Source of the DNA: an uncultured Pseudomonadales bacterium
GTDB taxonomy: Bacteria > Patescibacteriota > Microgenomatia > UBA1400 > PJMF01
Assembly (NCBI GenBank): GCA_964406075.1
Contig: CAYOQI010000001.1
Location: 133,015-197,014 of the forward strand
Direction of reading: 5' to 3'
Length of the DNA stretch: 64,000 nt
Shown here piece after piece: positions 1 through 64,000 of the stretch. The notes beneath the pieces are model-generated. The model saw only the letters and a list, made by a program, of their open reading frames with translations. It ran no database searches and was not told where the DNA came from. Position numbers and translations under genes: made by a program. Within the stretch, counting starts at the first letter, position 1, and every line of letters begins with the position of its first letter.

Positions 1-1362
1 CTGGGCGAGCTCAGTGTACCCAGTTTGCCATTCTTCAGCACTTCGTGAAGGATAATGCCCAAAATAATCATGAAAGAAAAAGACCGAGTTCAGAAAAATC
101 AAAAACATTGCAGTCACAGAAATATTTTTTAGTAATTTTGATGTTTTATTCGTAAAGATATTTTGGATGAGGAGAAAGACACCATAACTCGTGAGTATGA
201 TGAGTGGGAAAAGCGAATTCAACGAACGTAAGGCGTGTGGGGTGTTCAGTGGTACAGCTGCTGGCAAAATCCCAATCAGAATCCAAATTGATAAAAAGAA
301 CAGTACTCTTTTGTTCTGTTTAAACAAATGATACAGCGATAAGAAGAAAGGAATGACAAAAGAAAACAGCAACAATCCGGAATTACCTGTTCCGTGTCGA
401 AGATTTATGTCGCCATTTAGAAAAAGAAATGAAGGGCTGATGTGTTCTGTATAATTCTTAAGTAATTGTTTCCCTCTGAGGACCGTACGATGATACATTA
501 CTCGCGAAAGTACTCCATTTCCAGCATCCTGTCTCAAAATATTAGACGTAATAACAAATTCATCATCATTCAGTATTGATGGTGTACTCAATCGAAAATT
601 TTGACTGGCTTGATAATGCGTTGACCATAATAGTGGGAACAAAAGCACGGACCATAATCCAATTGTTAAAATCGGCAAAAACATTTTTTTAAACTCAGTG
701 AAATATTTTTCTTTCTCTTTAAAAAAGTGAAAATCTGAAATCATTAGAGCCATCATTACCACCGGCCAAACAAATCGAACACTGTAGTAGCTATACACTC
801 CGATTGCACCAAACATTGCTACAAGGGGCCACAACCATTTTCTGTCTTTTGCATACAACGCAATGAGTAGTGACACACTTACGAAAAATTGACCTAAAAA
901 ACCTTCAAAACCAACACCTGAAAAATGGAAAAACCAGGGAGTGAGTACAGCTGTGATTACAGTGCTCAACTGTATTAGTTTGGTTTGAAATTCAGAATTG
1001 AGATGAAATAACTTTTTAACGAAAAGCGTAAAAACAATTAACTGCAGAAAACCGATACAAACACTCACTAACCGAAAACTCGATACAGAAACACCGAAAA
1101 ACTGAACCGCTAAAGTTGCGAACCAAATGTATATCGGAAGCTTGTAGTCGCCATAGGAAACGAACATCGGTTGTAACCATGTCGTCCCGAACATATCTTT
1201 TCCCGTTTCAGCAACACTTTTCGCATCAACCAACATCGCCACTTCATCCCAATACAGTGAAACAGGCACCGAACCTAATTGCCAAAACTTCAGCACGAGA
1301 TAGAACAAAAATATTCCAATGAAAGTAAAGTGCCAGCAGTATTTTTTTATAAACAAAATCAT
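1..1362 (-). CDS. GT-C fold membrane glycosyltransferase (ArnT/PMT-like), paralog 1 of 4; 3' end cut by window edge
   Basis: Absent from the ORF track because it runs off the window. My minus-strand translation from ATG at 1362 stays open for 454 codons, exactly to base 1: MILFIKKYCWHFTFIGIFLFYLVLKFWQLGSVPVSLYWDEVAMLVDAKSVAETGKDMFG... It ends ...HYPSRSAEEWQTGYTELAQ. The first-loop YWDE..D....G.D motif and the EWQxGY motif match the next paralogs. The start lies 2 nt after the upstream stop. Confidence 0.75.
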   Translation of the reverse strand, partial: MILFIKKYCWHFTFIGIFLFYLVLKFWQLGSVPVSLYWDEVAMLVDAKSVAETGKDMFGTTWLQPMFVSYGDYKLPIYIWFATLAVQFFGVSVSSFRLVSVCIGFLQLIVFTLFVKKLFHLNSEFQTKLIQLSTVITAVLTPWFFHFSGVGFEGFLGQFFVSVSLLIALYAKDRKWLWPLVAMFGAIGVYSYYSVRFVWPVVMMALMISDFHFFKEKEKYFTEFKKMFLPILTIGLWSVLLFPLLWSTHYQASQNFRLSTPSILNDDEFVITSNILRQDAGNGVLSRVMYHRTVLRGKQLLKNYTEHISPSFLFLNGDINLRHGTGNSGLLLFSFVIPFFLSLYHLFKQNKRVLFFLSIWILIGILPAAVPLNTPHALRSLNSLFPLIILTSYGVFLLIQNIFTNKTSKLLKNISVTAMFLIFLNSVFFFHDYFGHYPSRSAEEWQTGYTELAQ

Positions 1363-1363
1363 A

Positions 1364-3052
1364 TTATCTACGATAAATTACCCAAACTGTTTTCCCCGCT
1401 AAATCTTTCACCTCACTCACCTTTTCTCCACCAACTTCTTCATATTTTTGCAAAGTGCTAGCGAACAAGCCTGTTTCAAAACTTGATATAACATCAACAA
1501 AACGTATATTCTGAAATGCCAAATACTCACCTTGATCCTGAGCAACTAACTGGTCTTCTGCTTGAACTAACCGAGGATCAGCTTGTGTGTAGAACCAATA
1601 ATACATTGCGGGTCGACCATATTCTCTAGTGATAAATACTGGTTCACCGACGCGTTTGGTTTGATTGAGTTGCGTAATCATTTCTTCATAGCCATACTGC
1701 CACTCTGAAGAATACTGAACTGGGTACACTCTTAAGTAATGAAAAAGAAACAGAAAAGCTTCGAGCGTTACAAATATCATAAAAACTCCGACCAGCCAAC
1801 GAAACTTAGAAGGAAGATTGTAGTAACCAGCAGCTACCCCAATTCCAATTACGATAAAAAATAATGGTGATACAGCTAAAATACGTAAGGAATGTGGCAC
1901 AACAGTTGTTAATGATGCTGGCAAAATTGCAGCTATCGTCCAACCAATTAAAAGCAAGATAATTCGTTTTTTTCTTTGCTTAAATAAAATATAGATACCA
2001 TATATCAATGGGAAAAAACTCAGATGCAATAAATGGCCAAAGTACTGAGTTGAGTGTCTTGGATTCACATCACCATGTAGAAATAAAAATCCCAAATCAA
2101 AATGGCTGACGGCATTATTCATGATTTGCTGTAAGAACAACAAATATCGATGGTGAATAATTCGCGCTACGATTCCTCCTCCATCTTCTTGAATCCTCTG
2201 ATTACTTTCTTCAATTACTGAAATGTCAGAAAAAATACTCGTTTCATTGAATCGTTGAGACAATTCATTTGAGCCTAAAGCGAACAGAAAAGGTGAAAGT
2301 AAGATCAAACCGATGAATAATAAAATAAGAATTTGTTTCAAATTCTTTTTCCACTTTATTAAGTAAGGAAAAACAAAAAGCACACCGAGCAACGGAGCTG
2401 TTAACCTACTTCCATGATAGGCATACATCGAAAGACAGAAGAATACCGTTGCAAAGACGAATACTCGAAATGAGACTGAAGTAAATTGCAGTTTAAATTC
2501 ATTCCCTGTCGAAAGCCTCCAACTTTTAAAACCTAACCATACTCCTGTTAGAACTAAAACTGTTGCTAGATTTGACTCCCAGCCACCTCGAGAAAATATA
2601 ATACCCCATGGTGATACTGCTGCAAAAAACATGACAACGCATTGAAGAAGTAATAATTGTTTCTTTTTCCAATCTGGAAATAATTCTTCTGCGAAAGCGT
2701 GCGCTAATTTTCCACTGATCCACACAATGAGCGTACCAAATATGACTGAGGGTAAACGCACCGCTAAAACATTTAACCCAAATAGTGCTATGAACGGGAC
2801 AATTGAATAGAAATACAAACTCGGTTTAAAGTCACCAAACGACTCAAAGGCAATCAGCGGAAGAAAATTTCCATGATGATCTCTACCTGTTTGTAAAATT
2901 GAATATGCGTCATATCCTAGCGCTACTTCTTCCCAGTATGGCGAGGGTGGAACAGAAGTGATCCACACAAATCGAATCAAAAACGCTACAGCAATAATTA
3001 CTAAGGGGATAATTTTAGAATTACTTAATAACGTTGACTTTAAATTACTCAT
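1364..3052 (-). CDS. GT-C fold membrane glycosyltransferase (ArnT/PMT, GT39/83-like), paralog 2
   Basis: 562 aa and polytopic. First-loop motif PYWEEVALGYDAYSILQTGRDHHG, then AVRLPSVIFG. C-terminal soluble domain carries SSEWQYGYEEM and YGRPAMYYWFY. Confidence 0.85.
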   Translation of the reverse strand: MSNLKSTLLSNSKIIPLVIIAVAFLIRFVWITSVPPSPYWEEVALGYDAYSILQTGRDHHGNFLPLIAFESFGDFKPSLYFYSIVPFIALFGLNVLAVRLPSVIFGTLIVWISGKLAHAFAEELFPDWKKKQLLLLQCVVMFFAAVSPWGIIFSRGGWESNLATVLVLTGVWLGFKSWRLSTGNEFKLQFTSVSFRVFVFATVFFCLSMYAYHGSRLTAPLLGVLFVFPYLIKWKKNLKQILILLFIGLILLSPFLFALGSNELSQRFNETSIFSDISVIEESNQRIQEDGGGIVARIIHHRYLLFLQQIMNNAVSHFDLGFLFLHGDVNPRHSTQYFGHLLHLSFFPLIYGIYILFKQRKKRIILLLIGWTIAAILPASLTTVVPHSLRILAVSPLFFIVIGIGVAAGYYNLPSKFRWLVGVFMIFVTLEAFLFLFHYLRVYPVQYSSEWQYGYEEMITQLNQTKRVGEPVFITREYGRPAMYYWFYTQADPRLVQAEDQLVAQDQGEYLAFQNIRFVDVISSFETGLFASTLQKYEEVGGEKVSEVKDLAGKTVWVIYRR

Positions 3053-4731
3053 CTGTACTCCATGATTAAATATGAAGTGAGAGAATTTGGACGAGAAATT
3101 TCTTGTACTACTTTGTATCGGGGATTATCAAATTTATCTCCAGGTACTTCTTTTGGTTGAACTACTAATAAAACAGGTTCTTGAGCCTTTTCTATATCTG
3201 ACCATACAATTCTTCCAAAATGGGTTTTCCCCAATTGTTGGACATGTTCAAATCCTTCTTCAGTCGGTGGATAATGAATAAATTCCTCACCATCTTTAAT
3301 AATTCTATCGGGCGAAAAGAATAAAAAGTATACATACGGAGAGCTACTTTCTCCTTGCATCAGCACTTTGGGAAATGCCTCAGATCTATTGTAGACAGCC
3401 TGAACTAAATCGTCACTAAACCATGGCCATCGATCAGCATTCAATGCAGGAAACAGAATGAAGTATGCGACAAATAAATGGAAAATACTAAAAATGAAAA
3501 CAAGAATTAAAAAAGGCTGAACTTTTTTCAAGTACGATCCAATGAGCCCAATTCCATATGAACTCATGATTTCTAATCCAAGAATTGCTGGAAAAAACCG
3601 AATACTGTGATTCGGTTCAATCGTCAGCAACGGTGCTACAGATGCGAGCACAATCCAACCTAATATCCATCGTTGCCAGATTCTCTTTTTCTTTAGGAAA
3701 TAGAGCAAACTGATCGCTAATGTCAAAACTGCATACCAATGCATGTTTCCCACGCCAGGAATATTATGCGATCCATGGCTTCCTCCTCGTAAAAAGAGAA
3801 AGTCAGGATTCATCATTGAAAACATACCTCGAATAAATGTTTGGGATAACAACACCGGTCGACTACTGTAAAAAGGTTGCAAAAAACTCAAACCTTTTGG
3901 AGACAGGACTCCATTTACTTCAGCTTGTTGTGATTGAAGCCGTTCTTCGGAAAAAATTGAAATACCTGAGTACTTTGTTTGATTATTTTCTATTGCCTTG
4001 TCAACAAAAAGAAAAAGTATTGGGAGTAAGAAGACGATGACTGAAAATGCGGAAATCAGCCTGTATTTTCCAATGAACGACTTCACTTCAGTTCTGAGTA
4101 TCCAAGCCGTCCAAGCTATGATGAGAGGCGTAAATAGCTGAAATGCATGATACCCAATCATCGTCAGTCCGAAACACACTCCTGATAAAATCACGAGCCA
4201 AGGTTTTTTATTTACTGTTGAGGCGAGCCAAAAAGTGACACCTGCCATACAAAAAGCCATCGCAACGTTTGCTTCATATGCTATTCGTGACAAATGAACC
4301 GACCAAGGTGAGATTGCTAAAGAAAATGCCACGAGTAGTGGTAACCAATACGGCGCATCCCATTTTTTAACAAGTAATCGAGTGAGGAAATAACCAATGA
4401 TGGTAATTAAAACACCAGCCAGAGCAGATAAGATTCTAATCGAAAAAGGATTTAGGCCGAAAACTGAAATAAATGGAATACTTAAATAGACATATAAGGG
4501 TAATTTCCAGTCACCAAAAGACTTGATGTTTACTGGCCACTTTTGTCCATATTCATCCGCTCCAGTTTGGAGCAGTGAGTAGGCTGTATACCCGAGCGAT
4601 GCTTCATCTCTATTTATTCCATCAGGTATCTCTCCAAGTTTCCAAAAACGCAAAAAGATAGCGATCACAATAATTCCTACAAAAAAAAGAGTTTGATACG
4701 AACGCAATACTTTATTCAATGAAATATTCAT
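3049..4731 (-). CDS. GT-C fold membrane glycosyltransferase (ArnT/PMT-like), paralog 3
   Basis: 560 aa and polytopic. Motifs INRDEASLGYTAYSLLQTGADEYG and IRILSALAG. 4-nt overlap with the downstream gene. Confidence 0.85.
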   Translation of the reverse strand: MNISLNKVLRSYQTLFFVGIIVIAIFLRFWKLGEIPDGINRDEASLGYTAYSLLQTGADEYGQKWPVNIKSFGDWKLPLYVYLSIPFISVFGLNPFSIRILSALAGVLITIIGYFLTRLLVKKWDAPYWLPLLVAFSLAISPWSVHLSRIAYEANVAMAFCMAGVTFWLASTVNKKPWLVILSGVCFGLTMIGYHAFQLFTPLIIAWTAWILRTEVKSFIGKYRLISAFSVIVFLLPILFLFVDKAIENNQTKYSGISIFSEERLQSQQAEVNGVLSPKGLSFLQPFYSSRPVLLSQTFIRGMFSMMNPDFLFLRGGSHGSHNIPGVGNMHWYAVLTLAISLLYFLKKKRIWQRWILGWIVLASVAPLLTIEPNHSIRFFPAILGLEIMSSYGIGLIGSYLKKVQPFLILVFIFSIFHLFVAYFILFPALNADRWPWFSDDLVQAVYNRSEAFPKVLMQGESSSPYVYFLFFSPDRIIKDGEEFIHYPPTEEGFEHVQQLGKTHFGRIVWSDIEKAQEPVLLVVQPKEVPGDKFDNPRYKVVQEISRPNSLTSYLIMEYR

Positions 4732-4738
4732 ACAGAAG

Positions 4739-6454
4739 TTATTCAGTAGTTTTCTTTAACACAAATCTGACTGATCCATCAGGGGCGAGAATTAAGGAAT
4801 CTCCCAAAGCTGGATCAATTTGATCTGGATCAGCAACAATAATTGTATTTTTTCTCAGCAAATCACCTGAGTTTATTTTATCAGTAAACTCATACTTAAT
4901 TAATGAGCCTCCTTGATACCAAATTGGATTCGTTTGTCGAAAGAAAAGTGCATAGATGTATGGCTGGCCGTACTTGCTAGTAAAAAGAATTTTCTCAACT
5001 GAATCTTCTTGAGGGATAACATATTTAAAAGCCTCTTCATAACCATACTGAAAAGAATCAGCGGATGTCACGGCATACACTGTTCTATAGTCTTTCCAAT
5101 AACTCAAAAACACAAACACATGAATCAAAAAGAGCGTACCAACAAATGATTTAAGAATCAGCAGTTTATCGGTATCCTTAATATTCTGGCGTCCAACCCA
5201 TGAAGAAAAAACAATATTTTTAAGAATCAAACTCCAGATATGGAGAATGAAAAATATTCCAAGCGAAGAGAGAATAATAAAACCTGGATATGAGAGTAAT
5301 GCTCGATTTGAATGAGGTATCTCCAAACCAATCGCAGCCGGAACCAAGCCACTCACAATCCAACCAAGTCCAAATAAAAAGACCCGAACGACTTCTTTTA
5401 TCTGTTTGCTGTGAATTGATTTTCGACATAAATAAAGTAATCCCAAGCCCATGGCAATAATCAAAATCCACTCTGAAACAAACAGGACTCCCCATTTTCC
5501 ATCCCCGTGTCTCAATGTGGTTGTTTGACCAAGTAAAAGAAATTTAATTGATGAATGGGCAAGTAAGTTTTCAGCAATGACAAACGGCAGTAAAACTGGC
5601 GGGTATTCTGAAAACAGCGAGGTTTGATTAAAACGCTCTGCACCTTTTGCATAGATCATGTCTTGAATCAATGGAAAACTGACGAGAACAAATGAAGCAC
5701 ATAAAATGACGAAAGCGATGATTCTCTTCCTCAGTCGTACTCTACTGGTTAAAAACATCACGCCATAGAGCAAAGGCACAGCTATTTTCGCACTGTGATA
5801 GGTATACGCGGCAAATGATCCACTCATTCCAGCAAGAATCAACAATCCAATTGAAAATATCGGCTTTTCTCGAATTTCTTTTCGTTGCGAAACAAACCAG
5901 GCGTACACAGAAAATACAGTAAATGCTAAAGCCATGCCTGATTCAAATCCAGCTCGAGAAAAATGAATATGCCAAGGTGAAGTAGCAATCATTACGCCTG
6001 CCATCAAAGCAATAACTTCGGCGATTGTAAACTTCTTGATTTCAGGAATCTCAATTCTGTGAGGAATTTTTCGGAATACTTCATATACCACGAGCATGAC
6101 AACCATGACTGTAAAAATTCCAGCCAACGCAAAAGGTAATCTCACCACCCACACATGCATCCCTAATACAGCTGTGAAAACTCCATTTATGTATATCGCT
6201 AGAGGTGCTTTAAAATCTCCAAACGATTTAAAAGATACAGGTAATCGAATCAACCACTCATCCCTGCGAGTTTCCCAAATCGCTGACCCATTGTACCCAA
6301 TCGCAGCTTCATCCCATGAGAATCCTGCTGGGATTTCACCTAATTTATATAATCGGAATAAAGCAGCGAAAACGATAACGAGAACGAACAAAAGGTAAAA
6401 GGTTTGTTTTTGCCAAAAAATTGTACGCCAGTGAGAGAAGTAATCTCGCATCAA
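4739..6454 (-). CDS. GT-C fold membrane glycosyltransferase (ArnT/PMT-like), paralog 4
   Basis: 571 aa and polytopic. Motifs FSWDEAAIGYNGSAIWETRRDEW and VVRLPFALAG. C-terminal ADSFQYGYEEAF and YGQPYIYALFF match paralog 2. Confidence 0.85.
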   Translation of the reverse strand: MMRDYFSHWRTIFWQKQTFYLLFVLVIVFAALFRLYKLGEIPAGFSWDEAAIGYNGSAIWETRRDEWLIRLPVSFKSFGDFKAPLAIYINGVFTAVLGMHVWVVRLPFALAGIFTVMVVMLVVYEVFRKIPHRIEIPEIKKFTIAEVIALMAGVMIATSPWHIHFSRAGFESGMALAFTVFSVYAWFVSQRKEIREKPIFSIGLLILAGMSGSFAAYTYHSAKIAVPLLYGVMFLTSRVRLRKRIIAFVILCASFVLVSFPLIQDMIYAKGAERFNQTSLFSEYPPVLLPFVIAENLLAHSSIKFLLLGQTTTLRHGDGKWGVLFVSEWILIIAMGLGLLYLCRKSIHSKQIKEVVRVFLFGLGWIVSGLVPAAIGLEIPHSNRALLSYPGFIILSSLGIFFILHIWSLILKNIVFSSWVGRQNIKDTDKLLILKSFVGTLFLIHVFVFLSYWKDYRTVYAVTSADSFQYGYEEAFKYVIPQEDSVEKILFTSKYGQPYIYALFFRQTNPIWYQGGSLIKYEFTDKINSGDLLRKNTIIVADPDQIDPALGDSLILAPDGSVRFVLKKTTE

Positions 6455-6487
6455 TTTATGATATCACTGATATAGTCCAAGATGTAT

Positions 6488-8578
6488 CTATTGCCACCGA
6501 CTCCGCAAGTAACTAAACATTCCTTTAATAAAAAGACCATTCGATCGATAATTCGTCAGTGTTAAATGATACGGCAACCAAAAAACAAATAAGGCTTTTT
6601 GAAGTACTGAGGAGTTTTTTTTGACAAAGACAAAACTATTTTTTATTGACATTACTTTCATGGCTTGGTCACCAAAAGCATTTTTGTGCGTTGTTTCATG
6701 ATGATGAAACACCTTCGCGTCTGCATCGTATAAAATGGCCCATCCTTTTTTTCTAGCCCGAGCACTTAAATCAATATCTTCCCAATACGCCGGGTAATAC
6801 TCTTTATCAAATCCATTTAACTCTTTCCATTTATCTCGATGAATAAGTGCTGATCCACCACTGAGCCAGGCTGTTTGTCCAGTACTCATTCGTTTTGCTT
6901 TTGAATGAATGAATAATCCCCGTTCAAACCAAAGCTCATTTTTCCCGGCTACTATTTTTCCATCATGCATTTCAGCTGGTGAAACACCAAAAACTTGGTC
7001 TGGGGATGGATATAGCGAACGCTTTTTCCCAGCTCTATTTGGATGAGCCGTAAAATATGACAGCAAATAATCTAATACATCTTTTTGTGGAGAAACATCA
7101 TTATTCAATAGAAAAATTAAATCATGATGTGCATGCAAAACACCTTTATTCGATGACATCCCAAATCGCAGATTCTTTTTATTGATAATCAACTTTACGA
7201 TCAGTTTTTTCCTCGCCTTTATTTTTTCACCGATATACATATCATCATCAAATGCCGCTCGATCTGTTACTTCTTTTAATCCATACTCACTTTTTAGCCA
7301 CGAAAACGTTTCATCGGAACTTGCATCATCAACAATCACAATCTCATCTTGATCTCGTAAACATGCCTCAACTGCTGGTAAATGTTTTTTCAGTAACTCG
7401 AGTCCGTTGTAGGTGGGGATGACTGCTGACACTCCACTAGGCTGGATAGAAATGGCATGTGGTTCAGGTAGATGAAAAAGTGTAAAAACTTCAGACACAA
7501 AATGGACTTGATCAAAATGCTCCGCTCTTTCTCGAGCGTGAATTGAAAGTTCAACGGTATCAATTTCTTCGGTAATAATAGCCAGTGTTTTTTCAGTCAA
7601 CGCCTCCATGGTATTCCAAAGAAAACCATTCAACCCATGTTCCACAATTTCTTTTTGTCCGCCTTTATTGATAACCACTGGAATACAACCCGCCGCCATC
7701 GCTTCCACAGTGGAGATGCCAAAGTGTTCTACTTTTTCAGGTTCAATGTACTCATCGACTTCATACCCAGTTGCATGCCAAAAAATTTTTGACTTTCGTA
7801 AATATTTATGTACTTCATCGTATGTGGCATCATGTAAAAACTCGATGGCATAGCCTTGAGCTTGTTCTTTTAACACCGAAACATATTCACTATCCTCATC
7901 TTTTCCAATTAAAACCAGTTTCCACCCTTTCATTTCATTGGGATTACTTTTCACTAAATTTTTGAATGCTTGAATGAGGACGTCCTGTCTTTTGGTGTGA
8001 AGTTGCTTAAAAAATCTACCAATACTGAGAATAACTTTTTCTTTCTTTCCCGGTTGAATTTCATGTAGATCTACACAAGGATATAACACTGTTTCTACTC
8101 TCTTTTGCCATTTTCGCTCTATAACTTGTTTCGTGAAAATTGAATTAGCGTTGATGCTCCAACCCGAGAGTTTCAAACGATTGAATATGCTCGACTGGGT
8201 ATTCGTAAATGGAATTTGAACATGCAAAATATTTTGATGAGCCAGAGAAAAGAAAAGACTGCCATCAGTAACAGCGAACAGTGTGTGAAATTGCTTCGTC
8301 CAAAGAACTTTTTTGAAAAAAGAAGCGTCAGTACCTAAAGGAGTATGTTGAAAATCAACCCAGGAAAGATCGAGATTAAAGTGTTCTGAATATGATTCTC
8401 GAATCGTATTGATGGCTTCTTCATCAAGCTCCTCTTTTCCGGAAATCGCTATAACCACCCGATAAAAGCGAGACAGGATGGATGCAATCGTGAGAATATG
8501 ACGTTCACCACCGCCAAAATGTTTTGGAATATAGGGTGAATAAAAACAGATACTAATACTTTGCGAAGAGTTTTTCAT
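6488..8578 (-). CDS. Bifunctional glycosyltransferase (N-terminal GT4/group-1 domain fused to C-terminal GT2 domain)
   Basis: 696 aa. GT4 E-x7-E block EHFGISTVEAMAAGCIPVV. GT2 blocks VSAVIPTYNG...VIVDDASSDET, LLNNDV and YWEDIDLSARARKKGW. Confidence 0.85.
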   Translation of the reverse strand: MKNSSQSISICFYSPYIPKHFGGGERHILTIASILSRFYRVVIAISGKEELDEEAINTIRESYSEHFNLDLSWVDFQHTPLGTDASFFKKVLWTKQFHTLFAVTDGSLFFSLAHQNILHVQIPFTNTQSSIFNRLKLSGWSINANSIFTKQVIERKWQKRVETVLYPCVDLHEIQPGKKEKVILSIGRFFKQLHTKRQDVLIQAFKNLVKSNPNEMKGWKLVLIGKDEDSEYVSVLKEQAQGYAIEFLHDATYDEVHKYLRKSKIFWHATGYEVDEYIEPEKVEHFGISTVEAMAAGCIPVVINKGGQKEIVEHGLNGFLWNTMEALTEKTLAIITEEIDTVELSIHARERAEHFDQVHFVSEVFTLFHLPEPHAISIQPSGVSAVIPTYNGLELLKKHLPAVEACLRDQDEIVIVDDASSDETFSWLKSEYGLKEVTDRAAFDDDMYIGEKIKARKKLIVKLIINKKNLRFGMSSNKGVLHAHHDLIFLLNNDVSPQKDVLDYLLSYFTAHPNRAGKKRSLYPSPDQVFGVSPAEMHDGKIVAGKNELWFERGLFIHSKAKRMSTGQTAWLSGGSALIHRDKWKELNGFDKEYYPAYWEDIDLSARARKKGWAILYDADAKVFHHHETTHKNAFGDQAMKVMSIKNSFVFVKKNSSVLQKALFVFWLPYHLTLTNYRSNGLFIKGMFSYLRSRWQ

Positions 8579-8650
8579 CAGACTTCATAGTAACTCAAAA
8601 AGTTATTTGTTTTAAGATAAAGAAGACGTTTGCTCGAAGTTCAGAAGCGA

Positions 8651-9511
8651 CTATGAATGTGTTACGACTTGATGTTTGGTAGTCCGAACATGCTCAGTTT
8701 TTCCCCACTGCTCGATGATTGCTTTATCAATTTTTTGATATGTTTCCTGAAGACTAGGCTGTCTTTGAAGTTCCCATAGTCTTTCGTACACAATAAATCT
8801 GTTCATGGCTTGAGTAAACGCTTCAATCCATCCTTCAATTCCGTCTTTTCGGCCTCTTTTGAAGAAGGCTCTCCGCAAAAATTCCATGACCGTCTTTCGA
8901 AGTAATGTCCTTGGTTTGACCGGAGGATGTTTGGAGTTAAAAAGTAATTCCGCTTCTTTTCCGGTCCAATCAATGGTTTTTAATAAACCATCAACCATAT
9001 TTCGGTGAGTAAGGTGAACCAATGATTCCTTCATGTCACCCATTTGTTGGGAAGAAGTTTGCGGTGATTCATGTATTTGACCAGTCCACCGTTGAAGCAC
9101 ATCTTTTAAGAAAAGACGTTCTACCCAATCATTTTCCCATCCGCCATGCTCCATCCATTTCCCATACTGAATATTATTTCTTCGAAAACGAAAAGAGGTG
9201 AATTGATTTTTGATAATAGCCGATTGAATTTCTCGGGCTAGTTTTGGGGTGACTCGCTCATCTGCATCGATATACAATACCCATTTCCCTTGTGCTCTAG
9301 ATAAACCGAGATTTCTTTTTTCAGCAAAAGATTCTGTCTCACTTTTAATCACTATTGCTCCAAACCGTCGAGCTAAATCTGGAGTCGAGTCTTGAGAATT
9401 GTCATCAACCACAATAACTTCATCGCACCACTGCAAAGTCTCTAAGCAGTTTGCAATCATCAATTCTTCATTCTTTGTTATGACAATAGCGGTAATTAAT
9501 ATTTCAGACAT
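8651..9511 (-). CDS. GT2 family glycosyltransferase
   Basis: ITAIVITKNEE...VIVVDDNSQDST...YIDADERV. Paralog of 11309-12214; both share the GKWMEHGGW block. Confidence 0.8.
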   Translation of the reverse strand: MSEILITAIVITKNEELMIANCLETLQWCDEVIVVDDNSQDSTPDLARRFGAIVIKSETESFAEKRNLGLSRAQGKWVLYIDADERVTPKLAREIQSAIIKNQFTSFRFRRNNIQYGKWMEHGGWENDWVERLFLKDVLQRWTGQIHESPQTSSQQMGDMKESLVHLTHRNMVDGLLKTIDWTGKEAELLFNSKHPPVKPRTLLRKTVMEFLRRAFFKRGRKDGIEGWIEAFTQAMNRFIVYERLWELQRQPSLQETYQKIDKAIIEQWGKTEHVRTTKHQVVTHS

Positions 9512-10404
9512 TAACGTAATTGTAACACTCTCTTGGTCAAATACTCTTTAAGAACAGCCCGTTTTGTTCGTAATGGAGCGTACCTCATCGCGAACTGCAA
9601 ACGATTGCGTTCCTGATACTTTGTATGCAGGTCTGATCCGGATCCACCACTAGATCCCGCATTTTTATGCCAAATTTTTGAATCAGGACAAAAATACAAT
9701 TCATATCCAGCCTGTTTGATCCGATAACTGAGCTCGACATCTTCCCAATACAAAAAGTATGAATCGTTAAACATTCCGACTTCTTGAATTACCCGAGCAG
9801 GAATCAACATGCAACAACCGGTCGCAAAATCCATGGTTTCGTAATTAATATTTGGTAACTCATTTTTACTTTTTAAATTTTTTGTTTTAATTTTAAACTG
9901 TCCTCGATCCACTTCATCAACGCCTCGATGAAAAGCATACATATTTTTCCAGTCGATACTTCCCCCAGCAAACCAGACAACATTCCCTTTTTCTTTTTCT
10001 GAATACTCTTTCGAGTGAAATTCATATCCTGATGCAAAATAGATCATTGGACAAATCACACCAACATCTTTTTTCTTTTGAGCAAAAACAACTAAATTCT
10101 GAAGAAATTCAGGATCCACCAGCGTGTCATTATTTAATAATAAAAAATAATCAGGGCTGAAGGTTTCGGTAGCATGCCGAATCCCAAAGTTATTTGCACC
10201 GGTAAATCCAAGATTTTTTGATGAGTGAAGATTTTCAATGTGAAATTTTTCAGAGGTGTAATTCTGTTTTTGTTCAGATCCGGTACTTACTACCACAATT
10301 TGAAGATTCTCCTTAGAAAATTTCAATTTTTCTAATGAACGCAAAAGCTCCTGAGTGTGGTCAGGTGTTCTATATTCAACGGTGATGAGTGAAATTTTTG
10401 ACAT
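9511..10404 (-). CDS. GT2 family glycosyltransferase (rhamnosyltransferase-like)
   Basis: LLLNNDTLV and YWEDVELSYRIKQAGY blocks. 1-nt start/stop overlap with the neighbour. Confidence 0.75.
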   Translation of the reverse strand: MSKISLITVEYRTPDHTQELLRSLEKLKFSKENLQIVVVSTGSEQKQNYTSEKFHIENLHSSKNLGFTGANNFGIRHATETFSPDYFLLLNNDTLVDPEFLQNLVVFAQKKKDVGVICPMIYFASGYEFHSKEYSEKEKGNVVWFAGGSIDWKNMYAFHRGVDEVDRGQFKIKTKNLKSKNELPNINYETMDFATGCCMLIPARVIQEVGMFNDSYFLYWEDVELSYRIKQAGYELYFCPDSKIWHKNAGSSGGSGSDLHTKYQERNRLQFAMRYAPLRTKRAVLKEYLTKRVLQLR

Positions 10405-10413
10405 CTGATTGAA

Positions 10414-11094
10414 TTATCCAATTGGCATCACTCGCCACTTTATAATCGTACCAACAGCACCAACTCCATCCTTCCACGATATTTTCTTACCTTCTGAAAA
10501 ATCTCTTCCGACATATGAGATTGGAACTTCATAAATTCGAATCCCTTTTCTCAATATTTTACAAGTAATTTCTGGCTCAATATCAAAAGCATTTGCTTGT
10601 AAGCCCAACTCTTTCATAATCTGAGTCGGTATAAGTTTATAACATGTCTCCATATCTGAAATCGTCGTATCGTACAAAATATTCACTAGAAAATTTAAAA
10701 ATTTGTTTCCCACCAAGTGCCAATACAATAAGTTGGAATGTCCCCCAATAAATCTAGAACCATACACCACTTGAACTCCTCTGTTTTCTATCGGATCAAT
10801 CAATAATTGAATATCTTCTGGATGGTATTCTAAGTCGGCATCTTGTACCAAGATGTAATCACCTGTGACTTTTTCAAGTCCTAGTCGTAATGCGCTACCT
10901 TTTCCACCATTTTCTTTATGAAAAACACGGATTTTTTTATTCTTTAGATTTTTCAAAATTGCAGTGGTGCCATCAGTTGAACCATCATCAATGATGATAA
11001 TCTCATGTGCTACTTTTGCTTTTAACAATAATTCAACCACACGACCGATTGTTTTCTCTTCATTGTAAACAGGGATGAGGACGGAAAGTTTCAT
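10414..11094 (-). CDS. GT2 polyprenol-phosphate sugar synthase-like (DPM1/GtrB/CsbB-like)
   Basis: 226 aa. LSVLIPVYNEEKTI, IIIDDGSTDGT and VQDADLEYHPEDI, typical of lipid-phosphate monosaccharide synthases. Confidence 0.75.
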   Translation of the reverse strand: MKLSVLIPVYNEEKTIGRVVELLLKAKVAHEIIIIDDGSTDGTTAILKNLKNKKIRVFHKENGGKGSALRLGLEKVTGDYILVQDADLEYHPEDIQLLIDPIENRGVQVVYGSRFIGGHSNLLYWHLVGNKFLNFLVNILYDTTISDMETCYKLIPTQIMKELGLQANAFDIEPEITCKILRKGIRIYEVPISYVGRDFSEGKKISWKDGVGAVGTIIKWRVMPIG

Positions 11095-11097
11095 ATG

Positions 11098-11304
11098 CTA
11101 CTGAGATTCTCTTTTGTATTGTTGTTCTTCCAACCATTTTTTATAGCGATACGATTGTGAATCTCTATCACTTCCAGGTTTAGAAATTTCAGGCTCTACC
11201 GGATGTCGAGCGCCAGTTTCATAATTTAATCTCTTAGCAAGTTCCACACTAGGAACAGGCGTCAAGCTGAAATCAGGGGTATACGGAAGTTCAGAAGAAT
11301 TCAT
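11098..11304 (-). CDS. Small hydrophilic hypothetical protein
   Basis: 68-aa ORF that exactly fills the gap between two GT2 genes, with 3-4 nt spacers. No recognisable motif. Confidence 0.45.
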   Translation of the reverse strand: MNSSELPYTPDFSLTPVPSVELAKRLNYETGARHPVEPEISKPGSDRDSQSYRYKKWLEEQQYKRESQ

Positions 11305-11308
11305 TTTG

Positions 11309-12214
11309 TTATATCTTTAATTTTCGTCGGACTTTCCAAACGAATTTGGAAATTCCAGAACTATTTTTTACATGCCAATCCGCAAGCCAGTACTTCATAT
11401 TCTTTTGAATAACATGAAGCGAATCAACCACTTCACTTTCTGACTGCTTGTTTTCTTTAAAATCTTGTTGCTCCCAAACTTTTAAATCTTTGATCAGCTC
11501 TGACATACTTTGCATCATACTTAGTGCTAAGCCATGTGTACCATCTTTTATTCCATTCCATTGAAAAGTTCGGCGGAAAAATTCATCAAAGAATACCTCG
11601 ACCACTTTTGTTTGTGAAAGTGTGGTGCTCTTGCTTGCTTCTTTGGCTTGAATTGAACTGTATCGATCCAAGCGAGAGATAAAGTCAGAAACGGATGTGT
11701 AGTTATGATGCAAAATTGCCAAGCTTGGATCAGCAGGAAGATTTTTTACTTCACCAGAAACTTTCGGCTCTGAATGTATTTCATCTTTCCATTCCACTTT
11801 TCCTTTCACAAACAATCGCAATTGATGATCAGGCCACCAGCCAGTATGTTCCATCCACTTTCCCCAAATGATATTTTTTCGAGCAATTTTATACGCAACA
11901 GGCTCACCAATTTTCCAGTTATCTAAACTTAACTGAGAAATTAATTCTTGAAGTTTGGGAGCCATTTCTTCATCTGCATCAAGAATGAAAACCCAATCTC
12001 CTTTTGCCTTCGAAATGGCTTCATTTCTGGCTGGCTCAACATATCCAACATCTTTGGTGGTAAAAAACCGCACGTCGTATTTCTTGGCAACTTTCAGCGT
12101 TTCATCACTGCTTTTCATATCCATGATGATGATTTCATCAGCAAAAAGAACAGACTCTAAACATTTTTTTAATGTTTTCGCCGAGTTTTTAGTATGGATG
12201 ATGACCGAGAGCAT
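11309..12214 (-). CDS. GT2 family glycosyltransferase
   Basis: LSVIIHTKNSAKTL...IIIMDMKSSDET...ILDADEEM and GKWMEHTGWWPD. Confidence 0.8.
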   Translation of the reverse strand: MLSVIIHTKNSAKTLKKCLESVLFADEIIIMDMKSSDETLKVAKKYDVRFFTTKDVGYVEPARNEAISKAKGDWVFILDADEEMAPKLQELISQLSLDNWKIGEPVAYKIARKNIIWGKWMEHTGWWPDHQLRLFVKGKVEWKDEIHSEPKVSGEVKNLPADPSLAILHHNYTSVSDFISRLDRYSSIQAKEASKSTTLSQTKVVEVFFDEFFRRTFQWNGIKDGTHGLALSMMQSMSELIKDLKVWEQQDFKENKQSESEVVDSLHVIQKNMKYWLADWHVKNSSGISKFVWKVRRKLKI

Positions 12215-12217
12215 AAT

Positions 12218-13714
12218 TTATTTATTTCTCAATGAGCCTATCTCAACGACTAACTTTTTCCAACCTACTAACAATAACGTCAAACCGTAACTACAAGATA
12301 CAAGAATCATACCAAAAATTAGAGAAGAAAATGAGCTCTGCCAGAGATTCATTCCAAATAACCCGACACCTGCCATTACTCCGGCGGCGAGCAACTGTCT
12401 CCAGATTTGCTCAAGAAAACGAATCTCAATTTCTTTTTTCATATAATAGAGTGGTACCAAGGAAGAAATTGCAATCACGAATGCTGCAATCGCAACTCCA
12501 TCATATCCATATCTCCAAATCGCTAGAGGAGTTAAAGTCCAAGTTAATCCTGTCCACATTAACATCAACTTCAGTGTTGTGTTAATTTTCCCAAGCGCGG
12601 TTAATGCATTGGTCAACGGTGAAGAAATGGCACTCCAACCAATGCTCAGTGTAAATAGAATAAAACTCACAAGTGCCGGTTGCCACTTTTCACTCAGACC
12701 GACCAAAAATAGAACTGGTTGAATAAAAATGGACATCCCAATCAAAATTGGAAAAATTGCAATTGTGATAAAAAACAGTGATTTCTCAATCGCTCTTTGT
12801 AGTGCCTTGTCATTGTGTTGCAATCTGGAAAAGGTGGGGAAAGTAATCGCCATCACATTTTGAACTGTCAAATTATATGGATACATCGACCAACTTTTCG
12901 CCCAGTTAATATATCCAAATTCCCGAAGGGGTAAGTACTTTCCTAAAATCAGGAAAAAAAGTTGATCCTTAATTCTGGCAATAAAATCGATCAGCTGAAA
13001 TTTCGAACCAAATGCTAAGAGCTTTTTGAATTGTGTTGTGTCAAAAGTAAAAGCCGGTATCCATGGATGCAATATAAACATGACTAAAACGCCGATCACC
13101 GACCGGGCAATGATCGCATAACTATATGCCATCACGCCCACACCTTGAACCGCAAAGTAAATTAAAATCGCATGAAAAACGATTTGCTCAACGATTTGTG
13201 GAACGACTAATTTTGAAAAATTCAATTTCCGTTCTAACTGAATAGAAGGAATTGTTTTTAAACTTGCGAGTGGAAAAGAAATTGCTAATGCCAGTAAAAC
13301 CCATGTCCCAGCTTCACCGAGTTCTCCAGAAACAAATCCTGAAAAACTCACAAACAACGCCACCCCAAAAATAAACCAAGCTAGAACTTGTTGAACAGTA
13401 AAAACTGTTCGGTACTCCACTTCAGTTGGTTCATCTTTCTGTTGAATGAGCGCCCCAGCAAATCCGATATCCGAAAAGAAGACTAACAAACCAATAATTT
13501 GTGTGACATATCCATAGACACCAAAGTCTTCCGGTTCAAAGTATTGCGTCAAAATTGCAGCGCTTAATAAGCCAATACCTTGCAAAAACAGTGTTCGAAC
13601 GAAGTAGGAAAGTGCACCGGATACTGATTTTTTTTTAATATCTCGGACCAGTCGCTCATCTTGGGTAAGCGCTTCTTCTAATTCATCGGTAGTATCAATC
13701 GCAGTATGAGTCAT
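12218..13714 (-). CDS. Wzx-like polysaccharide flippase (MOP superfamily)
   Basis: 498 aa with about 12-14 TM segments. The N-terminus KKSVSGALSYFVRTLFLQGIGLLSAAILTQYFEPEDFGVYG is typical of polysaccharide biosynthesis (Polysacc_synt) proteins. Confidence 0.75.
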   Translation of the reverse strand: MTHTAIDTTDELEEALTQDERLVRDIKKKSVSGALSYFVRTLFLQGIGLLSAAILTQYFEPEDFGVYGYVTQIIGLLVFFSDIGFAGALIQQKDEPTEVEYRTVFTVQQVLAWFIFGVALFVSFSGFVSGELGEAGTWVLLALAISFPLASLKTIPSIQLERKLNFSKLVVPQIVEQIVFHAILIYFAVQGVGVMAYSYAIIARSVIGVLVMFILHPWIPAFTFDTTQFKKLLAFGSKFQLIDFIARIKDQLFFLILGKYLPLREFGYINWAKSWSMYPYNLTVQNVMAITFPTFSRLQHNDKALQRAIEKSLFFITIAIFPILIGMSIFIQPVLFLVGLSEKWQPALVSFILFTLSIGWSAISSPLTNALTALGKINTTLKLMLMWTGLTWTLTPLAIWRYGYDGVAIAAFVIAISSLVPLYYMKKEIEIRFLEQIWRQLLAAGVMAGVGLFGMNLWQSSFSSLIFGMILVSCSYGLTLLLVGWKKLVVEIGSLRNK

Positions 13715-15453
13715 GAGGGTTTTTTTAATTTTTCTTTTCTTAATTCAACGATCATATACAGTGTCACAATAGCAGACAGGAGTGCAATCAAATCGGACCA
13801 CATCCGAACTGGTGTTGATCTCAATTGTAATCCGACAAGATGATCTCCTGGCGGAACTTTTACTTCAATTGTTCCCACTGCCATCCTCTCGTGTGGCACA
13901 TCTTTTCCATCGAGTGAGACTGTCCATCCCGGATAATCTGCTACGTTAAATCGTAACACTCGTTCACCTGAAAAAATCATTCTGACTAATATTTCATGTG
14001 TTCGATCGACCAATACTTCACGTTGTCGACGTTCCTCTTCTAAACCTACAACTTCAACACGTAACTCAGCAGGTTGTATATTCTCGGCTAAATATATCGG
14101 CATGTAATCAGGTAATGTTTCACTCATCTCGTTCTGAATTCTGGTTGCATCCGAGTAATACAGAGCTTCCGAATTATCCAGAAAAAATTCTGGTTGAAAA
14201 TAGGTCACACCTTTGAAAAATGTATATCCTATGATCAAAACTGCCAGAGAATATCGATACATGTCTTTTTTAATTATCCAAAAACTTATGCCCGAAGCAC
14301 ATGCAATAAAGAATGATGACAACGCTAAAAATCTCCACGGGAATTGAGCAACTTGAAGTGTGGGAATATTCCAAATTAACTGAGATTTTTGAGTGCTTAA
14401 TAACAATGAAGCCAGTAAAGAAAAAGCTAAAAACCCAAAAAGGACAAGTTTATTTAAAACAACTTTTTTCTTCGATTGAATGAAATAAATAAAAATGACA
14501 ACAAGTGAGAGTGCGAACAAAACCAACTGAGGGTAGCCTAAAAAGAAACTAATATCGTCGTTTGGTCCCCACTGTGAACCACCATACTTCCAGTTTTCTT
14601 GAAAAAACTGTCGAATATATAAAAAATGTTGAGAGTAATGAAAGTAACCACTCAGTATTCTTGAACTCACTTGAGTGTAATCTTTTTCCAAAAGTGCCGG
14701 AAAAATATAAAAAGCGGAAGTACCAATACTTAAAACAAAAGCCCGCACAATATCTTTTAGTACTCTAACTTTTTTGCCCTTCGTTCTCACAAAAGCAAGG
14801 CCAGCATACGCAAGCACAACCGGAGTGAAAAACAACGTCATTAAATTGTGACTCAAAAACAAACCGACATTTGCTAAAAATAGTGTTATCCATGGTTTCT
14901 TTTGGTTTTGTGCTGTAATTTTGTCTACACCATAGAGTATCCACGGGAAAAAGCTCATAGCCCACACTTCAGACAATGCACCACGTACATAAAGATTTAC
15001 TGCTCGATATGGTGCGAGAGTAAAAAGGACGGCAGCAACTAATCCAGCTAATCGGCCATAGTGACGAGAAACATATTTGTAAGTTCCGATGAAACCAACA
15101 ACTGATGGAATCAACCATAGAAACTTGGAAGCAAAAAGCAAATTGTTTGTGAGCCAATAAAAAAATGCTCCGACATAAAAAGGTAACGGAGCATAGAACT
15201 CGAATAACGGCATGCCGTAGCCGTATCCTAAATTTTGACTCCAACGAACCGGAAAATGACCATCTCGTAACGCGTCCAACATCTCAGAAATACGCACTCC
15301 ATGAACAAAATCATGGGTTCTGAATATTTCAGGATTGAGTAAGGCCCGCGAGGAAATAAAAATCGTGATACAAAAAATAATAAGCACACCAAATTTTTGT
15401 ACCCGTGGGTTTTTTAATAATATCAACCAGTGATCAATTTGATTTTTTTTCAT
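13711..15453 (-). CDS. YfhO/PTPS-related-like polytopic membrane protein (probable GT-C glycosyltransferase)
   Basis: 580 aa. N-terminal HDFVHGVRISEM...FPVRWSQNLGYGYGMPLFEFYAPLPFY. C-terminal beta-domain ADYPGWTVSLDGKDVP...VKVPPGDHLVGLQL followed by a final TM, as in YfhO-type proteins. Confidence 0.6.
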   Translation of the reverse strand: MKKNQIDHWLILLKNPRVQKFGVLIIFCITIFISSRALLNPEIFRTHDFVHGVRISEMLDALRDGHFPVRWSQNLGYGYGMPLFEFYAPLPFYVGAFFYWLTNNLLFASKFLWLIPSVVGFIGTYKYVSRHYGRLAGLVAAVLFTLAPYRAVNLYVRGALSEVWAMSFFPWILYGVDKITAQNQKKPWITLFLANVGLFLSHNLMTLFFTPVVLAYAGLAFVRTKGKKVRVLKDIVRAFVLSIGTSAFYIFPALLEKDYTQVSSRILSGYFHYSQHFLYIRQFFQENWKYGGSQWGPNDDISFFLGYPQLVLFALSLVVIFIYFIQSKKKVVLNKLVLFGFLAFSLLASLLLSTQKSQLIWNIPTLQVAQFPWRFLALSSFFIACASGISFWIIKKDMYRYSLAVLIIGYTFFKGVTYFQPEFFLDNSEALYYSDATRIQNEMSETLPDYMPIYLAENIQPAELRVEVVGLEEERRQREVLVDRTHEILVRMIFSGERVLRFNVADYPGWTVSLDGKDVPHERMAVGTIEVKVPPGDHLVGLQLRSTPVRMWSDLIALLSAIVTLYMIVELRKEKLKKPS

Positions 15454-17024
15454 TACTGTTTTTCAGGAATCTCTGTTTCCTCTGTTGGAACCGCGTGCTG
15501 ATATTCATAGACATCTAAACTCGAAGATTGGCCCGGACGTGGAAACTTATACACCAATTTAATTCTTGGATCATTGAGCACCAGCATCCGGTGTGTATTG
15601 ACCAATAAGTAAGCTGTTTCCGCTTGCTCGGCTTTTTGTAACCATTCCTCAGGCAAAACTACAATCGGCTGACCAACTCCAAATATCTCAATATTTTCTA
15701 CATTTTTATTATGAAAGTACATCAGTAACCCATCAGGAAGTGTCCCAAAATATCCTTCAGTACCGACAACCACTCTTCCTTGCTTGGCTTTTTCTTCAAT
15801 AATACTCACCATTTCGTAATTTCCTTGACCTGCTGACCATTCTTCCAGATACTGTTCCCGATCAATCGGGACGAACGGCAAAGAATTCACATCAAACAAC
15901 ATGGAATAAAAAAATCTCAAACAGACTAAAGCCGGGACGAATAAAAACAGCCCAATGCCAAGTCGAATTTTTTTCAATTCTAAAAAGAGTTCTTCATAAA
16001 AAAGACTGATTGATACAGTGCTGAAAATCACCATAGGCAAAACATAACGAGGAGCAAAAACTCGTGCAAAAACTAAAAATGGCAGAATAAATACGAGCAT
16101 TGCTAAAAAAAGCACCCAATGGTTTTTTTTATGTTTAGAGAAAAATAAAGAAAGAAACCACAGAATGGTTAATGTGAATGAAAAGTACGTACCATGCCAA
16201 AATATCACCCGTCGAACATTATTGATGCTCGATCTCCATTCACCACCAATTAATTCTTGAGTAGTAAACGTAAAGTCTTGACCACGACTAAAAAGTTGTC
16301 CAAAAGCCGGATGGAGTTTTAAAGATGCAAAAAGTCCTAGTCCAATCAATGCGACAAAACCCGACATTATCAACATTTTCCATGCCGTTTTGGTAAATGG
16401 GTTCAATTTCTCTGCATATAACTGTGAAAATAATGGAAAAGCCAGAAGGAAGAAAATTGCTGGCAATTTAGTAAGTAAAGCCAATCCGTAGGATACACCA
16501 GTAAAAATAATCCAAAAAATTTGAGACTTGCTTCCCTTTTCAGTTTTTTTCAACAATGCTAGTTCTGTAAAACCAAGCGTCACCAACGATAAGAAAAATG
16601 TCAGTAAACCATCGATCAACGCCATCCGATGATGAAAAACCCAAAACGGCATCAGAGTAACTAAGAACATACTCAGTAACTGGGCAATCTCTTTTCCACC
16701 GAGATTTTTCACAATTTTTTTGATCACAAATAACTGAATCAAGCCGACTATTACAGATAGAAACCTCCCTGCCATTAATGGGTCATCTGAAAGTTGGAGA
16801 AATGGAATCATTAACCACATATGAAGTGGTGTTTTACCGTCATTCAGGGGAAACAAAAGATACTGTCGCCAGTCATCAATAATGAGCTGTGACCAACGGA
16901 TATAAATGGCTTCATCAGCAAAAACAGGTAAAAGAGTTAAAGAAAAAATGTGAGTGGCGAGATACAAAACAACAATCCCAGCAATGCCAAATGAAAATGC
17001 TCTGCGATCAATTTTCATACTCAT
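15453..17024 (-). CDS. GT-C fold membrane glycosyltransferase (ArnT-like)
   Basis: 523 aa and polytopic. First-loop motif VFADEAIYIRWSQLI. Soluble C-terminal domain. Confidence 0.7.
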   Translation of the reverse strand: MSMKIDRRAFSFGIAGIVVLYLATHIFSLTLLPVFADEAIYIRWSQLIIDDWRQYLLFPLNDGKTPLHMWLMIPFLQLSDDPLMAGRFLSVIVGLIQLFVIKKIVKNLGGKEIAQLLSMFLVTLMPFWVFHHRMALIDGLLTFFLSLVTLGFTELALLKKTEKGSKSQIFWIIFTGVSYGLALLTKLPAIFFLLAFPLFSQLYAEKLNPFTKTAWKMLIMSGFVALIGLGLFASLKLHPAFGQLFSRGQDFTFTTQELIGGEWRSSINNVRRVIFWHGTYFSFTLTILWFLSLFFSKHKKNHWVLFLAMLVFILPFLVFARVFAPRYVLPMVIFSTVSISLFYEELFLELKKIRLGIGLFLFVPALVCLRFFYSMLFDVNSLPFVPIDREQYLEEWSAGQGNYEMVSIIEEKAKQGRVVVGTEGYFGTLPDGLLMYFHNKNVENIEIFGVGQPIVVLPEEWLQKAEQAETAYLLVNTHRMLVLNDPRIKLVYKFPRPGQSSSLDVYEYQHAVPTEETEIPEKQ

Positions 17025-18253
17025 CTTCCTATCTTAGTCGGAGAATGAGTTCTTCGCCAGCCCAACCACATCAGCACACCTAAAAGTCCAATCACCCAAG
17101 TAATCATTCTTTGCTGAAAATGAATGTCAGAGGTGTACTCAAAAGCTCCATTCCACATCCAAGGGATGTACCGTAACATCGAGGAGAATGACAAAGAAAT
17201 TAATAAAGCTTGTAACCATTTCCACTTAATGAATGGAAGAAACGTTAACGACCAAATCAAGTACCAAGGGTGAAACCACTGAGAGCGAGAAGTCAGAAGC
17301 GGTAACAACAATAAGATTGATGAATACTCCATTACATTTTTAGTGACAACATCAATGAATTTTTGAGCGTTTCCTTGCAGATGCTTTTTAAAATCATATT
17401 CTTGTTGAGAAAAAACCAGCACCATCCAAACTGGGAGTAAAACCACCGTTACATACTTCATTGAAATTGAGATCAACAGAAAAGTAAAAGATATGAACAT
17501 TAAAGGAATACTTTGTTTGTATTTTTTATTCATTAATACATACAAACCGCCGAGTGCGAAGGTCATCATCCACGCGTCATTATGCCCTACCATTATTGTT
17601 TCAATAATGACCAACGGATTGAGCGCAAACATCAACCAATTTTTTATCCTTGTTTTTTTATCTTGGGTAAATATTTCCAGAAACTTCCACTGAATATATA
17701 CCAGTGCCGTTAACCCCAGCAAACTCCATGCTTTGAATAAAAGCCATGTTGACAAAAATTTTCCAAAACCAAACACGTACGGAATTAAAGAAAGTGCCGT
17801 CCAGCCATAAAAATATGGCGCTGGTGTATGAACATTGTGCATAAACCGTATCCACGGATCAGAGACAAAATCGAGTGCGGTTTGAATATGCGGATTTGCA
17901 CTATACTGAATAACCATTTTGGCATTAAATATGTAATTGAAAATATCGTGAGATAAAGCGTTATAGGCAAATACAGAAATTCCAAAAATGAGACAAACTA
18001 AAATCCACGGTTGTGAAGCTTCTTTATCTTTTCGAGATTGATGAAGTATCAAAAAATACGTGGAAAAAAGTAAAAGAATCAGGGCTGAATACGCAGTTGT
18101 TACGGTAGTCACTGGTATTGACCACATCACATTTTGAAATTGAAGATACGGTGACCACTGAAACAAGACCAAATTTCGATCAGTCAGTGAGTATGTCCAA
18201 ATGCTAAAAACGAAAATCAGAAAAGTGTAGATAAATAGTGAAGTATTTTTCAT
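17021..18253 (-). CDS. Polytopic membrane protein (possible GT-C or Wzy-like polymerase)
   Basis: 410 aa with 10 or more hydrophobic segments. 4-nt overlaps on both sides place it in the same operon. No diagnostic motif recognised. Confidence 0.4.
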   Translation of the reverse strand: MKNTSLFIYTFLIFVFSIWTYSLTDRNLVLFQWSPYLQFQNVMWSIPVTTVTTAYSALILLLFSTYFLILHQSRKDKEASQPWILVCLIFGISVFAYNALSHDIFNYIFNAKMVIQYSANPHIQTALDFVSDPWIRFMHNVHTPAPYFYGWTALSLIPYVFGFGKFLSTWLLFKAWSLLGLTALVYIQWKFLEIFTQDKKTRIKNWLMFALNPLVIIETIMVGHNDAWMMTFALGGLYVLMNKKYKQSIPLMFISFTFLLISISMKYVTVVLLPVWMVLVFSQQEYDFKKHLQGNAQKFIDVVTKNVMEYSSILLLLPLLTSRSQWFHPWYLIWSLTFLPFIKWKWLQALLISLSFSSMLRYIPWMWNGAFEYTSDIHFQQRMITWVIGLLGVLMWLGWRRTHSPTKIGR

Positions 18254-18271
18254 TCAAAATAATGCTTTTAA

Positions 18272-19033
18272 TTAAGCATACTGTCCGGTTAACCAAGCAA
18301 TTCTAATTCGAATAATATCTCTGAACATTCGTAACGAATCTTTTATCGGTGACACACGATCAGACTCAAAGTGTGCCCATTGCACTGGCATTTCAGTCAC
18401 TTTTAATCCTTTTTTTCGAGCCAAAAATAGCAACTCTACATCAAATGCGCCAGTATATGCATCACTCCTTTGTTGGTCTTGACCATAAATGACTAAAGAA
18501 GGGAAAAGCATTTCTGTCGCTCGTTGGGAAAAAAGTTTAAATCCGCATTGAGTATCTAAAATCCCTGGCACTGCTAGTAGTTGCACCATTAGATTAAACC
18601 CTCTTCCCATTAAGTGGCGATGAAACGGTTCTTTGGCCCGTAATGCACCTCGAACTTCTCGGGAACCAATCACAATGTCAGATTCATCAGATCGAAGGCA
18701 ATCAAGTGCCCGAACCACTTCAGACAGTGGAGTTGATTGATCAAAGTCCGTGAATAAACGATACTTGCCCGTAGCCGCAAGCATTCCTTTAGTCACTGTT
18801 GGACCTTTACCAGCATGTGCATTTTTTAAAATTGCTATGTTTTCTTTTCCTCGTGCAAATTTTTCTAATAATTCAATCGTCCCGTCAGAAGAACCATCAT
18901 CGCTCAAAACTAATTCCCAGGAGTAGGGTTGTTTTTGCAAGTAAGCATACACATCATCTAATACATTTCGATGAAAATTTTTTGCTTCATTATACGAAGG
19001 CAAAATGATAGATAAGAAGGGTTGCGATGGCAT
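18272..19033 (-). CDS. GT2 polyprenol-phosphate glycosyltransferase-like (ALG5/DPM1-like)
   Basis: LSIILPSYNEAKNF, LVLSDDGSSDGT and FTDFDQSTP (DxD). Confidence 0.75.
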   Translation of the reverse strand: MPSQPFLSIILPSYNEAKNFHRNVLDDVYAYLQKQPYSWELVLSDDGSSDGTIELLEKFARGKENIAILKNAHAGKGPTVTKGMLAATGKYRLFTDFDQSTPLSEVVRALDCLRSDESDIVIGSREVRGALRAKEPFHRHLMGRGFNLMVQLLAVPGILDTQCGFKLFSQRATEMLFPSLVIYGQDQQRSDAYTGAFDVELLFLARKKGLKVTEMPVQWAHFESDRVSPIKDSLRMFRDIIRIRIAWLTGQYA

Positions 19034-19054
19034 GAGTAAAATTGTACCTTTCTT

Positions 19055-20566
19055 TCATCTTCTGAGGAAGAGAATGTCAGGTCCACCTGGGATTTTGATA
19101 ATCTCGGTCGGTGTTTTGGTCGGGAAAACAACTATTTCGTAAATGGCTGAGTTGGCAATGTCAGCACCTGTTTTTTCTTCATCAATGACAACTAAAGTAT
19201 CGATATTTCCCCACTCTTCAATTGGGCTAGGTGGTTTGTTTCCAATCGCAGTTAAAAAGTATCGATAATTCATTCCTTCTATATCTCCATGCGGTGCTAA
19301 AAGCACCACGTTATATTTTTCTCCAGGTTGAATAAAACCTTGAATCACCTCACTCGTTGCCTGCATTTCGTTGATCGTCCAAGATAAATCTCGATACACA
19401 TATTTTTGAATATTTACCATAATAAATAACACCGTACCCACGGCGACACACATTTTCCCCACCTTATTTTGAGCAATATACGAAAGCACTAAACCAAGCA
19501 GCAAAGCAGTAACAGGGAATAAGTAGCCAATATAGTGATTAAAAATGGTACTTCGATAAAAAGCAGCACCGAGAATACCAATTCCCATCCAAACAACTAA
19601 AACGAGGATTCCTCTTCGAAACGGTCTGAAATAATTTGATCTCAAACTCAAAATAATTCCAACAATCACCGCGACAACTAAAAGCGTGTTCAACCAACGC
19701 ACCTCACCTAAGGTAATTTCAAAAAAAGCTTGCAGTGAACGTCCATGTGTTTCCATCAGAATATCACTCAGTTTCCGGACTGAGCCCAAATGTTCATCTT
19801 CTCCAAAAAGAAGATCTTGGAAAGCTCGCCAATTCAGATAATCATGTCGTAAATCGAAGAGAATCAGTGGAATCAATGAGGAAATAAAAACTGCCACCGC
19901 AGCAAAAGTCGCTCCAAAAAACTTCTTCGTTGATTTTTTGACAACGGGTTTAAATAAAGTGAATAACCAAATGAGACCAGCAGCTCCACCAGTTAACAAT
20001 GTTAAATAATGGAGTTGAATAAGTAAGCTGAAACACAAACCAACAATGATCCAGTACATCGGAGATTTTATCCATGCCCGATGAATCGCCCAAATCATAA
20101 TTAGTGAGATAAGTGGAGCTGGATTGGGATTCCAACTAAATCGTGTTAATTCGATAAACGTCCAAGTAAAGGCATATAAAATACTAGCAATCAATGCTCC
20201 TCTTTTTCCAATTAATTCTTTGCCAAGTAAATAAATTAAAGGAACAGTTAAACTTCCAAGTAAAGCTACCGCATAGACTGGTCCCATCGGACTCGGGTAT
20301 GTCAGTGCGTAAAAAGGCAACATGAAGTAGTAATAGCCTGGCCCGAGGTACATGTTACCTACACTGGTGACCGGACCAATAAAGACTAGATTTTTCTCAA
20401 CTAACATTTTGTAGGTAATTAAGGCATCTCTACCCTGATCACCGAGAAATTGAAGCGTTCCATCCAAGTTATAGAATCGTAAAAAAGTGGCGATGAGGGT
20501 TACAACACCAAGTATCCATAGATGAGTAGAAATTCTATGGAATTTAGAGGTAAAAATTGATTTCAT
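19055..20566 (-). CDS. GT-C fold membrane glycosyltransferase (ArnT-like)
   Basis: 503 aa and polytopic. First-loop motif FLGDQGRDALITYKM. Confidence 0.7.
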   Translation of the reverse strand: MKSIFTSKFHRISTHLWILGVVTLIATFLRFYNLDGTLQFLGDQGRDALITYKMLVEKNLVFIGPVTSVGNMYLGPGYYYFMLPFYALTYPSPMGPVYAVALLGSLTVPLIYLLGKELIGKRGALIASILYAFTWTFIELTRFSWNPNPAPLISLIMIWAIHRAWIKSPMYWIIVGLCFSLLIQLHYLTLLTGGAAGLIWLFTLFKPVVKKSTKKFFGATFAAVAVFISSLIPLILFDLRHDYLNWRAFQDLLFGEDEHLGSVRKLSDILMETHGRSLQAFFEITLGEVRWLNTLLVVAVIVGIILSLRSNYFRPFRRGILVLVVWMGIGILGAAFYRSTIFNHYIGYLFPVTALLLGLVLSYIAQNKVGKMCVAVGTVLFIMVNIQKYVYRDLSWTINEMQATSEVIQGFIQPGEKYNVVLLAPHGDIEGMNYRYFLTAIGNKPPSPIEEWGNIDTLVVIDEEKTGADIANSAIYEIVVFPTKTPTEIIKIPGGPDILFLRR

Positions 20567-21699
20567 TCTGCTGTGATTCGAAGTCTTTTTTTGACTTCAT
20601 TTCTAAACGCTGTTATTTCTACAACTTCATATACCCATTGATCATACTTGGGAACAGGAGGATGTGTAATAACGCCCTCCGAAATTGGAGTCTTAATAGG
20701 AATTGTAGAGGGAGTAAACTCCAATGTATACAATTTGTTTCCCATCAATTTGGCCAGACTAATTCCATGGGTCATCGGGAAAAAAGAATTGAGATCTTGG
20801 TTGTAAATCGAGAAAAGTTTTCCGAGTGTCTGAGGCTGTTTCACTAATTCAGGATCTTTGATTTTTTGTATTAAGGCTGAAATAATTTCTTGCTGTCGTT
20901 GATTACGCGCATCATCCGTTCCAACTTCTAAATCCTGACTTTTACGACTTCGCATATACTTCAAAGCTCGTTCTCCCGTCATCTTTTCGATTCCTTTCTT
21001 GAACTCGACCGTTTCATAGAGTTTTGCGGGATCAGTTTCCGTTCGGATATCTACATCAGTCCGAGGAAATCTTTCATCTGTAAATTCTTTTTGAATAAAA
21101 ATATCAAGACCGCCAACTGCGTCAATAACTTCAGCCACCGTATCTAAGGATAAGACAATGGAATAATGAATCGGAACATCCATTAATTCTGAAAGCACTT
21201 GTGTAGTAAAAAGTTCCGGGGAGTCAGGTGTCCTCTCATTTCCATACCAATACAAGGAATTCACTTTGGTTTGATACTCAGGAATCCAAAGATCTCGTGG
21301 CAAACTCAAGGCCGAAAGTTCGCCACTTTGAGTATTTAAAGACAACACCATTAATGTGTCGGTGAAAATAGGATCACCCGTTCGGTTCGCCAATTCATCT
21401 GTTCCAAGCAAAAGAATATTTACTCTTCCATCATCCATTTTTGCTTGAGTATTCCAACCTTCACGTGCCAGTGATATCAGTTCCTGATTGGAAACATGTG
21501 CTTCAGCGGTAAAAGCTTGAAGATAATTTCCAACTTTTATCCCGAAGTATCCAACAACTGTAGCGATGGATAAGATGAAAACCAGTCCAATAATCAGTAA
21601 CCAGAAAATGAGCGGACGTGCTGGATGAGCAGGAGTAATAAGGACAGGTGTTTTATCAATACCCTTACCTGTCTCTTTCTTTTTTGGCATAAAAAACAT
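20563..21699 (-). CDS. LytR-CpsA-Psr (LCP) family glycopolymer-to-cell-wall ligase
   Basis: N-terminal TM, then RVNILLLGTDE...TDTLMVLSLN...LSLPRDLW. The true start may be the second ATG at 21690 (MPKKKE...). Confidence 0.85.
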   Translation of the reverse strand: MFFMPKKKETGKGIDKTPVLITPAHPARPLIFWLLIIGLVFILSIATVVGYFGIKVGNYLQAFTAEAHVSNQELISLAREGWNTQAKMDDGRVNILLLGTDELANRTGDPIFTDTLMVLSLNTQSGELSALSLPRDLWIPEYQTKVNSLYWYGNERTPDSPELFTTQVLSELMDVPIHYSIVLSLDTVAEVIDAVGGLDIFIQKEFTDERFPRTDVDIRTETDPAKLYETVEFKKGIEKMTGERALKYMRSRKSQDLEVGTDDARNQRQQEIISALIQKIKDPELVKQPQTLGKLFSIYNQDLNSFFPMTHGISLAKLMGNKLYTLEFTPSTIPIKTPISEGVITHPPVPKYDQWVYEVVEITAFRNEVKKRLRITAE

Positions 21700-21703
21700 T
21701 ATA
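21698..21703 (-). promoter_or_regulatory. -10 box TATAAT, 7 nt upstream of ATG 21690 (leaderless-type geometry)
   Basis: The minus strand reads TATAAT-gtttttt-ATG. No Shine-Dalgarno. Confidence 0.35.
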
Positions 21704-21740
21704 TAGCGTTAAAAGCCTAAATTGCTGAATTGTTCAGATC

Positions 21741-21749
21741 TGATAAAAT
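21741..21749 (+). promoter_or_regulatory. Extended -10 box TGaTAAAAT, 6 nt upstream of the HIT ATG
   Basis: TGATAAAAT-gattcc-ATG(21756). No Shine-Dalgarno. Confidence 0.4.
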
Positions 21750-21755
21750 GATTCC

Positions 21756-22223
21756 ATGTCAAACGATTGCATTTTTTGTCAAATAGTCGCAGGGAAAATA
21801 CCTTCTTATCAAGTTTGGGAAGATGAAAAACATCTGGCTTTTCTCACTATTTTTCCTAACACAGATGGAGTGACAGTTGTGATTCCGAAAGAACATAAAA
21901 ATAGTTATCTTTTTGCAAATGAAGATGTGGTCATTCAAGATCTACTCAAAGCAGCAAAAGTCGTTGCTCAAAAAATTGATACCGCCTTTGATGATGTCGG
22001 AAGGACTGGATTGATTTTTGAGGGCTTTGGAGTAGATCATCTGCATGCCAAGCTTTACCCTATGCACGGGACTAAACACACAATTGATCATTGGGAGAAC
22101 ATTGCAAATTCGAAACCAACCGAATTTTTTGACCGCTATCCTGGATACCTCTCCTCACATGACTGTGACAAAGAGGATGACGCGAAACTCAAACAAATAG
22201 CGGAGAGAATAAAAAAAGCCTGA
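21756..22223 (+). CDS. HIT family protein (variant triad)
   Basis: CIFCQIVAGKIP...VVIPKEH. The triad region reads VDHLHAKLYP, i.e. HxHxK rather than HxHxH. Confidence 0.8.
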   Translation: MSNDCIFCQIVAGKIPSYQVWEDEKHLAFLTIFPNTDGVTVVIPKEHKNSYLFANEDVVIQDLLKAAKVVAQKIDTAFDDVGRTGLIFEGFGVDHLHAKLYPMHGTKHTIDHWENIANSKPTEFFDRYPGYLSSHDCDKEDDAKLKQIAERIKKA

Positions 22224-22247
22224 TCATTTCATTATCCACAAACTAAG

Positions 22248-22354
22248 TGTCATCCTGAATTCGACTGACGATAGGAAGATCGAGTGAAGGATCTGTTAAC
22301 AGCAAAACTAAATTTAACCTCTTCACAGATTCCTCGGAGTACCTCGGAATGACA
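22248..22354. repeat. Palindromic repeat copy A (TGTCATCCTGA...CCTCGGAATGACA)
   Basis: 107 bp. The outer arms TGTCATCCTGA and CCTCGGAATGACA are an imperfect inverted pair. The inner arms GGATCTGT/ACAGATTC pair with one mismatch. About 80% alignable to copy B. Confidence 0.8.
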
Positions 22355-22360
22355 ATTCAA

Positions 22361-22651
22361 TTAACTATTCCATTCGACATATAAATCTTTCAACCTTGGA
22401 TTCTCCTCCTTAATTAGCTCTAACTTTTTGTTTCTATTCCAACCTTTTAACTCCTTTTCTCTTTCGATTGCTTGATTAATTGATGAATATTCTTCAATAT
22501 AGACAAGTTTACTAATGTTGTACTTGGCAGTAAAACTATTTGGATAAATTTTCTCTTTGTGCTCCCAAATTCTCCCTTCTAAATCGCCTGTCACTCCAAT
22601 GTAAGTTTTATTTGAAATACTCATCATGATGTAAATGAAATATTTTTTCAC
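22361..22651 (-). CDS. GIY-YIG nuclease family protein (small, YhbQ/COG2827-like)
   Basis: 96 aa with a GTG start. YFIYIMMSISNKTYIGVTGDLEGRIWEHK...REKELKGWNRNKK. Confidence 0.85.
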   Translation of the reverse strand: MKKYFIYIMMSISNKTYIGVTGDLEGRIWEHKEKIYPNSFTAKYNISKLVYIEEYSSINQAIEREKELKGWNRNKKLELIKEENPRLKDLYVEWNS

Positions 22652-22675
22652 TGAAAAAAACTATATCAAAAAGTA

Positions 22676-22766
22676 TGTCATCCTGAGGAGGTACGACGAA
22701 GAATCTGTTAACAGTAAAACTGATTTTTGCCTTAATACAGATTCCTCAGATTACCTCGGAATGGCA
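22676..22766. repeat. Palindromic repeat copy B
   Basis: 91 bp, in the same orientation as copy A: TGTCATCCTGAGG...GAAGAATCTGTTAACAGTAAAACT...ACAGATTCCTCAGATTACCTCGGAATGGCA. Confidence 0.8.
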
Positions 22767-22772
22767 TATAAT
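22767..22772 (+). promoter_or_regulatory. -10 box TATAAT, 6 nt upstream of the helicase ATG
   Basis: TATAAT-acgtga-ATG(22779). No Shine-Dalgarno. It directly abuts repeat copy B. Confidence 0.4.
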
Positions 22773-22778
22773 ACGTGA

Positions 22779-25700
22779 ATGGTTAAAACCACCTCAGAAT
22801 TCGAACGAGCTTATTCCAGACTAAATAAGGAACAAAGTACAGCTGTCGATCAAATCGATGGTCCGGTGATGGTTATTGCTGGACCAGGAACTGGAAAAAC
22901 CCAAGTGCTCGCAACTCGTATCGCCAATATTTTGATTAAAACTGATACCAATCCCTACGCGATTTTAGCAATGACATTTTCGGAATCTGGGGCTCAAGCC
23001 ATGAAGAAACGTCTGATTTCTTTGATTGGTCAAACCGCGTATTCGGTTCGAATTCAAACTTTTCACAGTTTTTGTACTGACGTGATTAAAGAAAATCCTG
23101 AGTATTTTACCCATTTAGATAACAGGGAAATTTTGGCTGAGTTCGAACGGTTCCAAATTTTCCAACAGATTTTGAGAAAAGGAAGATTTGAATGGATCAA
23201 ACCTGCAGGCAAGCCGGAGATGTACATCAGAACACTGAATCAAAAAATTCAAGAACTGAAACGTGAAGGTGTCATCCCTGATGCATTTGAGCGTATTCTC
23301 CAAGAAGAAGAGGCTTGGATGGAAATAAATGAATCAGAAATGAAAAAAACTGAGCTGGCTCAAAGAAAAAAGAACCTCGGAAAATTGAAAGAGTTATTGG
23401 AAGTATATCGTGCCTACGAACAACAATTGGTTGAACTTGGTCGATACGATTTTGAAGACATGATTATTCAAACGATTAAAGCGTTTAAAGAACATGAACT
23501 TTTATTGAGAACATATCAGGAGCGTTTTCAGTATTTTTTGATCGACGAATATCAGGACACCAATTCGGCTCAAAATCAGATTTTGGATTTACTTGCTGAA
23601 TATTGGGGAGATCAGGCGAATGTCTTTGTAGTCGGTGATCCACATCAATCAATTTATCGGTTTCAAGGTGCATCACTAGAAAACACCTATGGATTTTTCC
23701 AACGCTATCCACAGGCAACAGTGATTACTCTAAGGGAAAACTATCGTAGTTCACAATCTATTTTGGACTCAGCCCAGTCACTAATTTCAAATAACCCTCC
23801 TCCACCAAAGTCACTTCCAGTAGAACTCCAGCACAATTTACATTCACAGTATGGAACTGGCATAAAAATTGAGTTGTACAAACCACCATCACAAACTGTC
23901 GAACATCTTTTTATCGCCCATACAATTCAAGATTTAATAAAAAATGGAACCAAACCATCGGAAATCGCCGTTCTTTTCCGAGACAATGCGGAAGCTCAAC
24001 CGATCGCCCACGTGCTGAGTCAGCGAGATGTTCCCTATCACGTGGAAGCCGGCCAGAATATTCTGCAAGAACCAGTGATTCAGCAACTGCTTAATCTCTT
24101 CCTTATTCTTCGCGACATTACTGGTCAACACGATGATCAACTACTTTTTACTGTCTTTAACTACAACTGGATCGGATTAGATGCCAAAGTTCTTTTTAAA
24201 CTCTCCCGTTTTGCCTACGAACATAAAACCACTATTTTTGATTCAATTAATAAGCAAGAACTACGAAATGAGTTTCTTTTAACATTAGAAGAAACGTCGA
24301 AACTTGAGTTTGAAAAATTTCCTCAATTCATAGAAAAAATGATTTTGTGGCATCGACTCGATGCACAAACCCCACTTCCACTTTGGTTCGAATCAGTGAT
24401 CAATGAATCCGGTTATCTTCAGTACATCATTACGGGCGAAGATATTGTCAATAAATTAACTCGTTTGAATACTTTATTTTCAGAAATAAAACGACAAGTG
24501 TTTGGAAATCATCAATTAAGGCTTGCTGATTTTTTGATCAACATTGAAACCATGATGGCACACAAACTTTCTTTAACAGTGGAAGAAATTACACAGCAAC
24601 GTGAAGCCGTAAAACTTATAACTGCACATAAATCAAAAGGTTTGGAATGGACATATGTATTTGTGACTGGATTAATCGATGGAAAATGGGGAAATAAAAA
24701 AAGTAAAGATATGATTCCGCTCCCTGAGCGAATACTTCATCATACGAAAGTGGCTGATATTGATCCCAATGAAGACGATCGTCGATTGCTCTATGTCGCT
24801 GTGACACGTGCGAAAAAACAACTCTATTTAACTTCTCCATTAACTACTCAAAACGCTGAACAAATTTCTCGAGAAAAACTCCCCACCTTATTTATGTCGG
24901 AATTTCCAGAAGAAAAAATGCATGAAAACTCCTCGTTTTTATCTGAGGAACAAGTCCAACATCAGCTCACCCAAGTCTTTATTCCTCTTTCAAATACTTC
25001 CGATCAAGATGATGATCCTGAATTTTTAAACAATTTAATTGAACGTTTTGCGCTTTCTTCAACCTCTCTGAACACCTATCTCGAATGTGCCTATAAATTT
25101 AAATTACTCCAACTCTACCGTGTTCCTCGTTCCAAAGCTCCTCATTTGTCCTATGGAACCGCCATCCATAAAGCACTAGAAAAATTTGTAATTGAGTATC
25201 GAAAAAAGAATGAAGTTCCAACGTTGGATTATGTCTTAAATGAATTTCAAGATTGCTTACGAAAAGAACTGATCAATGAAGAAGACGTCATTACTTGGTT
25301 GGCAAAAGGTCAAAAGACCTTAACAAAGTTTTATGAAGAACAACTTATAAACATGCCTATTCCATTTGCCGTTGAAAAATCCTTTGGAAATGGAGTTTCC
25401 CAACCGATGCTGGATGACATTCGACTCAAAGGAAAAATGGATAAATTAGAGTGGATTGATAAAGTTAAAAAAACAGTCCGAGTAGTGGATTACAAAACTG
25501 GTCAACCAAAAAGTCGAAATGCAATCGAAGGAAAAACTCAGGAAGCAGATGGTTCTTATAAACGCCAGATTTTATTTTATAAATTACTCGCCGATCTCGA
25601 TCCGAGTTTTTCGGCATTTCTTGAAGAAGCAGAGTTTGTATTTGTCGAAACAAGTCCCAGTGGAAAGTATGTCTCACACCGATTTAATTTTATCGAAAAT

Positions 25701-25874
25701 GAAGTCAATGATTTAAAACAAGAAATTACAGACACCATGGCCAAAATTCGTGATCATCAATTTGCTCGAACCACCAACTACTCAATCTGTGCAGATTGCG
25801 AGCTAAACAAACATTGTTGGCCAGAAGGGATTCCGGAGAAACCTGTTGCATTAATTGAAAAACACGTCGACTAA
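22779..25874 (+). CDS. UvrD/PcrA-type SF1 helicase fused to a C-terminal Cas4/AddB-like PD-(D/E)XK nuclease
   Basis: 1031 aa. Helicase blocks AGPGTGKTQV, FLIDEYQDTN, ENYRSSQSI, HKSKGLEW and YVAVTRAKKQLYL. Nuclease blocks GKMDKLE...VVDYKTG and QILFYKLL. Cys ligands C(AYKF)...CADCELNKHC. Confidence 0.85.
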   Translation: MVKTTSEFERAYSRLNKEQSTAVDQIDGPVMVIAGPGTGKTQVLATRIANILIKTDTNPYAILAMTFSESGAQAMKKRLISLIGQTAYSVRIQTFHSFCTDVIKENPEYFTHLDNREILAEFERFQIFQQILRKGRFEWIKPAGKPEMYIRTLNQKIQELKREGVIPDAFERILQEEEAWMEINESEMKKTELAQRKKNLGKLKELLEVYRAYEQQLVELGRYDFEDMIIQTIKAFKEHELLLRTYQERFQYFLIDEYQDTNSAQNQILDLLAEYWGDQANVFVVGDPHQSIYRFQGASLENTYGFFQRYPQATVITLRENYRSSQSILDSAQSLISNNPPPPKSLPVELQHNLHSQYGTGIKIELYKPPSQTVEHLFIAHTIQDLIKNGTKPSEIAVLFRDNAEAQPIAHVLSQRDVPYHVEAGQNILQEPVIQQLLNLFLILRDITGQHDDQLLFTVFNYNWIGLDAKVLFKLSRFAYEHKTTIFDSINKQELRNEFLLTLEETSKLEFEKFPQFIEKMILWHRLDAQTPLPLWFESVINESGYLQYIITGEDIVNKLTRLNTLFSEIKRQVFGNHQLRLADFLINIETMMAHKLSLTVEEITQQREAVKLITAHKSKGLEWTYVFVTGLIDGKWGNKKSKDMIPLPERILHHTKVADIDPNEDDRRLLYVAVTRAKKQLYLTSPLTTQNAEQISREKLPTLFMSEFPEEKMHENSSFLSEEQVQHQLTQVFIPLSNTSDQDDDPEFLNNLIERFALSSTSLNTYLECAYKFKLLQLYRVPRSKAPHLSYGTAIHKALEKFVIEYRKKNEVPTLDYVLNEFQDCLRKELINEEDVITWLAKGQKTLTKFYEEQLINMPIPFAVEKSFGNGVSQPMLDDIRLKGKMDKLEWIDKVKKTVRVVDYKTGQPKSRNAIEGKTQEADGSYKRQILFYKLLADLDPSFSAFLEEAEFVFVETSPSGKYVSHRFNFIENEVNDLKQEITDTMAKIRDHQFARTTNYSICADCELNKHCWPEGIPEKPVALIEKHVD

Positions 25875-27256
25875 TCATCAAACGGAAGTGGACTATCTGC
25901 AATCATATTTTTATTTCTCAACCTAGTGTGTTGTTTCTTGGCAAAACGATGAGCTTCATCACGAATTTGTTGAAGCAGGCGTAAAGTCGGGTGATCTTCT
26001 TGAAATAAAACGAAGTGATATTTGAGATTTTCTAAACTTTGCTCAGTCGGATTTTCAAATACAGGAATGACTAACCGATCAGGATTTTTTACTAAAGACA
26101 CGACGGGAACTTGCCAATTCCAAACTGATAATGCTGATCTCAGCTGGCCTCGTCCGCCATCAATAACAATTAAACTCGGCATCCCCCACTCAGGATGTTT
26201 TTGACGACGCATGATCGCCTCCTTCATCATGTGATAATCGTTTGGAGTGTTCAAAGTACGAATATTAAATAATCGATAATTTTCTTTGTCCGGTTTTCCT
26301 TCCGTAAAGGTCACCATCGACACTGTCGCATTTTTCCCTTGAATATTACTGACATCAAATCCTTCAATTCGGTGAAGTGGGTAATCTTTTGAAAGTGAAT
26401 AGAATTGTCGAATTTCTTTTCGTAAATGAAGCAAGCCCTCTTGGCCTAAGGTTTCATTGAGCTTAGGAAGTTGTAAATCAGGTTTGAGTTGGAACGTCGG
26501 CTTCATGAATGTTTCGATTAAATGAATTGCATCTCTATATTCTGCTGCTCGTTCATAATCCATTTCTTCCGATGCAACTTTCATCGCAACTTTGAATTCT
26601 GATAACACTTCATGTGTTTTCCCTTTGAGAAATTTCTTCAGTCGTTCAATCGAAGATTGATAATCCTCAACTGAAATCTTCGCAATACAAGCGCCAGAAC
26701 ATCGATCAATATGATGATAAAAACATGGTTTCAAAACGCCTTGTTGAAAATTTAACGGTCGATCACACCACTTAAAAATAGGTCGTACAATTTTCAAAAT
26801 TTGCTTCGTTCGATAGGCACTTTGAAAAGGTCCGAAAATTTGAGAAGACGGAATTTTATTAACCGTAGTGAGGCGTTTGATTTCTTTTTTTCGAATTGAT
26901 TTAACAAGAGGATACTCATCATTTGTTAAATAAATATACAGAGGCGTTTTATCATCTTTCAGTAAAACGTTGTACGGAGGCTGGTGAAGTTTAATCAACT
27001 CCGCTTCGACCAACAATGCAGTTAATTCATTAATCTGAGGTTCATACTTCAATCGTTTGGCTTCCAAAACCATCCGTTTGGTTTTGCCAAAAACTTGATT
27101 CAGTTGAGTGTAGGAAGCCAGACGATTTTTTAAATCTTTTGCTTTTCCGACATACAACACTTTCCCATCTTCACCCATAAACCAATACACCCCGGGAAGG
27201 TGTGGAGAGTTCTGATAGAATTCCAGCCATTTCAAGGCTTTTTCCTTATCGGTCAT
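25871..27256 (-). CDS. uvrC: Excinuclease ABC subunit C (short form)
   Basis: GIY-YIG N-terminus PGVYWFMGEDGKVLYVGKAKDLKNRL, UVR motif YERAAEYRDAI and endonuclease domain IEGFDVSNIQG. At 461 aa it ends before the usual (HhH)2 domain. Confidence 0.9.
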   Translation of the reverse strand: MTDKEKALKWLEFYQNSPHLPGVYWFMGEDGKVLYVGKAKDLKNRLASYTQLNQVFGKTKRMVLEAKRLKYEPQINELTALLVEAELIKLHQPPYNVLLKDDKTPLYIYLTNDEYPLVKSIRKKEIKRLTTVNKIPSSQIFGPFQSAYRTKQILKIVRPIFKWCDRPLNFQQGVLKPCFYHHIDRCSGACIAKISVEDYQSSIERLKKFLKGKTHEVLSEFKVAMKVASEEMDYERAAEYRDAIHLIETFMKPTFQLKPDLQLPKLNETLGQEGLLHLRKEIRQFYSLSKDYPLHRIEGFDVSNIQGKNATVSMVTFTEGKPDKENYRLFNIRTLNTPNDYHMMKEAIMRRQKHPEWGMPSLIVIDGGRGQLRSALSVWNWQVPVVSLVKNPDRLVIPVFENPTEQSLENLKYHFVLFQEDHPTLRLLQQIRDEAHRFAKKQHTRLRNKNMIADSPLPFDD

Positions 27257-27296
27257 AGACTAAGTGTATCGTATTTTATGGAAGATTTCGCGAAGA

Positions 27297-30203
27297 TTAC
27301 ATTTCTTTCTTCAAAAACTGACCAGTGTAGGAATCAGGATGTTGAGCTACCACTTCAGGTGGTCCATCCACAACTAACTGTCCTCCGGCATCACCACCTT
27401 CGGGACCCAAATCAATAATCCAGTCGGAGTTTTTTATCACATCTAAATTGTGCTCAATCATGATGACGGTATTGTTTTGTTCCACAAGTCGATGCAATAC
27501 ATTCATCAATTTTTGAATATCGGCAAAGTGTAAACCAGTCGTCGGTTCATCGAGCAAGTAGATAGTATGTTCGGCTGATCTTATTGCTAATTCTTTAGCT
27601 AATTTAACACGTTGTGCTTCTCCACCGGAAAGAGTCGGAGCTGGCTGACCTAAACTAATATACCCGAGTCCAACTTCTTGCAATGTAGTTAATTTGTAAC
27701 GAACTTGGGAGTGAGAATCAAAAAACTTAACCGCATCATCAACACTTAATGCCAATACATCCGCAATCGATTTATCTTTGTACGTGACTTCAAGCGTTTC
27801 AGCGTTGTAGCGTTTGCCATGACAAACATCACAAGTGACATAGACGTCAGCTAAAAATTGCATCTCAATTTTGATTTGGCCTTCTCCGCTACAGGCTTCA
27901 CAGCGTCCACCTTTGACATTGAAACTAAATCTGCCTAATTTGTAACCACGAACTTTGGCTTCCGCAGTATTCGCAAAAATTTGTCGAATGTAATCAAAAA
28001 CTTTGGTATATGTGGCGGGATTTGAACGAGGTGTTCGGCCAATCGGACTTTGATCAATTAATGACACCCGTTTCACTTTATCAGGAATGGTCATCCCAGT
28101 AATTTTTCCAGGCACACTATCAATTGAATATCCTAAGTACTGAGCCAAGTTTTCATATAACGTATCATGAAGTAAGGTTGATTTCCCCGATCCTGAAAGG
28201 CCAGTAATACAGACTAAACGATTGAGAGGGAAACCAACTTCAATATCTTTCAAATTGTGAGTTGCAGCTCCTCGCATCGTCAAAATATCTTCAGGACGTG
28301 CAATGATTCGTTTACGAGTAACTTTTTTGGCACCGGTGAGATATTTTCCAGTTGGAGAATCTTCGGACTGTTCTAAATCCAAAGGCTTTCCTTCCGCAAC
28401 AACTCGACCGCCATTTTTTCCCGCTTTGGGACCAAAGTCAAATACATAGTCAGCATTCATGATCACGTCGCGATCATGCTCGACAACAACCACCGAGTTC
28501 CCTTTATCTCGTAAATTTTTCAATGTCTCAATCAATAAATGATTATCTCGTTGATGCAATCCAATTGTCGGTTCGTCTAATACATAGAGAACGCCAGTTA
28601 AACCAGTACCAATCTGTGAAGCCAAACGAATACGTTGTGCTTCTCCACCGGCTAAGGTTCCTGACTCACGATCGAGTGACAAATAATTTAAACCAACTGA
28701 GTTCAAAAATTCCAAGCGGGCTTGAATTTCTCTTAGAATTCCTTCAGCAATAAATTTTTCTTTTTGACTGAGCTTTGGAGGTAAAAGCTTGATCCATTCC
28801 CAAGTTTGGTTAATGGCCAATGAACAAATTTGAGCGATATGAAATCCATCTACCCACACACCAAGTGCTTCAGGTTTCAAACGAGTGCCTTTGCAATCCT
28901 GGCAAACTTCTTTATGCATGAACCGTTCAATCTCTTTTCGCATGTACTCAGATTCGGTCTCAGTGTAGCGTCGCTCAAGATTTTTAATAAAACCTTCAAA
29001 CGCCTCATGAATTTTGGTCATACTACCTTCACGATTGGTGCCTTCGACTTCGTACACTTTGCTCGATCCATAAAATAAAATATTTTGAGTCTCTTCATTG
29101 AATTCTTCCCAGGCTGTTTTTCTAAAATCATATCCTTGCTCTTCGACCACTTTTTTAACTAAGCGTGACCACCAAGTATCATTTTCCATCATTCGAGCAA
29201 ACGGAATAATCGCGCCTTCACTTAAACTCAACGCCGGAGCCACAATGCGATGTTTATCAATTTTGAGTAATTTTCCCAAACCATGACATGTCTCACAGGC
29301 GCCTTGAGGTGAGTTGAACGAGAATAACCGAGGCTCAATCTCTGGCAAACTAATTCCACAATAACTACAAGCAAAGTGTTCACTAAATAAGAAATCTTTC
29401 ATCTCTTTCGGTTTGTCTGGGAAATCCATACCAGTATCATTCACAAAACTGATCACCACGAATCCATCAGACTGACGTAAAGCGTCTTCCATGGCTTGAA
29501 CTACTCGGGTTCGTAATTCTTTGTGATATTCTTCGTCCTTAAAAACACTAGCTGTGGTCACAAATCGATCAACAATTAAATCAATGGTATGTTTGTTGGT
29601 CTTAATTAAACTGATGTCATCGTCTAACTTGAACACTTCTCCATCGATTCGTACTCGCTGATACCCTTTTTTCTTGAGTGATTCAAAAAGTGAGGTAAAC
29701 TCACCTTTACGTTGACGAATAACCGGAGACATGACCATGAAGCGAACTGGCTGACCTGAAATACGTTCCTGAATATGCTTGAACACTTGTTCAGTAATTT
29801 GATCAATCGATTGAGATGAAATTTCGCGTCCGCAATTCGGACAGTGTGGATGTCCAACACGAGCAAAAAGTAAACGGAAGTAGTCGTAAATTTCGGTGAT
29901 CGTTCCCACAGTTGAACGAGGATTATGGGAAGTTGTTTTTTGGTCAATAGAAATGGCCGGAGACAGTCCTTCGATATGATCAACATCTGGTTTTTCCATC
30001 ATGCCCAGAAATTGGCGCGCATACGAACTCAGACTTTCCACATATCGTCGCTGACCTTCCGCATACAAGGTATCAAAAGCCAAAGAGCTTTTTCCACTCC
30101 CTGACATTCCGGTCAGTACCACCAGCTGGTGCTTCGGAATTTTAACGGTAATATTTTTGAGATTATGCTGACGGGCACCAGTAATTGTGATGTATTCGGT
30201 CAT
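27297..30203 (-). CDS. uvrA: Excinuclease ABC subunit A
   Basis: 968 aa. GARQHNLKNI, two Walker A sites (GMSGSGKSS and GLSGSGKST), Zn-finger Cys pairs and LSGGEAQR signatures. Confidence 0.97.
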   Translation of the reverse strand: MTEYITITGARQHNLKNITVKIPKHQLVVLTGMSGSGKSSLAFDTLYAEGQRRYVESLSSYARQFLGMMEKPDVDHIEGLSPAISIDQKTTSHNPRSTVGTITEIYDYFRLLFARVGHPHCPNCGREISSQSIDQITEQVFKHIQERISGQPVRFMVMSPVIRQRKGEFTSLFESLKKKGYQRVRIDGEVFKLDDDISLIKTNKHTIDLIVDRFVTTASVFKDEEYHKELRTRVVQAMEDALRQSDGFVVISFVNDTGMDFPDKPKEMKDFLFSEHFACSYCGISLPEIEPRLFSFNSPQGACETCHGLGKLLKIDKHRIVAPALSLSEGAIIPFARMMENDTWWSRLVKKVVEEQGYDFRKTAWEEFNEETQNILFYGSSKVYEVEGTNREGSMTKIHEAFEGFIKNLERRYTETESEYMRKEIERFMHKEVCQDCKGTRLKPEALGVWVDGFHIAQICSLAINQTWEWIKLLPPKLSQKEKFIAEGILREIQARLEFLNSVGLNYLSLDRESGTLAGGEAQRIRLASQIGTGLTGVLYVLDEPTIGLHQRDNHLLIETLKNLRDKGNSVVVVEHDRDVIMNADYVFDFGPKAGKNGGRVVAEGKPLDLEQSEDSPTGKYLTGAKKVTRKRIIARPEDILTMRGAATHNLKDIEVGFPLNRLVCITGLSGSGKSTLLHDTLYENLAQYLGYSIDSVPGKITGMTIPDKVKRVSLIDQSPIGRTPRSNPATYTKVFDYIRQIFANTAEAKVRGYKLGRFSFNVKGGRCEACSGEGQIKIEMQFLADVYVTCDVCHGKRYNAETLEVTYKDKSIADVLALSVDDAVKFFDSHSQVRYKLTTLQEVGLGYISLGQPAPTLSGGEAQRVKLAKELAIRSAEHTIYLLDEPTTGLHFADIQKLMNVLHRLVEQNNTVIMIEHNLDVIKNSDWIIDLGPEGGDAGGQLVVDGPPEVVAQHPDSYTGQFLKKEM

Positions 30204-30680
30204 ATTGGTCGATTCAGGTGTTCTTATCTAGAAAATTTCAATTTAGATGTAATAAAATTACCAAACATTTAGCGAAAGAATACTCAATATACATTGAAGC
30301 ACTTCAGTCTAAAAGAGCTAAAATATTTTCCATTTAATATTAATGCGTAAATCCCGCAATACCTTTTATAGGAAACTTACTGTCTACACTTTTTTCATCT
30401 CTTATTGATTCAATGCGTATTTAGGTAAATGCGGGGCTAAATTTGATGTGTAAGTATAGCAGAGAAACACGGGACTTTGCTAGAGGTTTGGTGATAGAGA
30501 AAGAACAGGGAAAAGTAATGATCACGTAAAAGAGGCTGAAAAACAACTGAAATCGTGCAAATTCTAATTATTATATCCCTCTGGTTTTCAAAAATAAAGA
30601 CTTGGAATATTTTGTTATAGGGTTAATATATAGCCTTCCGGAAGCGACTCGATAAAGAGAAAGAGAAGGAGATTTTTAAA

Positions 30681-30836
30681 GTGTACAACGAAAATTCAAT
30701 TGACAGGATCTGGCGAGAATATCAACTGATGCAGGACGCATTACGCGACCCGAAAAAAGTTGTTTCTTCGCCCTTGGCATTCACAATTCAACCCCGACCT
30801 CAACTGGTCCAAAGGTTGCCCAGCGGCGAATGCTAG
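30681..30836 (+). CDS. Candidate micro-ORF (51 aa, GTG start), function unknown
   Basis: AAGGAG sits 9 nt upstream of the GTG. Translation: VYNENSIDRIWREYQLMQDALRDPKKVVSSPLAFTIQPRPQLVQRLPSGEC. Visibly more GC-rich than its flanks and followed by a terminator-like hairpin. Below the ORF-track size cutoff. Confidence 0.3.
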   Translation: MYNENSIDRIWREYQLMQDALRDPKKVVSSPLAFTIQPRPQLVQRLPSGEC

Positions 30837-30859
30837 AATCCGGCTTACGCCGAATTCAT

Positions 30860-30894
30860 AAACCCCTTGATCAACATCGGTCGGGGGTTTTTTT
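30860..30894 (+). terminator. Rho-independent terminator-like hairpin
   Basis: AAACCCC-(loop)-GGGGTTTTTTT. The T7 run lies between the micro-ORF and the convergent 516-aa gene. Confidence 0.45.
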
Positions 30895-30927
30895 CAGCTT
30901 TTTTCCCTACCGAACTAGATCCTATTT

Positions 30928-32478
30928 CTAATACTGTTCTGTAATTTCTATACCGTTTTTAAATATTCTTGGTTGAGCATTATGTCCATAACGAACAAAG
31001 AATTTTGCTTGTTCAGAATTTTCTAAATAAATATCTCCCAGCGAAGAAGTTTTATCTGGACCAATCACTGTGGCACCAAGTTTTGAAATTTTTAAGGCAA
31101 TTCCACCTTCTTTTCCTGCAGCCGTCGAACATGAGCTTAAAATAATTGTTGGATTATCAATAAATAATTCAGACAATTGCCGTACACGACCTTTAATCTG
31201 ATCTGTATAGCTACGTGCAACTTTATCCCAATGAAGAATATCTGACGGAAATATTGCTCCACCTCGTCTTTTGTTACCTAACTGGATACTGCTCTCACTT
31301 CCATGCCCTCCTAGTAGTACAAAACTTATTTCTCCATATTCCTGATACGCTTTGTGTAACGCTTGCCCTAGCTCAAGCTTGCTTCCACACTCATACACTC
31401 GTAAATTGTATTTACCTTCAATCTGCTCACGAAGATCCATAAGAGGGAAAATCTTGTCATGAAAAGCACCATTCCAGTCTGCTCTTGGAAAAATTATGAC
31501 TCCATGTGGTGACTTGTTATCATCACGTTTTTCATACTGATCCTCTAACATTTTTTCTGGCCATCGTCCAAAATTTACAATTCCAAATCTCTCATACAGC
31601 TCTTTACTGGCTCCCGGAAATTTCTCTTCCAATTTCTCTATTCCTCGAATATTTCCATGAAGATTGTGTCTTCTACTATCTTTATTATTTCCAGATGTTT
31701 CCAACCATTCATAAATAAACCTAATTCCATCAAGACCATAACGTTCTTGTAAAATTTGACTCACAATTTCTTCACTCGCAACACGTTGACGAAGTGTTCC
31801 TGAAGATAGTAAGTCAGACATAAATGCTGCTTGATACAACAGGTCACCCTCCATTAACCCTTTAGTTACCATTTGAACTGCCTCATCTTGTAAATCACTT
31901 GGGCTTTCCAGCATTATTCTAGTAGCCGTTTCATATGAGCTTCTCTCATCAGAATTACTTATACCTTTTTGAATAATTTGCTTATTTCTAAATAAGGTTG
32001 GGTTAACAAGACCTCTGACGGAATCATCCATGCTCTTTTTAAGATGTATGATCATTTCTATAATTTTCCCAGAGTGTCCTACATCCTCTTCAGTCAAATG
32101 CAATTCTAAAGTTGGTAGATACTTGGCAATAGCTTTAAGAGCATATTCCTCAATTTCTGTATGTGATTCATTTTTTCCTTTACCATAGTAATACACAAAA
32201 TCCAAAATCTTTCTCAGTGTTTGGAATGCTTCGTCAAAGGTATCATCAGATTCCAACCCTGAAGCTAATTGTTCAATTGTTTCTTCGTATTCCCACACTT
32301 CTTCTAAATCAAGTTCTCTTTTTATATTTTTAAACTTTTTACCAAAATATTCTTCTCTCGGACGCATAGACTCAAACAATTCAGAAATTTTTTGGTAAGA
32401 CTGAACAAATTGTTCATTTCGAATATCTTTTTCTTGATCAACAGAGTTGTTATGGAAGGAAGATTCTTCTTGTGACAT
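30928..32478 (-). CDS. Orphan protein; helical N-terminal region plus a C-terminal domain with a caspase/CHAT-like His-Cys dyad (hypothesis)
   Basis: 516 aa. The C-terminal alpha/beta region has ISFVLLGGHGSESS and, 58 aa later, TIILSSCSTAAG. Each catalytic candidate follows a hydrophobic strand. Confidence 0.6.
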   Translation of the reverse strand: MSQEESSFHNNSVDQEKDIRNEQFVQSYQKISELFESMRPREEYFGKKFKNIKRELDLEEVWEYEETIEQLASGLESDDTFDEAFQTLRKILDFVYYYGKGKNESHTEIEEYALKAIAKYLPTLELHLTEEDVGHSGKIIEMIIHLKKSMDDSVRGLVNPTLFRNKQIIQKGISNSDERSSYETATRIMLESPSDLQDEAVQMVTKGLMEGDLLYQAAFMSDLLSSGTLRQRVASEEIVSQILQERYGLDGIRFIYEWLETSGNNKDSRRHNLHGNIRGIEKLEEKFPGASKELYERFGIVNFGRWPEKMLEDQYEKRDDNKSPHGVIIFPRADWNGAFHDKIFPLMDLREQIEGKYNLRVYECGSKLELGQALHKAYQEYGEISFVLLGGHGSESSIQLGNKRRGGAIFPSDILHWDKVARSYTDQIKGRVRQLSELFIDNPTIILSSCSTAAGKEGGIALKISKLGATVIGPDKTSSLGDIYLENSEQAKFFVRYGHNAQPRIFKNGIEITEQY

Positions 32479-32563
32479 ATGTGAAAACTATTTAATAAAT
32501 ACCCACTTTTAGTAACATGAGTATACTAAATATATAGAATATGAAGGAATACAGGAAATACTA

Positions 32564-34786
32564 TTAACTTGATTCTTCCGACTTCTTTATCTCATCTCGA
32601 ATCAGAGCAGCAGTTTCAAAATCCATTTGGTCGGCAGCTTTTCGCATGGCACGATTGAGTTTGGCACGAATGTTGTCTTTTTCTGGGGGTAAGTAGGCGT
32701 CCCAGTCGAGCTTGGCTAAATCGATCGACTGATGAGCAGAAATTTGAATAATTTTTTGTTTAAACTTGGGCTCTTCTGGCTGATTCTTTTTTTGAAATGA
32801 AAGCAATTCTTTCTTCTTCCCTTTTCGTCCATCAGTGGAGTACGTTCCATCTTCTTCTTTGACTCGATGCACTAATTGCTCGCGAATTGGTTTCTGAATT
32901 GTTTCAGGGGTAATACTATTTTTCTCGTTGAACGCGATTTGCTTTTCTCGACGACGTTCTACCTCTTCAATCGCTTCTTTCATCGCCTTTGAAATGACAT
33001 CGGCATAGAGAATGACGTGTCCTTCACTATGACGAGCTGCTCGCCCCATGGTCTGAATCAAAGCAGTTCGGGATCGCAGAAAACCTGCTTTGTCTGCATC
33101 CAGAATTGCAACGAGTGTAACTTCGGGTAAATCTAAACCTTCTCGAAGCAAGTTAATTCCAACTAACACATCGTACGTACCACGTCTTAAATCGTCTAAA
33201 ATATCTGATCGATCAAGTGTTTCAACATCTGAGTGAAGATACGCAACTTGAATTTCTGGTGGTGGATCAGTTGGAAAGGTATCGATATCTCGATTTACTT
33301 TGAATAACTTCTCTGCATTTTTATTATCATTTAAATACTCAGTTAAAACCTCAGACATACGTTTGGTTAAGGTCGTTACTAAGACACGCTGGCCTTTTTT
33401 CTTTCGTTTAATAATTTCTTTGTATAAATCAGGAATTTGAGACTCCGTCGGACGAATTTCAATATCAGGGTCAATCAAGCCAGTCGGACGGATCAACTGT
33501 TCTGCTATTCGCCCCTCTGAGTGCTCGACTTCCCATTTCTCAGGTGTCGCGGACACATGTAGGAGTTGAGTCGTATTGGCCAAGAATTCAGGGAACTGAA
33601 GCGGTCGATTATCAAGTGCAGAGGGTAAACGAAATCCATACTTAATCAAGGTTTCTTTACGTGACCGATCACCAGCATACATTCCTCGAATTTGAGGTAA
33701 GGTCATGTGACTCTCATCAACAATCGTTAAATACGATCCATCACCAAACTCTTTGGCATTGTGCTTCATGTAATCAAGCAAAGTGAATGGGGCACTTCCT
33801 TCTGCTCGTCCATCAAAGTAACGAGAGTAATTTTCAATTCCATTCACAAAACCGAGTTCACGAATCATATCAATGTCATACTTCACTTTTTGTTCCAACC
33901 GATACGCCTCAACAATTTTTCCTTCCCCTCGCATTTGAGCTAATCTCTCAGCTAAATCTCGTTCAATATGTTGAAGTGACTCTTCTTGTGTCAGAGGATT
34001 TGTTTGATAGTGTTTGGCTGGATAAATGATGATGCGTTTGGCTTTATTTTTAATTCTTTCATCAGAAAAACTGGGTTCAGATCTATCAGGCAAAATCTCA
34101 CCGGTCATGGGATCAATCCAATCAATTTTATCCAATTTATTCTCAAAACTTACTAGACGTAACGCACGATCTTCATATGCCGGCCAAATATTGATAATCT
34201 CACCTCGGACTCGAAAACTTCCACGTTTGAAATCTACATCCGATCTTTCATATTGAAGGTTAATTAATTGTTTCAACAATGTTTCGCGGGAAATAATTTC
34301 ACCTTCCACTAATTGGAGCACATACTTTCCGTATTCAACTGGTGAACCAAGGTTATAAATACAGGACACTGAGGCCACGATAATACAGTCAGGGCGGGTC
34401 AAAAGATTGGTGGTAGAAGCTAAACGCAATTTATCAATTTCATCATTGATGGTGGCTTCTTTTTCGATATAGGTATCGGTCGTGGGAATATAGGCTTCAG
34501 GCTGGTAATAGTCGTAATACGAAACGAAGTAACTGACGGCATTATTCGGGAAAAAGTCACGAAATTCTTGATAGAGTTGGGCTGCTAAGGTTTTGTTATG
34601 GGAAATGATGAGAGTGGGCTTCTGAACATTCTGAATCACATTGGCCATAGTAAATGTTTTACCCGAACCTGTGACTCCAAGTAAGGTTTGATGCGGTTGG
34701 CCTTCTTTGACCCACTTTGATAACGCCTCAATTGCTTGCGGTTGGTCACCTGTCGGCTGGAATCTTGAAACTAATTTAAAGCTCAT
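32564..34786 (-). CDS. uvrB: Excinuclease ABC subunit B
   Basis: MSFKLVSRFQPTGDQPQAI matches canonical UvrB N-termini. GVTGSGKTF, DESH and a C-terminal UVR motif FETAALIRDEI are present. The track's TTG start at 34810 was rejected in favour of ATG 34786. Confidence 0.95.
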   Translation of the reverse strand: MSFKLVSRFQPTGDQPQAIEALSKWVKEGQPHQTLLGVTGSGKTFTMANVIQNVQKPTLIISHNKTLAAQLYQEFRDFFPNNAVSYFVSYYDYYQPEAYIPTTDTYIEKEATINDEIDKLRLASTTNLLTRPDCIIVASVSCIYNLGSPVEYGKYVLQLVEGEIISRETLLKQLINLQYERSDVDFKRGSFRVRGEIINIWPAYEDRALRLVSFENKLDKIDWIDPMTGEILPDRSEPSFSDERIKNKAKRIIIYPAKHYQTNPLTQEESLQHIERDLAERLAQMRGEGKIVEAYRLEQKVKYDIDMIRELGFVNGIENYSRYFDGRAEGSAPFTLLDYMKHNAKEFGDGSYLTIVDESHMTLPQIRGMYAGDRSRKETLIKYGFRLPSALDNRPLQFPEFLANTTQLLHVSATPEKWEVEHSEGRIAEQLIRPTGLIDPDIEIRPTESQIPDLYKEIIKRKKKGQRVLVTTLTKRMSEVLTEYLNDNKNAEKLFKVNRDIDTFPTDPPPEIQVAYLHSDVETLDRSDILDDLRRGTYDVLVGINLLREGLDLPEVTLVAILDADKAGFLRSRTALIQTMGRAARHSEGHVILYADVISKAMKEAIEEVERRREKQIAFNEKNSITPETIQKPIREQLVHRVKEEDGTYSTDGRKGKKKELLSFQKKNQPEEPKFKQKIIQISAHQSIDLAKLDWDAYLPPEKDNIRAKLNRAMRKAADQMDFETAALIRDEIKKSEESS

Positions 34787-34803
34787 ATAAAAAAGTATTT
34801 CTT

Positions 34804-34871
34804 CCGCCAAAGGCGGATCAGCCTCTGGCTGAGAATAGCATCAGGTTGACCTGCCTGCCGGCAGGCAGGTC
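34804..34871. repeat. Cluster of three GC-rich palindromes, including a perfect 24-bp one
   Basis: CCGCCaaaGGCGG (34804-16), CAGCCtctGGCTG (34819-31) and GACCTGCCTGCCGGCAGGCAGGTC (34848-71). A related copy lies at 54616-54654. Confidence 0.7.
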
Positions 34872-34934
34872 TCCAGTAGGTTTGAATCGAGATTGAAGGT
34901 TAAATGGCACAGTTGATTATTGTAACACTTTTCT

Positions 34935-35384
34935 TGTCATCCTGAGCGATCAGGTAATCCTGACAGTCGAAGGATCCCTGTCACGGGAGAGTATTAAGAT
35001 TCCAAGTTATACTTAAATCTTGCCACTGTGGGTTTAGGCTATTAATGAGTTTCTCTTTCTTTTTCCTTGACCATCCTTTGAGTTGCTTTTCTCGGTTTAT
35101 TGCATCCATAATTTGATTGAAGTCTTCGGCATACACTAAAGTATGACACTGGTACTTTTTGGTAAATCCTTCAATCAAATCCTGTTTATGTTCGTAAACT
35201 CTTCGTTCTAAATCATTCGTTACTCCTATATAGAGAGTTCCTGAAACACTACTCATGAAATATACATGGTACTGATGTGATGACACTTACGTATTATCAA
35301 TCAAGAAAAGTAACTCCTTCAATAACCAATGATGCTGACAGCGATTCCTCGAATGTCTGGAATACCAGACGCCTCGGAATGACA
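34935..35384 (-). mobile_element. GIY-YIG gene nested between the two arms of the TGTCATCC...GGAATGACA palindromic element (copy C)
   Basis: Left arm TGTCATCCTGAGCGA..GTCGAAGGATCCCTGTCA (34935-34983). Right arm ACAGCGATTCCTCGAA..CGCCTCGGAATGACA (35338-35384). The ORF occupies the position of the loop in copies A and B. Mobility is an inference. Confidence 0.5.
34981..35286 (-). CDS. GIY-YIG nuclease family protein (paralog of 22361-22651)
   Basis: 101 aa. YHVYFMSSVSGTLYIGVTNDLERRVYEHK...REKQLKGWSRKKK. Confidence 0.85.
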   Translation of the reverse strand: MSSHQYHVYFMSSVSGTLYIGVTNDLERRVYEHKQDLIEGFTKKYQCHTLVYAEDFNQIMDAINREKQLKGWSRKKKEKLINSLNPQWQDLSITWNLNTLP

Positions 35385-35399
35385 AAAGAATAAGATATA

Positions 35400-36797
35400 T
35401 TATTTTCTAATTGTTAGCTTCGCTTCCTTCAACTGTTCCTCACTCACCACACTTGGAGCATCCATGACTGAGGTTCGACCAGTTGAAGTCATTGGGAAAG
35501 CCACACTTTCTTTCATTGAAGTTTCACCCGATAACACCATCACCAAACGATCGAGTCCTAACGCAATTCCACCGTGTGGAGGAGTTCCCAACTCAAAGGC
35601 TTCGAGCATGTGACCTATACTGTCTTGGATTTCTTGATCAGAATATCCCATGATTTTGAAGGTGTTTTTTAACACTTCAGGATCATGAGCTCGGATACTT
35701 CCACCGCCGACTTCAAAACCATTACATACCAAGTCATATTGTGCTGTGATAATTTGATCTAAGTTTTCTTGATTTTTGTGCCAGTCTTTATGTTCAGGCA
35801 TTGGCGCACTGAAAGGATTATGAGTGAATGTCCAACCACTTTTGCCATCACGTACCTCAGCGGCATCACCTTTATCCACTTTTTTGAAAAATGGAAAATC
35901 GACTACCCAAGCAAATGCCAAAGTCCCGTCTTTTTTCTCTTCTTCCGAACGAATATCGAATCGATCGGCTCCATACTTCTCCATCGCATCTTTATAGGAA
36001 ATAACTGGGAATTGTTGATGTTGCAACTTTCCACCCACGGCTTTGACTGCTTCTTTTACGACATCTTCGATCGTGTTTATGACTTCATCACGTTCGACAA
36101 AACTCATTTCGACGTCGACTTGAGTTAATTCAAACCCTCGATCTGCACGTAAATCTTCATCTCGGAAACATCGAGCAATTTGAAAATATCGTTCAAATCC
36201 AGCCGTCATTAAAAGTTGCTTATATTGCTGAGGACTTTGTGGAAGTGCATAAAATTTGCCGGCTTGGAAACGAGATGGCACGATAAAGTCGCGAGCACCT
36301 TCTTTGGTAGATTTGGTTAAGATTGGTGTTTCAATTTCTACAAATTCTCGTTGATAAAAAGCATCGGAAATTGCGCGAGTGAAAGCTGAACGTAATCGAA
36401 TATTTTTCTGCAAACGTGCCCGACGTAAATCCAGATATCGATATCTCAACCGAGATTCTTCATTGATTTCATACCCCTCACTGTTTAAAGAGATCGGCAA
36501 CTCTACTGCTTTGTTTAAGACTGTGTAGGATTGAACATCAACTTCGATTGTTCCAGTTTCAAGTTCGGCATTGACCATTTTTGGTGGACGTTCTTTGACC
36601 AAACCAACAATCTCAATCACTGATTCAGTAGTCAGCTCTCCCATTTTTTGAAAACCCACACATTGAACGGTGCCTGATCGGTCTCGTAAATCGATAAAGG
36701 TCAGTTTGCCATGATCACGTTTGGTTTCTACCCAACCTTTGAGCACAATTTCTTGTCCAATTTTTTGAAGACTTTCTTTGATTAAAGTACGTTCCAT
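35400..36797 (-). CDS. aspS: Aspartate--tRNA ligase
   Basis: Motifs FIDLRDRSG, FQIARCFRDEDLRADR and GGGSIRAHD...PPHGGIALGLDRL. Start moved to ATG 36797 (MERTLIKES...), which has GGAGAG upstream. The track's TTG at 36875 adds 26 non-conserved residues. Confidence 0.9.
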   Translation of the reverse strand: MERTLIKESLQKIGQEIVLKGWVETKRDHGKLTFIDLRDRSGTVQCVGFQKMGELTTESVIEIVGLVKERPPKMVNAELETGTIEVDVQSYTVLNKAVELPISLNSEGYEINEESRLRYRYLDLRRARLQKNIRLRSAFTRAISDAFYQREFVEIETPILTKSTKEGARDFIVPSRFQAGKFYALPQSPQQYKQLLMTAGFERYFQIARCFRDEDLRADRGFELTQVDVEMSFVERDEVINTIEDVVKEAVKAVGGKLQHQQFPVISYKDAMEKYGADRFDIRSEEEKKDGTLAFAWVVDFPFFKKVDKGDAAEVRDGKSGWTFTHNPFSAPMPEHKDWHKNQENLDQIITAQYDLVCNGFEVGGGSIRAHDPEVLKNTFKIMGYSDQEIQDSIGHMLEAFELGTPPHGGIALGLDRLVMVLSGETSMKESVAFPMTSTGRTSVMDAPSVVSEEQLKEAKLTIRK

Positions 36798-36894
36798 ATG
36801 TTCTTTCTCTCCACTAGAGGGTGATTGAATCACTATTGTATCATCTTCGTGAAACGAAAAAAGTGAACTCGCCAAGTACTTTCAGGTTTCTGTG

Positions 36895-36922
36895 TTGACA
36901 ACAAGCCCAAGGGGAGTAAAAT
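36895..36922 (+). promoter_or_regulatory. Sigma70-type promoter TTGACA-N16-TAAAAT
   Basis: TTGACA at 36895-36900, a 16-nt spacer, then TAAAAT at 36917-36922. Predicted TSS near 36929. Confidence 0.55.
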
Positions 36923-36935
36923 TGACAACATCTTT

Positions 36936-37067
36936 ATGACAGTATCTCGTATTATTATCGTCAATCATTTTAATCTTCTTTGGAAGGTTGGGGTTGATGT
37001 GAGGTAATACAAGTTACCAAATGAGAAAAGTCATCAACCCCACCAACAAAGGTGGGGTTTTTGTTTT
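36936..37067 (+). promoter_or_regulatory. Leader-peptide attenuator candidate (antiterminator/terminator switch)
   Basis: Leader ORF 36936-37007: MTVSRIIIVNHFNLLWKVGVDVR. Antiterminator stem GGGGTTGATG (36990-99) pairs with CATCAACCCC (37032-41). Terminator AACCCCACC (37036-44) pairs with GGTGGGGTT (37051-59), followed by a T-run. The two stems share 37036-41. Confidence 0.5.
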
Positions 37068-37168
37068 CTCAAAGAGAATTGCTTAATGATTGATCACCAA
37101 TAAGCGAATCTCAAAAAATTAAAAACTATTTGCTTTCAGAGAAAGCAAAAATTATAAAAGGAGCCTAT

Positions 37169-37378
37169 ATGGCACAAGCAAATGAAAGTGAAAAGTCAGT
37201 GTATAAAGGCGGAACAGGAAGTTCAAGAGTTTCAACTCAAGAGTTCGAAGCTCAGGTAAAAGCTGCAGAAGAAGCATTTGATACAAAAAGGATGCAAAGA
37301 ACTCCTGAAGAAAAAGGTATGGTAGCAGTTTATGCAGGAGGAGCACAGCCCACTTGGAAAAATAGAGATTCTGTCTAA
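37169..37378 (+). CDS. Small hydrophilic hypothetical protein (69 aa)
   Basis: AAAGGAG lies 6 nt upstream of ATG 37169. Translation starts MAQANESEKSVYKGG... The track's TTG start at 37130 is judged less likely. Confidence 0.55.
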   Translation: MAQANESEKSVYKGGTGSSRVSTQEFEAQVKAAEEAFDTKRMQRTPEEKGMVAVYAGGAQPTWKNRDSV

Positions 37379-37620
37379 ATAATTTTTTGTTTTTTTCACT
37401 CACCTAATTGAAAAATTGGGTGAGGAGTAAAGAATAAAATATAAATTTTTATTACATACAAATTTTGAAAACATTGATTAAATAAATGATCGATGCTTTC
37501 AGGATTTGTTCCCACTAAAATGGGAGATGCCTGGTATTTTATTCTCCTTTCGACACGAAAGGAGGAATGGAATAGTCTTTGTTCATTTTTGAAGTTAAAT
37601 TAATGATCAGGATAAATAAG

Positions 37621-37791
37621 ATGGCAAAAGTGAAGTGCATTATGTGTGTGAGCGGTGTTGTGGATCAAAACGATCCTGATGCAAAATGGACACAGATGTG
37701 CCCTCGATGTTTGGCAAAGCTAAAAAAACAAGCTGAAACCTACACGAGTCCAAAAATTGAAGTTCGTGAGCCAGCAAAAACTGGTAAATGA
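37621..37791 (+). CDS. Small zinc-ribbon protein (56 aa)
   Basis: MAKVKCIMC...CPRC gives two CxxC pairs. An AGGA box lies upstream and a strong terminator follows. The track start at 37579 is judged less likely. Confidence 0.55.
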   Translation: MAKVKCIMCVSGVVDQNDPDAKWTQMCPRCLAKLKKQAETYTSPKIEVREPAKTGK

Positions 37792-37802
37792 ACGTCACAT
37801 AG

Positions 37803-37835
37803 GCCGGGGTTCACAAACCCCGGCTTTTCTTTTTT
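37803..37835 (+). terminator. Rho-independent terminator
   Basis: GCCGGGGttcacaaaCCCCGGC followed by TTTTCTTTTTT. Confidence 0.8.
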
Positions 37836-37838
37836 AAA

Positions 37839-39518
37839 TTAAATATTTTCAGATATTTTTGCATCCTTCAGGATCATCTGCATCGACGTATTTCCATGCC
37901 AAACATTCAGACCTAAGGTTCCAGCAACATCAACAGTCATTCCGGTAAGCAATTGATCTTGACGTTCTCCCCAACCAAAAGCCAAGCAATCTAAAGGTTT
38001 CGTTTCACCATCTAGATCATTCGCGGATCGAAGAAGCAATTTCACATGCTTTCCTTCACGACCAATTACTTTACTCTGAAGAATTTTCATATTTCTGAGA
38101 GCAAAAACTGGCTCGACATTGCCATTGCCAAACGGTGCCATTTTTTCTAAAAATTGAATAAATTCTAATGTGACTAATATCGGATTCAATTCCACTTCTA
38201 CAGTCAAACTTGGAGTGAGCATCTCTGCACTGATCTCAGATTTCGCTAGTGCAAATAGTTTTTGTTGCACAATTTCTACTTTTTCAGGAAGCAAACCAAA
38301 TCCTGCCGCCATTGGATGTCCACCGACTTCAAGTAAATCATCACGAACGGTCCGAATAAATTCCACAATATTCACCCCGGCCACACTTCGGGCGGAAGCT
38401 TTGACAAAGGTCTCACCAATGCTCATGACAATTGCCGGTTTGTAGTACTCCTCGACCATTTTTCCCGCGATCAACCCAATCACACCCTCGTGATAATCTG
38501 GTGAAGCAAGGATAACTACATGTTCATTTTCCCAAGTCTTGGCTTGAAGTCGAGCATTATCAACCATTTCCCAAGTCAAACCTTGGCGTTCGGTATTGGT
38601 GGTATGAAGCAAGGAAGCTAGTCGTTGAATTTCGCTTGGATCATCACTAACTAACGCATGAAAAGCATCGGTGGCAGAACTTAAACGCCCCATGGCGTTA
38701 ATGCGCGGTCCGATCACAAAATTAATACTTTTTTCATTGATTTCACCTTGGTGAATATTCGCAAGTTGGCAAAGCTCAACTAATGCTGGTCGCTTGGTGG
38801 TCTGTAATGCTTTTATTCCGAAAGATGCAAAACTGCGATTGGCGTGCAGTAACGGCATTTGATCCGAGATGGTAGCGATTCCGCATAAATCTAGCGTTCG
38901 TTCAGTTGATTTCGATTTCAATGCTCTGGCTAAAAACCATGCCACGGTTGTCCCACAAAGCTGAGTGGTGTGAACGAAAGCATGTGCATTTGGAAATAAA
39001 AATTCTCCTGGGTGTTCCACATCTAATTCAGGCGAATGATGATCAGTGATAATTACATCTATACCCTGCTTAACTATTTTGTTCACCGCCTCATGAGCGA
39101 CAATGCCGTTGTCTACAGTGATGATCAAATCAGGTTTTGAGTTTTCCAATAATGAACCAAGCGAGCGATCTGACATGCCATAGCCATGTTTAGCTCGATC
39201 TGGGATGAAAACACGTGCTTCTAAACCAAGATCCTTTAAGGCTTCCCACAACACCGCTGTGGCACACACACCGTCTGCATCGTAATCACCAAAAATCACC
39301 ACGTCTTCTTTCTTTTCAATCGCTTTTTCAATTCGAGAAACCGCTTTTTGAAGTTTTTTTTCATCAATGCCCACATCAGATGGAAGGAGATCTAAAGGCG
39401 AAGGAGTAGCAAAAAACTCTTTGGTTTCTTCGGCTGAGATATGACGATTATTGAGTAAAACCCGAATGACTTCTTTATGGGTTTGATAGTTTTCTTCAGA
39501 TAAAATTTCCCAGAGCAT
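37839..39518 (-). CDS. recJ: Single-stranded-DNA-specific exonuclease RecJ
   Basis: DHH-family motifs IFGDYDADGV, TVDNG and ITDHHSP, plus the DHHA1 block GGHPMAAG. Confidence 0.9.
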   Translation of the reverse strand: MLWEILSEENYQTHKEVIRVLLNNRHISAEETKEFFATPSPLDLLPSDVGIDEKKLQKAVSRIEKAIEKKEDVVIFGDYDADGVCATAVLWEALKDLGLEARVFIPDRAKHGYGMSDRSLGSLLENSKPDLIITVDNGIVAHEAVNKIVKQGIDVIITDHHSPELDVEHPGEFLFPNAHAFVHTTQLCGTTVAWFLARALKSKSTERTLDLCGIATISDQMPLLHANRSFASFGIKALQTTKRPALVELCQLANIHQGEINEKSINFVIGPRINAMGRLSSATDAFHALVSDDPSEIQRLASLLHTTNTERQGLTWEMVDNARLQAKTWENEHVVILASPDYHEGVIGLIAGKMVEEYYKPAIVMSIGETFVKASARSVAGVNIVEFIRTVRDDLLEVGGHPMAAGFGLLPEKVEIVQQKLFALAKSEISAEMLTPSLTVEVELNPILVTLEFIQFLEKMAPFGNGNVEPVFALRNMKILQSKVIGREGKHVKLLLRSANDLDGETKPLDCLAFGWGERQDQLLTGMTVDVAGTLGLNVWHGNTSMQMILKDAKISENI

Positions 39519-39525
39519 AAGCCAT

Positions 39526-39531
39526 AGTATA
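39526..39531 (-). promoter_or_regulatory. -10 box TATACT, 7 nt upstream of the recJ ATG
   Basis: The minus strand reads TATACT-atggctt-ATG(39518). No Shine-Dalgarno. Confidence 0.35.
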
Positions 39532-39575
39532 ACGCATAGTTTAGGGACTAGGTTCTAGGGGATAGATATTAAGGT

Positions 39576-39710
39576 TGTCATTTCCCACCTTGGGAGAAAA
39601 CATCTGGTGATAACCAGATAAATGAGGGGAAGCAGAGAAGTACTCCCTCACGGCCTGGATTACCATGCTTCTCTCCCCAAGGAGAGAGGATTACATGCTC
39701 GGGGATGACA
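39576..39710. repeat. ORF-less long imperfect palindrome with TGTCAT.../...GGATGACA termini (copy D, divergent)
   Basis: TGTCATTTCCCACCTTGGGAGAAAA...TTCTCTCCCCAAGGAGAGAGG...CTCGGGGATGACA. A second GGATGACA lies at 39717-39724. Confidence 0.6.
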
Positions 39711-39730
39711 AAAAAAGGATGACAAATGCC

Positions 39731-39758
39731 TTGATTTTTTACTACTATAGGATATAAT
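39731..39758 (+). promoter_or_regulatory. Sigma70-type promoter TTGATT-N16-TATAAT
   Basis: TTGATT at 39731-36 and TATAAT at 39753-58, upstream of the small ORF at 39786. Confidence 0.55.
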
Positions 39759-39785
39759 CAACACACTGATTAAGAGGAGATAAAA

Positions 39786-39959
39786 ATGAAAGTGCCAGAA
39801 AAAGTCGGTCGAGTATTTGCAGTCCAGCTTTTAGCTGGAACTGTCTTCATCCTGGGGGCACTTGTTGCCATCATTAACAATGAAGACAGCGCAACGTTTA
39901 TTGTAGTGGGTTTGGCCCTAATGGCCATAGCCCCACTGTTAAAGTACTTACCTGATTAA
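39786..39959 (+). CDS. Unannotated small membrane protein (57 aa, 2 TM)
   Basis: Below the ORF-track cutoff. AAGAGGAG lies 7 nt upstream of the ATG. Translation: MKVPEKVGRVFAVQLLAGTVFILGALVAIINNEDSATFIVVGLALMAIAPLLKYLPD. It has its own promoter and terminator. Confidence 0.6.
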   Translation: MKVPEKVGRVFAVQLLAGTVFILGALVAIINNEDSATFIVVGLALMAIAPLLKYLPD

Positions 39960-39979
39960 TCATTTGGTTCGTGCACCCG

Positions 39980-40007
39980 CCGCCCTCCCAAAGGGCGGTT
40001 TTTTTTT
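39980..40007 (+). terminator. Rho-independent terminator
   Basis: CCGCCCtcccaaaGGGCGG followed by T9. Confidence 0.8.
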
Positions 40008-40050
40008 GCTTAATTAAGGATATTGTCTTTAACTTATACCCCTCTATTAA

Positions 40051-40078
40051 TCTCTCCCCAAAGGGAGAGAAATTTTTT
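40051..40078 (+). terminator. Second terminator-like hairpin
   Basis: TCTCTCCCcaaaGGGAGAGA followed by AATTTTTT. Confidence 0.5.
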
Positions 40079-40079
40079 G

Positions 40080-40088
40080 TGTTAACAT
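40080..40088 (+). promoter_or_regulatory. Extended -10 box TGtTAACAT, 6 nt upstream of the cca ATG
   Basis: TGTTAACAT-aatgcc-ATG(40095). No Shine-Dalgarno. Confidence 0.35.
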
Positions 40089-40094
40089 AATGCC

Positions 40095-41684
40095 ATGCAA
40101 CTCACTGTTCCAATCGACGTTTTACACCTTCTTCACCATTTAAAAGAACATGGTTTTCAAGCCTATATCGTGGGAGGTTCAGTTCGAGATTTGCTCATGG
40201 GAAATGAAAAACCGAACGATTGGGATTTCACCACCAATGCAAAGCCAGAAGAAATTCAAAAACTTTTCCCGGAAAGTTTTTACGAAAATGAATTTGGGAC
40301 AGTGGCGATAACCAGAAAACATATCGCAGAGCAGTTTGGACTACCACAACTTACTCAAGCAAATATGATGAAGCGAGAATCAGAGGTTAGAGATCAGGGA
40401 CTAGGGGCTAGAACTATTGATTTGGAAAGTGCCACCAAAATCCATACTTCTTTATCAGAACCATCCTTAGAGACAGATGCTTTTCAGGATGAAAGCGATG
40501 TTGACGATTTATTTGAAATTACTACTTTCCGATCAGATGGAATTTACACAGATCACAGAAGACCTGAGGAAGTGACATGGGGGAAAACTCTCGAAGAAGA
40601 TTTAGCCCGCAGAGATTTTACGATTAATGCGATGGCTATAGAGATAAATTCCAATGTTCAAATTCCAAATGCCAAAGATAGCTCAACGTTTGCTGAAACC
40701 TTTAACCTTGAACCAAGTGCCTATACTCTCATTGATCCGTACAACGGTGTTCAAGATTTAGAGGATAAAATCATTCGGACCGTCGGAGATCCACATGTGC
40801 GATTTCAAGAAGATGCACTCCGTATGATTCGAGCCATTCGACTTTCAACTCAATTACTTTTCGAAATTGAGTCACAAACGTTAGAAGCAATTTCACAACA
40901 CGCATCAACACTTGTACATATCAGTGCCGAACGCATTCGAGATGAGTTCCTAAAAATGCTGGCTAGTGATTCTCCAGTGGAAGCCATACTTCAGTTGGAG
41001 AAAGTGAATCTTTTACAAATTTTACTTCCTGAATTACTCGAAGCAAAAAATATTGAACAAGGTGGACATCACACCACGAATGTCTGGGAACACTCCCTCG
41101 CCTCACTCGAAAACTGCCCGTCACCTGATCCAATCGTTCGATTTGCAACATTGATTCATGACATTGCAAAACCTCGAACTCAAGGCCGAAATGGCAATAC
41201 AATCACTTTTTATAATCATGAAATTGTCGGCGCTCGCATCGCCAAAGATATTGCGTACAGGTTTAAACTCTCCAAAAAAGATATCAACCGTATGTACATT
41301 CTGGTTCGATACCACATGTTCTACTATCAGCCAGAAAACACTGATGCATCCATTCGACGGTTCATGAGAAAAGTCGGATTAGAAAATATAAACGACATTA
41401 TTGATTTGAGAATTGGTGATCGACTTGGAAGTGGCGCACGAGAAACAAGTTGGCGATTGGAAGAAATGAAAAAAAGGATGCAAGAACAACTGAATCAGCC
41501 GTTTGATGTCAATGATTTGGCTATTGATGGAAATGATTTGATGAAAGAATTCAACTTGAAACCCGGACCTCAAATCGGAAAAATCCTCCATACGTTGTTT
41601 GAAGAAGTGTTGGAAAAACCTGAATTGAATACGAGGGAAATATTGTTGGAGAAGGCAGACAAACTAATTAATCGATCCTCTTGA
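40095..41684 (+). CDS. cca: CCA-adding enzyme / tRNA nucleotidyltransferase with HD domain
   Basis: AYIVGGSVRDLLMG..DWDFTT, ITTFRSDGIYTDHRRP, RDFTINA, and HD-domain blocks HSLASL...LIHDIAKP. An insertion of about 60 aa lies between the GTV and TTFR blocks. Confidence 0.85.
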   Translation: MQLTVPIDVLHLLHHLKEHGFQAYIVGGSVRDLLMGNEKPNDWDFTTNAKPEEIQKLFPESFYENEFGTVAITRKHIAEQFGLPQLTQANMMKRESEVRDQGLGARTIDLESATKIHTSLSEPSLETDAFQDESDVDDLFEITTFRSDGIYTDHRRPEEVTWGKTLEEDLARRDFTINAMAIEINSNVQIPNAKDSSTFAETFNLEPSAYTLIDPYNGVQDLEDKIIRTVGDPHVRFQEDALRMIRAIRLSTQLLFEIESQTLEAISQHASTLVHISAERIRDEFLKMLASDSPVEAILQLEKVNLLQILLPELLEAKNIEQGGHHTTNVWEHSLASLENCPSPDPIVRFATLIHDIAKPRTQGRNGNTITFYNHEIVGARIAKDIAYRFKLSKKDINRMYILVRYHMFYYQPENTDASIRRFMRKVGLENINDIIDLRIGDRLGSGARETSWRLEEMKKRMQEQLNQPFDVNDLAIDGNDLMKEFNLKPGPQIGKILHTLFEEVLEKPELNTREILLEKADKLINRSS

Positions 41685-41885
41685 AGTACAACGAATCGTT
41701 AACGTTTTCCCTACTTTTGATAAAGAAAAATCTTTCTCTGAATTTTCTCCATTCACACTAATGAGGAAGTTAACCATTAGGAACCAATAGGAAAAATTTG
41801 CTCCTGGAATAACTAAACTTTCTCCAATTTTCATGATACGAACTTGACCTTGTGCTTCAGATAAATCCATATATTTTTTTACAAA

Positions 41886-42785
41886 TTATTTAGTTTTCTT
41901 CTTCAACTTCGTTTGAATATCTTCCCAAAGCAACATCAATGGAACTGCCGTAAAGGTCGAAGAATACGTTCCAGTAATTGAACCAATGAGGAGTGCCACC
42001 GCAAACCATCGTAATGTTTCACCTCCCAATAATACTAAGGAAGTTAACATCAAGATAATGGTCAAAGAATTATTAATCGAACGATTGACTGTCTGCAAAG
42101 CTGCCGTACTCGCGAGTTCGGAGAGTTTTACATTTGGATGTTTATGTCCAAGTTCTCGAATTCGATCAAAAACCACAATCGTATCGTGAACAGAGAATGA
42201 CAGTGTCGTCAAAATAGCAGTAACGAAAAGAACGTCTACTTCCACCCCTTTCCACCACCCCAACAAACTAAATGCACTCAATAAAATAAGCGTGTCATGA
42301 AACATCGCCAAAACTGCTGCTAAACCATACTTTAGTTCACTAAACTGTCGCATCAAAAAGATCATGATGATAATTGCGACAATCAGAATTCCGATAACCG
42401 TTTTGACCAACAACTCTCGTCCTAATACCGGCCCAACTGATTCGAATCTTTGTTCGTCAAACATTGGATATTTCCGTTCCAAGACAGCTTGAATTTCTTG
42501 TTTTTTTTCACTATTTATTTCTGCTGACCGAATCACAAAAGTTTCTTGATTTGTTTTTTGTACAGAAGTTACAGGTATAAATTGCTCAATATCCGCTTTC
42601 ACTTCCTCTGGAAGTAGCTCAGTTTGATCCGCTTTAATCATGCCTATTTCCCATAAAGATCCACCAGTGAAATCAATCGATGGTTTTACTTTGTATCGAG
42701 CTAAACTGTAGACACCAGGGATCAAAATAACTAAAGAAAATAGTAAAAAAAGCCAGTAGTGTTTAAAAATTGAAAATTTTTGCAT
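41886..42785 (-). CDS. secF: Protein translocase subunit SecF
   Basis: 299 aa. SIDFTGGSLWE, then 6 TM segments with HDTLILLSAFSLLG and DTIVVFDRIRE. Confidence 0.9.
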   Translation of the reverse strand: MQKFSIFKHYWLFLLFSLVILIPGVYSLARYKVKPSIDFTGGSLWEIGMIKADQTELLPEEVKADIEQFIPVTSVQKTNQETFVIRSAEINSEKKQEIQAVLERKYPMFDEQRFESVGPVLGRELLVKTVIGILIVAIIIMIFLMRQFSELKYGLAAVLAMFHDTLILLSAFSLLGWWKGVEVDVLFVTAILTTLSFSVHDTIVVFDRIRELGHKHPNVKLSELASTAALQTVNRSINNSLTIILMLTSLVLLGGETLRWFAVALLIGSITGTYSSTFTAVPLMLLWEDIQTKLKKKTK

Positions 42786-42787
42786 TT

Positions 42788-44155
42788 TTATTCTGATTTC
42801 AAACTGTACTCTTTTAGAAATAACCTCATGAATGTACGGGTGACAATCACACCTGTAAACAAACTAACTAAAACACCAAGTAATAATGTCACACCAAATC
42901 CCCGAACAAGACCACTACTGTTTAAAAATTGAAAGTTCAAAGGATTTATTAAAATCAAAGCGGTGAGTATCGTCGTAATATTGGCATCTTTAATACTATC
43001 CCAGGCTCGTCCAAATCCCAGCTGTAACGCAGTCTCAAATGGTTTTCCAACTCTCAATTCTTCTTTAATGCGTTCAAAAATTAAAATGTTGGCATCAACT
43101 GCCATACCTACTGATAACAGTAAACCCGCGATTCCTGGAAGTGTGACAGTAATCGATAATAACTTATACAATGCAACAGTAATGATGGCATAGATAATCA
43201 GAGCAATATCTGCAATTACCCCCTTCCAACCATAAACCAAAATCATAAAAAGCATGACCAACCCAATTCCAACAAGACCGGCTCGAACACTTTGTTGAAC
43301 GGATTCTTGACCAAGGCTCGCTCCAACTGCTCTTACTTCAATCGGAACAATCGGCACAGGAAGTGCTCCAGCATTTAACTGGATACTTAATTGTTTGGCA
43401 TCCTCAACTGAAAATTGTCCCGTAATACTTGCTTGCCCGGTTAAAATTGGATCATTAATAGTCGGAGTCATAACAGGGTAACCGTCGAGAAAAATTCCTA
43501 AAGCTTTTCCTCTATTCCCTTGAGTTATTTCTGCAAATTTTTTCGTGCCTTCTTCATTAAATTCCATACCGACTTGTGGTTGGCCTGTTTGCGGATCAAA
43601 TTGAACTGATGAGCGCTTGAGGTCAGCACCGGTTAAACCAGTTTCTTGAAATGAAGACAAAAATCCCATAGCCGATAACGTTGCTTCCGGGGTCATTTCA
43701 CCTTGCAAACGAAAATCGAGTTCAGCTGTGGTTCCGATGAGTTGAAGGGCTTGTTGTGGATCATCAACACCGGCTAGTTCGACAATAATTCGATAGTCGT
43801 ACGCTGATTTGGAGGTTTGAACCACTGGCTCACTCACACCGAATAAGTCGACCCGACGGAGAATCACTTCTCGTGCTGAAGCAAGTGCTACATCTCGATC
43901 CTCTTCTGGAAGTTGAGTCATGTCTGCTTGCAAGACGATCTGTGTTCCACCTTGAATATCTAAACCTTGTTTCAGCTCGAAGTCTTTTTGAAATTGTTTG
44001 CCAAAGAGGTTGAAGTTTATATTTGGACGAACCAAAGAAATCGTTTGATCTCTTCCCAAACGATTGAGAGGGATTTCCATTTTTTTTGGCAGAACAATAA
44101 ATCCAGCAAGAATGGTAATGATTACTATGAATATGAATCGTCGCCAGTATTTCAT
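42788..44155 (-). CDS. secD: Protein translocase subunit SecD
   Basis: 455 aa. LGLDIQGGT, a periplasmic domain, LTLPGIAGLLLSVGMAVDANILIFERIKEE. It lies immediately upstream of secF. Confidence 0.9.
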   Translation of the reverse strand: MKYWRRFIFIVIITILAGFIVLPKKMEIPLNRLGRDQTISLVRPNINFNLFGKQFQKDFELKQGLDIQGGTQIVLQADMTQLPEEDRDVALASAREVILRRVDLFGVSEPVVQTSKSAYDYRIIVELAGVDDPQQALQLIGTTAELDFRLQGEMTPEATLSAMGFLSSFQETGLTGADLKRSSVQFDPQTGQPQVGMEFNEEGTKKFAEITQGNRGKALGIFLDGYPVMTPTINDPILTGQASITGQFSVEDAKQLSIQLNAGALPVPIVPIEVRAVGASLGQESVQQSVRAGLVGIGLVMLFMILVYGWKGVIADIALIIYAIITVALYKLLSITVTLPGIAGLLLSVGMAVDANILIFERIKEELRVGKPFETALQLGFGRAWDSIKDANITTILTALILINPLNFQFLNSSGLVRGFGVTLLLGVLVSLFTGVIVTRTFMRLFLKEYSLKSE

Positions 44156-44228
44156 AAACTCAATTTTTAAATTCCCAAAAAAAAATAAAAAAAACCACTA
44201 CTGGAATTTTAAACTTAAAATTTGGAAT

Positions 44229-44828
44229 TTAAGTTAGTTGTGCTTTTCGATCAATGAGCTCTTCTTCATCACCAATGATCATGACACGGGAACCCGACAG
44301 AATTTCGATTAAAAATGGATCTCTTCGTTGCTTTCGAAATTCAAATTCTTGATCTGAAAGAATAGTGAAATTGATTTCACGTCCTCTCTTCCGCTCTTCT
44401 TCTTTCACCAGTTCGGCGACTTCTGCTTGAACCGCATCCCCAACAATTAAAATATCGACATCGTCATGTGCTCGGGCTAAATGCTTGGCAAATTTTCCAC
44501 TGAAAACAACATACTTCAGTTTACCCAACTTTGCTTTATATTTGTTAAATTTACGTCCTATTCCGACACTTTTAGCGACCATGCACAATAGTTCTTGATA
44601 GTAGTAATACTGACTGTTGAGAGAGTAATACAAACGGTTGCCTCGTTGCTCTTTGCGGATAATTCCATTATCGATCATTCGATCAAGTTCTCGACGCACA
44701 GCATTGATTTCTTCCTCAACTTCTCGAGTAATTTCACGCACATAGTACATCTCAGATGGATGAGCAAAAAACAGCTCAATAAGCTGTACTCGCACTCTCG
44801 ACATCATGAAATCTTTGAGACTGGACAT
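44229..44828 (-). CDS. Winged-helix transcriptional regulator fused to a nucleotidyltransferase-like domain
   Basis: N-terminal MSRVRVQLIELFF...YYVREITREVEEEINAVRRELDRMIDNGII is wHTH-like (ArsR-like). The C-terminus has DVDILIVGD. Confidence 0.55.
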   Translation of the reverse strand: MSSLKDFMMSRVRVQLIELFFAHPSEMYYVREITREVEEEINAVRRELDRMIDNGIIRKEQRGNRLYYSLNSQYYYYQELLCMVAKSVGIGRKFNKYKAKLGKLKYVVFSGKFAKHLARAHDDVDILIVGDAVQAEVAELVKEEERKRGREINFTILSDQEFEFRKQRRDPFLIEILSGSRVMIIGDEEELIDRKAQLT

Positions 44829-44979
44829 AGGTAAAAATCAAAAAGTAAGATGAAAAAATTGAAGAGCTGAGTCTACTTTAAATACTAACTTCAATCAATC
44901 ATTAATTAGAAATATAACACAAAATGTGTTCAAAGCAAGAAAGGATTAAGGCAAAATACGGTAAGTATTATGAAAAAAA

Positions 44980-45174
44980 TTAGTTCTGAGGTCGAAGACA
45001 TTTCGGAAGCGGAGCAGTCGACCAAGCAAGGTCATTAGCCTCACTCAAATTGTCTCTTTTCTGTACTTCAGAGTTGGCTGAGAACGTTAATTTTTGTTCT
45101 TCTGAGTTAAGAATAGGAATAGCAAGTGGTGCATCAGGCCATGCAAAAACATCAGATTCTCTTTGAGTAGACAT
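44980..45174 (-). CDS. Candidate small protein (64 aa) with an internal duplicated AW..APL motif
   Basis: The ATG lies 11 nt after the DUF3048 stop. DVFAWPDAPLAIP and NDLAWSTAPLPKC form an internal repeat. No Shine-Dalgarno seen. Confidence 0.3.
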   Translation of the reverse strand: MSTQRESDVFAWPDAPLAIPILNSEEQKLTFSANSEVQKRDNLSEANDLAWSTAPLPKCLRPQN

Positions 45175-45185
45175 ACATTTTTTTA

Positions 45186-46355
45186 TTAATACGTAACTTC
45201 TGTTCCCACATTCACGACACTGATCCAAATCTTGCCACGTACGAACGAAAATGGTTGACCTTTTTTGGTAGTGAAAGCCAACGGTGATTCACGTTTGGGT
45301 TTTGACCAGTTGACCTCAACTGCTTCTCCATTTTGGAAAACAATCGCTGTACCTGTGCCAGTTGTGGTATAGAGCATGTGCTTGAGCTCATCGATCGGAC
45401 CTTTTTCTTTACTAAAGAGCACGACAGCATTGTGGACGCTCAACTGTTGATCTGTTTCTAAATCTTTATGTGCTTCACCGGCCATCACACGTTTGTACGT
45501 ATTAGTCGCACCATCGTATTCCCATTTCACACCATAGGTATCAAAGCCATCCCAGAAGGTGAAACTTGCTGATGCTACTGAACCTTTTTTAGCTTCTCCG
45601 TCTGCAAAAGTCCATGGCGTAAATCCAGTTGACCACTCAATTCCTTTTGGATCAACATTGGTGAATTTTCTTTTTTCACCGACTGCCCATAACTTCTCAG
45701 TCGAACTCACCATAGTATGTTCGGTAGCGACTTCTTTACCTTCTAATCGGTCATAATCACGGACAAAAGTTGGATATCCAATTGAGAACTGATTTAAATC
45801 ATTTGCTCCGGTCCATCCATAGTCAGATAATTGACCGAGGGCATTTGCTGGACCTGGGGTATTTGCTCCACCCACATGAACATAGAGTGGTTTATTGAAC
45901 CCTGATGCCCAGTCGATAAAATACGTTCTGGCACTACGAACTGGAGCTAAGTTCACATCTTGTTTTTGAGCATCACAATAGTACATGGCCATAAAACGAG
46001 TCACACCACCTTCAGCTAACGCTTCAAAAGTTACATCAGCCTTAATTAATCCAGATTGAGGACGAGAGTCAGGAGAATTTTCAATCATAACCGCAAGGGG
46101 ACGTCTTTTTTCCCAAGCATCCATTTCGGTTTTGGTAAACATTTGGCCATTCAGCGGACAAACCTGATCTTTTGGTTCACCTGGGTCAATCGCAAGAAGC
46201 ATTTCTTCATCGCTTCCTTCTACAACTTCTGTGTCAGTCTCGTTATTTACCGTAGAACTACCCGGAGAATCTGAACCTGACATGCTCATAACGCCATAGG
46301 TCATGGCACTAGACGCTATATATACGACAAGGGCAATTATCAAAACTTTTTTCAT
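45186..46355 (-). CDS. DUF3048 family secreted/lipoprotein (YerB-like)
   Basis: Signal peptide MKKVLIIALVVYIASSA. RPLAVMIENSPDSRPQSGLIKADVTFEALAEGGVTRFMAMY. Start moved to ATG 46355, which has an AAAGGA box. Confidence 0.75.
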   Translation of the reverse strand: MKKVLIIALVVYIASSAMTYGVMSMSGSDSPGSSTVNNETDTEVVEGSDEEMLLAIDPGEPKDQVCPLNGQMFTKTEMDAWEKRRPLAVMIENSPDSRPQSGLIKADVTFEALAEGGVTRFMAMYYCDAQKQDVNLAPVRSARTYFIDWASGFNKPLYVHVGGANTPGPANALGQLSDYGWTGANDLNQFSIGYPTFVRDYDRLEGKEVATEHTMVSSTEKLWAVGEKRKFTNVDPKGIEWSTGFTPWTFADGEAKKGSVASASFTFWDGFDTYGVKWEYDGATNTYKRVMAGEAHKDLETDQQLSVHNAVVLFSKEKGPIDELKHMLYTTTGTGTAIVFQNGEAVEVNWSKPKRESPLAFTTKKGQPFSFVRGKIWISVVNVGTEVTY

Positions 46356-46613
46356 ACGAGCAGGTCCTTTCAACGAAAATTTGTTCGACTGTGTCCTCCA
46401 AAGCTTCCAGCGAAGGAGGATTGAAGATCAGTAAAAATCCATTATACTTGCTCACAAATTAAGTAGGAAGTATTAAGTGTTAGAATATAGAAACTAGAAT
46501 GTAGAATATAGTAGTAATTCAATGAAAAGTGTTATCGCACTTAATCACAGTTGTTCAAAGAAATAATTTCTTTGACCTATATTCAATATTCCATATTCTA
46601 CTTTCTATCAACT

Positions 46614-46859
46614 ATGGCACAACACCGCACCAAACAAGAAAAAATCACTGCAAGTATCCGAAGAGAACAACAATACTCTTTGCAAGATTTGGCATTGGAT
46701 GAAACACCTCTTCATCTCCAACCCAAAAGAAAAGCGCTTTCATCAGAAAATCTGATTCCCTATTCCACCAAATTTATTACGAGCGATCTGGTGAGAACAT
46801 TTCTTTCGGCTGCCTTCGTGTTTGGAGCGTTAATTGGAGTGTGGATGTATTTTAATTAA
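46614..46859 (+). CDS. Small C-terminally membrane-anchored hypothetical protein
   Basis: Starts MAQHRTKQEK and ends with the TM segment FLSAAFVFGALIGVWMYF. The track's TTG start at 46551 is judged less likely. Confidence 0.45.
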   Translation: MAQHRTKQEKITASIRREQQYSLQDLALDETPLHLQPKRKALSSENLIPYSTKFITSDLVRTFLSAAFVFGALIGVWMYFN

Positions 46860-46876
46860 TAGGAATAACCCCACCC

Positions 46877-46928
46877 CTCTGAACTCTCACAAAATTCGTT
46901 CAGAGTTCCTCCCCAGTAAATGGGGAGG
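46877..46928. terminator. Two hairpins between convergent genes
   Basis: CTCTGAAC-13nt-GTTCAGAG (46877-46905) and CCTCCCCAgtaaaTGGGGAGG (46908-46928). No clear U-run on either strand. Confidence 0.4.
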
Positions 46929-46931
46929 TAA

Positions 46932-47504
46932 TTATTGGGTTAACTTTTTCAAAAAATCTTTTGCTTTTTCCATCGCCCGACTACGGTGACTGATAGTATT
47001 TTTCACTTCATTTCCTAATTCTGCAAAGGTCTGTGTATATCCTTCTGGGATAAAAATCGGATCATACCCGAAACCTTTTGATCCCTTGGGTTCTCCAATC
47101 ATTCCTGCAATATCTCCAGTAAAACACTCATCAATTCCATTCCCATAGACGCAGATGACACAAACAAATTTTGCCTTCCGATTGGAGATATTTTTTAGTT
47201 CAGCGAGAAGTTTTTGAATTCTGTCAGCATCATTTTCACCATATCGTTTTGAGTACACACCAGGTCGACCATCTAGTGCATCAACAACTAAACCAGAATC
47301 ATCGGCTATCGCTACCATACCTTGAAATTTTTCAGCCACCGCTTTGGCCTTGATTCGAGCATTTTCCTCAAACGTCGTGCCTGTCTCTTCAATATCTTCC
47401 ATTTCTCCCGGAAGAATCAATTCACCTTCGATATCTTTAAGTAAAGCTTGAAATTCACGTATTTTCCCAGGGTTTTGAGTAGCAATCACGAAACGTTCTG
47501 GCAT
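46932..47504 (-). CDS. rdgB: dITP/XTP pyrophosphatase (RdgB/HAM1 family)
   Basis: FVIATQNPGKIREF, DDSGLVVDALDGRPGVYS, FGYDPIFIPEG and SHRSRA. Confidence 0.9.
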   Translation of the reverse strand: MPERFVIATQNPGKIREFQALLKDIEGELILPGEMEDIEETGTTFEENARIKAKAVAEKFQGMVAIADDSGLVVDALDGRPGVYSKRYGENDADRIQKLLAELKNISNRKAKFVCVICVYGNGIDECFTGDIAGMIGEPKGSKGFGYDPIFIPEGYTQTFAELGNEVKNTISHRSRAMEKAKDFLKKLTQ

Positions 47505-47661
47505 AAAATTTCCTTTTTATTCAATAACTAAAATGACTATAACCTATTATAAAGAAAAAAAAGAATCAGCTAGACGAAAAATATCTTTCTGTCACAATAA
47601 GCGATATTAAAATCAATCATATTTCATGTACTGACATTTTTATATTTTTAAGGATTTTTTT

Positions 47662-48867
47662 ATGAGTTCTTATACACCTTCTCCCGAAATTTTAGAAAAA
47701 TATGCCCAAGTTTTAGTCAACTATGCACTGAACTCTGGTGAAGGCGTCAAACCTGAAGAAGTCGTTATGTGCGGTGTACCCGACGTCGCCCTACCACTTG
47801 GCTTACACCTTCAAAACGTGATTTTGAAAGCCGGTGCATATCCAATCATTCACATCATCCCAAGTGGTTTTGATAAAGACTTTTATCGATTTGCAAATGA
47901 GAAACAACTGACTTTTTTTCCTGAAGATTATTTGAAAGCACGCGCAGAGTTAATCGATCACCAAATAAGCATTATCGCTGATGTTGATCCATCTGAACTA
48001 AGTGAGGTCGATCCTCAGAAGATTATGACCGCACGTAATTCGAAAAAAACCTATCGCGACTGGCTGAATGAGAAAGAAACTCACGGAAAATACACCTGGA
48101 CGGCCGCGTTGTGGGGAGTCGAAGCAAAAGCCGAAGAAGTGGGCTTATCAATGGATGAGTACTGGGATCAAATTATCAAAGCTTGTTTCCTTGATACTGA
48201 AGACCCTATTAAGCACTGGCGCGAGCTCGGAAAAATGCAAATCGATATTTTAAAAAATTTAAATAAAATGGAAATTGAGTACTTAGAAGTCAAAGGTCCA
48301 GATGTAGATTTGACTATCAAACTTGGGGCCGATCGAATTTGGCAAGGAGGGAGTGGTCGCAACATCCCGAGCTTTGAATTTTTTACTTCACCTGATTGGC
48401 GAGGAACAAATGGATGGATTACCTTTAACCAACCACTCTATCGCTATGGCTCAATCGTCAAAAATGTTCGACTCGAATTCAAAGATGGTCTCATTGTAAA
48501 AGCCTCAGCCGAACAAGGTGACAAGCTGGTCCAAGAAATGCTGAAAACCAAAAATGCCAATAAAATTGGGGAGTATTCCTTGACTGATAAACGTATGTCC
48601 CGTATCACTCATGTCATGGCTGAAACGTTATTTGACGAAAATATCGGTGGCCCATTTGGAAACACTCATTTAGCAATCGGAAAGTCCTACAAGGATTGTT
48701 ATCGGGGAGACGCACGGAAACTTACGCCTGAAGATTGGGAAGCTATAGGGTTCAATGATTCAGCTGAACACACCGATATTATTTCCACCACTGATCGTAC
48801 TGTCACTGCCACTTTGGTCGATGGAACTAAAAAAGTGATTTATAAAGATGGAATGTTTGTGATTTAA
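47662..48867 (+). CDS. Aminopeptidase, M29 (AmpS/PepS) family
   Basis: 401 aa. N-terminal LEKYAQVLVNYALNSGEGVKPEE, and C-terminal FDENIGGPFGNTHLAIGKSY...HTDII. Confidence 0.75.
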   Translation: MSSYTPSPEILEKYAQVLVNYALNSGEGVKPEEVVMCGVPDVALPLGLHLQNVILKAGAYPIIHIIPSGFDKDFYRFANEKQLTFFPEDYLKARAELIDHQISIIADVDPSELSEVDPQKIMTARNSKKTYRDWLNEKETHGKYTWTAALWGVEAKAEEVGLSMDEYWDQIIKACFLDTEDPIKHWRELGKMQIDILKNLNKMEIEYLEVKGPDVDLTIKLGADRIWQGGSGRNIPSFEFFTSPDWRGTNGWITFNQPLYRYGSIVKNVRLEFKDGLIVKASAEQGDKLVQEMLKTKNANKIGEYSLTDKRMSRITHVMAETLFDENIGGPFGNTHLAIGKSYKDCYRGDARKLTPEDWEAIGFNDSAEHTDIISTTDRTVTATLVDGTKKVIYKDGMFVI

Positions 48868-48869
48868 AT

Positions 48870-49157
48870 ATGACTGAAAAAATGAGATTGCCGATAATTC
48901 CAACGGTAGTCGTTAAAACCCGTCAAGGAAAAGTGATCGGAGGAGAAATTCGCGGATTATCCGAACACCCTCGTTTCTCAAATAAAATTCATAGCATCAT
49001 AGAAACATTCCATGGTTTTGAAAGTCATGGAACAATTCCAGAAAAACTCACTTCAGAATTAGAAAATAAAGGTTGGTATGAATGGAGTACGTCAACTAAA
49101 AATGAAACCACCTTTCACTACTTTAGTCGAATAAAGCCTCTACGAAGTAATACCTAA
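48870..49157 (+). CDS. Hypothetical protein (95 aa)
   Basis: The start is 3 nt after the aminopeptidase stop. No recognisable motif. Confidence 0.5.
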   Translation: MTEKMRLPIIPTVVVKTRQGKVIGGEIRGLSEHPRFSNKIHSIIETFHGFESHGTIPEKLTSELENKGWYEWSTSTKNETTFHYFSRIKPLRSNT

Positions 49158-49181
49158 CTCAACTTCTTAACTTTTTTATTG

Positions 49182-52100
49182 CTAAATAAGCAGTGCTTGA
49201 ACTGCCACTAGTACATCTTCCATACCCTCATTTGATGAGTGTGTATCAATCACACTGTCCAAACTTGCAAGTAGGCTTTTTCTAAAACCATTATTACTTC
49301 GTGCTACAAAAATTGCTTTGCTTAAATAACTCATACGCTGAGCAGCCTCAATTTGTTTTTCAGGGGCGATTTTTTCATCTAACTCAAAACTGGTGAGTAA
49401 TTGAGTAATTTTTTCTTGATCGTACAAACCCTCATTCTCAGTTTTTTTAAAATGATCAAAAAAATCTTGATTTGTTATCAATGAAAGCACTTCAGTAACT
49501 TTTGCTAACTGGGCTGGCGTCAAATTTTCAAAAGCAGGAAAAAGACGTTCTGTGGTACGAACTTCCAATTTATGAACCTGTTCCTTCACCTTGGTTGAAA
49601 TTTCTTTCCTATTTTTCCACGTTTTCTTGGCTTTTCGTTTGGTCCAGCGTGCAACTAAAATAGAGGATAATCCTATGATTGTTGTGATGAAAAATAAGAC
49701 CAGCCTATCAAAATTCTGGGCTTTCGGATTCAAACCGTAAATGACTTCTTGGATCTCATCAATGAGAGCATGTAATTCTTCCGGGGTTGCTTGCTCTGTA
49801 GTTTCAAAAAAACTCGTCACTTCTAAAGTTGGAAAAGCTTTATCGCTTGCTAAGATTCTTAGTTGTGCATGATTCGGAGAACCACTAAATGCTTGATCAT
49901 TGTCAATATCAGCTTCTGAAAGAATAAATTGAGGACGTATCTTGTTTGTGACTGTTTCAGAGGCATTTGCAATAAAGTTCGTGATAAATGACAGACCATC
50001 ACAATCAAGTCCGACATGTTTTCCGACCAGAAAATATGTTCTTACATCATCTGGTGTAAGAAATTTATTCACGCTTGTATCGTTAGAATAACGAAATCCA
50101 AGTTCTACCATCTGCCGAAGTATTTCATTATATAGTTCACTCTCAACATTTCTTGCTCGCTCTTTGAATTCTCCCAGAGTTTCATTTGAAGCGGGTAGGT
50201 CACCTCCAGGTAACATGACCTCTTCAACTTTCTGTTGCATTTTGTTCAGATCAAATCCTTGTTCAACTAAGAAATCCCTGACAACTTGTGATGCTTCCTC
50301 TTCATACTTATCTTGATCTATACCAAACAGTTTTAGTCTCTCTAGATCTCTATTCATAGAAGTAAGTTCACCAACAGGTATAGTATTTTGTTGAGAAAAA
50401 TTAAACTTAACTGGAATGTAATCTAAATTAAACTGATTCACGATCTCTTGATCTTCGGCTTCAATATTTTCGTATCTCACATCAATCAACAACTCACTAT
50501 TTGGATGTGGAAATGACCCTATTCCTGGTATGAATAAAAACGTACTGTCATTTTCTCCGAGGACAAACTTTATTTTAGAAGAATCTCCCCAAAAAAATCT
50601 GAAAGTATGGTGTCCATAAAGATGTATATCCACATCTCTATCTGTATCAAAATCAATAGGGATAAGCACACCTGGAGATTGAAGTAAAGACATATCAACT
50701 CTTATCACCATCGAAGATTCACCATCAGGACGATCAGAAATGTTTTCAATATCAAGAACGTACTCTTCAACCACCTGGAGTTTCTCTTGAACAAACTCAA
50801 CCTGAAAAGGATTCTCCTCACTAAAATGATATGACATTGTCACGCTTGGAATTGCCCAAGGTTGTCCTTCGGGAGTTTCAACAGTAAAAACAGGCGTTTG
50901 TTCTTCATTCTTCAATTCTGCTAAGCTATTATTTTCAGGTGAGTAGGTAAAGAAATTTTCCACATACTCAATAGTTTTCACATCAATTTGACGTGATGTT
51001 GTTGCTTCCTGGTTGTGACTTTCATCAGAAACAACTTCAGTCCCATCAGGTGATGTAAGGGAATCAATAAAATTTGTTCCATGCAACTGAACAAGTGCCA
51101 CTAATCTCCCAACTGAATCTTGTATATCTCTTCCCCACTGAAACTGAGGACCTTGCTCTTCCAAAAGGCCCACGAGCAAAAGGAGAGTGGCTGCCGTCAC
51201 ACCGCCAAAAAATGGATAATTTGGACGGCGAACTACTTCCTTTCCGCGGACACTCCCTAGAAACGTTTTTTTCTTCTCATTTTTATCAAATTTTTTCTCT
51301 TCGAGAATTTCTTTTTGAACAAATTCTTTCAAAGTCTTTAAAATATGAACCCGTTCTTTTTCATCAATTTGAACTTCTTGTCCTTCATACACATCTTCAG
51401 CATATTGATTGATACCCGTAACTTTCGGTTGAACAACCAAAGTTTTTCTTAAAATACTAATAAATGTTTTAATATTTTTTTTATCATATTGCCACGTTTC
51501 TACTGAAATACCTTTTATCATTTGATCAAAAATCGGTTGAAGTGATTCTAAATAAATGAAAACTTGACCACCATCCAAGTTTACTTTTGAAAAATTGAGG
51601 AAGTACTCATTGACGAGTAACGATTTCTCTTCTGAATCAATAAAAAATATTAACTCCGGGTTTGGTTGTTGTGATATTTCAACAATCATTCTCATTATTC
51701 CTTGAAAATCTTTAACAAGACTTTGCTTTTCTCGATGTTCAGTTCGGAAGTATGCATTCCCTTTTTCTGCATTCCTTCTCATTGCATCAGCAAACGAAAG
51801 TGCAATTGTTGTCTCCGGAGAATAATTATCTTCATGTCTTGAAGAAAGTAGTCGTTGCTCTCTCTTTGAAGATCGATTTGCATAATATTGTCCTGCTTCT
51901 CCAAATACTTCCAAATCTGCAGGGAGTCGTGATTCCAAATGTGCAAGCTCAGCAATATATCGTGGATCGTCAAGTGTGCGTATACGAGAAACTTCTGAAC
52001 TTCCGGGCGCAAATACAGCTAATCTCTGAGCATATTTATATTCATATGCTAAGGTTTTGTGTGGAAAATTCTCGCCTGGGTTTGCTTTATTTGATTCATG

Positions 52101-52610
52101 TAGAAATCCCAGATACAGAGCCGAAGTGTGAACAAGTTCGGCAGGAAGTACACCTTGATAACGGCTAGCATACATGACAATTAACGTACTCCAATAAATA
52201 AGAAAATTGAAATCTGCCTCATCTAGCTTAGTCAGAAATGTCTCTCTGCTTAAATTCGTTCCCAACATTTTTATGAATACGATGAAATTGTCTTCATTCA
52301 AGAATTCCTGATTCCATAAATAATGAGCATTTTCCATCTCACCATCCACAATAGGATGTCTAACATACGGTAATCCATCATCGATCTGCGATCGCCCATG
52401 GAGCACAAAATTGTCTGGCCGAGTCACAACCCAGTTTGGCTCGTATGAATGTACAAAATCATGAAGAAACTGAATTCTCATTTCATCATCAAGAAGATCT
52501 AATTTATCTAGAAAAACTTTTCGTTGCTCTGGAGAATATTCATGAGGACGACGAGCAAAACCTTCGACAACAAGATGCACACCATCCTCAACTGTAAGAC
52601 GTTTATCCAT
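49182..52610 (-). CDS. Large orphan two-TM protein with a possible transglutaminase-like Cys-His core in the extracytoplasmic segment
   Basis: 1142 aa. TM candidates FFGGVTAATLLLLVGLL and LVLFFITTIIGLSSILVA. Candidate core GLDCDGLSFITNFIANA...KIRPQFILSE...SPNHAQLRIL, with Cys and His 44 aa apart. Confidence 0.7.
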   Translation of the reverse strand: MDKRLTVEDGVHLVVEGFARRPHEYSPEQRKVFLDKLDLLDDEMRIQFLHDFVHSYEPNWVVTRPDNFVLHGRSQIDDGLPYVRHPIVDGEMENAHYLWNQEFLNEDNFIVFIKMLGTNLSRETFLTKLDEADFNFLIYWSTLIVMYASRYQGVLPAELVHTSALYLGFLHESNKANPGENFPHKTLAYEYKYAQRLAVFAPGSSEVSRIRTLDDPRYIAELAHLESRLPADLEVFGEAGQYYANRSSKREQRLLSSRHEDNYSPETTIALSFADAMRRNAEKGNAYFRTEHREKQSLVKDFQGIMRMIVEISQQPNPELIFFIDSEEKSLLVNEYFLNFSKVNLDGGQVFIYLESLQPIFDQMIKGISVETWQYDKKNIKTFISILRKTLVVQPKVTGINQYAEDVYEGQEVQIDEKERVHILKTLKEFVQKEILEEKKFDKNEKKKTFLGSVRGKEVVRRPNYPFFGGVTAATLLLLVGLLEEQGPQFQWGRDIQDSVGRLVALVQLHGTNFIDSLTSPDGTEVVSDESHNQEATTSRQIDVKTIEYVENFFTYSPENNSLAELKNEEQTPVFTVETPEGQPWAIPSVTMSYHFSEENPFQVEFVQEKLQVVEEYVLDIENISDRPDGESSMVIRVDMSLLQSPGVLIPIDFDTDRDVDIHLYGHHTFRFFWGDSSKIKFVLGENDSTFLFIPGIGSFPHPNSELLIDVRYENIEAEDQEIVNQFNLDYIPVKFNFSQQNTIPVGELTSMNRDLERLKLFGIDQDKYEEEASQVVRDFLVEQGFDLNKMQQKVEEVMLPGGDLPASNETLGEFKERARNVESELYNEILRQMVELGFRYSNDTSVNKFLTPDDVRTYFLVGKHVGLDCDGLSFITNFIANASETVTNKIRPQFILSEADIDNDQAFSGSPNHAQLRILASDKAFPTLEVTSFFETTEQATPEELHALIDEIQEVIYGLNPKAQNFDRLVLFFITTIIGLSSILVARWTKRKAKKTWKNRKEISTKVKEQVHKLEVRTTERLFPAFENLTPAQLAKVTEVLSLITNQDFFDHFKKTENEGLYDQEKITQLLTSFELDEKIAPEKQIEAAQRMSYLSKAIFVARSNNGFRKSLLASLDSVIDTHSSNEGMEDVLVAVQALLI

Positions 52611-52718
52611 AGTATGGATCTAGTGTACGAGGCCAATAAGAAAAAGTCCAAGCTAGAAACAGTTCTGCTCAACTTCTTTAGTATTTATCATTCTCCAGGT
52701 ATAATTGGAAAATTCAAA

Positions 52719-52806
52719 GGATGAGTCGTCCCTATAACCTCATCCGACATGAACATTATTATTAATAATAGAATGTTCATGCCACCTTCTCCTAGGTAGG
52801 AGAAGG
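52719..52806 (+). other. Three consecutive perfect hairpins in the tRNA-Glu 5' leader
   Basis: GGATGAG-13nt-CTCATCC (52719-45). CATGAACATT-14nt-AATGTTCATG (52748-81), with an internal ATTATTAATAAT palindrome. CCTTCTCCTaggtAGGAGAAGG (52785-806). Confidence 0.6.
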
Positions 52807-52828
52807 ATATTTGAAAAGTAATCTATAG

Positions 52829-52901
52829 GGCCCCATCGTCTAGAGGCCTAGGACACCAGGTTCTCATCCTGGGAACCCCGATTCGAATTCGGGTGGGGTC
52901 A
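52829..52901 (+). tRNA. tRNA-Glu (anticodon CUC)
   Basis: Cloverleaf folded by hand. Acceptor GGCCCCA/TGGGGTC, D-arm GTCT..GGAC, anticodon stem CCAGG/CCTGG with loop TTCTCAT, 4-nt variable loop, T-arm CCCGA-TTCGAAT-TCGGG, discriminator A. CCA is not encoded. Confidence 0.9.
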
Positions 52902-53023
52902 CAATCAAGAAAAATTCACTTCATATACAAAGGATGAATCCAAAAAGTCTACAGAAGAGCACTTTCAATATTTTTTTATAATTCGTATGCAAATACAATT
53001 GTTCTTATTATAGGCTGATATCT

Positions 53024-53032
53024 GGTATAATG
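53024..53032 (+). promoter_or_regulatory. Extended -10 box TGgTATAAT
   Basis: Lies about 90 nt upstream of ATG 53123. Confidence 0.4.
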
Positions 53033-53122
53033 CTTACGTTTTAGTTCGTTGCGACTTTTTAACTGAGTCTGAGACAGACTAATACCTTTAACATTTGTTC
53101 GCCTAAAAAAAGGATCGTCTCG

Positions 53123-53512
53123 ATGCACTGGACAATGTGGATCATATTTCCTGCTTGGATTCTCGAGTCGTCACGTGGCATTGCGAATGCAAAAAATATT
53201 ATCTGGTTGCAAACAATTCTGAACCAGAAAGTATTTACTCATTTAGGTAATGTCGATAATGCGTGGTTTATCACGATCATCCCACTAATAGTGATCTCTA
53301 CGCTACATTTACGCAATCGCAAAATTGTGCGAATATTGATCATATTGGGTATCATCCTGAGTATTTACGCAGTTCTCGATGAAGAATTGCTCATCTTACC
53401 CCTCCTAAATCAGGGTACTCCTGATCTTTTGGACATTCCTGGTGGAGTGGTAGGTTGGATATGCGGAGTTTTGAACTGTCGGTACTGGTTACGGCGAAAG
53501 CATTTGTTATAG
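53123..53512 (+). CDS. Small membrane protein (possibly VanZ-like)
   Basis: 129 aa with 3-4 TM segments. LDEELLILPLLNQGTPDLLDIPGGVVGWICG loosely resembles the VanZ DE...D...G...G block. Confidence 0.5.
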   Translation: MHWTMWIIFPAWILESSRGIANAKNIIWLQTILNQKVFTHLGNVDNAWFITIIPLIVISTLHLRNRKIVRILIILGIILSIYAVLDEELLILPLLNQGTPDLLDIPGGVVGWICGVLNCRYWLRRKHLL

Positions 53513-53525
53513 CAACATTGAAGAA

Positions 53526-53579
53526 GCCCGCTGTAGTGTATTGACCAATAAAGTCAGTATGCTCGGCGGGTATTTTTTT
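53526..53579 (+). terminator. Terminator-like hairpin
   Basis: GCCCGC...GCGGGT followed by ATTTTTTT. Confidence 0.45.
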
Positions 53580-53679
53580 AGGAGTTTAATACTCCTTGGA
53601 TAATCTTCGTTTAAATTCGAACCAAATACTTCTTTCAAATACAATTTTTCTTTGATTTAAAAAGCTTTTTTCACCATTT

Positions 53680-53688
53680 TGTTATAAT
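53680..53688 (+). promoter_or_regulatory. Extended -10 box TGtTATAAT, 7 nt upstream of ATG 53696
   Basis: TGTTATAAT-agcctta-ATG. No Shine-Dalgarno. Confidence 0.45.
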
Positions 53689-53695
53689 AGCCTTA

Positions 53696-54403
53696 ATGAA
53701 ATGTTCTGTGAGTGCCAATACTATGCGGTGCTCTATCAGAGCATTGCACATTAACCCAGCACAACAGACTAGAAAAAGGATTGAGAAAATGTTGAAGTGG
53801 TTTGCCAAAAGACCAATGTTTACGTTGGTTAGTATCGTCGTTCTGTTTGCAGGTACAGTAACGGCGGGAGCTTTGTACCTTCGCGAAAATCACCCTCTCC
53901 CCTCATTCCACGCATGTTACGTTCGAGGATTTAATGACCAATGGGCGATCTTTAAACCCCACTGGGAATATGGTGAAAAGTTATTTGCCCTGAACTTAGT
54001 CGAGGCAGATGCTCAACCGTTCTTAGTCACCGAGGGAGAAGTAAGCGGACAAACTGAACGTTTATCGCTCGATAACTCCTATGTGGTAGTTGCACAATTT
54101 CTTGATTCTGGTCGAGGAAAAGTAAAACTCTTCGATTTAAGGATCAATCGACTTCTGTTTGAAGCAGATACATTCGCTGCATCAGTGATTGGCGTCATCA
54201 ACTCTCATGAATTGAGTTATTCAGTGTACGGAGGCGAATACTTCGAGCGATGGACTCTCGATCTTTCTAATTGGAAACTTGAAGAGAAAGCTCCCAATTC
54301 GCTGATCCTTCCTGGCCAACGCCTTGATGTTCCCGAAAACATTATGATAATCATCGAAGAAAAAATGCCTCGATGTGAATCATGGCCGGGGTATGCGGAC
54401 TAG
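53696..54403 (+). CDS. Orphan membrane-anchored protein
   Basis: 235 aa with a single TM (MFTLVSIVVLFAGTVTAGALYL). No recognised family. Confidence 0.6.
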   Translation: MKCSVSANTMRCSIRALHINPAQQTRKRIEKMLKWFAKRPMFTLVSIVVLFAGTVTAGALYLRENHPLPSFHACYVRGFNDQWAIFKPHWEYGEKLFALNLVEADAQPFLVTEGEVSGQTERLSLDNSYVVVAQFLDSGRGKVKLFDLRINRLLFEADTFAASVIGVINSHELSYSVYGGEYFERWTLDLSNWKLEEKAPNSLILPGQRLDVPENIMIIIEEKMPRCESWPGYAD

Positions 54404-54419
54404 TTCTGATGTGCTATCT

Positions 54420-54449
54420 AGACAGTTTATTGAGAGTAAACTGTCTTTT
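54420..54449 (+). terminator. Rho-independent terminator
   Basis: AGACAGTTTAttgagagTAAACTGTCT followed by TTT. Confidence 0.65.
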
Positions 54450-54615
54450 CCAGAGTTCATTATGAAAATAGTGAATTGCGGAAAAGCTTTAAGATCTCAG
54501 AGCAAAGAATACTGTGTAATGGTTCAACTCCCTGAACGCAATTAATAAACCCAGTTGTTTCATGTCAGGTAAGCAGGTGTTGAACAGAACAATCAGATTG
54601 GAAATTATTTGGTTC

Positions 54616-54654
54616 GCCTGCCTGTCATGCCTATCGGCAGATAAACCGGCAGGC
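54616..54654. repeat. GC-rich palindrome related to 34848-34871
   Basis: GCCTGCCTG-tcatgcctatcggcagataaa-CCGGCAGGCA. The arms match the halves of the 24-bp palindrome upstream of uvrB: 8 and 10 nt identical, split by a 21-nt insert. Confidence 0.55.
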
Positions 54655-54724
54655 AAGAATGCGGAAGGGCTAGGATCACAGTTTTTAATTTTGATAAAAG
54701 TACGTTTAAAGTAAATCCTATAGC

Positions 54725-54753
54725 TTTACATTTCGGCCTTCATATTTTAAAAT
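54725..54753 (+). promoter_or_regulatory. Sigma70-type promoter TTTACA-N17-TAAAAT
   Basis: The hexamers are spaced 17 nt apart. A terminator-like hairpin with a T7 run follows at about 54775-54800. Confidence 0.4.
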
Positions 54754-54905
54754 AATGCATATATAAAATTAGGAAAGCACCATTAGACCGGTGTTTTTTT
54801 GATTCATATGCACATTAACAGTGCAGAAAAGAGGAATAGAGGTAAAAAGACATTTGGTAATTCAGCAGATTTTGGTAATTGAAACTAATATTTGGAGAAG
54901 AGTGA

Positions 54906-55535
54906 ATGGACCTTAAGTCAATGGATGACGCAGCGTTTCACAGACTGGTTACTTTGATCCGCGTCATGAGGGACAATAACCCACAGCTCGAGATTTTTGT
55001 TCCCACTTGGTTCACAATCGGGATGGCACGAACCAGCTTTTTGTCACAATTGACAGAAGCCGATGTGGTAAATCTCACTGAACTCGAAACGCTGGTCATC
55101 GAATCCGCGCGCCTTCATGAGGCTCAGGCAAATGTTCATGAGGACGTACTGGGAATGCTACATGCCGATTTGAACCGCGTATTAAACGGTCAAATGCCTG
55201 CCACATCGTCAGTACGTTACCTCACTCTGTTACGGCTCGATGGAAGAAATGCTGATGGCTTATCTTTGGCATTACGAATTCTTCCCAGCACAGTCTTTGG
55301 GGAAATGAGAAGACTCCATGATGTCATTGATCTAATCGGTCAACTCATGGCTCAATATCGAAACCAGAGAACTCCCGCCGTGGAGGCAATGGTAAAGATT
55401 CTCACTGATCTGGGAAATGCTCAGCTAGAGCGAGAGGGTAATATCTGCCCTATGGCTAAAGGATGGGCAACCCAACTCAATGATATCAACCCCACACTTT
55501 TGTCGGAAAAGGCACGTCGAGCCTTCGCTGAATAG
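54906..55535 (+). CDS. Orphan, probably all-alpha, soluble protein
   Basis: 209 aa with a GGAGAAGAG Shine-Dalgarno and its own strong terminator. No recognised family. Confidence 0.65.
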   Translation: MDLKSMDDAAFHRLVTLIRVMRDNNPQLEIFVPTWFTIGMARTSFLSQLTEADVVNLTELETLVIESARLHEAQANVHEDVLGMLHADLNRVLNGQMPATSSVRYLTLLRLDGRNADGLSLALRILPSTVFGEMRRLHDVIDLIGQLMAQYRNQRTPAVEAMVKILTDLGNAQLEREGNICPMAKGWATQLNDINPTLLSEKARRAFAE

Positions 55536-55554
55536 ACTTTTTTCTGCCTGTATG

Positions 55555-55590
55555 GGGTGACATGTCTAGCCAATAGACATGTCACCCTTT
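55555..55590 (+). terminator. Rho-independent terminator (14-bp perfect stem)
   Basis: GGGTGACATGTCTAgccaaTAGACATGTCACCC followed by TTT. Confidence 0.75.
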
Positions 55591-55740
55591 CAAGGTAAAT
55601 TTTTTACTAGCGGTTGCAACCCGCTTCATACAGTAATAAAACCCACTTTTTTCCTGCCCTTTTATTCATCCCATATTGCTGAATCAAATCTTTTCCGATA
55701 TTATCGGCTTCTTATTCAGTTCTTCAGTTGAAAGGTACAT

Positions 55741-56469
55741 ATGGCTTCTCCCGATAAAAAACCCGATTTACTTGCTCAAATGGATGTACCCAATCAAAAA
55801 AAATCTGCAATTGATTTTCAAATAGGCGAAGATGCTCACCCTGATGATAAAAATCTTTTAGCCGTTCTTCGCAGTTTGCAGTATCTACTTTCTCATTTTC
55901 CTGGTGGTGATTCCGATGAAGGGTCAGAACAGTATCAAATCACTGCACTTCAGGTAAGATTTCATAACATGAGTTATGATTTAAATCCTCGCAAAAGAAT
56001 TGCCTTTGATCATCAAGCGTTAGGACCGAAAGTTCAGACCTTATGGGAAGACGTAAAATCAAGCAGAATAGAGTTTGCATTTCAAAATCCTGATCCTAAT
56101 CTAGAAACAGAGGAAGAACAACATTGGGGAGTCGCTGTAAAACAAGACGAATCTTTACCTATCGCAACGGTTTATTTACCTGACAATATTCATCATGATT
56201 TCGAGGAAATTCCTCAGGGACTGATAGCGTACATAGCAGGCGTTTCACATATTATTCATATGATTGAAGAAGCAAAAGCCGGAAGATGGTCAGAAAAAAT
56301 AAATGAAGTAGATATTCAAGAAATTGAAGAAGAGATGTTTGAAAGTTTAAAATTAAATTTAACAGCAATTACGGCACTCTTTGATTCAATGGGAAGCCGC
56401 AAAGTAGGAATTTTTTCCTTCTATGAGTTTTTGAAAAGACTGGAGAAATTTAATCAGCTTCAAAATTGA
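55741..56469 (+). CDS. Orphan acidic protein
   Basis: 242 aa with no recognised family. 4-nt overlap with the ydeI-like gene. Confidence 0.6.
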   Translation: MASPDKKPDLLAQMDVPNQKKSAIDFQIGEDAHPDDKNLLAVLRSLQYLLSHFPGGDSDEGSEQYQITALQVRFHNMSYDLNPRKRIAFDHQALGPKVQTLWEDVKSSRIEFAFQNPDPNLETEEEQHWGVAVKQDESLPIATVYLPDNIHHDFEEIPQGLIAYIAGVSHIIHMIEEAKAGRWSEKINEVDIQEIEEEMFESLKLNLTAITALFDSMGSRKVGIFSFYEFLKRLEKFNQLQN

Positions 56470-56846
56470 TACATTCTATGAAAACCATAAACAATGAAGA
56501 AGTTTTTGATTTTAGAACAGCTTCTGCTTGGGAAAAGTGGCTGGAAAGTCATCATCAGAAATCAGGTGGTGTGTGGCTGAGAATTGCGAAGAAAAATTCA
56601 GGCGAAACATCAGTCACCATCACAGAAGCACTTGACCTCGCATTGTGTTATGGCTGGATTGATAGCCAACGAAAAGGCTTGGATGAAAAATATTATTTGC
56701 AACGATATTCGCCTCGTCGCTCAAAAAGCCCCTGGTCACAAATTAATATTGAAAAAACGAAGATATTGATAAAAGAAGATCGCATGCAACCTGCGGGGTT
56801 TCAAGAAATTGAAAAAGCTAAAAAAGACGGTCGGTGGAATCCGTAA
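56466..56846 (+). CDS. YdeI/OmdA-family protein, apparently C-terminally truncated
   Basis: WLRIAKKNSG..SVTITEALDLALCYGWIDSQRKGLDEKYYLQRYSPRRSKSPWSQIN...AKKDGRW. From my recollection, family members continue for about 60 more residues. Here the ORF stops 1 nt before the convergent APH stop codon. Confidence 0.6.
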   Translation: MIHSMKTINNEEVFDFRTASAWEKWLESHHQKSGGVWLRIAKKNSGETSVTITEALDLALCYGWIDSQRKGLDEKYYLQRYSPRRSKSPWSQINIEKTKILIKEDRMQPAGFQEIEKAKKDGRWNP

Positions 56847-56847
56847 A

Positions 56848-57795
56848 TTATTTAATGTAACTTTGTACAATCTTCGTCGTATATTTCCCTGCCTCTTCAG
56901 CAGCTTTCCAATCTTGTTTAAAGGCATTGTAGGCAATCGAGCCTAAACCAATATGAAGGTAGTAACAGGCTAGTCTTTCCTTGATGTGTGAAACACTTTG
57001 GGCATTTGACTCGAAATTTGACAAAAGTTTTTCACGGAGGTTAACTTCTTTAAACTGTGGATACCATGCTGAATAGTACAAAAACCATGCAATGTCGTAT
57101 AAAGAATCACCGTATAACGAACATTGCCAATCAATAACGGCACTTATCTTTGTTTGTGAAATCATGACGTTGCAATTGATTAGATCTGCATGAATGAGTT
57201 CTCGGGACTCTGGACATTTTTCAACCAATGTTTCAAATTGAGCATAGAGCTGATCAAACATCTTTGTACCGAAAGAGGAACTGGTTAAATTGGCAGACCA
57301 TCCATGGGTAATACTTTGCTCGGAATCTTTTTTTACATCAAGTAAATATTCTTGCCAACTCGCATGACTTCCCTTTCCATTTTTATCCCATGCTCCATAG
57401 CCAGTTGTTTGGGAAAGATCTGCAGTTCGTAACGCATCCAACATTTTTAATACCGCTGGAAGGGTTTGATCGAGTTCATCAGCAGACAATTTTTCTAAAA
57501 AACTTCCTTGTACAAATTCAGAAATTGCAAAATGTGTATCAAAATGTTTTCCAGAATCAATAACTTTTGGAACTGGTAAATCTTGAGTGTTGAAAGTGCC
57601 GGCAAATGCATCCTTTTCAAAAGATTCAGACGAATGACACCATCTCAACACGTATTTTTTACCATCATGAATAAAAGAATACGCCTGAGACCATTCACCA
57701 CCACTTAATAAGGTGAGAGCAGAAATTTCTGTATTCAATTTTTCTTGAAGAAATTGAGTTGTGTCTTGTGATGAGATGTTCGGTTTTTGAGGCAT
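56848..57795 (-). CDS. Aminoglycoside phosphotransferase family kinase, APH(4)/hygromycin-B-kinase-like
   Basis: Brenner motif LIHADLINCN (HxDxxxxN) and the VIDWQ..YGDSLYDIAW block. By recollection it is collinear with Hph: FL.EK...LS.GE.S.A.SF, YVLR, LPAVL...ADLSQT.G.G, CPE.R.L.HAD, I.AVIDW....GDS.Y..A. Confidence 0.75.
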   Translation of the reverse strand: MPQKPNISSQDTTQFLQEKLNTEISALTLLSGGEWSQAYSFIHDGKKYVLRWCHSSESFEKDAFAGTFNTQDLPVPKVIDSGKHFDTHFAISEFVQGSFLEKLSADELDQTLPAVLKMLDALRTADLSQTTGYGAWDKNGKGSHASWQEYLLDVKKDSEQSITHGWSANLTSSSFGTKMFDQLYAQFETLVEKCPESRELIHADLINCNVMISQTKISAVIDWQCSLYGDSLYDIAWFLYYSAWYPQFKEVNLREKLLSNFESNAQSVSHIKERLACYYLHIGLGSIAYNAFKQDWKAAEEAGKYTTKIVQSYIK

Positions 57796-57836
57796 AGCAA
57801 TAAAAAGATTATACCTTGTAAATTTGAAGTGGAATT

Positions 57837-57866
57837 GGTGGGGGTAAGATTACTCTCGCCCCCACC
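57837..57866 (-). terminator. Hairpin downstream of the membrane-protein gene
   Basis: GGTGGGGG-14nt-CCCCCACC. The U-run is weak. Confidence 0.4.
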
Positions 57867-57873
57867 AAGCCCG

Positions 57874-58752
57874 TTACCAATTGCGTTGATATCCGTCGTT
57901 TTCTAGATATAGAAGTTCTCGAAGTGCGATGGTCAGCATGATCACACTTTGAAGGGTCAGCGCCAACACCCAGAAGTGCTGGACGAACACCGAACCCAAC
58001 ACACAGATGGCCACAACAACGATCAGGATCAATGCCATATAGAGATAGCCACAGTTCTTCCCCGAGCATTCAGGCAGATCTAAGTTAGAACTCGTGCTTC
58101 CTGTTGTTGTCGAGCTGTTAAAAATGTAGATGGTCGAAGCCCGCGTTCGACTCCAATCGTAGGTGTCTTCCCGGAGGTTATCAATCCGGGTCGGCGCACC
58201 AAATTCGACTGGCTCAGCATAGTATGTGCCAGCTAGTCCCGATAAAACAAAACCGATTAGCGGAATTGCAAACACCCACCAAGGCGTGCGATCAATCCGC
58301 CACTGGAACCAACCGCTCCTAAACGCGATAAAAATGGCAATCATTGATACAATCAAACTGAGGCCAATCACGTTTATCCCGCCGAACCAAACTGCAAACC
58401 ACTTGTGATAGTAGAGGAGCAAATGCACTTCTATCCCAATCATGATGATACTAATCACTAACATCATGATACCCCGGGTGACGCGCATCCGACGCAATTC
58501 TCCCAGGTCATCCGAAATTAGTTCGCGCCAGTTCTCCACCTCATCTGTAAGATCCAGCTTAGTTTCCAGAACATCTGTGAAGATGAGCAAGAAACCAATT
58601 AAGATTAACACTGCTGGAATAGGTGTCAGTGACATAGGAACATCAGCCTGGCGCGCCCCGAAATACACCGCCATTCCAGCAATCAGAAGAAGTGCTAAAA
58701 CAATTGATCCTAACCCCAGTCGAACTCCACGATTCTTCACTTTCCGATCCAT
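57874..58752 (-). CDS. Orphan polytopic membrane protein
   Basis: 292 aa with about 7 TM segments. AAGGGAGA Shine-Dalgarno. An extracytoplasmic Ser/Thr-rich loop reads NSSTTTGSTSSN. Confidence 0.6.
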   Translation of the reverse strand: MDRKVKNRGVRLGLGSIVLALLLIAGMAVYFGARQADVPMSLTPIPAVLILIGFLLIFTDVLETKLDLTDEVENWRELISDDLGELRRMRVTRGIMMLVISIIMIGIEVHLLLYYHKWFAVWFGGINVIGLSLIVSMIAIFIAFRSGWFQWRIDRTPWWVFAIPLIGFVLSGLAGTYYAEPVEFGAPTRIDNLREDTYDWSRTRASTIYIFNSSTTTGSTSSNLDLPECSGKNCGYLYMALILIVVVAICVLGSVFVQHFWVLALTLQSVIMLTIALRELLYLENDGYQRNW

Positions 58753-58949
58753 CAGACAATCTCCCTTTTATAGGTTAACTAAAAAACTCCCTCATTTATT
58801 GGTAACGGGGAGTACATTTGACCTCCATATCTTCAGGACTGTTATAGTCCTTTGACATTAAAGCCAAATCTCTCCCCGAAAAAGTTGTTAACGAGCTGAG
58901 CTCATTACTACTTCTACCTTGTGATAAGAAAGTGTAGTTGGAAAGCTCT

Positions 58950-58978
58950 ATAGTTCCTCAAGTGACTTGAGGAACTAT
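58950..58978. other. Perfect 13-bp hairpin in a 624-bp intergenic region
   Basis: ATAGTTCCTCAAGtgaCTTGAGGAACTAT. Confidence 0.6.
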
Positions 58979-59376
58979 GTTTGCCTCCAATAAATACAAA
59001 AAAACCGCCCATTGACTGGCCGGTCGTAAATATTCTTCTTGCGAAGAATCAAGGCGATGTTGTCTTCAATTCAGTATTATATATAATTTTTCTTTTTCTG
59101 CAAGAGATTCTTAGAAGGACCCTTCGTCATTTTACCTATTTACCCAAAATTTCCATTTTCAATGAAGTGATACTCATTAGAGTTTTTTTTAAAAAAAATA
59201 TCCTGCAATTTTCTTATATTTTCTACACTTATATTTTGACGTACCAACTCAACCTATAATAGTTTTTAATCGAGAAAAATGTTAGAATGCAAACGTTATG
59301 TCAGCATAGTAGTACGCTACTCTGAGTGAACATAACAAAAGAGTTCGACTGACCAATAAATAAGAGGAGATGGCTA

Positions 59377-59814
59377 GTGGATAAAGTTGAATTTAATAGA
59401 CGGAAAACTGCGGCTCTCGAGGATCTGTACAAACAGCTCCAGCACACACCTCAGCCAAGCCCATATAGCGTGGAGGCTGGAGGAAGTGACTACCAGATTG
59501 GTATCGAAAGAGTCCGGAAGGACAATGGTCGGAAACAGCGGGATGATGATAACCACAATCGGATTGTGTATAACATCAGGGATCGCACAGAGGCATGTGC
59601 AGACACTGATGCGCTGTGGAAGTTCATCGCAGACGAGTTGAAAAGCTTCCCAATTAAGACGAACTTTTTTCGTACAAAAGAAGAGGGTGGTGGCGTCGAT
59701 TGGAACAAAGTCCATGACGGCATCCAGGAGATTGCTGTCAATTTTAGCATCCGTCACGTATATCAAAAAAGGGCAACCTGTTTACGTTTGGTATATAGCA
59801 AGTTCTGGAAGTAA
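59377..59814 (+). CDS. Orphan hydrophilic protein (GTG start)
   Basis: AAGAGGAG lies 8 nt upstream of the GTG. A + strand terminator follows whose two G-U pairs only work on this strand. Preferred over the three overlapping alternative ORFs. Confidence 0.55.
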   Translation: MDKVEFNRRKTAALEDLYKQLQHTPQPSPYSVEAGGSDYQIGIERVRKDNGRKQRDDDNHNRIVYNIRDRTEACADTDALWKFIADELKSFPIKTNFFRTKEEGGGVDWNKVHDGIQEIAVNFSIRHVYQKRATCLRLVYSKFWK

Positions 59815-59824
59815 CAATGTTCGT

Positions 59825-59870
59825 GGCGTGCTCGAGGACTCCTTGAGCGCGCCGCATCTTTTTTATTTTT
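59825..59870 (+). terminator. Rho-independent terminator
   Basis: GGCGTGCTCGAGGactCCTTGAGCGCGCC (13 bp including 2 G-U pairs), followed by GCATCTTTTTTATTTTT. Confidence 0.65.
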
Positions 59871-59887
59871 CGTTCAATACTTTTATT

Positions 59888-62188
59888 TTACATCCCTCTT
59901 CCAATCGCTAAAGTAAACACAGGAAGCTCAGTATACTTTTCATCATACCGAGAGGATAAGTTCGCTGTGTATTTCTTCCCCCAGAACAATTCACCTTTCG
60001 GAATATTAATTCCGAAGCGTGAGTCTTGATTTGCTGAAGTGCTAAATCTTTTTTCACAATTCATGACACAGTTTTGCTCGGTTAATTTTAATTCAACTTG
60101 AGCACTTCCCCATGCAATTCCGTAAAAAATTGGATCAACAGATGAAAGTGTATATGTATCTTTCATCCCGACTAAATTATATGAAGAAATCAAGGGATTC
60201 CCTAAACCTGAAATATTCAGAACGGCTAAGGGAAACTCATTATCTATTTTCCCAACATTTGAATTGATGATGATATCTCGGCCACCGGTTTCTTGGGCAT
60301 GTCCAACTCGATCAATTGCCACTACTTTCCATTGATAACTCCCTTGCAAAGCAGTGGTTTTTGAACGTACAGCTACGCTTGAGGATTCATTGGCAAAGGT
60401 CGCGACAAATGATTGCGTCTCGTACACTCCATTATTCGTTGACAAGCTTTCCCAAATATTTTTCTGGAGATTTTCTTGATTGCCTTTGGCACTCTGAAAA
60501 TCGACTGGAATGTTATCAATCAGCACTTCCCATGGTGACTCACTTTTCGCATCACCTTTTCTCACCTGAATTTGATATTTGACCAGATTGTCTCTTAATA
60601 ATTCTCTTTGTTTATTTACATGAAAAGTAAATTCAGGATAAGCAGTTTGTACTTTGGCTTCGGTATCAGGAGCCGTTTGATCAAACGGAGCGAAGTAGAA
60701 AAGATTATCAGTCACGTCAGCATTATCATTGATTGCTTTTAATTGAAGTGTGTACCCATCAAGTTTGGTGTTATTCGAATCTTTGACATGATTCAGCACT
60801 GGATCAATTTCAAAAGAAAATTCATCTTCTCTAGAATCAAAGCGTCCATCGGTTGCGGTGGCGTTTTCAAAACTGCCTCGATTCAGTAAAAATTGGACAG
60901 ACCGTAACGAATTTGGCGAATCAACAGTCGCCTTACCGGTAAAACGAAGAATATTTCCAGTCACGCCAGTTGGGTTATTGTTTAAAGAAAGTCCGGGTTT
61001 TTTTTCGATATTATTAAAAATTAATACCCGATTATTAGTCTGATCACTAATCACCATTTGAGTATCATTGGCAAAAATACCCTTTGCATTATGAACTGAA
61101 TTGGCAGTCACTCCCCCATTATTTGCAGTGGTTGCTGAAAAATTCGGTTGACCAATCACAATATCGGCTGCCGTATTATTTGAGGTTGGGATGGAGTTCC
61201 AAATCAGATAACGACTCGCATTCCTATCTGATACGTACAATCGACCTTTCCCATCCACTGACATAAAAAATGGATGTACAGTCGATGCGGTCGAAGGTGG
61301 TGAAGTCGTTGCAGTAGTAAAAGTTGATTGGCCCAATACCACATCAGCATTGGCTCCATTCGAACTTGGGATGGAATTCCAAATGGTAATTCTAAAATTT
61401 CCCCGTTCACCCACAATTAATTTTCCATTGTAGGTTGCAATACCTCTTGGATTACTAATTTTTGATTGGGTAGTTCCAGCTGATACAGTACTAAAATCAG
61501 GTTGTCCAACCACGACGTCGGCAGATTGTCCATTCGTTGTCGGCATTGTATTAAAAACCAAAATTCTATTATTACCTGAATCACTAATAAAGAGTCTTCT
61601 TCCATCCGAAGCCACATCCGTGATCGCAGTCAAACTTCTTGCACTCACTCCACCAGCATTCAAAGTACAGGTTTCAAAATCTGTCTGACCAATGACCAAA
61701 TCAGCACTAGCACCATTACTTGTTGGGATGCTGTTGTATACCAAAACTCTGTTGTGACCTGAATCTGCAATAAAAAGCTTACCATTTACGTACAATAACC
61801 CACTATCTGCCAAGCTTAAATTTTGACCTCCTTGAACACATGGGCCTGATGTACCGGTGCTCATTGATGTCTGACCGATAACCACATCTGCCGGTACACC
61901 ATTAGTGGTAGGAACTGTATTCCATATGAGTACTCTATTATTCGTATCTTCGACCACCAGTAGTTTCCCGTCTGCAATGATTGCTTGACGCGGTGAGTCT
62001 AGACCACCAGCATGTATTGAGCCTCCATTATTCACAGAAGAACCGCTGAAGTTGGATTGTCCTACGACCACAGAAGCATCCATGTAATTAAAATATGCTT
62101 GAATTTGATTTGGTGTAAAAAGGAATAAAAGGACAAAGAAGAAACAAAAAACAAACAATCTTGAATTGAAGTGAATATAAAATGACAC
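59888..62188 (-). CDS. Secreted NHL-repeat six-bladed beta-propeller protein with C-terminal Ig-like domains
   Basis: Signal peptide. Six repeats of AD[VLI]V[IVL]GQ..F....(N)NR[VI]L[IV][WYF]N, e.g. NRVLIWN, NRVLVYN, NRILVFN, FRITIWN, SRYLIWN and NRVLIFN. Confidence 0.8.
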   Translation of the reverse strand: MSFYIHFNSRLFVFCFFFVLLFLFTPNQIQAYFNYMDASVVVGQSNFSGSSVNNGGSIHAGGLDSPRQAIIADGKLLVVEDTNNRVLIWNTVPTTNGVPADVVIGQTSMSTGTSGPCVQGGQNLSLADSGLLYVNGKLFIADSGHNRVLVYNSIPTSNGASADLVIGQTDFETCTLNAGGVSARSLTAITDVASDGRRLFISDSGNNRILVFNTMPTTNGQSADVVVGQPDFSTVSAGTTQSKISNPRGIATYNGKLIVGERGNFRITIWNSIPSSNGANADVVLGQSTFTTATTSPPSTASTVHPFFMSVDGKGRLYVSDRNASRYLIWNSIPTSNNTAADIVIGQPNFSATTANNGGVTANSVHNAKGIFANDTQMVISDQTNNRVLIFNNIEKKPGLSLNNNPTGVTGNILRFTGKATVDSPNSLRSVQFLLNRGSFENATATDGRFDSREDEFSFEIDPVLNHVKDSNNTKLDGYTLQLKAINDNADVTDNLFYFAPFDQTAPDTEAKVQTAYPEFTFHVNKQRELLRDNLVKYQIQVRKGDAKSESPWEVLIDNIPVDFQSAKGNQENLQKNIWESLSTNNGVYETQSFVATFANESSSVAVRSKTTALQGSYQWKVVAIDRVGHAQETGGRDIIINSNVGKIDNEFPLAVLNISGLGNPLISSYNLVGMKDTYTLSSVDPIFYGIAWGSAQVELKLTEQNCVMNCEKRFSTSANQDSRFGINIPKGELFWGKKYTANLSSRYDEKYTELPVFTLAIGRGM

Positions 62189-62301
62189 ACCTCAGTGTAG
62201 CTTTTTCGAAGGGAGTTGCCAATTGAGAAGTTAATACATACAGAGTAATAAAAAAAATCTCCACTTGTCTCAATCGTGAAATATTCACAACTCAGACAAA
62301 T

Positions 62302-62326
62302 GGACTGGGAGCTTAGCTCCCAGTCC
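62302..62326 (-). terminator. Terminator hairpin (11-bp perfect stem)
   Basis: GGACTGGGAGCttaGCTCCCAGTCC lies directly downstream of the M50B-like gene. On the minus strand it is followed by ATTTGTCT. Confidence 0.55.
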
Positions 62327-62347
62327 AGATGCACTACTTTTTTTGTA

Positions 62348-63127
62348 TTACTTTTTCTCCTTTTTGAATAATCTGACAGTTCCAAACAGCGCGAATGTCC
62401 AGATGGCAATTGATAGCGCCATCCAGATAAATGCCATATGTCCTGGATGCATCCATGGCGCGTATATCTCGGTGAACATCACCACATCATTGTGGTGACC
62501 TGGCATCGCATTGTCGGCGAGGTACTGGAGAGACAGAATCCCTCCTAGGCCGATGTACATAGCGACTGTGTTCACGATGAACATCCAGACTGGCGTTGAC
62601 AAACTAATATGTCGATTTGTTCGCGGAATTGGTATGTTCGGATGGATACCGATATAAATCAGAACCACAGCCGAAATGTAACCAGCAATTATGGTTGTGT
62701 TGTTCCCATTTTCGTCTGGCATTCCGTGACGCCATGTAAGGTATACAATAAACAAACCAAGAAGGAAAGGAATAACCTCTCCCCAACGAGTTCTGTTATT
62801 GACGTAAAACATCACGGCTGTCAGCAAGGTTGTTGCGAAATACCCAGCAGGGAGCGATAGAAAAGACCACCCGCCTGCAATCATCGCATAACCCGACCCA
62901 TCAGGCCGAACGACAAATTCTAAGACAGAGCCACCGGTCAACAATGTTAGGTACGAGTGCCCACTTTCGTGTATCACTGTACCTAATAAGTTGAAAGTAC
63001 GAAGATACGGGTCGAGCTGAACGGCATATTGCCGTGCTGCCCAAATCACTATCAAAGCTGGGATTAACGCCAATGGAACCAAATACCGAAATTTCAATCG
63101 CTTCTGAGCAATTACTGTAGAGGACAT
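62348..63127 (-). CDS. M50B-like membrane metallopeptidase
   Basis: 259 aa and polytopic. HESGH (HExxH), then LTLLTGGSVLEFVVRPDGSGY as in the Peptidase_M50B family. Confidence 0.7.
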   Translation of the reverse strand: MSSTVIAQKRLKFRYLVPLALIPALIVIWAARQYAVQLDPYLRTFNLLGTVIHESGHSYLTLLTGGSVLEFVVRPDGSGYAMIAGGWSFLSLPAGYFATTLLTAVMFYVNNRTRWGEVIPFLLGLFIVYLTWRHGMPDENGNNTTIIAGYISAVVLIYIGIHPNIPIPRTNRHISLSTPVWMFIVNTVAMYIGLGGILSLQYLADNAMPGHHNDVVMFTEIYAPWMHPGHMAFIWMALSIAIWTFALFGTVRLFKKEKK

Positions 63128-63390
63128 TTTATTTTTCTCCTTATTTGAACATAACCGCTAAGGAATCCACCCTTTTTTACCAAAAGATGAATTATTTAGC
63201 GGTTAACGCTCAGGAGATAAAGTAGTGCATGTTAAAGAACAATACAGCCATTTTTTGCTTCGTCTTGAAGAAAAAATGAATTGTAAGTGGTCGATTGTAT
63301 CAAGAAAACAGTAAAATATCAATACTATAGGACTTAATATCTCTTGGAGAAAAAAGTAGGCAGTTTTATGTCATGCCCAGGACTTTATAA

Positions 63391-63558
63391 CTAAAACGGA
63401 AAGTTTCGAAGGCCATTCCGCCAACAGTAGAAAAGTAAATGACAAAGTCCAGCCAGAACTGCGCTGGCTACAACGATGTGCAAATCTGGCTTTATGTAGG
63501 TTGCCGCTATGGCACCTCCGAAAAACAGAATCCCAAATTCTTTCCAGTTATATCTCAT
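63391..63558 (-). CDS. Candidate unannotated small membrane protein (55 aa)
   Basis: Below the track cutoff. AAGGGA lies 6 nt upstream of the ATG. Translation: MRYNWKEFGILFFGGAIAATYIKPDLHIVVASAVLAGLCHLLFYCWRNGLRNFPF. Confidence 0.35.
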   Translation of the reverse strand: MRYNWKEFGILFFGGAIAATYIKPDLHIVVASAVLAGLCHLLFYCWRNGLRNFPF

Positions 63559-63610
63559 TTCTTATCCCTTTTATTTACTCTTCGAACTGTGGAGGTATTT
63601 TACAACAAAT

Positions 63611-64000
63611 TTAATTTGTTTCTTCAAACTCACTAAACATTCTCTCTTTTTCAATTTGTTCCAAAGCAAAGCGAATATATGGAATTGTATTGTCAGGCAA
63701 ATTTTTTAATTCATACCATTCGATCCCCGAACATTTTTCTGGTTCAGTATTTTGAAGCTCACCTGACCATTTTTTAATCACAAAAAAATAATCAATTCGA
63801 TCTTCGTCACTTTTTGCTCGTCGCATGACGTGAATCGGTTCATGTTCGTGGTCAATGGTAACTCCAACTTCTTCTTGAATTTCACGCTTCATGGCTGACC
63901 AAATACTTTCACCTTTTTCTACATGTCCAGCAGGTACGGAGAAAAACCCATCCATATAGCCAGTATTGGCACGTTCAGACAGCAACACTTTTTCATCTAT
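63611..64000 (-). CDS. NUDIX hydrolase (5' end probably beyond the window)
   Basis: Nudix box GHVEKGESIWSAMKREIQEEVGV. The reading frame stays open from 63988 to base 64000 (IDEKVLLSE...). Confidence 0.8.
   Translation of the reverse strand: MDEKVLLSERANTGYMDGFFSVPAGHVEKGESIWSAMKREIQEEVGVTIDHEHEPIHVMRRAKSDEDRIDYFFVIKKWSGELQNTEPEKCSGIEWYELKNLPDNTIPYIRFALEQIEKERMFSEFEETN

Follow-up and report, generated by a model that had tools for sequence, protein, structure and literature searches.

What is made by a run of glycosyltransferase genes that fills the first 21,699 positions of a 64-kb stretch of DNA (the window), whose host is a Pacebacteria-like Patescibacteria (CPR) bacterium? An earlier interpretation of the same DNA, the sequence-only reading, saw in it an expanded three-component glycosylation system; this view is partly supported. 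The answer preferred here, to which an even chance is given, is that the locus makes a peptidoglycan-anchored secondary cell-wall heteropolysaccharide via a hybrid lipid-linked route.

Extent and layout of the locus

The 17 minus-strand genes counted previously correspond to 16 solid open reading frames (ORFs) plus one doubtful 68-aa ORF (Table 1). The run is unbroken from 21699 down to 1, and its genes are numbered g1 to g16 in that direction, the 68-aa ORF being left unnumbered. The intergenic distances are -4, 21, 18, -4, -1, -4, 3, 4, 3, 9, -1, 72, 33, 7, -4, and 1 nt, thus ranging from -4 to +72 nt, and since none of these gaps contains a terminator-like site, co-transcription of the run is plausible. 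The 68-aa ORF gave no family match in profile searches and no homologue in 66 related loci; one of the relatives, L001, has a 50-aa ORF of unrelated sequence at the matching position. If this doubtful ORF is not a gene, a single 214-nt gap (11095-11308) separates g8 and g9.

The right end of the locus is real: a 56-bp divergent spacer is followed by a plus-strand HIT gene and, beyond it, by the housekeeping genes uvrD-like, uvrC, uvrA, and uvrB. At the other end g16 continues past the window edge, so the locus does not really end at coordinate 1, and beyond this edge relatives carry a fifth tandem GT-C gene, a GT2, a GT4, and two or more further GT-C genes. The locus is longer than 21.7 kb and probably exceeds 30 kb, its first ~22 kb lying in the window. 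Its G+C content of 0.36-0.39 is the same as that of the remaining window and gives no compositional sign of recent import.

Table 1. ORFs of the glycosyltransferase locus, with the main evidence for each assignment
ORF	Coordinates	Strand	Assignment	Evidence
g1	20563..21699	-	LCP (LytR-CpsA-Psr) glycopolymer transferase	PF03816 E=7e-29, profile positions 2-149 of 150
g2	19055..20566	-	GT-C transferase, PMT_2/ArnT-like	PF13231 41.7 bits (cut-off 26.1)
g3	18272..19033	-	Soluble GT2, candidate polyprenyl-phosphate sugar synthase	PF00535 E=3e-19
g4	17021..18253	-	Polytopic all-helical protein, probable GT-C (MptA_B family)	Precomputed PF26314 label
g5	15453..17024	-	GT-C transferase, PMT (GT39-like)	PF02366 52.9 bits (cut-off 22.7)
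g6	13711..15453	-	GT-C transferase, PTPS_related/YfhO-like	PF10131 48.3 bits (cut-off 26.4)
g7	12218..13714	-	Wzx/MOP-family lipid-linked glycan flippase	Polysacc_synt_3 E=3e-50
g8	11309..12214	-	Soluble GT2 Leloir glycosyltransferase, g11 paralog	PF00535 E=1.5e-20
68-aa ORF	11098..11304	-	Doubtful, hydrophilic	Fills the only sizeable gap, spacers 4 nt and 3 nt
g9	10414..11094	-	Soluble GT2, candidate polyprenyl-phosphate sugar synthase (DPM1/AglJ/PpgS-like)	PF00535 E=5.5e-38
g10	9511..10404	-	GT2 Leloir glycosyltransferase, rhamnosyltransferase-like	PF00535, PF13641
g11	8651..9511	-	GT2 Leloir glycosyltransferase	PF00535 E=2e-21
g12	6488..8578	-	Bifunctional cytoplasmic GT4 (res. 176-349) + GT2 (res. 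383-641)	PF00534 E=1e-26, PF00535 E=2e-12
g13	4739..6454	-	Tandem GT-C paralog 1	blastp vs g14, g15, g16: 9e-39 to 3e-29
g14	3049..4731	-	Tandem GT-C paralog 2 (modelled)	AF2 pLDDT 90.7, pTM 0.91
g15	1364..3052	-	Tandem GT-C paralog 3	blastp vs g16 4e-44; vs g13, g14 about 1e-35 to 1e-38
g16	1..1362	-	Tandem GT-C paralog 4, C-terminus cut by window edge	Translation, orthologues

Enzyme families encoded in the locus

Every family assignment of the sequence-only reading stands after Pfam and NCBIfam searches and structure prediction; the LCP, the Wzx, all GT2 and GT4 genes, and the PMT, PMT_2, and PTPS_related genes (g2, g5, g6) score above the curated cut-offs of these collections. Eight GT-C enzymes are encoded in the run (g2, g4, g5, g6, and g13-g16), seven of them recognised by Pfam or structure and g4 a probable one; the refuting case named in the sequence-only reading, mostly non-GT-C polytopic proteins, thus does not apply. 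In all eight an Asp or Glu directly follows the first transmembrane helix (TM1). In g2, with about eight or more hydrophobic segments, this is the acidic GDQGRD, and in g5, which additionally matches PF13231 (44.3 bits), an 'ADE' motif. A YfhO C-terminal match (36.9 bits) was found in g6.

The probable assignment of g4 rests on the precomputed PF26314 (MptA_B_family) match, shared by more than 100 homologues, and on fold similarities that are weak. Neither Pfam nor NCBIfam nor the PDB gave a match for g4 in local sequence searches, and its profile-profile comparison with two other GT-C families was not significant. Its AF2 model (pLDDT 89.6) had no significant Foldseek match; all those with a probability of at least 0.2 are GT-C enzymes, including ALG3 (0.93), STT3, ArnT, and EmbB. 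The MptA_B label of g4, weak matches to the AftD GT-C domain in g6 (N-terminal domain, 2.8e-4) and in its downstream homologue, and an extra PIG-V/GT87-like GT-C in relatives would suit a membrane-anchored lipoglycan, an analogue of lipomannan/LAM (LM/LAM) in which the GT-Cs extend a glycolipid and not a wall-linked polymer; phosphatidylinositol-mannoside-type genes were also inferred for CPR bacteria in a Saccharibacteria genome paper (PMC6031116). Such a product is nevertheless very unlikely, given that neither a PimA/PimB-type enzyme nor one forming a lipid anchor was recognised in the window and that the LM/LAM route involves no LCP or Wzx, whose genes are conserved here.

The tandem proteins g13-g16 match PMT_2 of Pfam below the cut-off or not at all (g15 has no Pfam match of its own), and it is the high-confidence model of g14 that identifies their family as GT-C: all 30 of its Foldseek PDB matches at E 1e-3 or better are GT-C enzymes, among them AglB (3e-8), STT3, ArnT (7e-8), PglB, Pmt4, and ALG9. 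The g14 family profile aligns with ArnT 5ezm at E=0.0066. The first extracytoplasmic helix begins at an invariant acidic E43 (with D42 at 90% or more), and an invariant D74-x-K76 is profile-aligned to the ArnT region around residue 88; E43, D74, and K76 of g14 are invariant among 33 homologues, and in g13 the conserved motifs read 'WDE' after TM1 and 'GDxK'. The g16 orthologue in L001 has 563 aa and is 52% identical, others with 36-45% identity being present in 58 Patescibacteria loci. The tandem paralogs are non-redundant, because orthologues from different species are closer (36-53% identity) than paralogs within a genome (24-30%), and 14 loci show the same positional order, g13-g15-g16-fifth type.

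The two GT2 enzymes thought to make polyprenyl-phosphate sugars, g3 and g9, do resemble such synthases: among solved structures both are closest to Pyrococcus DPMS 5mlz (1e-12 for g3, 1e-14 for residues 1-203 of g9), and ArnC is the next for g3 and also matched by g9. They are 26% identical to each other over the full length. In NCBIfam, g9 matches AglJ (E=2e-39) and is aligned to PpgS full-length; in relatives the g3 homologue is always flanked by the PMT_2 and MptA_B genes. The pair can be regarded as two candidate DPMS/ArnC-like polyprenyl-phosphate sugar synthases. Against the hybrid route, both score far under the curated NCBIfam cut-offs of every named synthase, and both are devoid of the membrane anchor found in GtrB/CsbB, g3 having no transmembrane helix.

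Five cytoplasmic Leloir glycosyltransferase domains, underplayed in the sequence-only reading, are found in g8, g10, g11, and the GT4-GT2 protein g12, and in view of them a glycan built mostly outside the cytoplasm, as claimed there, is not established. g8 and g11 are 30% identical over 253 aa. g10 matches the rhamnosyltransferase model TIGR01556 under its cut-off (E=2e-19) and GlfT1 weakly. Among solved structures g11 is closest to GmaR and SunS, for the N-terminal GT-A part only, and DPMS and ArnC are absent from its matches. In 29 of 58 related loci the gene immediately upstream of the tandem GT-C array is g12-like.

The LCP protein g1, with one N-terminal transmembrane helix, also matches TIGR00350 (84 bits, cut-off 62), and a g1-type gene is the first of the locus in three relatives too. 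The canonical role of LCP enzymes is the ligation of glycopolymers to peptidoglycan; in some actinobacteria such enzymes may also glycosylate proteins, a point against the hybrid route. The flippase g7 matches the NCBIfam models of MOP flippases (3e-31), O-glycosylation flippases (2e-30), and TuaB (6e-21). These nearest curated families (WzxC-type MOP, O-glycosylation flippase, TuaB) flip polyprenyl-PP-oligosaccharides, and not the polyprenyl-P-monosaccharides assigned to g7 previously. Profile searches of the 64-kb window detected neither a GtrA-family flippase nor a priming phosphoglycosyltransferase, Wzy, or chain-length regulator, so that neither initiation nor lipid-P-sugar flipping is explained by the genes of the window, which counts against the hybrid route.

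It is unlikely that the locus is an expanded three-component system, in which g7 would flip the polyprenyl-P-monosaccharides of g3 and g9 and the GT-Cs would build the glycan almost wholly outside the membrane. In the absence of a GtrA-family protein g7 is the only flippase candidate in the window, and there is a precedent, the only one proposed for a Wzx: GacK of S. pyogenes as a C55-P-GlcNAc flippase, acting with GT-C GacL and GT-A GacI, which is soluble as are g3 and g9 (PMC8035078). However, the five Leloir domains imply a cytoplasmically built lipid-linked glycan requiring export, g7 is closest to lipid-PP-oligosaccharide flippases, and in relatives a GT2::GtrA fusion adjoins the g2-g5 core, which suggests a GtrA-type protein as the usual lipid-P-sugar flippase of the lineage.

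Several matches point instead towards protein O-glycosylation, with PMT-like GT-Cs using polyprenyl-P donors on secreted, pilus, or S-layer proteins. g5 passes the Pfam threshold for PMT (protein O-mannosyltransferase), g5 and g13-g16 share a loop-1 'DE' motif, g3 and g9 match PgfS weakly, g7 the 'O-glycosylation flippase' model; GmaR and SunS, the relatives of g11, are protein/peptide glycosyltransferases, and oligosaccharyltransferases top the Foldseek list of g14. Yet these matches are all far under curated equivalog cut-offs, the translations of g13-g16, read by eye, show no WWDxG-type OST motif, the locus encodes no candidate acceptor protein, and its conserved first gene codes for an LCP enzyme, canonically acting on peptidoglycan. 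Protein O-glycosylation, for which actinobacterial Ppm1/Pmt and streptococcal PgfS/PgfM would be models and in which LCP or another enzyme would put a larger glycan on protein, is thus improbable.

Conservation and modularity among relatives

Synteny is kept among relatives at 45-53% identity, LCP included. The order UvrD-like/LCP/PMT_2/GT2/MptA_B/PMT/PTPS/Wzx/four GT2/GT4-GT2 is kept in three genomes, the g4 homologues being only 45-46% identical, and Wzx/GT2s/GT4-GT2/five GT-Cs/GT2/GT4/GT-C/GT-C in one relative (53% identity). Of 58 related Patescibacteria loci, 41 have three or more GT-Cs in tandem. The core g2-g5 also occurs without the remaining locus, which counts against the hybrid route: in L005 PMT_2/GT2/MptA_B/PMT stands alone, followed by unrelated genes, and the place of LCP before it is taken by Ugd, two SDR enzymes, and a GT2::GtrA fusion. 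Conversely, the tandem-array block is found in many genomes without core genes within 10 kb. The parts list of the three-component proposal was right; the analogy itself is too narrow, because the locus exceeds 21.7 kb and is modular.

Since the core occurs alone elsewhere, the modules may serve different acceptors. Taken further, the locus would be an island of independent side-by-side modules, each consisting of a GT2 and its GT-C(s) and decorating a different polymer, and the 214-nt gap could harbour an internal promoter. This is rather unlikely in view of the conserved full gene order, of the tight junctions across module boundaries (start/stop overlaps at g5/g6 and g6/g7, 3 nt between g7 and g8), and of the fact that eight or more GT-Cs would share just two candidate lipid-P-sugar synthases.

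The putative hybrid route and known systems

In the preferred wall-polysaccharide reading, glycan synthesis on polyprenyl phosphate would be started by a priming phosphoglycosyltransferase whose gene lies outside the window, the Leloir domains of g8, g10, g11, and g12 would extend the glycan to a polyprenyl-PP-linked oligo- or polysaccharide, and g7 would flip it. g3 and g9 would charge polyprenyl phosphate with two different sugars, and from these two pools the eight GT-Cs, and more past the window edge, would attach one particular residue or linkage apiece at the outer face, in an order and on an acceptor still putative, much like ALG3/9/12/6/8/10 in the ER or mycobacterial Emb/Aft/Mpt. Finally, g1 would transfer the completed glycan to peptidoglycan from the lipid-PP on which it was carried. 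A combination of Wzx, multi-component glycosylation, and LCP was proposed for the B. anthracis SCWP, with GacI/J/K/L as a second precedent (PMC8035078).

With multi-component systems (GtrA/B/C, CsbB/GtcA/YfhO, GacI/J/K/L, GtsA/B/C) the locus shares a DPMS/ArnC-type GT2 beside GT-Cs, one of them (g6) YfhO/PTPS_related-like, and with GacI/GacK a soluble GT-A and a Wzx-type flippase. In those systems one GT-A and one GT-C add a single side-chain sugar (PMC8035078), whereas in the locus two candidate synthases stand against eight or more GT-Cs (11 or more in relatives) and are accompanied by five Leloir domains and an LCP, with no GtrA-family flippase in the window. Bacterial O-mannosylation (Ppm1 and Pmt, GT39) and the S. 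mutans Pgf system resemble it in the PMT family, the loop-1 acidic motif, and a synthase-like GT2, but they use one or two GT-Cs without LCP or Wzx, while the locus has both, eight GT-Cs, and no identified acceptor protein. Wzx/Wzy-dependent wall polysaccharides or capsules with LCP, such as the B. anthracis SCWP, have in common with it Wzx, cytoplasmic glycosyltransferases, GT-C decoration, and LCP; they differ by the Wzy polymerase, chain-length regulator, and priming transferase, not detected in the window.

The ER lipid-linked oligosaccharide (LLO) pathway employs ALG1/2/11, RFT1, DPM1/ALG5, ALG3/9/12/6/8/10, and OST. There too cytoplasmic GT-A/GT-B enzymes act first, then a MOP-superfamily-type flippase, then non-redundant GT-C paralogs fed by two polyprenyl-P-sugar donors from DPM1-like GT2s, before en bloc transfer; ALG9, ALG12, and ALG3 are among the fold matches of the locus. 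The resemblance is confined to the logic, without sequence-level orthology, and the final transfer would be by LCP to peptidoglycan, unlike that by OST to Asn.

Mycobacterial and corynebacterial arabinogalactan and LM/LAM are made with GlfT1/2, WbbL, Emb/Aft/Mpt GT-Cs, Ppm1/DPA donors, and Lcp1. The logic of their assembly is similar, with an exported cytoplasmic lipid-PP primer, many GT-Cs, few polyprenyl-P-sugar donors, and LCP ligation to peptidoglycan, as are the tandem GT-C genes (embCAB), the MptA_B label of g4, and the weak AftD (g6), rhamnosyltransferase, and GlfT1 (g10) matches. The locus differs in phylum (Patescibacteria), in that no match reaches an equivalog cut-off, in its PMT/ArnT-type GT-Cs with C-terminal domains of ~110 aa as opposed to the large carbohydrate-binding domains of the Emb type, and in that export would rely on Wzx and not on an ABC transporter; this comparison draws partly on a review of LCP proteins (PMC7831098). 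By analogy, arabinogalactan/LAM-type or ER-LLO-type assembly would offer a better, closer logic for the locus than a GtrABC-type system.

Gene content and boundaries of the locus

According to the ORF map, a run of minus-strand genes extends without interruption from position 21699 to the left window edge, g1 to g16 in the direction of transcription, with spacers of -4 to +72 nt. Of the 17 genes counted in the sequence-only reading, 16 were recovered; the seventeenth, a hydrophilic 68-aa ORF filling the sole sizeable gap, is doubtful, since it matches no family and has no homologue among 66 related loci, and in the closest relative (L001) an ORF of unrelated sequence takes its place. The gap (11095-11308) can be viewed either as this non-conserved ORF or as a 214-nt spacer between g8 and g9, which could be the seat of an internal promoter.

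Genes of the glycan-assembly locus (window positions)
Gene	Predicted product	Position	Strand	Family match
g1	LCP enzyme	20563-21699	-	PF03816
g2	GT-C, PMT_2	19055-20566	-	Pfam
g3	Soluble GT2, candidate polyprenyl-phosphate sugar synthase	18272-19033	-	
g4	GT-C candidate, MptA_B family	17021-18253	-	
g5	GT-C, PMT + PMT_2	15453-17024	-	Pfam
g6	GT-C, PTPS_related / YfhO C-terminal match	13711-15453	-	Pfam
g7	Wzx/MOP flippase	12218-13714	-	Polysacc_synt_3
g8	Soluble GT2	11309-12214	-	
	Doubtful 68-aa ORF	11098-11304	-	
g9	Soluble GT2, candidate polyprenyl-phosphate sugar synthase	10414-11094	-	
g10	Soluble GT2, rhamnosyltransferase-like	9511-10404	-	
g11	Soluble GT2	8651-9511	-	
g12	GT4+GT2 fusion	6488-8578	-	
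g13	Tandem GT-C	4739-6454	-	
g14	Tandem GT-C, modelled	3049-4731	-	
g15	Tandem GT-C	1364-3052	-	
g16	Tandem GT-C, cut by window edge	1-1362	-	

The genes of the locus may be co-transcribed. The terminator scan found no such site in the spacers, every terminator-like site lying inside a gene; like the number of promoter-like sites (32 observed, 56.7 expected), this outcome is uninformative, and no RNA element was detected within the locus in an Rfam search. The G+C content, 0.36-0.39, is the same as in the rest of the window, and because of this uniformity a recent horizontal import of the locus was rejected. The AT skew of the plus strand is positive over the polytopic GT-C and Wzx genes (1-6000, 12000-20000) and negative over the soluble glycosyltransferase genes (6000-12000), which probably reflects T-rich codons of the minus-strand membrane-protein genes. 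At the start of the LCP gene g1 (21688-21755) a TATAAT-like hexamer shares bases with the annotated ATG, and 9 nt farther downstream there is another ATG in the same frame; this second ATG may be the true start, possibly on a transcript with a very short leader or none.

On the left, the boundary is set by the window itself and not by the locus; on the right it is real: a 56-bp divergent spacer is followed by a HIT gene, uvrD-like, uvrC, uvrA, uvrB, a class II aaRS gene, recJ, cca, and secDF. Set among the uvr genes are two small stand-alone GIY-YIG ORFs of 96 and 101 aa (22361-22651 and 34981-35286) sharing the similar sequence YIGVT.DLE.R..EHK, and, between uvrA and uvrB, a 516-aa acidic ORF (30928-32478) belonging to no Pfam family. 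Farther away, the stretch 49182-56846 comprises an 1142-aa ORF with no Pfam match, a tRNA gene (52829-52901), and five plus-strand ORFs with no family match; slightly richer in G+C (0.417 at 54-56 kb), it may be an integrated element beside the tRNA.

GT-C proteins and their predicted partners

Eight GT-C candidates are encoded in the window. The sequence-only reading had proposed seven or eight such enzymes, and for seven the assignment is firm, either by Pfam or by the g14 model and its Foldseek matches; an Asp or Glu shortly after the first transmembrane helix (TM1), the other expected hallmark, is present in all eight. Pfam cut-offs are exceeded by g2, g5, and g6, the last also matching AftD weakly. 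The g5 protein combines a PMT domain (PF02366, 52.9 bits against a cut-off of 22.7) with the loop-1 Asp-Glu, as ADE after TM1. Single-sequence PDB searches with g2, g5, and g6 gave no match.

The tandem genes g13-g16 match PMT_2 below the cut-off or not at all, and they form one family of full-length paralogs (blastp 1e-27 to 1e-44, 24-30% identity). Homologues of g14 are plentiful in Pacebacteria-like Patescibacteria, many of them with PMT (PF02366) or PMT_2 matches, and a profile of 33 sequences of the family reaches ArnT (E=0.0066). An AlphaFold (AF2) model of g14 built from this alignment has a pLDDT of 90.7 and a pTM of 0.91, and Foldseek gives it 30 PDB matches with E<=1e-3, every one a GT-C enzyme, among them AglB, STT3, ArnT, PglB, Pmt4, ALG9, ALG12, and Pmt1/2. 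In the 33 homologues E43 never varies and D42 is kept in at least 90%; in the model both residues follow directly on TM1, where the first extracytoplasmic helix (41-56) begins. The acidic motif reads WDE, RDE, or WEE in g13-g16. These results together assign g13-g16 to the GT-C glycosyltransferases. The fold, the DPMS-like GT2 proteins encoded nearby, and the motif D74-x-K76, invariant in the family and aligned with ArnT near its residue 88, suggest that they would use polyprenyl-phosphate-linked sugar donors. An oligosaccharyltransferase (OST) identity was rejected, as no WWDxG-like motif was seen.

Such donors may be supplied by g3 and g9, good candidates for polyprenyl-phosphate sugar synthases judging from sequence comparisons in which no score reaches its curated cut-off. 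The two proteins, neither with a TM helix, share homology from one end to the other (26% identity). Of the solved structures, the Pyrococcus Dol-P-Man synthase (1e-12 for g3, 1e-14 for g9) and then ArnC are closest to them, and g9 also aligns in its entirety with the AglJ and PpgS models. At the other end of the supposed pathway, g1 carries both a catalytic LCP domain covered in full (PF03816, LytR_cpsA_psr, 7e-29) and an N-terminal membrane anchor, a single TM helix at residues 31-49; from its family and conserved synteny it is predicted to move a polyprenyl-PP-linked glycan onto peptidoglycan.

The flippase g7 matches Polysacc_synt_3 (3e-50) and a MOP flippase model (3e-31), its nearest curated families being the WzxC-type MOP flippase, the O-glycosylation flippase, and TuaB. 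The locus also encodes five Leloir glycosyltransferase domains, in the soluble proteins g8, g10, and g11 and in the g12 fusion, to which the sequence-only reading gave too little weight. Of these proteins, g10 resembles rhamnosyltransferases (2e-19, below the cut-off) and weakly GlfT1, and g11, among proteins of solved structure, is most closely related to GmaR and SunS rather than to DPMS or ArnC. In view of the five Leloir domains and of the families to which g7 is closest, the three-component wiring envisaged earlier, in which Wzx flips lipid-P-sugars and for which the proposed role of GacK is the sole precedent, is less parsimonious. It is also possible that the locus encodes a protein O-glycosylation machinery, as the PMT family member g5, the O-glycosylation flippase match of g7, and the GmaR/SunS-like relatives of g11 would suggest; no Ser/Thr acceptor protein for a PMT-type transfer was identified.

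Conservation in related genomes

The source organism is a Pacebacteria-like member of Patescibacteria (NCBI phylum Minisyncoccota). In its closest relative found, whose g14 homologue is 53% identical, the order of genes is PTPS-like, Wzx, GT2, small ORF, three GT2s, and GT4-GT2, followed by five tandem GT-Cs, GT2, GT4, an AftD-like GT-C, and a 481-aa polytopic protein with an RDE loop. From this gene order it is almost certain that the locus in the window likewise runs past position 1. Three further genomes, with a g4 homologue 45-46% identical, keep the whole left-hand order together with the flanks: uvrA, uvrC, uvrD-like, LCP, PMT_2, GT2, MptA_B, and PMT, and then PTPS-like, Wzx, four GT2s, and GT4-GT2. 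The locus is larger and more conserved than sequence alone had indicated. A scan of genome contigs gave a best match 45% identical.

The survey covered 58 species-representative related loci from Pace-, Woese-, Levy-, Beckwith-, and Curtissbacteria. At least three consecutive tandem-family genes are present in 41 of the 58, at least four in 22; a g12-like gene lies directly upstream of the array in 29, and the downstream series g16, fifth GT-C, GT2, and g6-like GT-C is found in 17. Farther downstream there are a PIG-V/GT87-like GT-C, an SDR epimerase/dehydratase, a further GT2 of the g9 (DPM1-like) type, and in some relatives a second Wzx. The continuation as a whole, seen at L001:15080-21667 and at 13400-21300 of L006 and L009, includes an AftD/PTPS-like GT-C and a PIG-V/GT87-like or RDE-loop one and brings the GT-C total in the relatives to at least 11. 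A lipomannan-like lipoglycan, another possible product, would also agree with the presence of MptA_B, AftD-like, and PIG-V-like proteins. It is worth mentioning that many public MAG records bearing the locus (L006, L011, L014, L015, L019, and others) are titled 'uncultured Pseudomonadales' or 'Gammaproteobacteria'; on loci of the Patescibacteria type these titles look like taxonomic mislabels.

Cross-species orthologues of the tandem genes share 36-53% identity, compared with 24-30% for paralogs within a genome, so the duplications are old and the copies probably non-redundant. The paralogs were assigned by best-hit labels and identity comparisons; when 103 array proteins were clustered by average linkage, they did not separate cleanly into paralog groups.

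The core g2-g5 (PMT_2, GT2, MptA_B, PMT) can also stand alone, and the locus is therefore modular. In such cases it is preceded by Ugd (UDP-glucose dehydrogenase), two SDR epimerase/decarboxylase-like genes, and a GT2::GtrA fusion (L004:1-7753, L005:3196-7671); L004 also has dTDP-rhamnose genes. From these neighbours one may suspect that the lipid-P-sugar donor carries a pentose or uronic acid and that the polymer contains rhamnose. In one locus a peptide deformylase gene (L065:11236-11973) interrupts the conserved core, separating the MptA_B-family gene from the next GT-C. That the whole is a set of independent glycosylation modules lying side by side is considered rather improbable.

A possible assembly pathway and its counterparts

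The expectation of a glycan-assembly locus was confirmed by the Pfam and NCBIfam searches, the g14 model, and the relatives, and among the Microgenomates-type lineages sampled it is a conserved locus unusually dense in GT-C genes, its function being predicted. On the observed protein families, folds, conserved motifs, and conserved linkage a hybrid lipid-linked pathway can be built, whose substrates, order of steps, and acceptor are conjectural and which we give an even chance of being right. A priming enzyme encoded elsewhere would start the glycan, g8, g10, g11, and g12 would build it on polyprenyl-PP in the cytoplasm, and g7 would flip it; g3 and g9 would produce two polyprenyl-P-sugar donors, from which the GT-Cs would add residues singly on the outer face, and g1 would finally join the product to peptidoglycan. 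Neither a priming phosphoglycosyltransferase, Wzy, nor a chain-length regulator was found by Pfam and NCBIfam in the 64-kb window, and no scanned ORF of the window matches the GtrA/GtcA flippase family (PF04138); the lack there of a priming transferase, Wzy, and a GtrA-type flippase and the separability of the modules are the main weaknesses of this hybrid pathway.

A bolder version, somewhat doubtful in our estimate, is a Wzy-independent outer-face 'assembly line' specific to Microgenomates-group Patescibacteria, in which 8-12 ordered, non-redundant GT-C paralogs would build the major surface heteroglycan of the cell stepwise on a flipped lipid-linked primer, drawing on only two or three polyprenyl-P-sugar donors, with LCP fixing it to peptidoglycan. 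If true, bacteria would have here a counterpart of the lumenal ALG pathway of the ER, one independent of the arabinogalactan system of actinobacteria; it would take up several percent of a roughly 1-Mb genome, and a role in host attachment would be plausible.

Patescibacteria make up a large fraction of bacterial diversity, have tiny genomes, and live attached to host cells; to our knowledge, next to nothing is known of the glycans on their surface. At least 15 glycosyltransferase domains in one conserved locus, with GT-C enzymes accounting for over half, point to a major polymer of the surface that would be put together for the most part outside the membrane, and the two candidate lipid-sugar synthases, the ordered GT-C paralogs, and the LCP enzyme offer targets for study. 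In the literature searched, the tandem GT-C array has not been described in CPR bacteria: published mentions are only counts of glycosyltransferase or Dol-P-Man-synthase genes, such as the 29 glycosyltransferase genes of one Microgenomates genome paper, and a 2024 perspective on Patescibacteria biology does not mention glycans.

Among the known systems, the canonical Wzx/Wzy pathway shares the flippase g7 with the locus, which is not a canonical member, as Wzy and the priming enzyme were not found in the window. Nor is the locus strictly a member of the three-component GtrABC/CsbB-GtcA-YfhO class, to which its logic had been likened: those systems pair one GT-C with each synthase, whereas here eight GT-C candidates accompany two synthase candidates and GtrA, which L004 and L005 possess as the GT2::GtrA fusion, is lacking from the window. 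The closest working likeness is to the mycobacterial arabinogalactan/LAM assembly and the lipid-linked-oligosaccharide pathway of the ER, in both of which cytoplasmic glycosyltransferases act first, the glycan is flipped and then extended by many non-redundant GT-Cs using few lipid-P-sugar donors, and en bloc transfer comes last. The locus also lends itself to comparing the independent evolutionary routes to multi-GT-C pathways in eukaryotes, actinobacteria, and CPR.

Follow-up and report, generated by a model that had tools for sequence, protein, structure and literature searches.

A GIY-YIG gene bracketed by hairpin repeats in a Patescibacteria-type genome is probably a further example of the Ssn/SRM system

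The GIY-YIG gene at 22248-22766, with its bracketing repeats, is best read as a fresh example of a known system, that of the Ssn nucleases and their hairpin repeats, here in a Patescibacteria-type genome. Judged from sequence, this locus and a second one in the same window (the whole stretch of 64 kb that was analysed) are very probably both Ssn/SRM modules, a reading to which we give a probability of roughly 0.85; the two genes, ssn1 and ssn2, would encode Ssn-family nucleases and the repeats would be their cognate motifs. Chenal et al. (2025; PMC11893778) characterised the Ssn family both biochemically and genomically, describing single-domain GIY-YIG proteins of ~94 aa that act as site-specific endonucleases on ssDNA, cutting it beside the cognate NTS/SRM hairpins that flank their own genes. 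The original prediction considered the module to be uncharacterised, which that description renders out of date, while its core idea of a small GIY-YIG nuclease and cognate hairpin repeats, selfish or domesticated, holds. Since the nuclease-plus-hairpin module, its biochemistry and the analogy with REP/RAYT were all published in 2025, the locus carries little weight as a discovery. Features of both loci are collected in Table 1.

Table 1. Repeats, genes and promoter-like elements at the two ssn loci of the window
Feature	Position	Strand	Description
Repeat copy A	22248-22354 (107 nt)	+	Inverted doublet, 6 nt off one end of the ssn1 ORF
Unit A-left	22248..22296	+	SRM-like hairpin unit TGTCAT-CCT...AGG-ATC-TGT with long loop; left end of doublet A
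Spacer of doublet A	22297..22324	.	28 nt; holds TAACAG(C/T)AAAACT, kept in B too
Unit A-right	22325..22354	-	Minus-strand reading TGTCAT-TCC-GAGGTACTCCGA-GGA-ATC-TGT
ssn1	22361..22651	-	96 aa, GTG start, single-domain GIY-YIG nuclease (putative)
-10-like TATAGT of ssn1	22665-22660	-	8 nt upstream of the ssn1 start
Repeat copy B	22676-22766 (91 nt)	+	Inverted doublet, 24 nt off the other end of the ssn1 ORF
Unit B-left	22676..22708	+	TGTCAT-CCT...AGA-ATC-TGT; basal stem with one mismatch
Spacer of doublet B	22709..22736	.	28 nt
Unit B-right	22737..22766	-	TGCCAT-TCC...GGA-ATC-TGT; ends exactly at the helicase -10 box
Helicase -10 box TATAAT	22767-22772		Starts directly after copy B
Unit C	34935..34985	+	TGTCAT-CCT-GAGCG-[TCAGG TAAT CCTGA]-GTCGA-AGG-ATC-CCTGTCA; forms the left end of the ORF-bearing element
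ssn2	34981..35286	-	101 aa, GTG start, single-domain GIY-YIG nuclease (putative)
Promoter-like TTGAAG-N18-GATAAT	35322-35293	-	Within the ORF-bearing element, ssn2 locus
Unit D	35334..35384	-	Right end of the ORF-bearing element; minus-strand TGTCAT-TCC-GAGGC-[GTCTGG TATT CCAGAC]-ATTCGA-GGA-ATC-GCTGTCA

Copies A and B, originally described as two direct copies of a nested palindrome bracketing the gene, were recovered in the sequence with the coordinates, ORF distances and motifs ascribed to them. They have common termini (TGTCATCCTGA and ACCTCGGAATG(A/G)CA) and a common inner pairing (ATCTGT/ACAGAT), and are 81% identical over an ungapped stretch of 69 nt. The flanking copies are real, but the elementary unit is shorter than the ~100-nt 'nested palindrome', which consists of two hairpin units of 30-49 nt in inverted orientation, and each flank of ssn1 is a full inverted doublet. 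At the ssn2 locus there is a single inverted pair of units, one on each side of the gene, which is the canonical layout found at most homologous loci, and the ssn2 stop codon falls within the CTGTCA of unit C. Every unit follows one plan, with GTC, a 5-bp stem (AT-YYY), a loop that often carries an extra apical hairpin, the complementary stem and a C. All six units of the window lie beside the two ssn genes, and the closing C is present in all six and GTC in five, B-right having GCC. Between left and right units, two base pairs of the stem are changed with compensation (ATCCT/AGGAT vs ATTCC/GGAAT). For SsnA of Neisseria meningitidis, GTC 5' and C 3' of the palindrome are critical for cleavage and binding (PMC11893778); with GCC in place of the GTC needed for cleavage there, B-right may by analogy be bound and not cut. 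A-right may be compared with the Neisseria NTS, CGTCAT-TCC-CGCGMAVGCG-GGA-ATC-YRG.

The units are concentrated at the two genes to an extent well beyond expectation. The pattern GTCAT-YCY-N(4-45)-RGR-ATC has five occurrences in the 64 kb where 0.39 would be expected, all of them at one or other of the GIY-YIG genes. An nhmmer profile built from 77 metagenome copies only, without any copy from the window, found A (E 8.6e-10), B (E 4.9e-8) and the two halves of the pair at the ssn2 locus, 34933-35001 (E 2.6e-5) and 35336-35385 (E 5.7e-4), with no further match at E < 0.05 in the whole window, so that all matches are at the two ssn genes; A-right also matched a right-unit profile (E 2.3e-5). A loose pattern (GTC + AYYYY + loop <=50 nt + one-mismatch complement + C) gave 18 matches against 19.9 expected in this AT-rich window, and, being uninformative for the window, was used solely to profile unit positions in related loci.

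Pfam PF01541 (GIY-YIG) covers residues 3-76 of the 96 aa of ssn1 (E 1.9e-14) and residues 6-78 of the 101 aa of ssn2 (E ~1e-14), and the domain search returned nothing else besides a weak match of T5orf172 (PF10544) to the same stretch of ssn1 (E 3e-4), with no accessory domain. The putative catalytic residues are Tyr7, Tyr17 and Glu65 in ssn1 and Tyr9, Tyr19 and Glu66 in ssn2; those of N. meningitidis SsnA are Y6, Y17 and E64 (PMC11893778), and the Tyr-to-Glu spacing of 47-48 residues in the window proteins matches SsnA Y17/E64. The YIG Tyr, an Arg, a His and the REK Glu are invariant across an alignment of 28 sequences. No NCBIfam model scored above its cut-off with the ssn proteins, and PADLOC returned no defence-system match. 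A family profile search of the PDB found only distant UPF0213 relatives as the nearest solved structures (1zg2, E 1.6e-9; 1ywl, E 8.5e-8). The GIY-YIG catalytic domain is common to UPF0213/YhbQ, Slx1 and homing endonucleases of the I-TevI type, but UPF0213 proteins resemble those of the window only distantly and do not have the EHK...GFTxKY...NPxWxDL signature of window-type proteins. That the gene might instead be a homing endonuclease within a group I intron or a similar self-splicing element, as weak sub-threshold similarity to TIGR01453 could indicate (E ~1e-3; 19 bits vs a cut-off of 56), is effectively refuted: the elements are intergenic and interrupt no gene, there is no intron or intein context, Rfam scans revealed no intron RNA even at E up to 10, and the proteins consist of one domain in 96-101 aa, without an additional DNA-binding domain of the I-TevI type.

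Evidence for the Ssn identity also comes from other genomes. We examined 80 homologous loci from many phyla, whose proteins are 49-68% identical to ssn2. With a relaxed seed, a unit was found upstream of the gene at 64 loci, downstream at 57, on both sides at 49 and on any side at 72. Units are densest in the 250 nt on either side of the gene, with 78 plus-strand units upstream and 78 minus-strand units downstream against a background of ~2-3 per bin. The basal stem covaries: within 60 nt, an exact complement of the unit's own stem followed by C is present for 91 of 121 units, compared to 2.5 when the stems of other units are used. Several of the units that flank these homologues of the window proteins read TGTCATTCCCGCGAAAGCGGGAATCCAG, which agrees with the Neisseria NTS consensus at 27/28 positions. 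Further likeness to the Ssn system (SsnA, NMV_0044 of N. meningitidis; CDD cd10448) lies in the ~95-100-aa single-domain GIY-YIG protein with the same Tyr/Tyr/Glu, and in the presence, to either side of the gene, of oriented repeats whose core is GTC-AT-YYY...RRR-AT-C.

The window also differs from the published system in several respects. The loops of its units are long, at 12-31 nt, and in some units contain an apical hairpin; they exceed what the published SRM pattern allows, and for this reason HGTCWYN(0-2)YYVSBRHN(0-5)WNVSBRGN(0-2)RNCYNB has no match in the whole window (0.16 expected). That pattern is a search device and not a biological definition, and its failure here is not decisive. 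Among the 80 homologous loci, the strict pattern within 400 nt recovers units at 20, on both sides at eight, typically with a plus-strand unit that precedes the start by 30-60 nt and an inverted one downstream of the gene; it misses the other 60, most of which have obvious units. Compared to the 72 loci recovered by the relaxed seed, this means that reported association frequencies are underestimated, the published pattern being too narrow and missing a large class of cognate repeats, of the GAGCG...CGAAGG type with expanded loops. A second difference is that window units form inverted doublets of ~100 nt, of which we found no mention in the main text of PMC11893778. Finally, the window belongs to a Patescibacteria-type genome, an assignment based on the names of the best AspRS and Ssn matches, with two paralogues; its six units in 64 kb include no dispersed copies, of which Neisseria has hundreds. 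A literature search for the repeat sequence strings led to Chenal et al. and otherwise only to unrelated primer matches.

An alternative in which the repeats act at the level of RNA or transcription, as terminators, mRNA stabilisers or promoter-modifying inserts, with no more than an incidental link to the nuclease, would find some encouragement around copy B. The doublets are intergenic, and copy B does adjoin the helicase -10 box, as originally predicted, taking the place of the -35 region; relatives without the repeat also have a conserved -10-like box, 6-7 nt ahead of the helicase start codon. Doublet B also folds well as RNA (predicted z -3.9, about -4 on both strands), but A reaches only -1.4 and the folding signal is weak overall. 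An intrinsic terminator scan found none, promoter and terminator scans gave nothing above shuffle expectation, and the repeats match nothing in Rfam at gathering or permissive thresholds; a known structured RNA was likewise rejected, these searches returning only a tRNA-Glu at 52829 and noise-level snoRNA/miRNA. Moreover, N. meningitidis SsnA does not bind RNA (PMC11893778), and signalling of this kind leaves unexplained why units are arranged around ssn genes of many phyla in one stereotyped, inverted fashion. We consider it very improbable. As ssDNA, single units fold weakly too (predicted z +0.5 to -2.5); the minimum-energy fold of A-right is the ATTCC/GGAAT hairpin, and the basal hairpin is absent from the predicted minimum-energy fold of two left-type units.

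With respect to other known systems, the analogy with REP/RAYT drawn in the original prediction is apt in layout, and had been drawn earlier by Chenal et al., who themselves compared the Ssn arrangement with both IS200/IS605 and REP/RAYT (PMC11893778). Like REP/RAYT and REPIN systems (Y1 HUH TnpA_REP), the Ssn arrangement combines a single-copy nuclease gene flanked by cognate short palindromic repeats with repeats mostly dispersed away from the gene, and, like REPINs, its inverted doublets are able to form a long ssDNA hairpin. However, the repeat sequences are unrelated, and the enzyme here is a GIY-YIG protein, predicted to be hydrolytic, whereas RAYTs are HUH/Y1 enzymes with a covalent 5'-phosphotyrosine intermediate; we know of no strand-transfer chemistry for a GIY-YIG enzyme. 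REP/RAYT proper was rejected, the flanked gene being GIY-YIG and not Y1/HUH and neither module containing any other ORF, so that the likeness is one of layout only. IS200/IS605 elements (TnpA Y1, subterminal hairpins, ssDNA peel-and-paste) offer a similar parallel in their small size, in a gene enclosed by two hairpin ends, in the lack of any target-site duplication seen, and in subterminal hairpins that would, by analogy, be recognised in ssDNA. The window modules lack TnpA and TnpB and carry one motif at both ends in inverted orientation, so that only one end per strand is recognisably oriented, unlike in IS200/IS605.

By membership of the Ssn family, the products of ssn1 and ssn2 would be small, Mg-dependent GIY-YIG endonucleases. 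Following the Neisseria enzyme, a unit exposed in single-stranded DNA during uptake, replication, repair or conjugation would fold into a hairpin, which the nuclease would bind, nicking a few nucleotides 5' of GTCAT and only on the strand that reads GTCAT...ATC. Inverted pairs, whether around the gene or as ORF-less doublets of ~100 nt, would therefore present one cleavable unit per strand, at its 5' boundary. A likely consequence would be that repeat-bearing ssDNA is cut or restricted, and recombination modulated. The gene and its repeats are probably spread and maintained by the module, because they are present in some and absent from other close relatives.

This variation is seen at both loci. 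The AspRS-uvrB interval, which contains a 450-nt element in the window, is empty in the related loci L088 and L090/L091, where spacers of 72-91 nt are found and AspRS is 79-82% identical to that of the window (L089 was left out for its runs of N). The HIT-helicase interval is a 109-nt spacer in L094 and contains unrelated ORFs in L092 and L093. Conversely, in L002 an element like that of ssn2 (77% identical in amino acids and with units of the same sequence) occupies the interval from the CCA-adding enzyme to SecF, and the orthologous interval of the window (40095-42785) is without one, the flanking housekeeping proteins being only 62-69% identical. Since its presence varies among relatives, the module is not ancient and fixed, a state that would have told against the original prediction. 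The comparison of orthologous loci thus provided empty sites at both loci, but not the insertion boundaries that had been anticipated, because intergenic DNA is too diverged for alignment of filled and empty sites to yield a nucleotide-precise junction. Presence and absence of whole modules at two loci in close Patescibacteria relatives is nonetheless the type of evidence needed to judge Ssn mobility, which Chenal et al. raised as a hypothesis only (PMC11893778).

Such variation bears on what the module is for, and here an alternative to host service must be weighed, one that is compatible with the Ssn identity and rivals it on function alone: the gene and its inverted pair of units could be an autonomous selfish mobile element, with the ORF-less doublets as its non-autonomous, MITE- or REPIN-like forms and the nuclease driving its own spread. 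Besides the empty and filled sites, the left-type and right-type ends of the doublets are the same as those of the ORF-bearing element, and at least 120 doublets with exact termini occur in metagenomes over a GC range of 0.29-0.74. Against this, catalysis by GIY-YIG enzymes is hydrolytic and passes through no covalent intermediate, and strand transfer by such an enzyme alone is therefore impossible. No target-site duplication was seen at the loci compared, and deletion or recombination could also produce presence and absence. The Ssn system of Neisseria has a demonstrated effect on transformation, which is a host-level role (PMC11893778); conversely, horizontal transfer has been predicted for a set of Patescibacteria genes that includes GIY-YIG genes (PMC12455944). 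On balance, we regard the selfish element as a tentative possibility. The more specific proposal is more doubtful still: that ssn with its hairpin pair is an autonomous mobile element from which the cosmopolitan ORF-less doublets of 80-110 nt (TGTCATCCTGAGCGAAGCGAAGGATCT...AGATTCCTCG...CCTCGGAATGACA) derive, representing a class of prokaryotic mobile DNA that is spread by a hydrolytic GIY-YIG ssDNA nuclease, probably through nick-induced repair or homing and with no transposase.

The doublets themselves, with what would be one cleavable unit per strand, are widespread in metagenomes and mostly solo, almost always far from any ssn gene (79 of 80 had none in the fetched locus). This, together with ends that resemble terminal inverted repeats (TGTCATCCTGAGG / CCTCGGAATGACA), is what would be expected of ordinary MITEs that depend on an unrelated transposase encoded at another site, with the GIY-YIG gene as a passenger or chance neighbour. 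Yet the reverse association, of ssn homologues with units, is very strong and oriented, as the near-gene density attests, there is no transposase at either window locus, and the repeat core is the Ssn recognition motif as defined by experiment (PMC11893778); we consider the MITE explanation very improbable. The original prediction would have failed if repeats were distributed independently of GIY-YIG genes, and on this the outcome is divided, in that units flank nearly every ssn gene, yet most metagenome doublets are solo. The association between repeats and ssn genes is asymmetric, as that of REPs to RAYTs.

Within the Ssn system, hairpin class and protein sequence are loosely coupled. Six basal stem types recur among the 121 units, and protein identity is 59.2% within a hairpin class vs 57.0% between classes, a weak link; ssn2 is equally similar to homologues with NTS-type hairpins (up to 69%) and to those with hairpins of its own type. 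Being 49% identical and differing in their flanking units within a single small genome, the window's two paralogues make a handy pair for specificity testing.

The feature in the window corresponds to the Ssn system published in 2025, of which it is a new member with variant, long-looped and doubled repeats. Ssn proteins form a single-domain GIY-YIG family of approximately 94 aa (CDD cd10448); their binding to a hairpin repeat is confined to single-stranded DNA, and the cut falls a few nucleotides upstream of the repeat. The target is the NTS in Neisseria (CGTCATTCCCGCGMAVGCGGGAATCYRG) and 'SRM' in general, cleavage depends most on the GTC before the palindrome and binding on the C that follows the palindrome, and ssn genes are themselves bracketed by these repeats (Chenal et al. 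2025, Nat Commun 16:2388, PMC11893778). The original prediction of a nuclease-plus-hairpin module was sound in that it matches this published architecture, but the module can no longer be called uncharacterised.

At the first locus, in the HIT-helicase spacer, repeat copies A and B and the ORF that we call ssn1 were confirmed at the predicted positions with the predicted domain match, the ORF ending 6 nt from copy A and 24 nt from copy B. The copies are 81% identical over 69 nt without gaps (repeat finder), and ssn1 has one complete doublet, an inverted pair of hairpin units, on either side. These copies and 34935/35384 are the only places in the window where the termini TGTCATCCTGA and ACCTCGGAATGRCA are found together; at 34935/35384 they enclose a paralogue, ssn2, in the AspRS-uvrB spacer, and here the inverted pair has the gene between its two units. 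The catalytic residues mutated in N. meningitidis SsnA (NMV_0044; Y6, Y17, E64) are conserved in ssn1 (Y7, Y17, E65) and ssn2 (Y9, Y19, E66), and NCBIfam, PADLOC and PDB offered no closer name for either protein.

Coordinates of the ssn genes and first-locus repeat copies in the window
Feature	Position	Strand	Length	Remarks
Copy A	22248-22354	same as copy B	107 nt	
ssn1 ORF	22361-22651	minus	96 aa	Pfam GIY-YIG domain, E 1.9e-14
Copy B	22676-22766	same as copy A	91 nt	
ssn2 ORF	34981-35286	minus	101 aa	GIY-YIG paralogue, 49% identical to ssn1

As annotated by gene callers, ssn2 and the homologue P0002 begin at an internal ATG and encode 91 aa (window 35256-35286, L002 2968-3000), so that the first strand, which holds the GIY tyrosine, is lost. 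Starting instead at in-frame codons further upstream, GTG 35286 in the window and an ATG in L002, brings back ...Y-H-V-Y-F/I-M.... A 47-aa ORF at 22635-22778 (plus strand) runs straight through repeat B (…YVILRRYDEESVNS…), and pseudo-peptides encoded by repeats in this way probably give rise both to spurious hypothetical proteins and to the odd C-terminal tails seen in longer homologues (e.g., P0011, P0022, P0031, P0078).

Read in one orientation, all six repeat ends share a plan of TGTCAT, YCY, loop, RGR and ATC, closed by a brief conserved tail that is TGT in the first-locus units and (C/G)CTGTCA in those of the second locus. The 'nested palindrome' of about 100 nt thus resolves into two hairpin units in inverted orientation with 28 nt between them. 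This is exactly the frame of the Neisseria NTS, the right unit of copy A reading TGTCAT-TCC-GAGGTACTCCGA-GGA-ATC-TGT against CGTCAT-TCC-CGCGMAVGCG-GGA-ATC-YRG. The published degenerate SRM pattern had no match in the window, since it does not accommodate loops as long as these. Two compensated base-pair changes distinguish left from right units (ATCCT/AGGAT versus ATTCC/GGAAT), and at the second locus unrelated apical hairpins (TCAGG/CCTGA and GTCTGG/CCAGAC) top the long units. Predicted stability as naked ssDNA or RNA is modest, and the case for a hairpin therefore rests on comparison. By analogy with the family, the ssn1 and ssn2 proteins would bind a folded unit in ssDNA and introduce a nick 5' of GTCAT, confined to that strand; with an inverted pair, either strand would then have a single cleavable unit, located at its 5' boundary, making the doublet a putative strand-independent target. 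The right unit of copy B, in which GCC replaces GTC, may allow binding without cleavage. Candidate outcomes are that incoming ssDNA is restricted, as happens in Neisseria transformation, that the module propagates itself, or both.

The 80 loci that we fetched come from genomes of many phyla, and the homologues that they encode share 49-68% identity with ssn2. A strict SRM match lies within 400 nt in 20 of these loci and on both sides in eight, and the geometry is stereotyped: typically a plus unit precedes the start by 30-60 nt and an inverted one follows the gene. With a relaxed seed, units were found upstream in 64, downstream in 57 and on both sides in 49. Unit counts are highest no more than 250 nt from the gene and are oriented there (upstream 78 plus, 28 minus; downstream 18 plus, 78 minus), over a background of about 2-3 per 250-nt bin. 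The basal stem covaries, since in 91 of 121 units the 5-nt stem is matched within 60 nt by its exact complement, then C, compared to 2.5 when stems are swapped between units; ATTCC, ATCCT, ATCCC, ATTCT, ATTTC and ACCCC recur. Several units are TGTCATTCCCGCGAAAGCGGGAATCCAG, agreeing with the Neisseria NTS consensus at 27 of 28 positions, while others are TGTCATCCTGAGCGAAGCGAAGGATCCC, the class of the window units, with expanded-loop versions at L015, L018, L026, L027 and L035. The pair of units bracketing a gene nearly always belongs to a single class (19 and 18 loci, against one mixed). Protein similarity tracks hairpin class only weakly, ssn2 being equally close to proteins flanked by its own hairpin type and to proteins flanked by the NTS type (up to 69%). 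Alternating plus/minus unit arrays with periods of about 76 nt or 62 nt, resembling BIME-like clusters of REPs, lie beside some homologues (L032 4773-5673, L082, L021, L047).

In the 64-kb window, a profile built from foreign copies alone had no matches besides A, B and both halves of the second locus, so every window copy sits at an ssn gene. Metagenomes were scanned for the two termini 55-85 nt apart, giving at least 120 matches, of which 80 were fetched (GC 0.29 to 0.74); the consensus among the matches listed is TGTCATCCTGAGCGAAGCGAAGGATCT, a variable palindrome and AGATTCCTCGTCGCTTCGCTCCTCGGAATGACA. That every repeat copy lies at a nuclease gene thus holds in the window but not in metagenomes, where only one of the 80 fetched loci (454 kb in total) encodes an Ssn-like protein. 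The association is therefore asymmetric, as in REP/RAYT and NTS/SsnA.

A low-GC (0.32-0.37) doublet subfamily (L106, L110, L113, L117, L119, L127, L142, L145, L147, L149, L163, L167) shares the interior ...GGATCACAC...CAATCTTTGT...GTGTGATTCC..., its spacer as well as its hairpin ends being under constraint or recently copied. Tandem partial or nested extra units occur in L107 (1576-1683, with TGTCATCCTGAGCGAAGCGCC three times), L101, L114 and L155, which suggests slippage or unit-into-unit insertion. In doublets without a nearby ssn gene at L116, L120, L121, L098 and L143, 5-7 nt some distance outside the ends are mutually reverse-complementary (e.g., AAAGTC...GACTTT; AAAACC...GGTTTT); these appear to lie inside a larger palindrome or to have been inserted into one.

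The possibility that gene and repeats are ancient and fixed, raised with the original prediction, is not borne out in orthologous loci, since presence varies at both. Relatives L088 and L090/L091 (AspRS 79-82% identical) have 72-91 nt from AspRS to uvrB, where the window holds the 450-nt ssn2 element. The HIT-helicase spacer is a variable spot, with the ssn1 module at window 22224-22778; it spans 109 nt without an ORF in L094, contains an unrelated 92-aa ORF in L092 (1593-1871; helicase N-terminus nearly identical) and two other ORFs, of 133 and 142 aa, in L093 (651-1558). Furthermore, L002 carries an ssn2-like element (77% identical, same unit sequences) elsewhere, between CCA-adding enzyme and SecF, and the orthologous window interval (40095-42785) is without one; flanking RecJ, CCA-adding enzyme and SecF proteins are only 62-69% identical. 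The RecJ, CCA-adding enzyme, SecF, SecD block (window 38445-43976) is syntenic with L002, and a different 68-aa ORF (41664-41870) sits where L002 has the element and two ORFs. The intergenic DNA has diverged too far to place the element boundaries to the nucleotide, and no target duplication was seen.

Copy B, as predicted, abuts the helicase -10 box, ending exactly at TATAAT (22767-22772), which precedes the start codon by 6 nt. A TATAAT or TACAAT box is also retained, 6-7 nt ahead of this start, in relatives that lack the repeat, so repeat B has replaced the region of a possible -35 element; a consensus promoter scan found no full promoter upstream of the helicase at copy B. Similar boxes (TATAAT, TACAAT, TATAGT, GATAAT in the window and relatives) lie 6-8 nt before the starts of helicase, ssn1 (22660-22665), ssn2 (35293-35298) and the old uvrB start (34915-34920), and before helicase and uvrB genes of L088 and L092-L094, which suggests that leaderless transcripts are usual in this lineage. 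The uvrB 5' end is present twice (34745-34910, minus strand): a pseudo-start at 34910-34869 (VPFNLQSRFKPTGD), with TACAAT 7 nt upstream, aligns with the true uvrB start of L088 (31/42 nt), and is followed by an 82-nt segment (34868-34787) of three hairpins (GACCTGCCTGCCGGCAGGCAGGTC, CAGCCAGAGGCTG, TCCGCCTTTGGCGGA) and a T-run, then by the real start at 34786 (MSFKLVSRFQPTGD). The arrangement resembles a short insertion within the first codons that brought with it a replacement 5' end.

Follow-up and report, generated by a model that had tools for sequence, protein, structure and literature searches.

SsnA of Neisseria meningitidis is a 94-aa single-domain GIY-YIG protein (CDD cd10448, GIY-YIG_unchar_3) whose target is a 28-nt hairpin repeat, the NTS, with the sequence CGTCATTCCCGCGMAVGCGGGAATCYRG (Chenal et al. 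2025, Nat Commun 16:2388, PMC11893778). It binds single-stranded DNA only, and one strand only; double-stranded DNA and RNA are not bound, and on the former the enzyme is inactive. The cut lies on the upstream side of the hairpin, at a distance of a few nucleotides; cleavage depends most on the three bases that precede the palindrome, and binding depends most on the C directly after it. Homologs of SsnA across many phyla are flanked by SRMs, described as inverted repeats of 20-50 nt, with at least one nearby in 71% of cases and one on both sides in 42% (PMC11893778). In Neisseria the system reduces transformation by NTS-bearing DNA. The authors liken the NTS-ssnA-NTS layout to an insertion sequence, compare it with REP/RAYT, and raise the question of whether it is a mobile element or a former one (PMC11893778). 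The dRS3 repeats of Neisseria are described in the same paper.

Several other known systems resemble parts of the locus reported here, which lies in a 64,000-nt stretch of Patescibacteria DNA (the window). REP and REPIN sequences with their RAYT (TnpA-REP; 'REPtrons', BIMEs) share with it short imperfect palindromes, an unpaired 5' head that is conserved (GTAG in REPs, TGTC in the window), an occurrence as inverted doublets, and a position beside the gene of the nuclease that recognises them as single-stranded hairpins. However, RAYT is a Y1 HUH (PF01797) transposase homolog unrelated to GIY-YIG and the heads of its repeats are GTAG or CGTC, i.e. the likeness is one of analogy only. REPs usually number hundreds per genome. 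Neisseria dRS3/NIME arrays, known from the NIME literature to hold spacers between inverted 20-nt hairpin-forming repeats in tandem, recall doublets A and B and the L028 array described below, but differ from them in sequence, host and copy number. Insertion of IS1397 or ISKpn1 into REP loops also leaves an ORF between palindromic repeat halves; in contrast, unit C of the window encodes no DDE transposase and its arms are complete hairpins. Free-standing GIY-YIG homing endonucleases (I-TevI, Seg proteins) have the GIY-YIG core in common with the window proteins, whereas the latter lack a DNA-binding domain and would not be expected to act on double-stranded DNA.

The Ssn/SRM system, published in 2025, already accounts for the arrangement at this locus, which is not by itself a discovery. 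What is new is the Patescibacteria (CPR) host with its two paralogs, a hairpin variant that falls outside the published pattern, and comparative support for mobility of the cassette. The connection to the published system was made through the hairpin sequence GTCATTCCCGC, which was seen in related loci and traced to Chenal et al. 2025 (PMC11893778); literature searches for the window-type arm sequences, or for GIY-YIG together with palindrome, REP, MITE, TIR or stem-loop, returned nothing relevant.

Anatomy of unit C

Unit C has uvrB to its left and aspS to its right, both on the minus strand. The earlier note had placed an ORF here between two inverted arms, ~350 bp apart, that belong to the repeat family of A and B. 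At this place the repeat finder returned an inverted repeat at 34929-34983 and 35336-35390 (55 nt each, 75% complementary, 352 nt between), which together with the motif counts given below bears that claim out. The core arms, ~49 nt each and inverted, run TGTCAT...CTGTCA (34935-34983) and TGACAG...ATGACA (35336-35384). The left arm (34935..34983, plus strand, 3' of gene 2; sequence TGTCATCCTGAGCGATCAGGTAATCCTGACAGTCGAAGGATCCCTGTCA) is an SRM-type hairpin with the apical mini-hairpin TCAGGtaatCCTGA, and reads on the plus strand 5'-TGTCAT-CCT-GA-GCG...GTC-GA-AGG-ATC-3' (CCT/AGG type). The right arm (35336..35384, minus strand, 5' of gene 2; plus-strand sequence TGACAGCGATTCCTCGAATGTCTGGAATACCAGACGCCTCGGAATGACA) is an SRM-type hairpin with the apical mini-hairpin GTCTGGtattCCAGAC, and its minus strand reads 5'-TGTCAT-TCC-GA-GGCG...TTC-GA-GGA-ATC-3' (TCC/GGA type). 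The small hairpin that the earlier note had described in each arm is indeed there (TCAGGtaatCCTGA and GTCTGGaataCCAGAC). No T-run follows the arms of C, and these arms fit both our own arm rule (below) and the NTS determinants of PMC11893778.

Between the arms lies ssn-like gene 2 (34981..35286, minus strand), which encodes a 101-aa single-domain GIY-YIG nuclease (Pfam PF01541, E 5e-14) from a GTG start. The homolog in locus L001 (L numbers label the related loci compared here) has ATG in the place of this GTG, and an alternative start at an internal ATG (35256) gives a 91-aa form, as in the public annotation. The TGA stop of gene 2 (TCA at 34981-34983) was correctly said to lie within the left arm. 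At the other end, a leader of 49 nt (35287..35335, minus strand) runs from the 5' arm to the start codon.

Gene 1 and doublets A and B

The second gene, ssn-like gene 1 (22361..22651, minus strand), encodes a GIY-YIG protein of 96 aa that is 49% identical to the product of gene 2, and is placed between two doublets of arms whose heads at gene 1 point toward the gene. Doublet A (22248..22354) consists of a plus-strand arm at 22248-22293 (CCT/AGG), a spacer of ~34 nt and a minus-strand arm at 22328-22354 (TCC/GGA), and ends 6 nt from the gene 1 stop. In doublet B (22676..22766), a plus-strand arm at 22676-22705 (CCT/AGA, a single C·A mismatch) is separated by a ~34-nt spacer from a minus-strand arm at 22740-22766, whose head is mutated to TGCCAT. 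Both doublets are without an ORF. In this genome the two arms of each unit differ in type, one being CCT/AGG and the other TCC/GGA.

The terminal 12-mer motif TGTCATYCYGAG occurs seven times in the window where 1.2 would be expected (none of 100 shuffles has as many), and six of the seven matches are the arms of A, B and C. The 'copy D' of the earlier note (53350) proved to be a chance match, i.e. a one-mismatch 12-mer with the head TATCAT inside an ORF (53123-53512), the candidate stem of which has one mismatch; other pattern matches, at 48363 and 57489, were also rejected as chance.

The arms of A and B have the same order and polarity as those of C, with ~30-35 nt instead of the ~350-nt ORF segment. 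When C was aligned with A and B, as the earlier note had suggested, the arms aligned; the spacers of A and B are by eye ~70% alike and are without clear homology to the interior of C. As A and B are alignable with C in the arms only, the alignment fits deletion derivatives and independent site pairs alike. The reading of A, B and D as ORF-less, MITE-like derivatives of C holds in part: A and B lack an ORF and share the arm order of C, but D is chance, and the derivation is possible rather than proven. The ORF-less doublets of the window are found only beside gene 1 and are not dispersed.

Relationship of the window proteins to SsnA

Both window proteins are single-domain proteins of 96-101 aa that match PF01541 over their whole length, gene 1 also having a weak overlapping match to T5orf172. 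A tblastn search of an N. gonorrhoeae chromosome with a window protein gave a single match (E 8e-17), a 94-aa ORF with Y6, Y17 and E64, the residues mutated in PMC11893778, and with canonical NTS repeats around it. Because of its length, these three residues and its NTS flanks, we take this gonococcal ORF to be the SsnA ortholog. Over essentially the whole length, the gene 2 product is 49% identical to it (E 2e-26) and the gene 1 product 45% identical (E 2e-24), both within the E < 1e-10 to SsnA by which homologs were recognised in PMC11893778. Residues Y9, Y19 and E66 of gene 2, and Y7, Y18 and E65 of gene 1, align with Y6, Y17 and E64 of SsnA.

The closest solved structures are the uncharacterised UPF0213 GIY-YIG proteins 1ZG2 and 1YWL. 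An NCBIfam search gave only a sub-threshold match to group I intron endonucleases (weak TIGR01453), a domain search of the unit C protein found no transposase domain, and no DNA-binding domain was found beyond the 95-aa core. In phages the family is almost missing (11 weak matches among 50,697 records).

Pairing within the arms

We compared the arms with those at 80 loci that encode relatives of the window protein, taken from one-genome-per-species collections and representing Acidobacteriota, Patescibacteria, Clostridia, Bacteroidota, Proteobacteria, Cyanobacteriota, Bifidobacterium, Omnitrophota, Verrucomicrobiota, Chloroflexota and others. The aligned arms gave the rule TGTC-AT-YYY-GA-S...S'-GA-RRR-AT-C; its middle is an apical hairpin that varies and is often GC-rich. 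This rule (TGTC head, AT-closed stem, C tail) was derived independently and matches the published determinants. All six window arms have the AT-closed stem and the C tail, and five of them read TGTCAT...ATC, the head of the sixth being TGCCAT.

Covariation was examined in 116 unique arms from more than 12 phyla, with the 3' half of each arm picked regardless of complementarity. The YYY and RRR triplets are fully complementary in 106 of the 116 (permutation mean 23, maximum 41; 0 of 10,000 permutations reach 106), seven triplet pairs being in use, i.e. CCT/AGG, CCC/GGG, TCT/AGA, TCC/GGA, TTC/GAA, CTT/AAG and CTC/GAG. Of 106 arms, 98 have a Watson-Crick pair at the next stem position (S and S'), where four pair types are represented. 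Read from the sequence, each arm of C pairs perfectly with itself, whereas the left arm could pair with the right only by admitting a C·A mismatch and a G·T pair to the block that is best conserved. The covariation within arms and the mismatches between them demonstrate that unit C is made of two inverted hairpins with the ORF between them, and not of one hairpin with the ORF as its loop. The proposal that the ORF had replaced the loop of a single palindrome is thus contradicted by the 106 of 116 arms whose triplets are complementary within the arm; a long palindrome of left plus right arm is ruled out by this covariation together with the different types of the two arms in each unit.

The folding energies of the isolated single-stranded arms were just modestly more favourable than those of shuffles (z from +0.4 to -2.2), which weighs little because nearest-neighbour models give tandem G·A pairs no credit. 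A generic perfect-stem hairpin finder was too strict for these arms and missed the G·A pairs and a bulged T. Single stem mismatches comprised three T·G versus four C·A, i.e. no strand bias, although with so few cases this comparison is uninformative on DNA versus RNA. No relevant Rfam family matched in the window, in the region or in 20 related loci.

A variant class of hairpin

The published SRM pattern, HGTCWYN(0-2)YYVSBRHN(0-5)WNVSBRGN(0-2)RNCYNB, is degenerate, allows a loop of 0-5 nt, and was offered as a search tool and not as a definition (PMC11893778). It has no match in the window and matches in six of the 80 related loci, and the stem composition that it describes differs from that of the window arms. 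The window arms therefore form a variant class of hairpin, marked by a pyrimidine triplet, tandem G·A and an apical insert. The window hairpins, at 29-48 nt, have a variable apical mini-hairpin, whereas the NTS has the stem ATTCCCGCG and a 3-nt loop. We infer that the window proteins recognise these variant arms.

The variant class is common among the closest relatives of the window proteins and is found in Acidobacteriota, Patescibacteria, Clostridia, Cyanobacteriota and others. Loci with proteins 55-60% identical to the window protein have hairpins identical to the published NTS core, GTCATTCCCGCG-N3-GCGGGAATC. We inspected 18 loci that had no flanking arm under the strict pattern, and most of them have variant TGTCAT hairpins with the same head and tail, e.g. 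TGTCATTCCCGCGAAAGCGGGAATC. As the published pattern misses this class, the published association figures of 71% and 42% are probably underestimates. The variant hairpins are also new candidate specificities for single-stranded-DNA tools.

Association of arms and genes across loci

The sequence GTCATYYYGA occurs within 260 nt upstream of the ssn gene in 46 of the 80 loci, and its reverse complement within 260 nt downstream in 47 of the 80. A background set of 376 kb of unselected Patescibacteria DNA, picked via an unrelated HIT gene, contained no ssn gene and five arms. Because homologous genes in distant phyla have the same flanking arm layout, chance is excluded for the arms of C. The suggestion that the arms might be no more than conserved regulatory sequence of uvrB and aspS fails, as the arms accompany ssn genes and not uvrB or aspS. 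At the gene 1 site, HIT-helicase adjacency was kept in none of the distant relatives that a metagenome scan with the neighbouring HIT protein found.

The layout of C, with heads outward (arm, gene, inverted arm), is the commonest among the 80 loci; a classifier assigned 25 of them to it, which is an undercount, as a few were missed where the ORF reads through the downstream arm. The gene 1 layout, i.e. a gene between two complete doublets with inward-facing heads, is rarer and was seen at L027, L028 and L078, and also at the gonococcal locus. Tandem arrays of doublets are present at L028 (118-nt period) and L062, and at L010 the whole cassette is tandemly duplicated relative to L017.

Cassettes in related genomes

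In L008, a relative that keeps the gene order throughout the region (67-77% nucleotide identity in long alignments), the gap between uvrB and aspS holds a 248-aa ORF of unrelated sequence. The homolog closest to gene 2 (77% identity) is found in this same relative between the gene of a CCA-adding enzyme and secF, where it has the same arms as C and where its stop codon again lies within an arm; the window has no such cassette at its own CCA-adding enzyme/secF site. In L089, aspS and uvrB are 72 nt apart with no hairpin between them, so that the intact hairpin which the earlier note had hoped to see at an empty uvrB-aspS site is missing there. The corresponding gap in L091 holds a 269-aa ORF. 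At the gene 1 site, the HIT and helicase genes of L178 are 109 nt apart with a terminator-like stem only and no SRM-type hairpin, and L176 has an unrelated 92-aa ORF. No ssn homolog is encoded in the examined stretches of L089, L091, L178 and L176; of these relatives, only L008 encodes one. The empty-site relatives are only 69-83% identical at the protein level and their intergenic DNA is not alignable, so that loss would look the same as gain.

Seven genome pairs among the 80 loci have cassettes that are 71-80% identical in nucleotide sequence while the 1.4-kb flanks are without similarity even by tblastx, versus a control pair with truly orthologous loci (L013/L072), in which the flanks are similar. 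In the pairs L015/L019 and L068/L071, the aligned block ends within ~1-4 nt of both TGTCAT heads (1413-1877 and 1446-1863, respectively). Similarity that starts and stops at or near the heads in otherwise unrelated contexts supports the view that the cassette is a discrete and transferable unit. This similarity and the empty sites in syntenic relatives bear directly on the mobile-element question raised by the authors of PMC11893778.

Proposed mechanism and alternative explanations

Unit C is very probably an SRM-ssn-SRM cassette, i.e. an Ssn-family GIY-YIG gene between two inverted copies of its predicted cognate hairpin site. It has in common with the published system the ~95-aa single-domain GIY-YIG protein, the catalytic Tyr/Tyr/Glu, the hairpin-gene-hairpin layout with GTC head, AT-closed stem and C tail, and extra hairpin copies clustered near the gene (PMC11893778). 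It differs in its Patescibacteria host, in carrying two paralogs in a 13-kb span and just six hairpins in 64 kb, and in showing no expansion to hundreds of copies. In a single-stranded state of the DNA, each arm would extrude as a hairpin, and only the strand reading 5'-TGTC-AT[stem]...[stem']AT-C-3' would be a substrate. By homology with the characterised SsnA, the protein would bind the hairpin and nick the single strand near the TGTC head, a few nucleotides to its 5' side, with the C after the stem presumably needed for binding and the three bases before it for cutting. Both the restriction of cleavage to single-stranded DNA and the position of the cut are what we infer for the window proteins from the literature. 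As the heads of C point outward, the predicted cuts would fall just beyond each end of the cassette, one per strand (the 5' boundary), and doublets A and B would be further pairs of the same sites around a paralogous ssn gene.

A different explanation makes the 450-bp unit an autonomous DNA transposon: the GIY-YIG protein would be the transposase, the arms would be the TIRs, and A and B would be internally deleted, MITE-like copies. The arms do resemble TIRs and face outward, the arm order of A and B is that of C, the resemblance to an insertion sequence was remarked on by the authors of PMC11893778, and both the different sites and empty sites in syntenic relatives and the head-bounded similarity between unrelated flanks in seven genome pairs would follow from transposition. 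However, no target-site duplication was found in the flanks of A, B, C and L001, and the ORF-less doublets of the window adjoin only the other ssn gene, gene 1. The tandem arrays (L028, L010) look like the product of unequal recombination between repeats, and the predicted cuts would leave a 5' phosphate on the ends of the element, one per strand, unlike DDE or HUH chemistry. GIY-YIG enzymes are not known to have strand-transfer or DNA-joining (ligation) activity. The features that mark an insertion sequence or MITE, i.e. a transposase, target-site duplications and dispersed non-autonomous copies, were not seen here, which is still compatible with mobility by another route, and we regard a conventional transposon as unlikely. 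Recombination between dispersed hairpins and nick-triggered repair may equally be such routes. We raise only tentatively, as a doubtful idea, that the arm-ssn-arm cassette is a mobile element which moves autonomously by a new class of mechanism, in which nicks outside the TGTCAT heads would promote copying or transfer, the doublets would be non-autonomous derivatives, and each paralog may act on its own arm type, CCT/AGG or TCC/GGA, the two types being paired in every unit.

The earlier note had alternatively considered homing into the hairpin loop. In this reading the gene product would cut empty hairpin doublets and repair would copy the ORF into them. GIY-YIG is a classic homing-endonuclease fold, and homing could also draw on the weak TIGR01453 match, on the ORF-less doublets A and B in the same genome, and on the 5' arm of C, which is of the same type (TCC/GGA) as the A/B arms while the 5' arm of the closest homolog in L001 differs, suggesting an exchange of arms. 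Against it, characterised members of the family are single-strand-specific, being inactive on double-stranded DNA, and cut upstream of a hairpin and not between hairpins (PMC11893778), while the orthologous sites in L089 (72 nt) and L178 have no hairpin that could have served as a target. Neither the additional DNA-binding domain of GIY-YIG homing endonucleases nor their intron, intein or phage context was found, the protein having nothing outside its 95-aa core and the setting being a chromosomal intergenic region, and homing is therefore very improbable. An action of the arms at the level of RNA, i.e. as mRNA stabilisers, terminators or regulatory RNA of uvrB/aspS or of the GIY-YIG transcript, is in keeping with hairpins that flank a transcription unit and with a 3' arm that starts at the stop codon. 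It is nevertheless hardly credible: inversion of the arms means that one transcript would have the G·A-containing motif at one end only, SsnA does not bind an RNA version of its site (PMC11893778), there is no excess of G·U-type intermediates, neither an Rfam match (in the window or the 20 related loci) nor a T-run after the arms was seen, and relatives are without arms at the uvrB-aspS locus.

If unit C is an SRM-ssn-SRM cassette, its cellular role could, speculatively, be to limit or modulate how single-stranded DNA that enters the cell or is being replicated recombines, as in Neisseria transformation; alternatively, the cassette could spread selfishly. The orientation of the sites differs between the two window genes: as at the gonococcal ssn locus, the nearest heads point toward gene 1, whereas those at gene 2 point away from it.

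Gene starts and arm types

In the public annotations, both gene 2 and its closest homolog (at locus L001) begin at an internal ATG, giving proteins of 91 aa (window 35256-35286; protein calls P0001 and P0002). These calls lose the first beta-strand, which bears the GIY tyrosine region, and the candidate ten codons upstream of the called ATG (GTG in gene 2, ATG in L001) is therefore the likelier start. A further protein call, P0078 (133 aa), errs the other way, its reading frame running through the upstream hairpin ('...CVIPNVTKWSEES...'). The SRM hairpins, the repeats recognised by Ssn nucleases, thus cause annotated proteins to be falsely extended at their N and C termini.

Units A (22248-22354) and B (22676-22766), the ORF-less doublets flanking gene 1, and unit C (34935-35384), which encloses gene 2, each combine one CCT/AGG-type arm on the plus strand with one TCC/GGA-type arm on the minus strand. 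Mixing the arm types may stop a long perfect palindrome from forming; alternatively, there may be one arm type for each of the two ssn paralogs in this genome, which are 49% identical.

Neighborhood of the cassettes

The intergenic gaps that hold ssn cassettes in the window are occupied by unrelated ORFs in three relatives, namely L008 (2651-3397, 248 aa), L091 (4978-5787, 269 aa) and L176 (1593-1871, 92 aa), and none of these ORFs has a Pfam match on record. Such gaps appear to be hot spots where the cargo varies.

In two relatives, L089 and L090, a lone SRM-type hairpin lies between the aspS start codon and a leader that contains a terminator-like stem (L089, 3482-3506, stem TGTCATTCCCGCGAAAGCGGGAATC; L090, about 1741-1769, stem TGTCATCCTGTTTTAGTTTCAGGATC). 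The stems of the two solo hairpins are unlike each other, no ssn gene was found in the L089 or L090 stretches examined, and at the corresponding spot before the aspS start codon the window lacks a hairpin. The aspS leader of these relatives is possibly a T-box.

On the other side of unit C, 20-150 nt to the left of its left arm, uvrB contains two copies of its first 14 codons (34787-34915, minus strand). The first copy, VPFNLQSRFKPTGD, starts from the GTG at 34915, which lines up with the uvrB start in L008 and L089, and is followed by a GC-rich insert of ~85 nt whose three hairpins include a perfect 24-nt palindrome (GACCTGCCTGCC/GGCAGGCAGGTC, 34848-34871). Downstream of the insert, a second start (MSFKLVSRFQPTGDQP...) runs on into UvrB. 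Neither hairpin module has another copy within the window. This seems to be a small hairpin-rich element inside the 5' end of uvrB that supplies a replacement N-terminus.

Arrays and neighboring genes in other lineages

Hairpin doublets form tandem arrays with a period of about 118 nt in L028 (Ruminococcaceae) and about 362 nt in L062 (Dialister), and comparison of L010 (Acidobacteriaceae) with L017 shows that the entire cassette is tandemly duplicated in L010; these arrangements resemble the NIME arrays of Neisseria. In L092 (Melioribacteraceae), a Y1_Tnp (IS200/RAYT-like) gene at 14588-15034 is only 4 kb away from the ssn cassette, a proximity that is probably coincidental.
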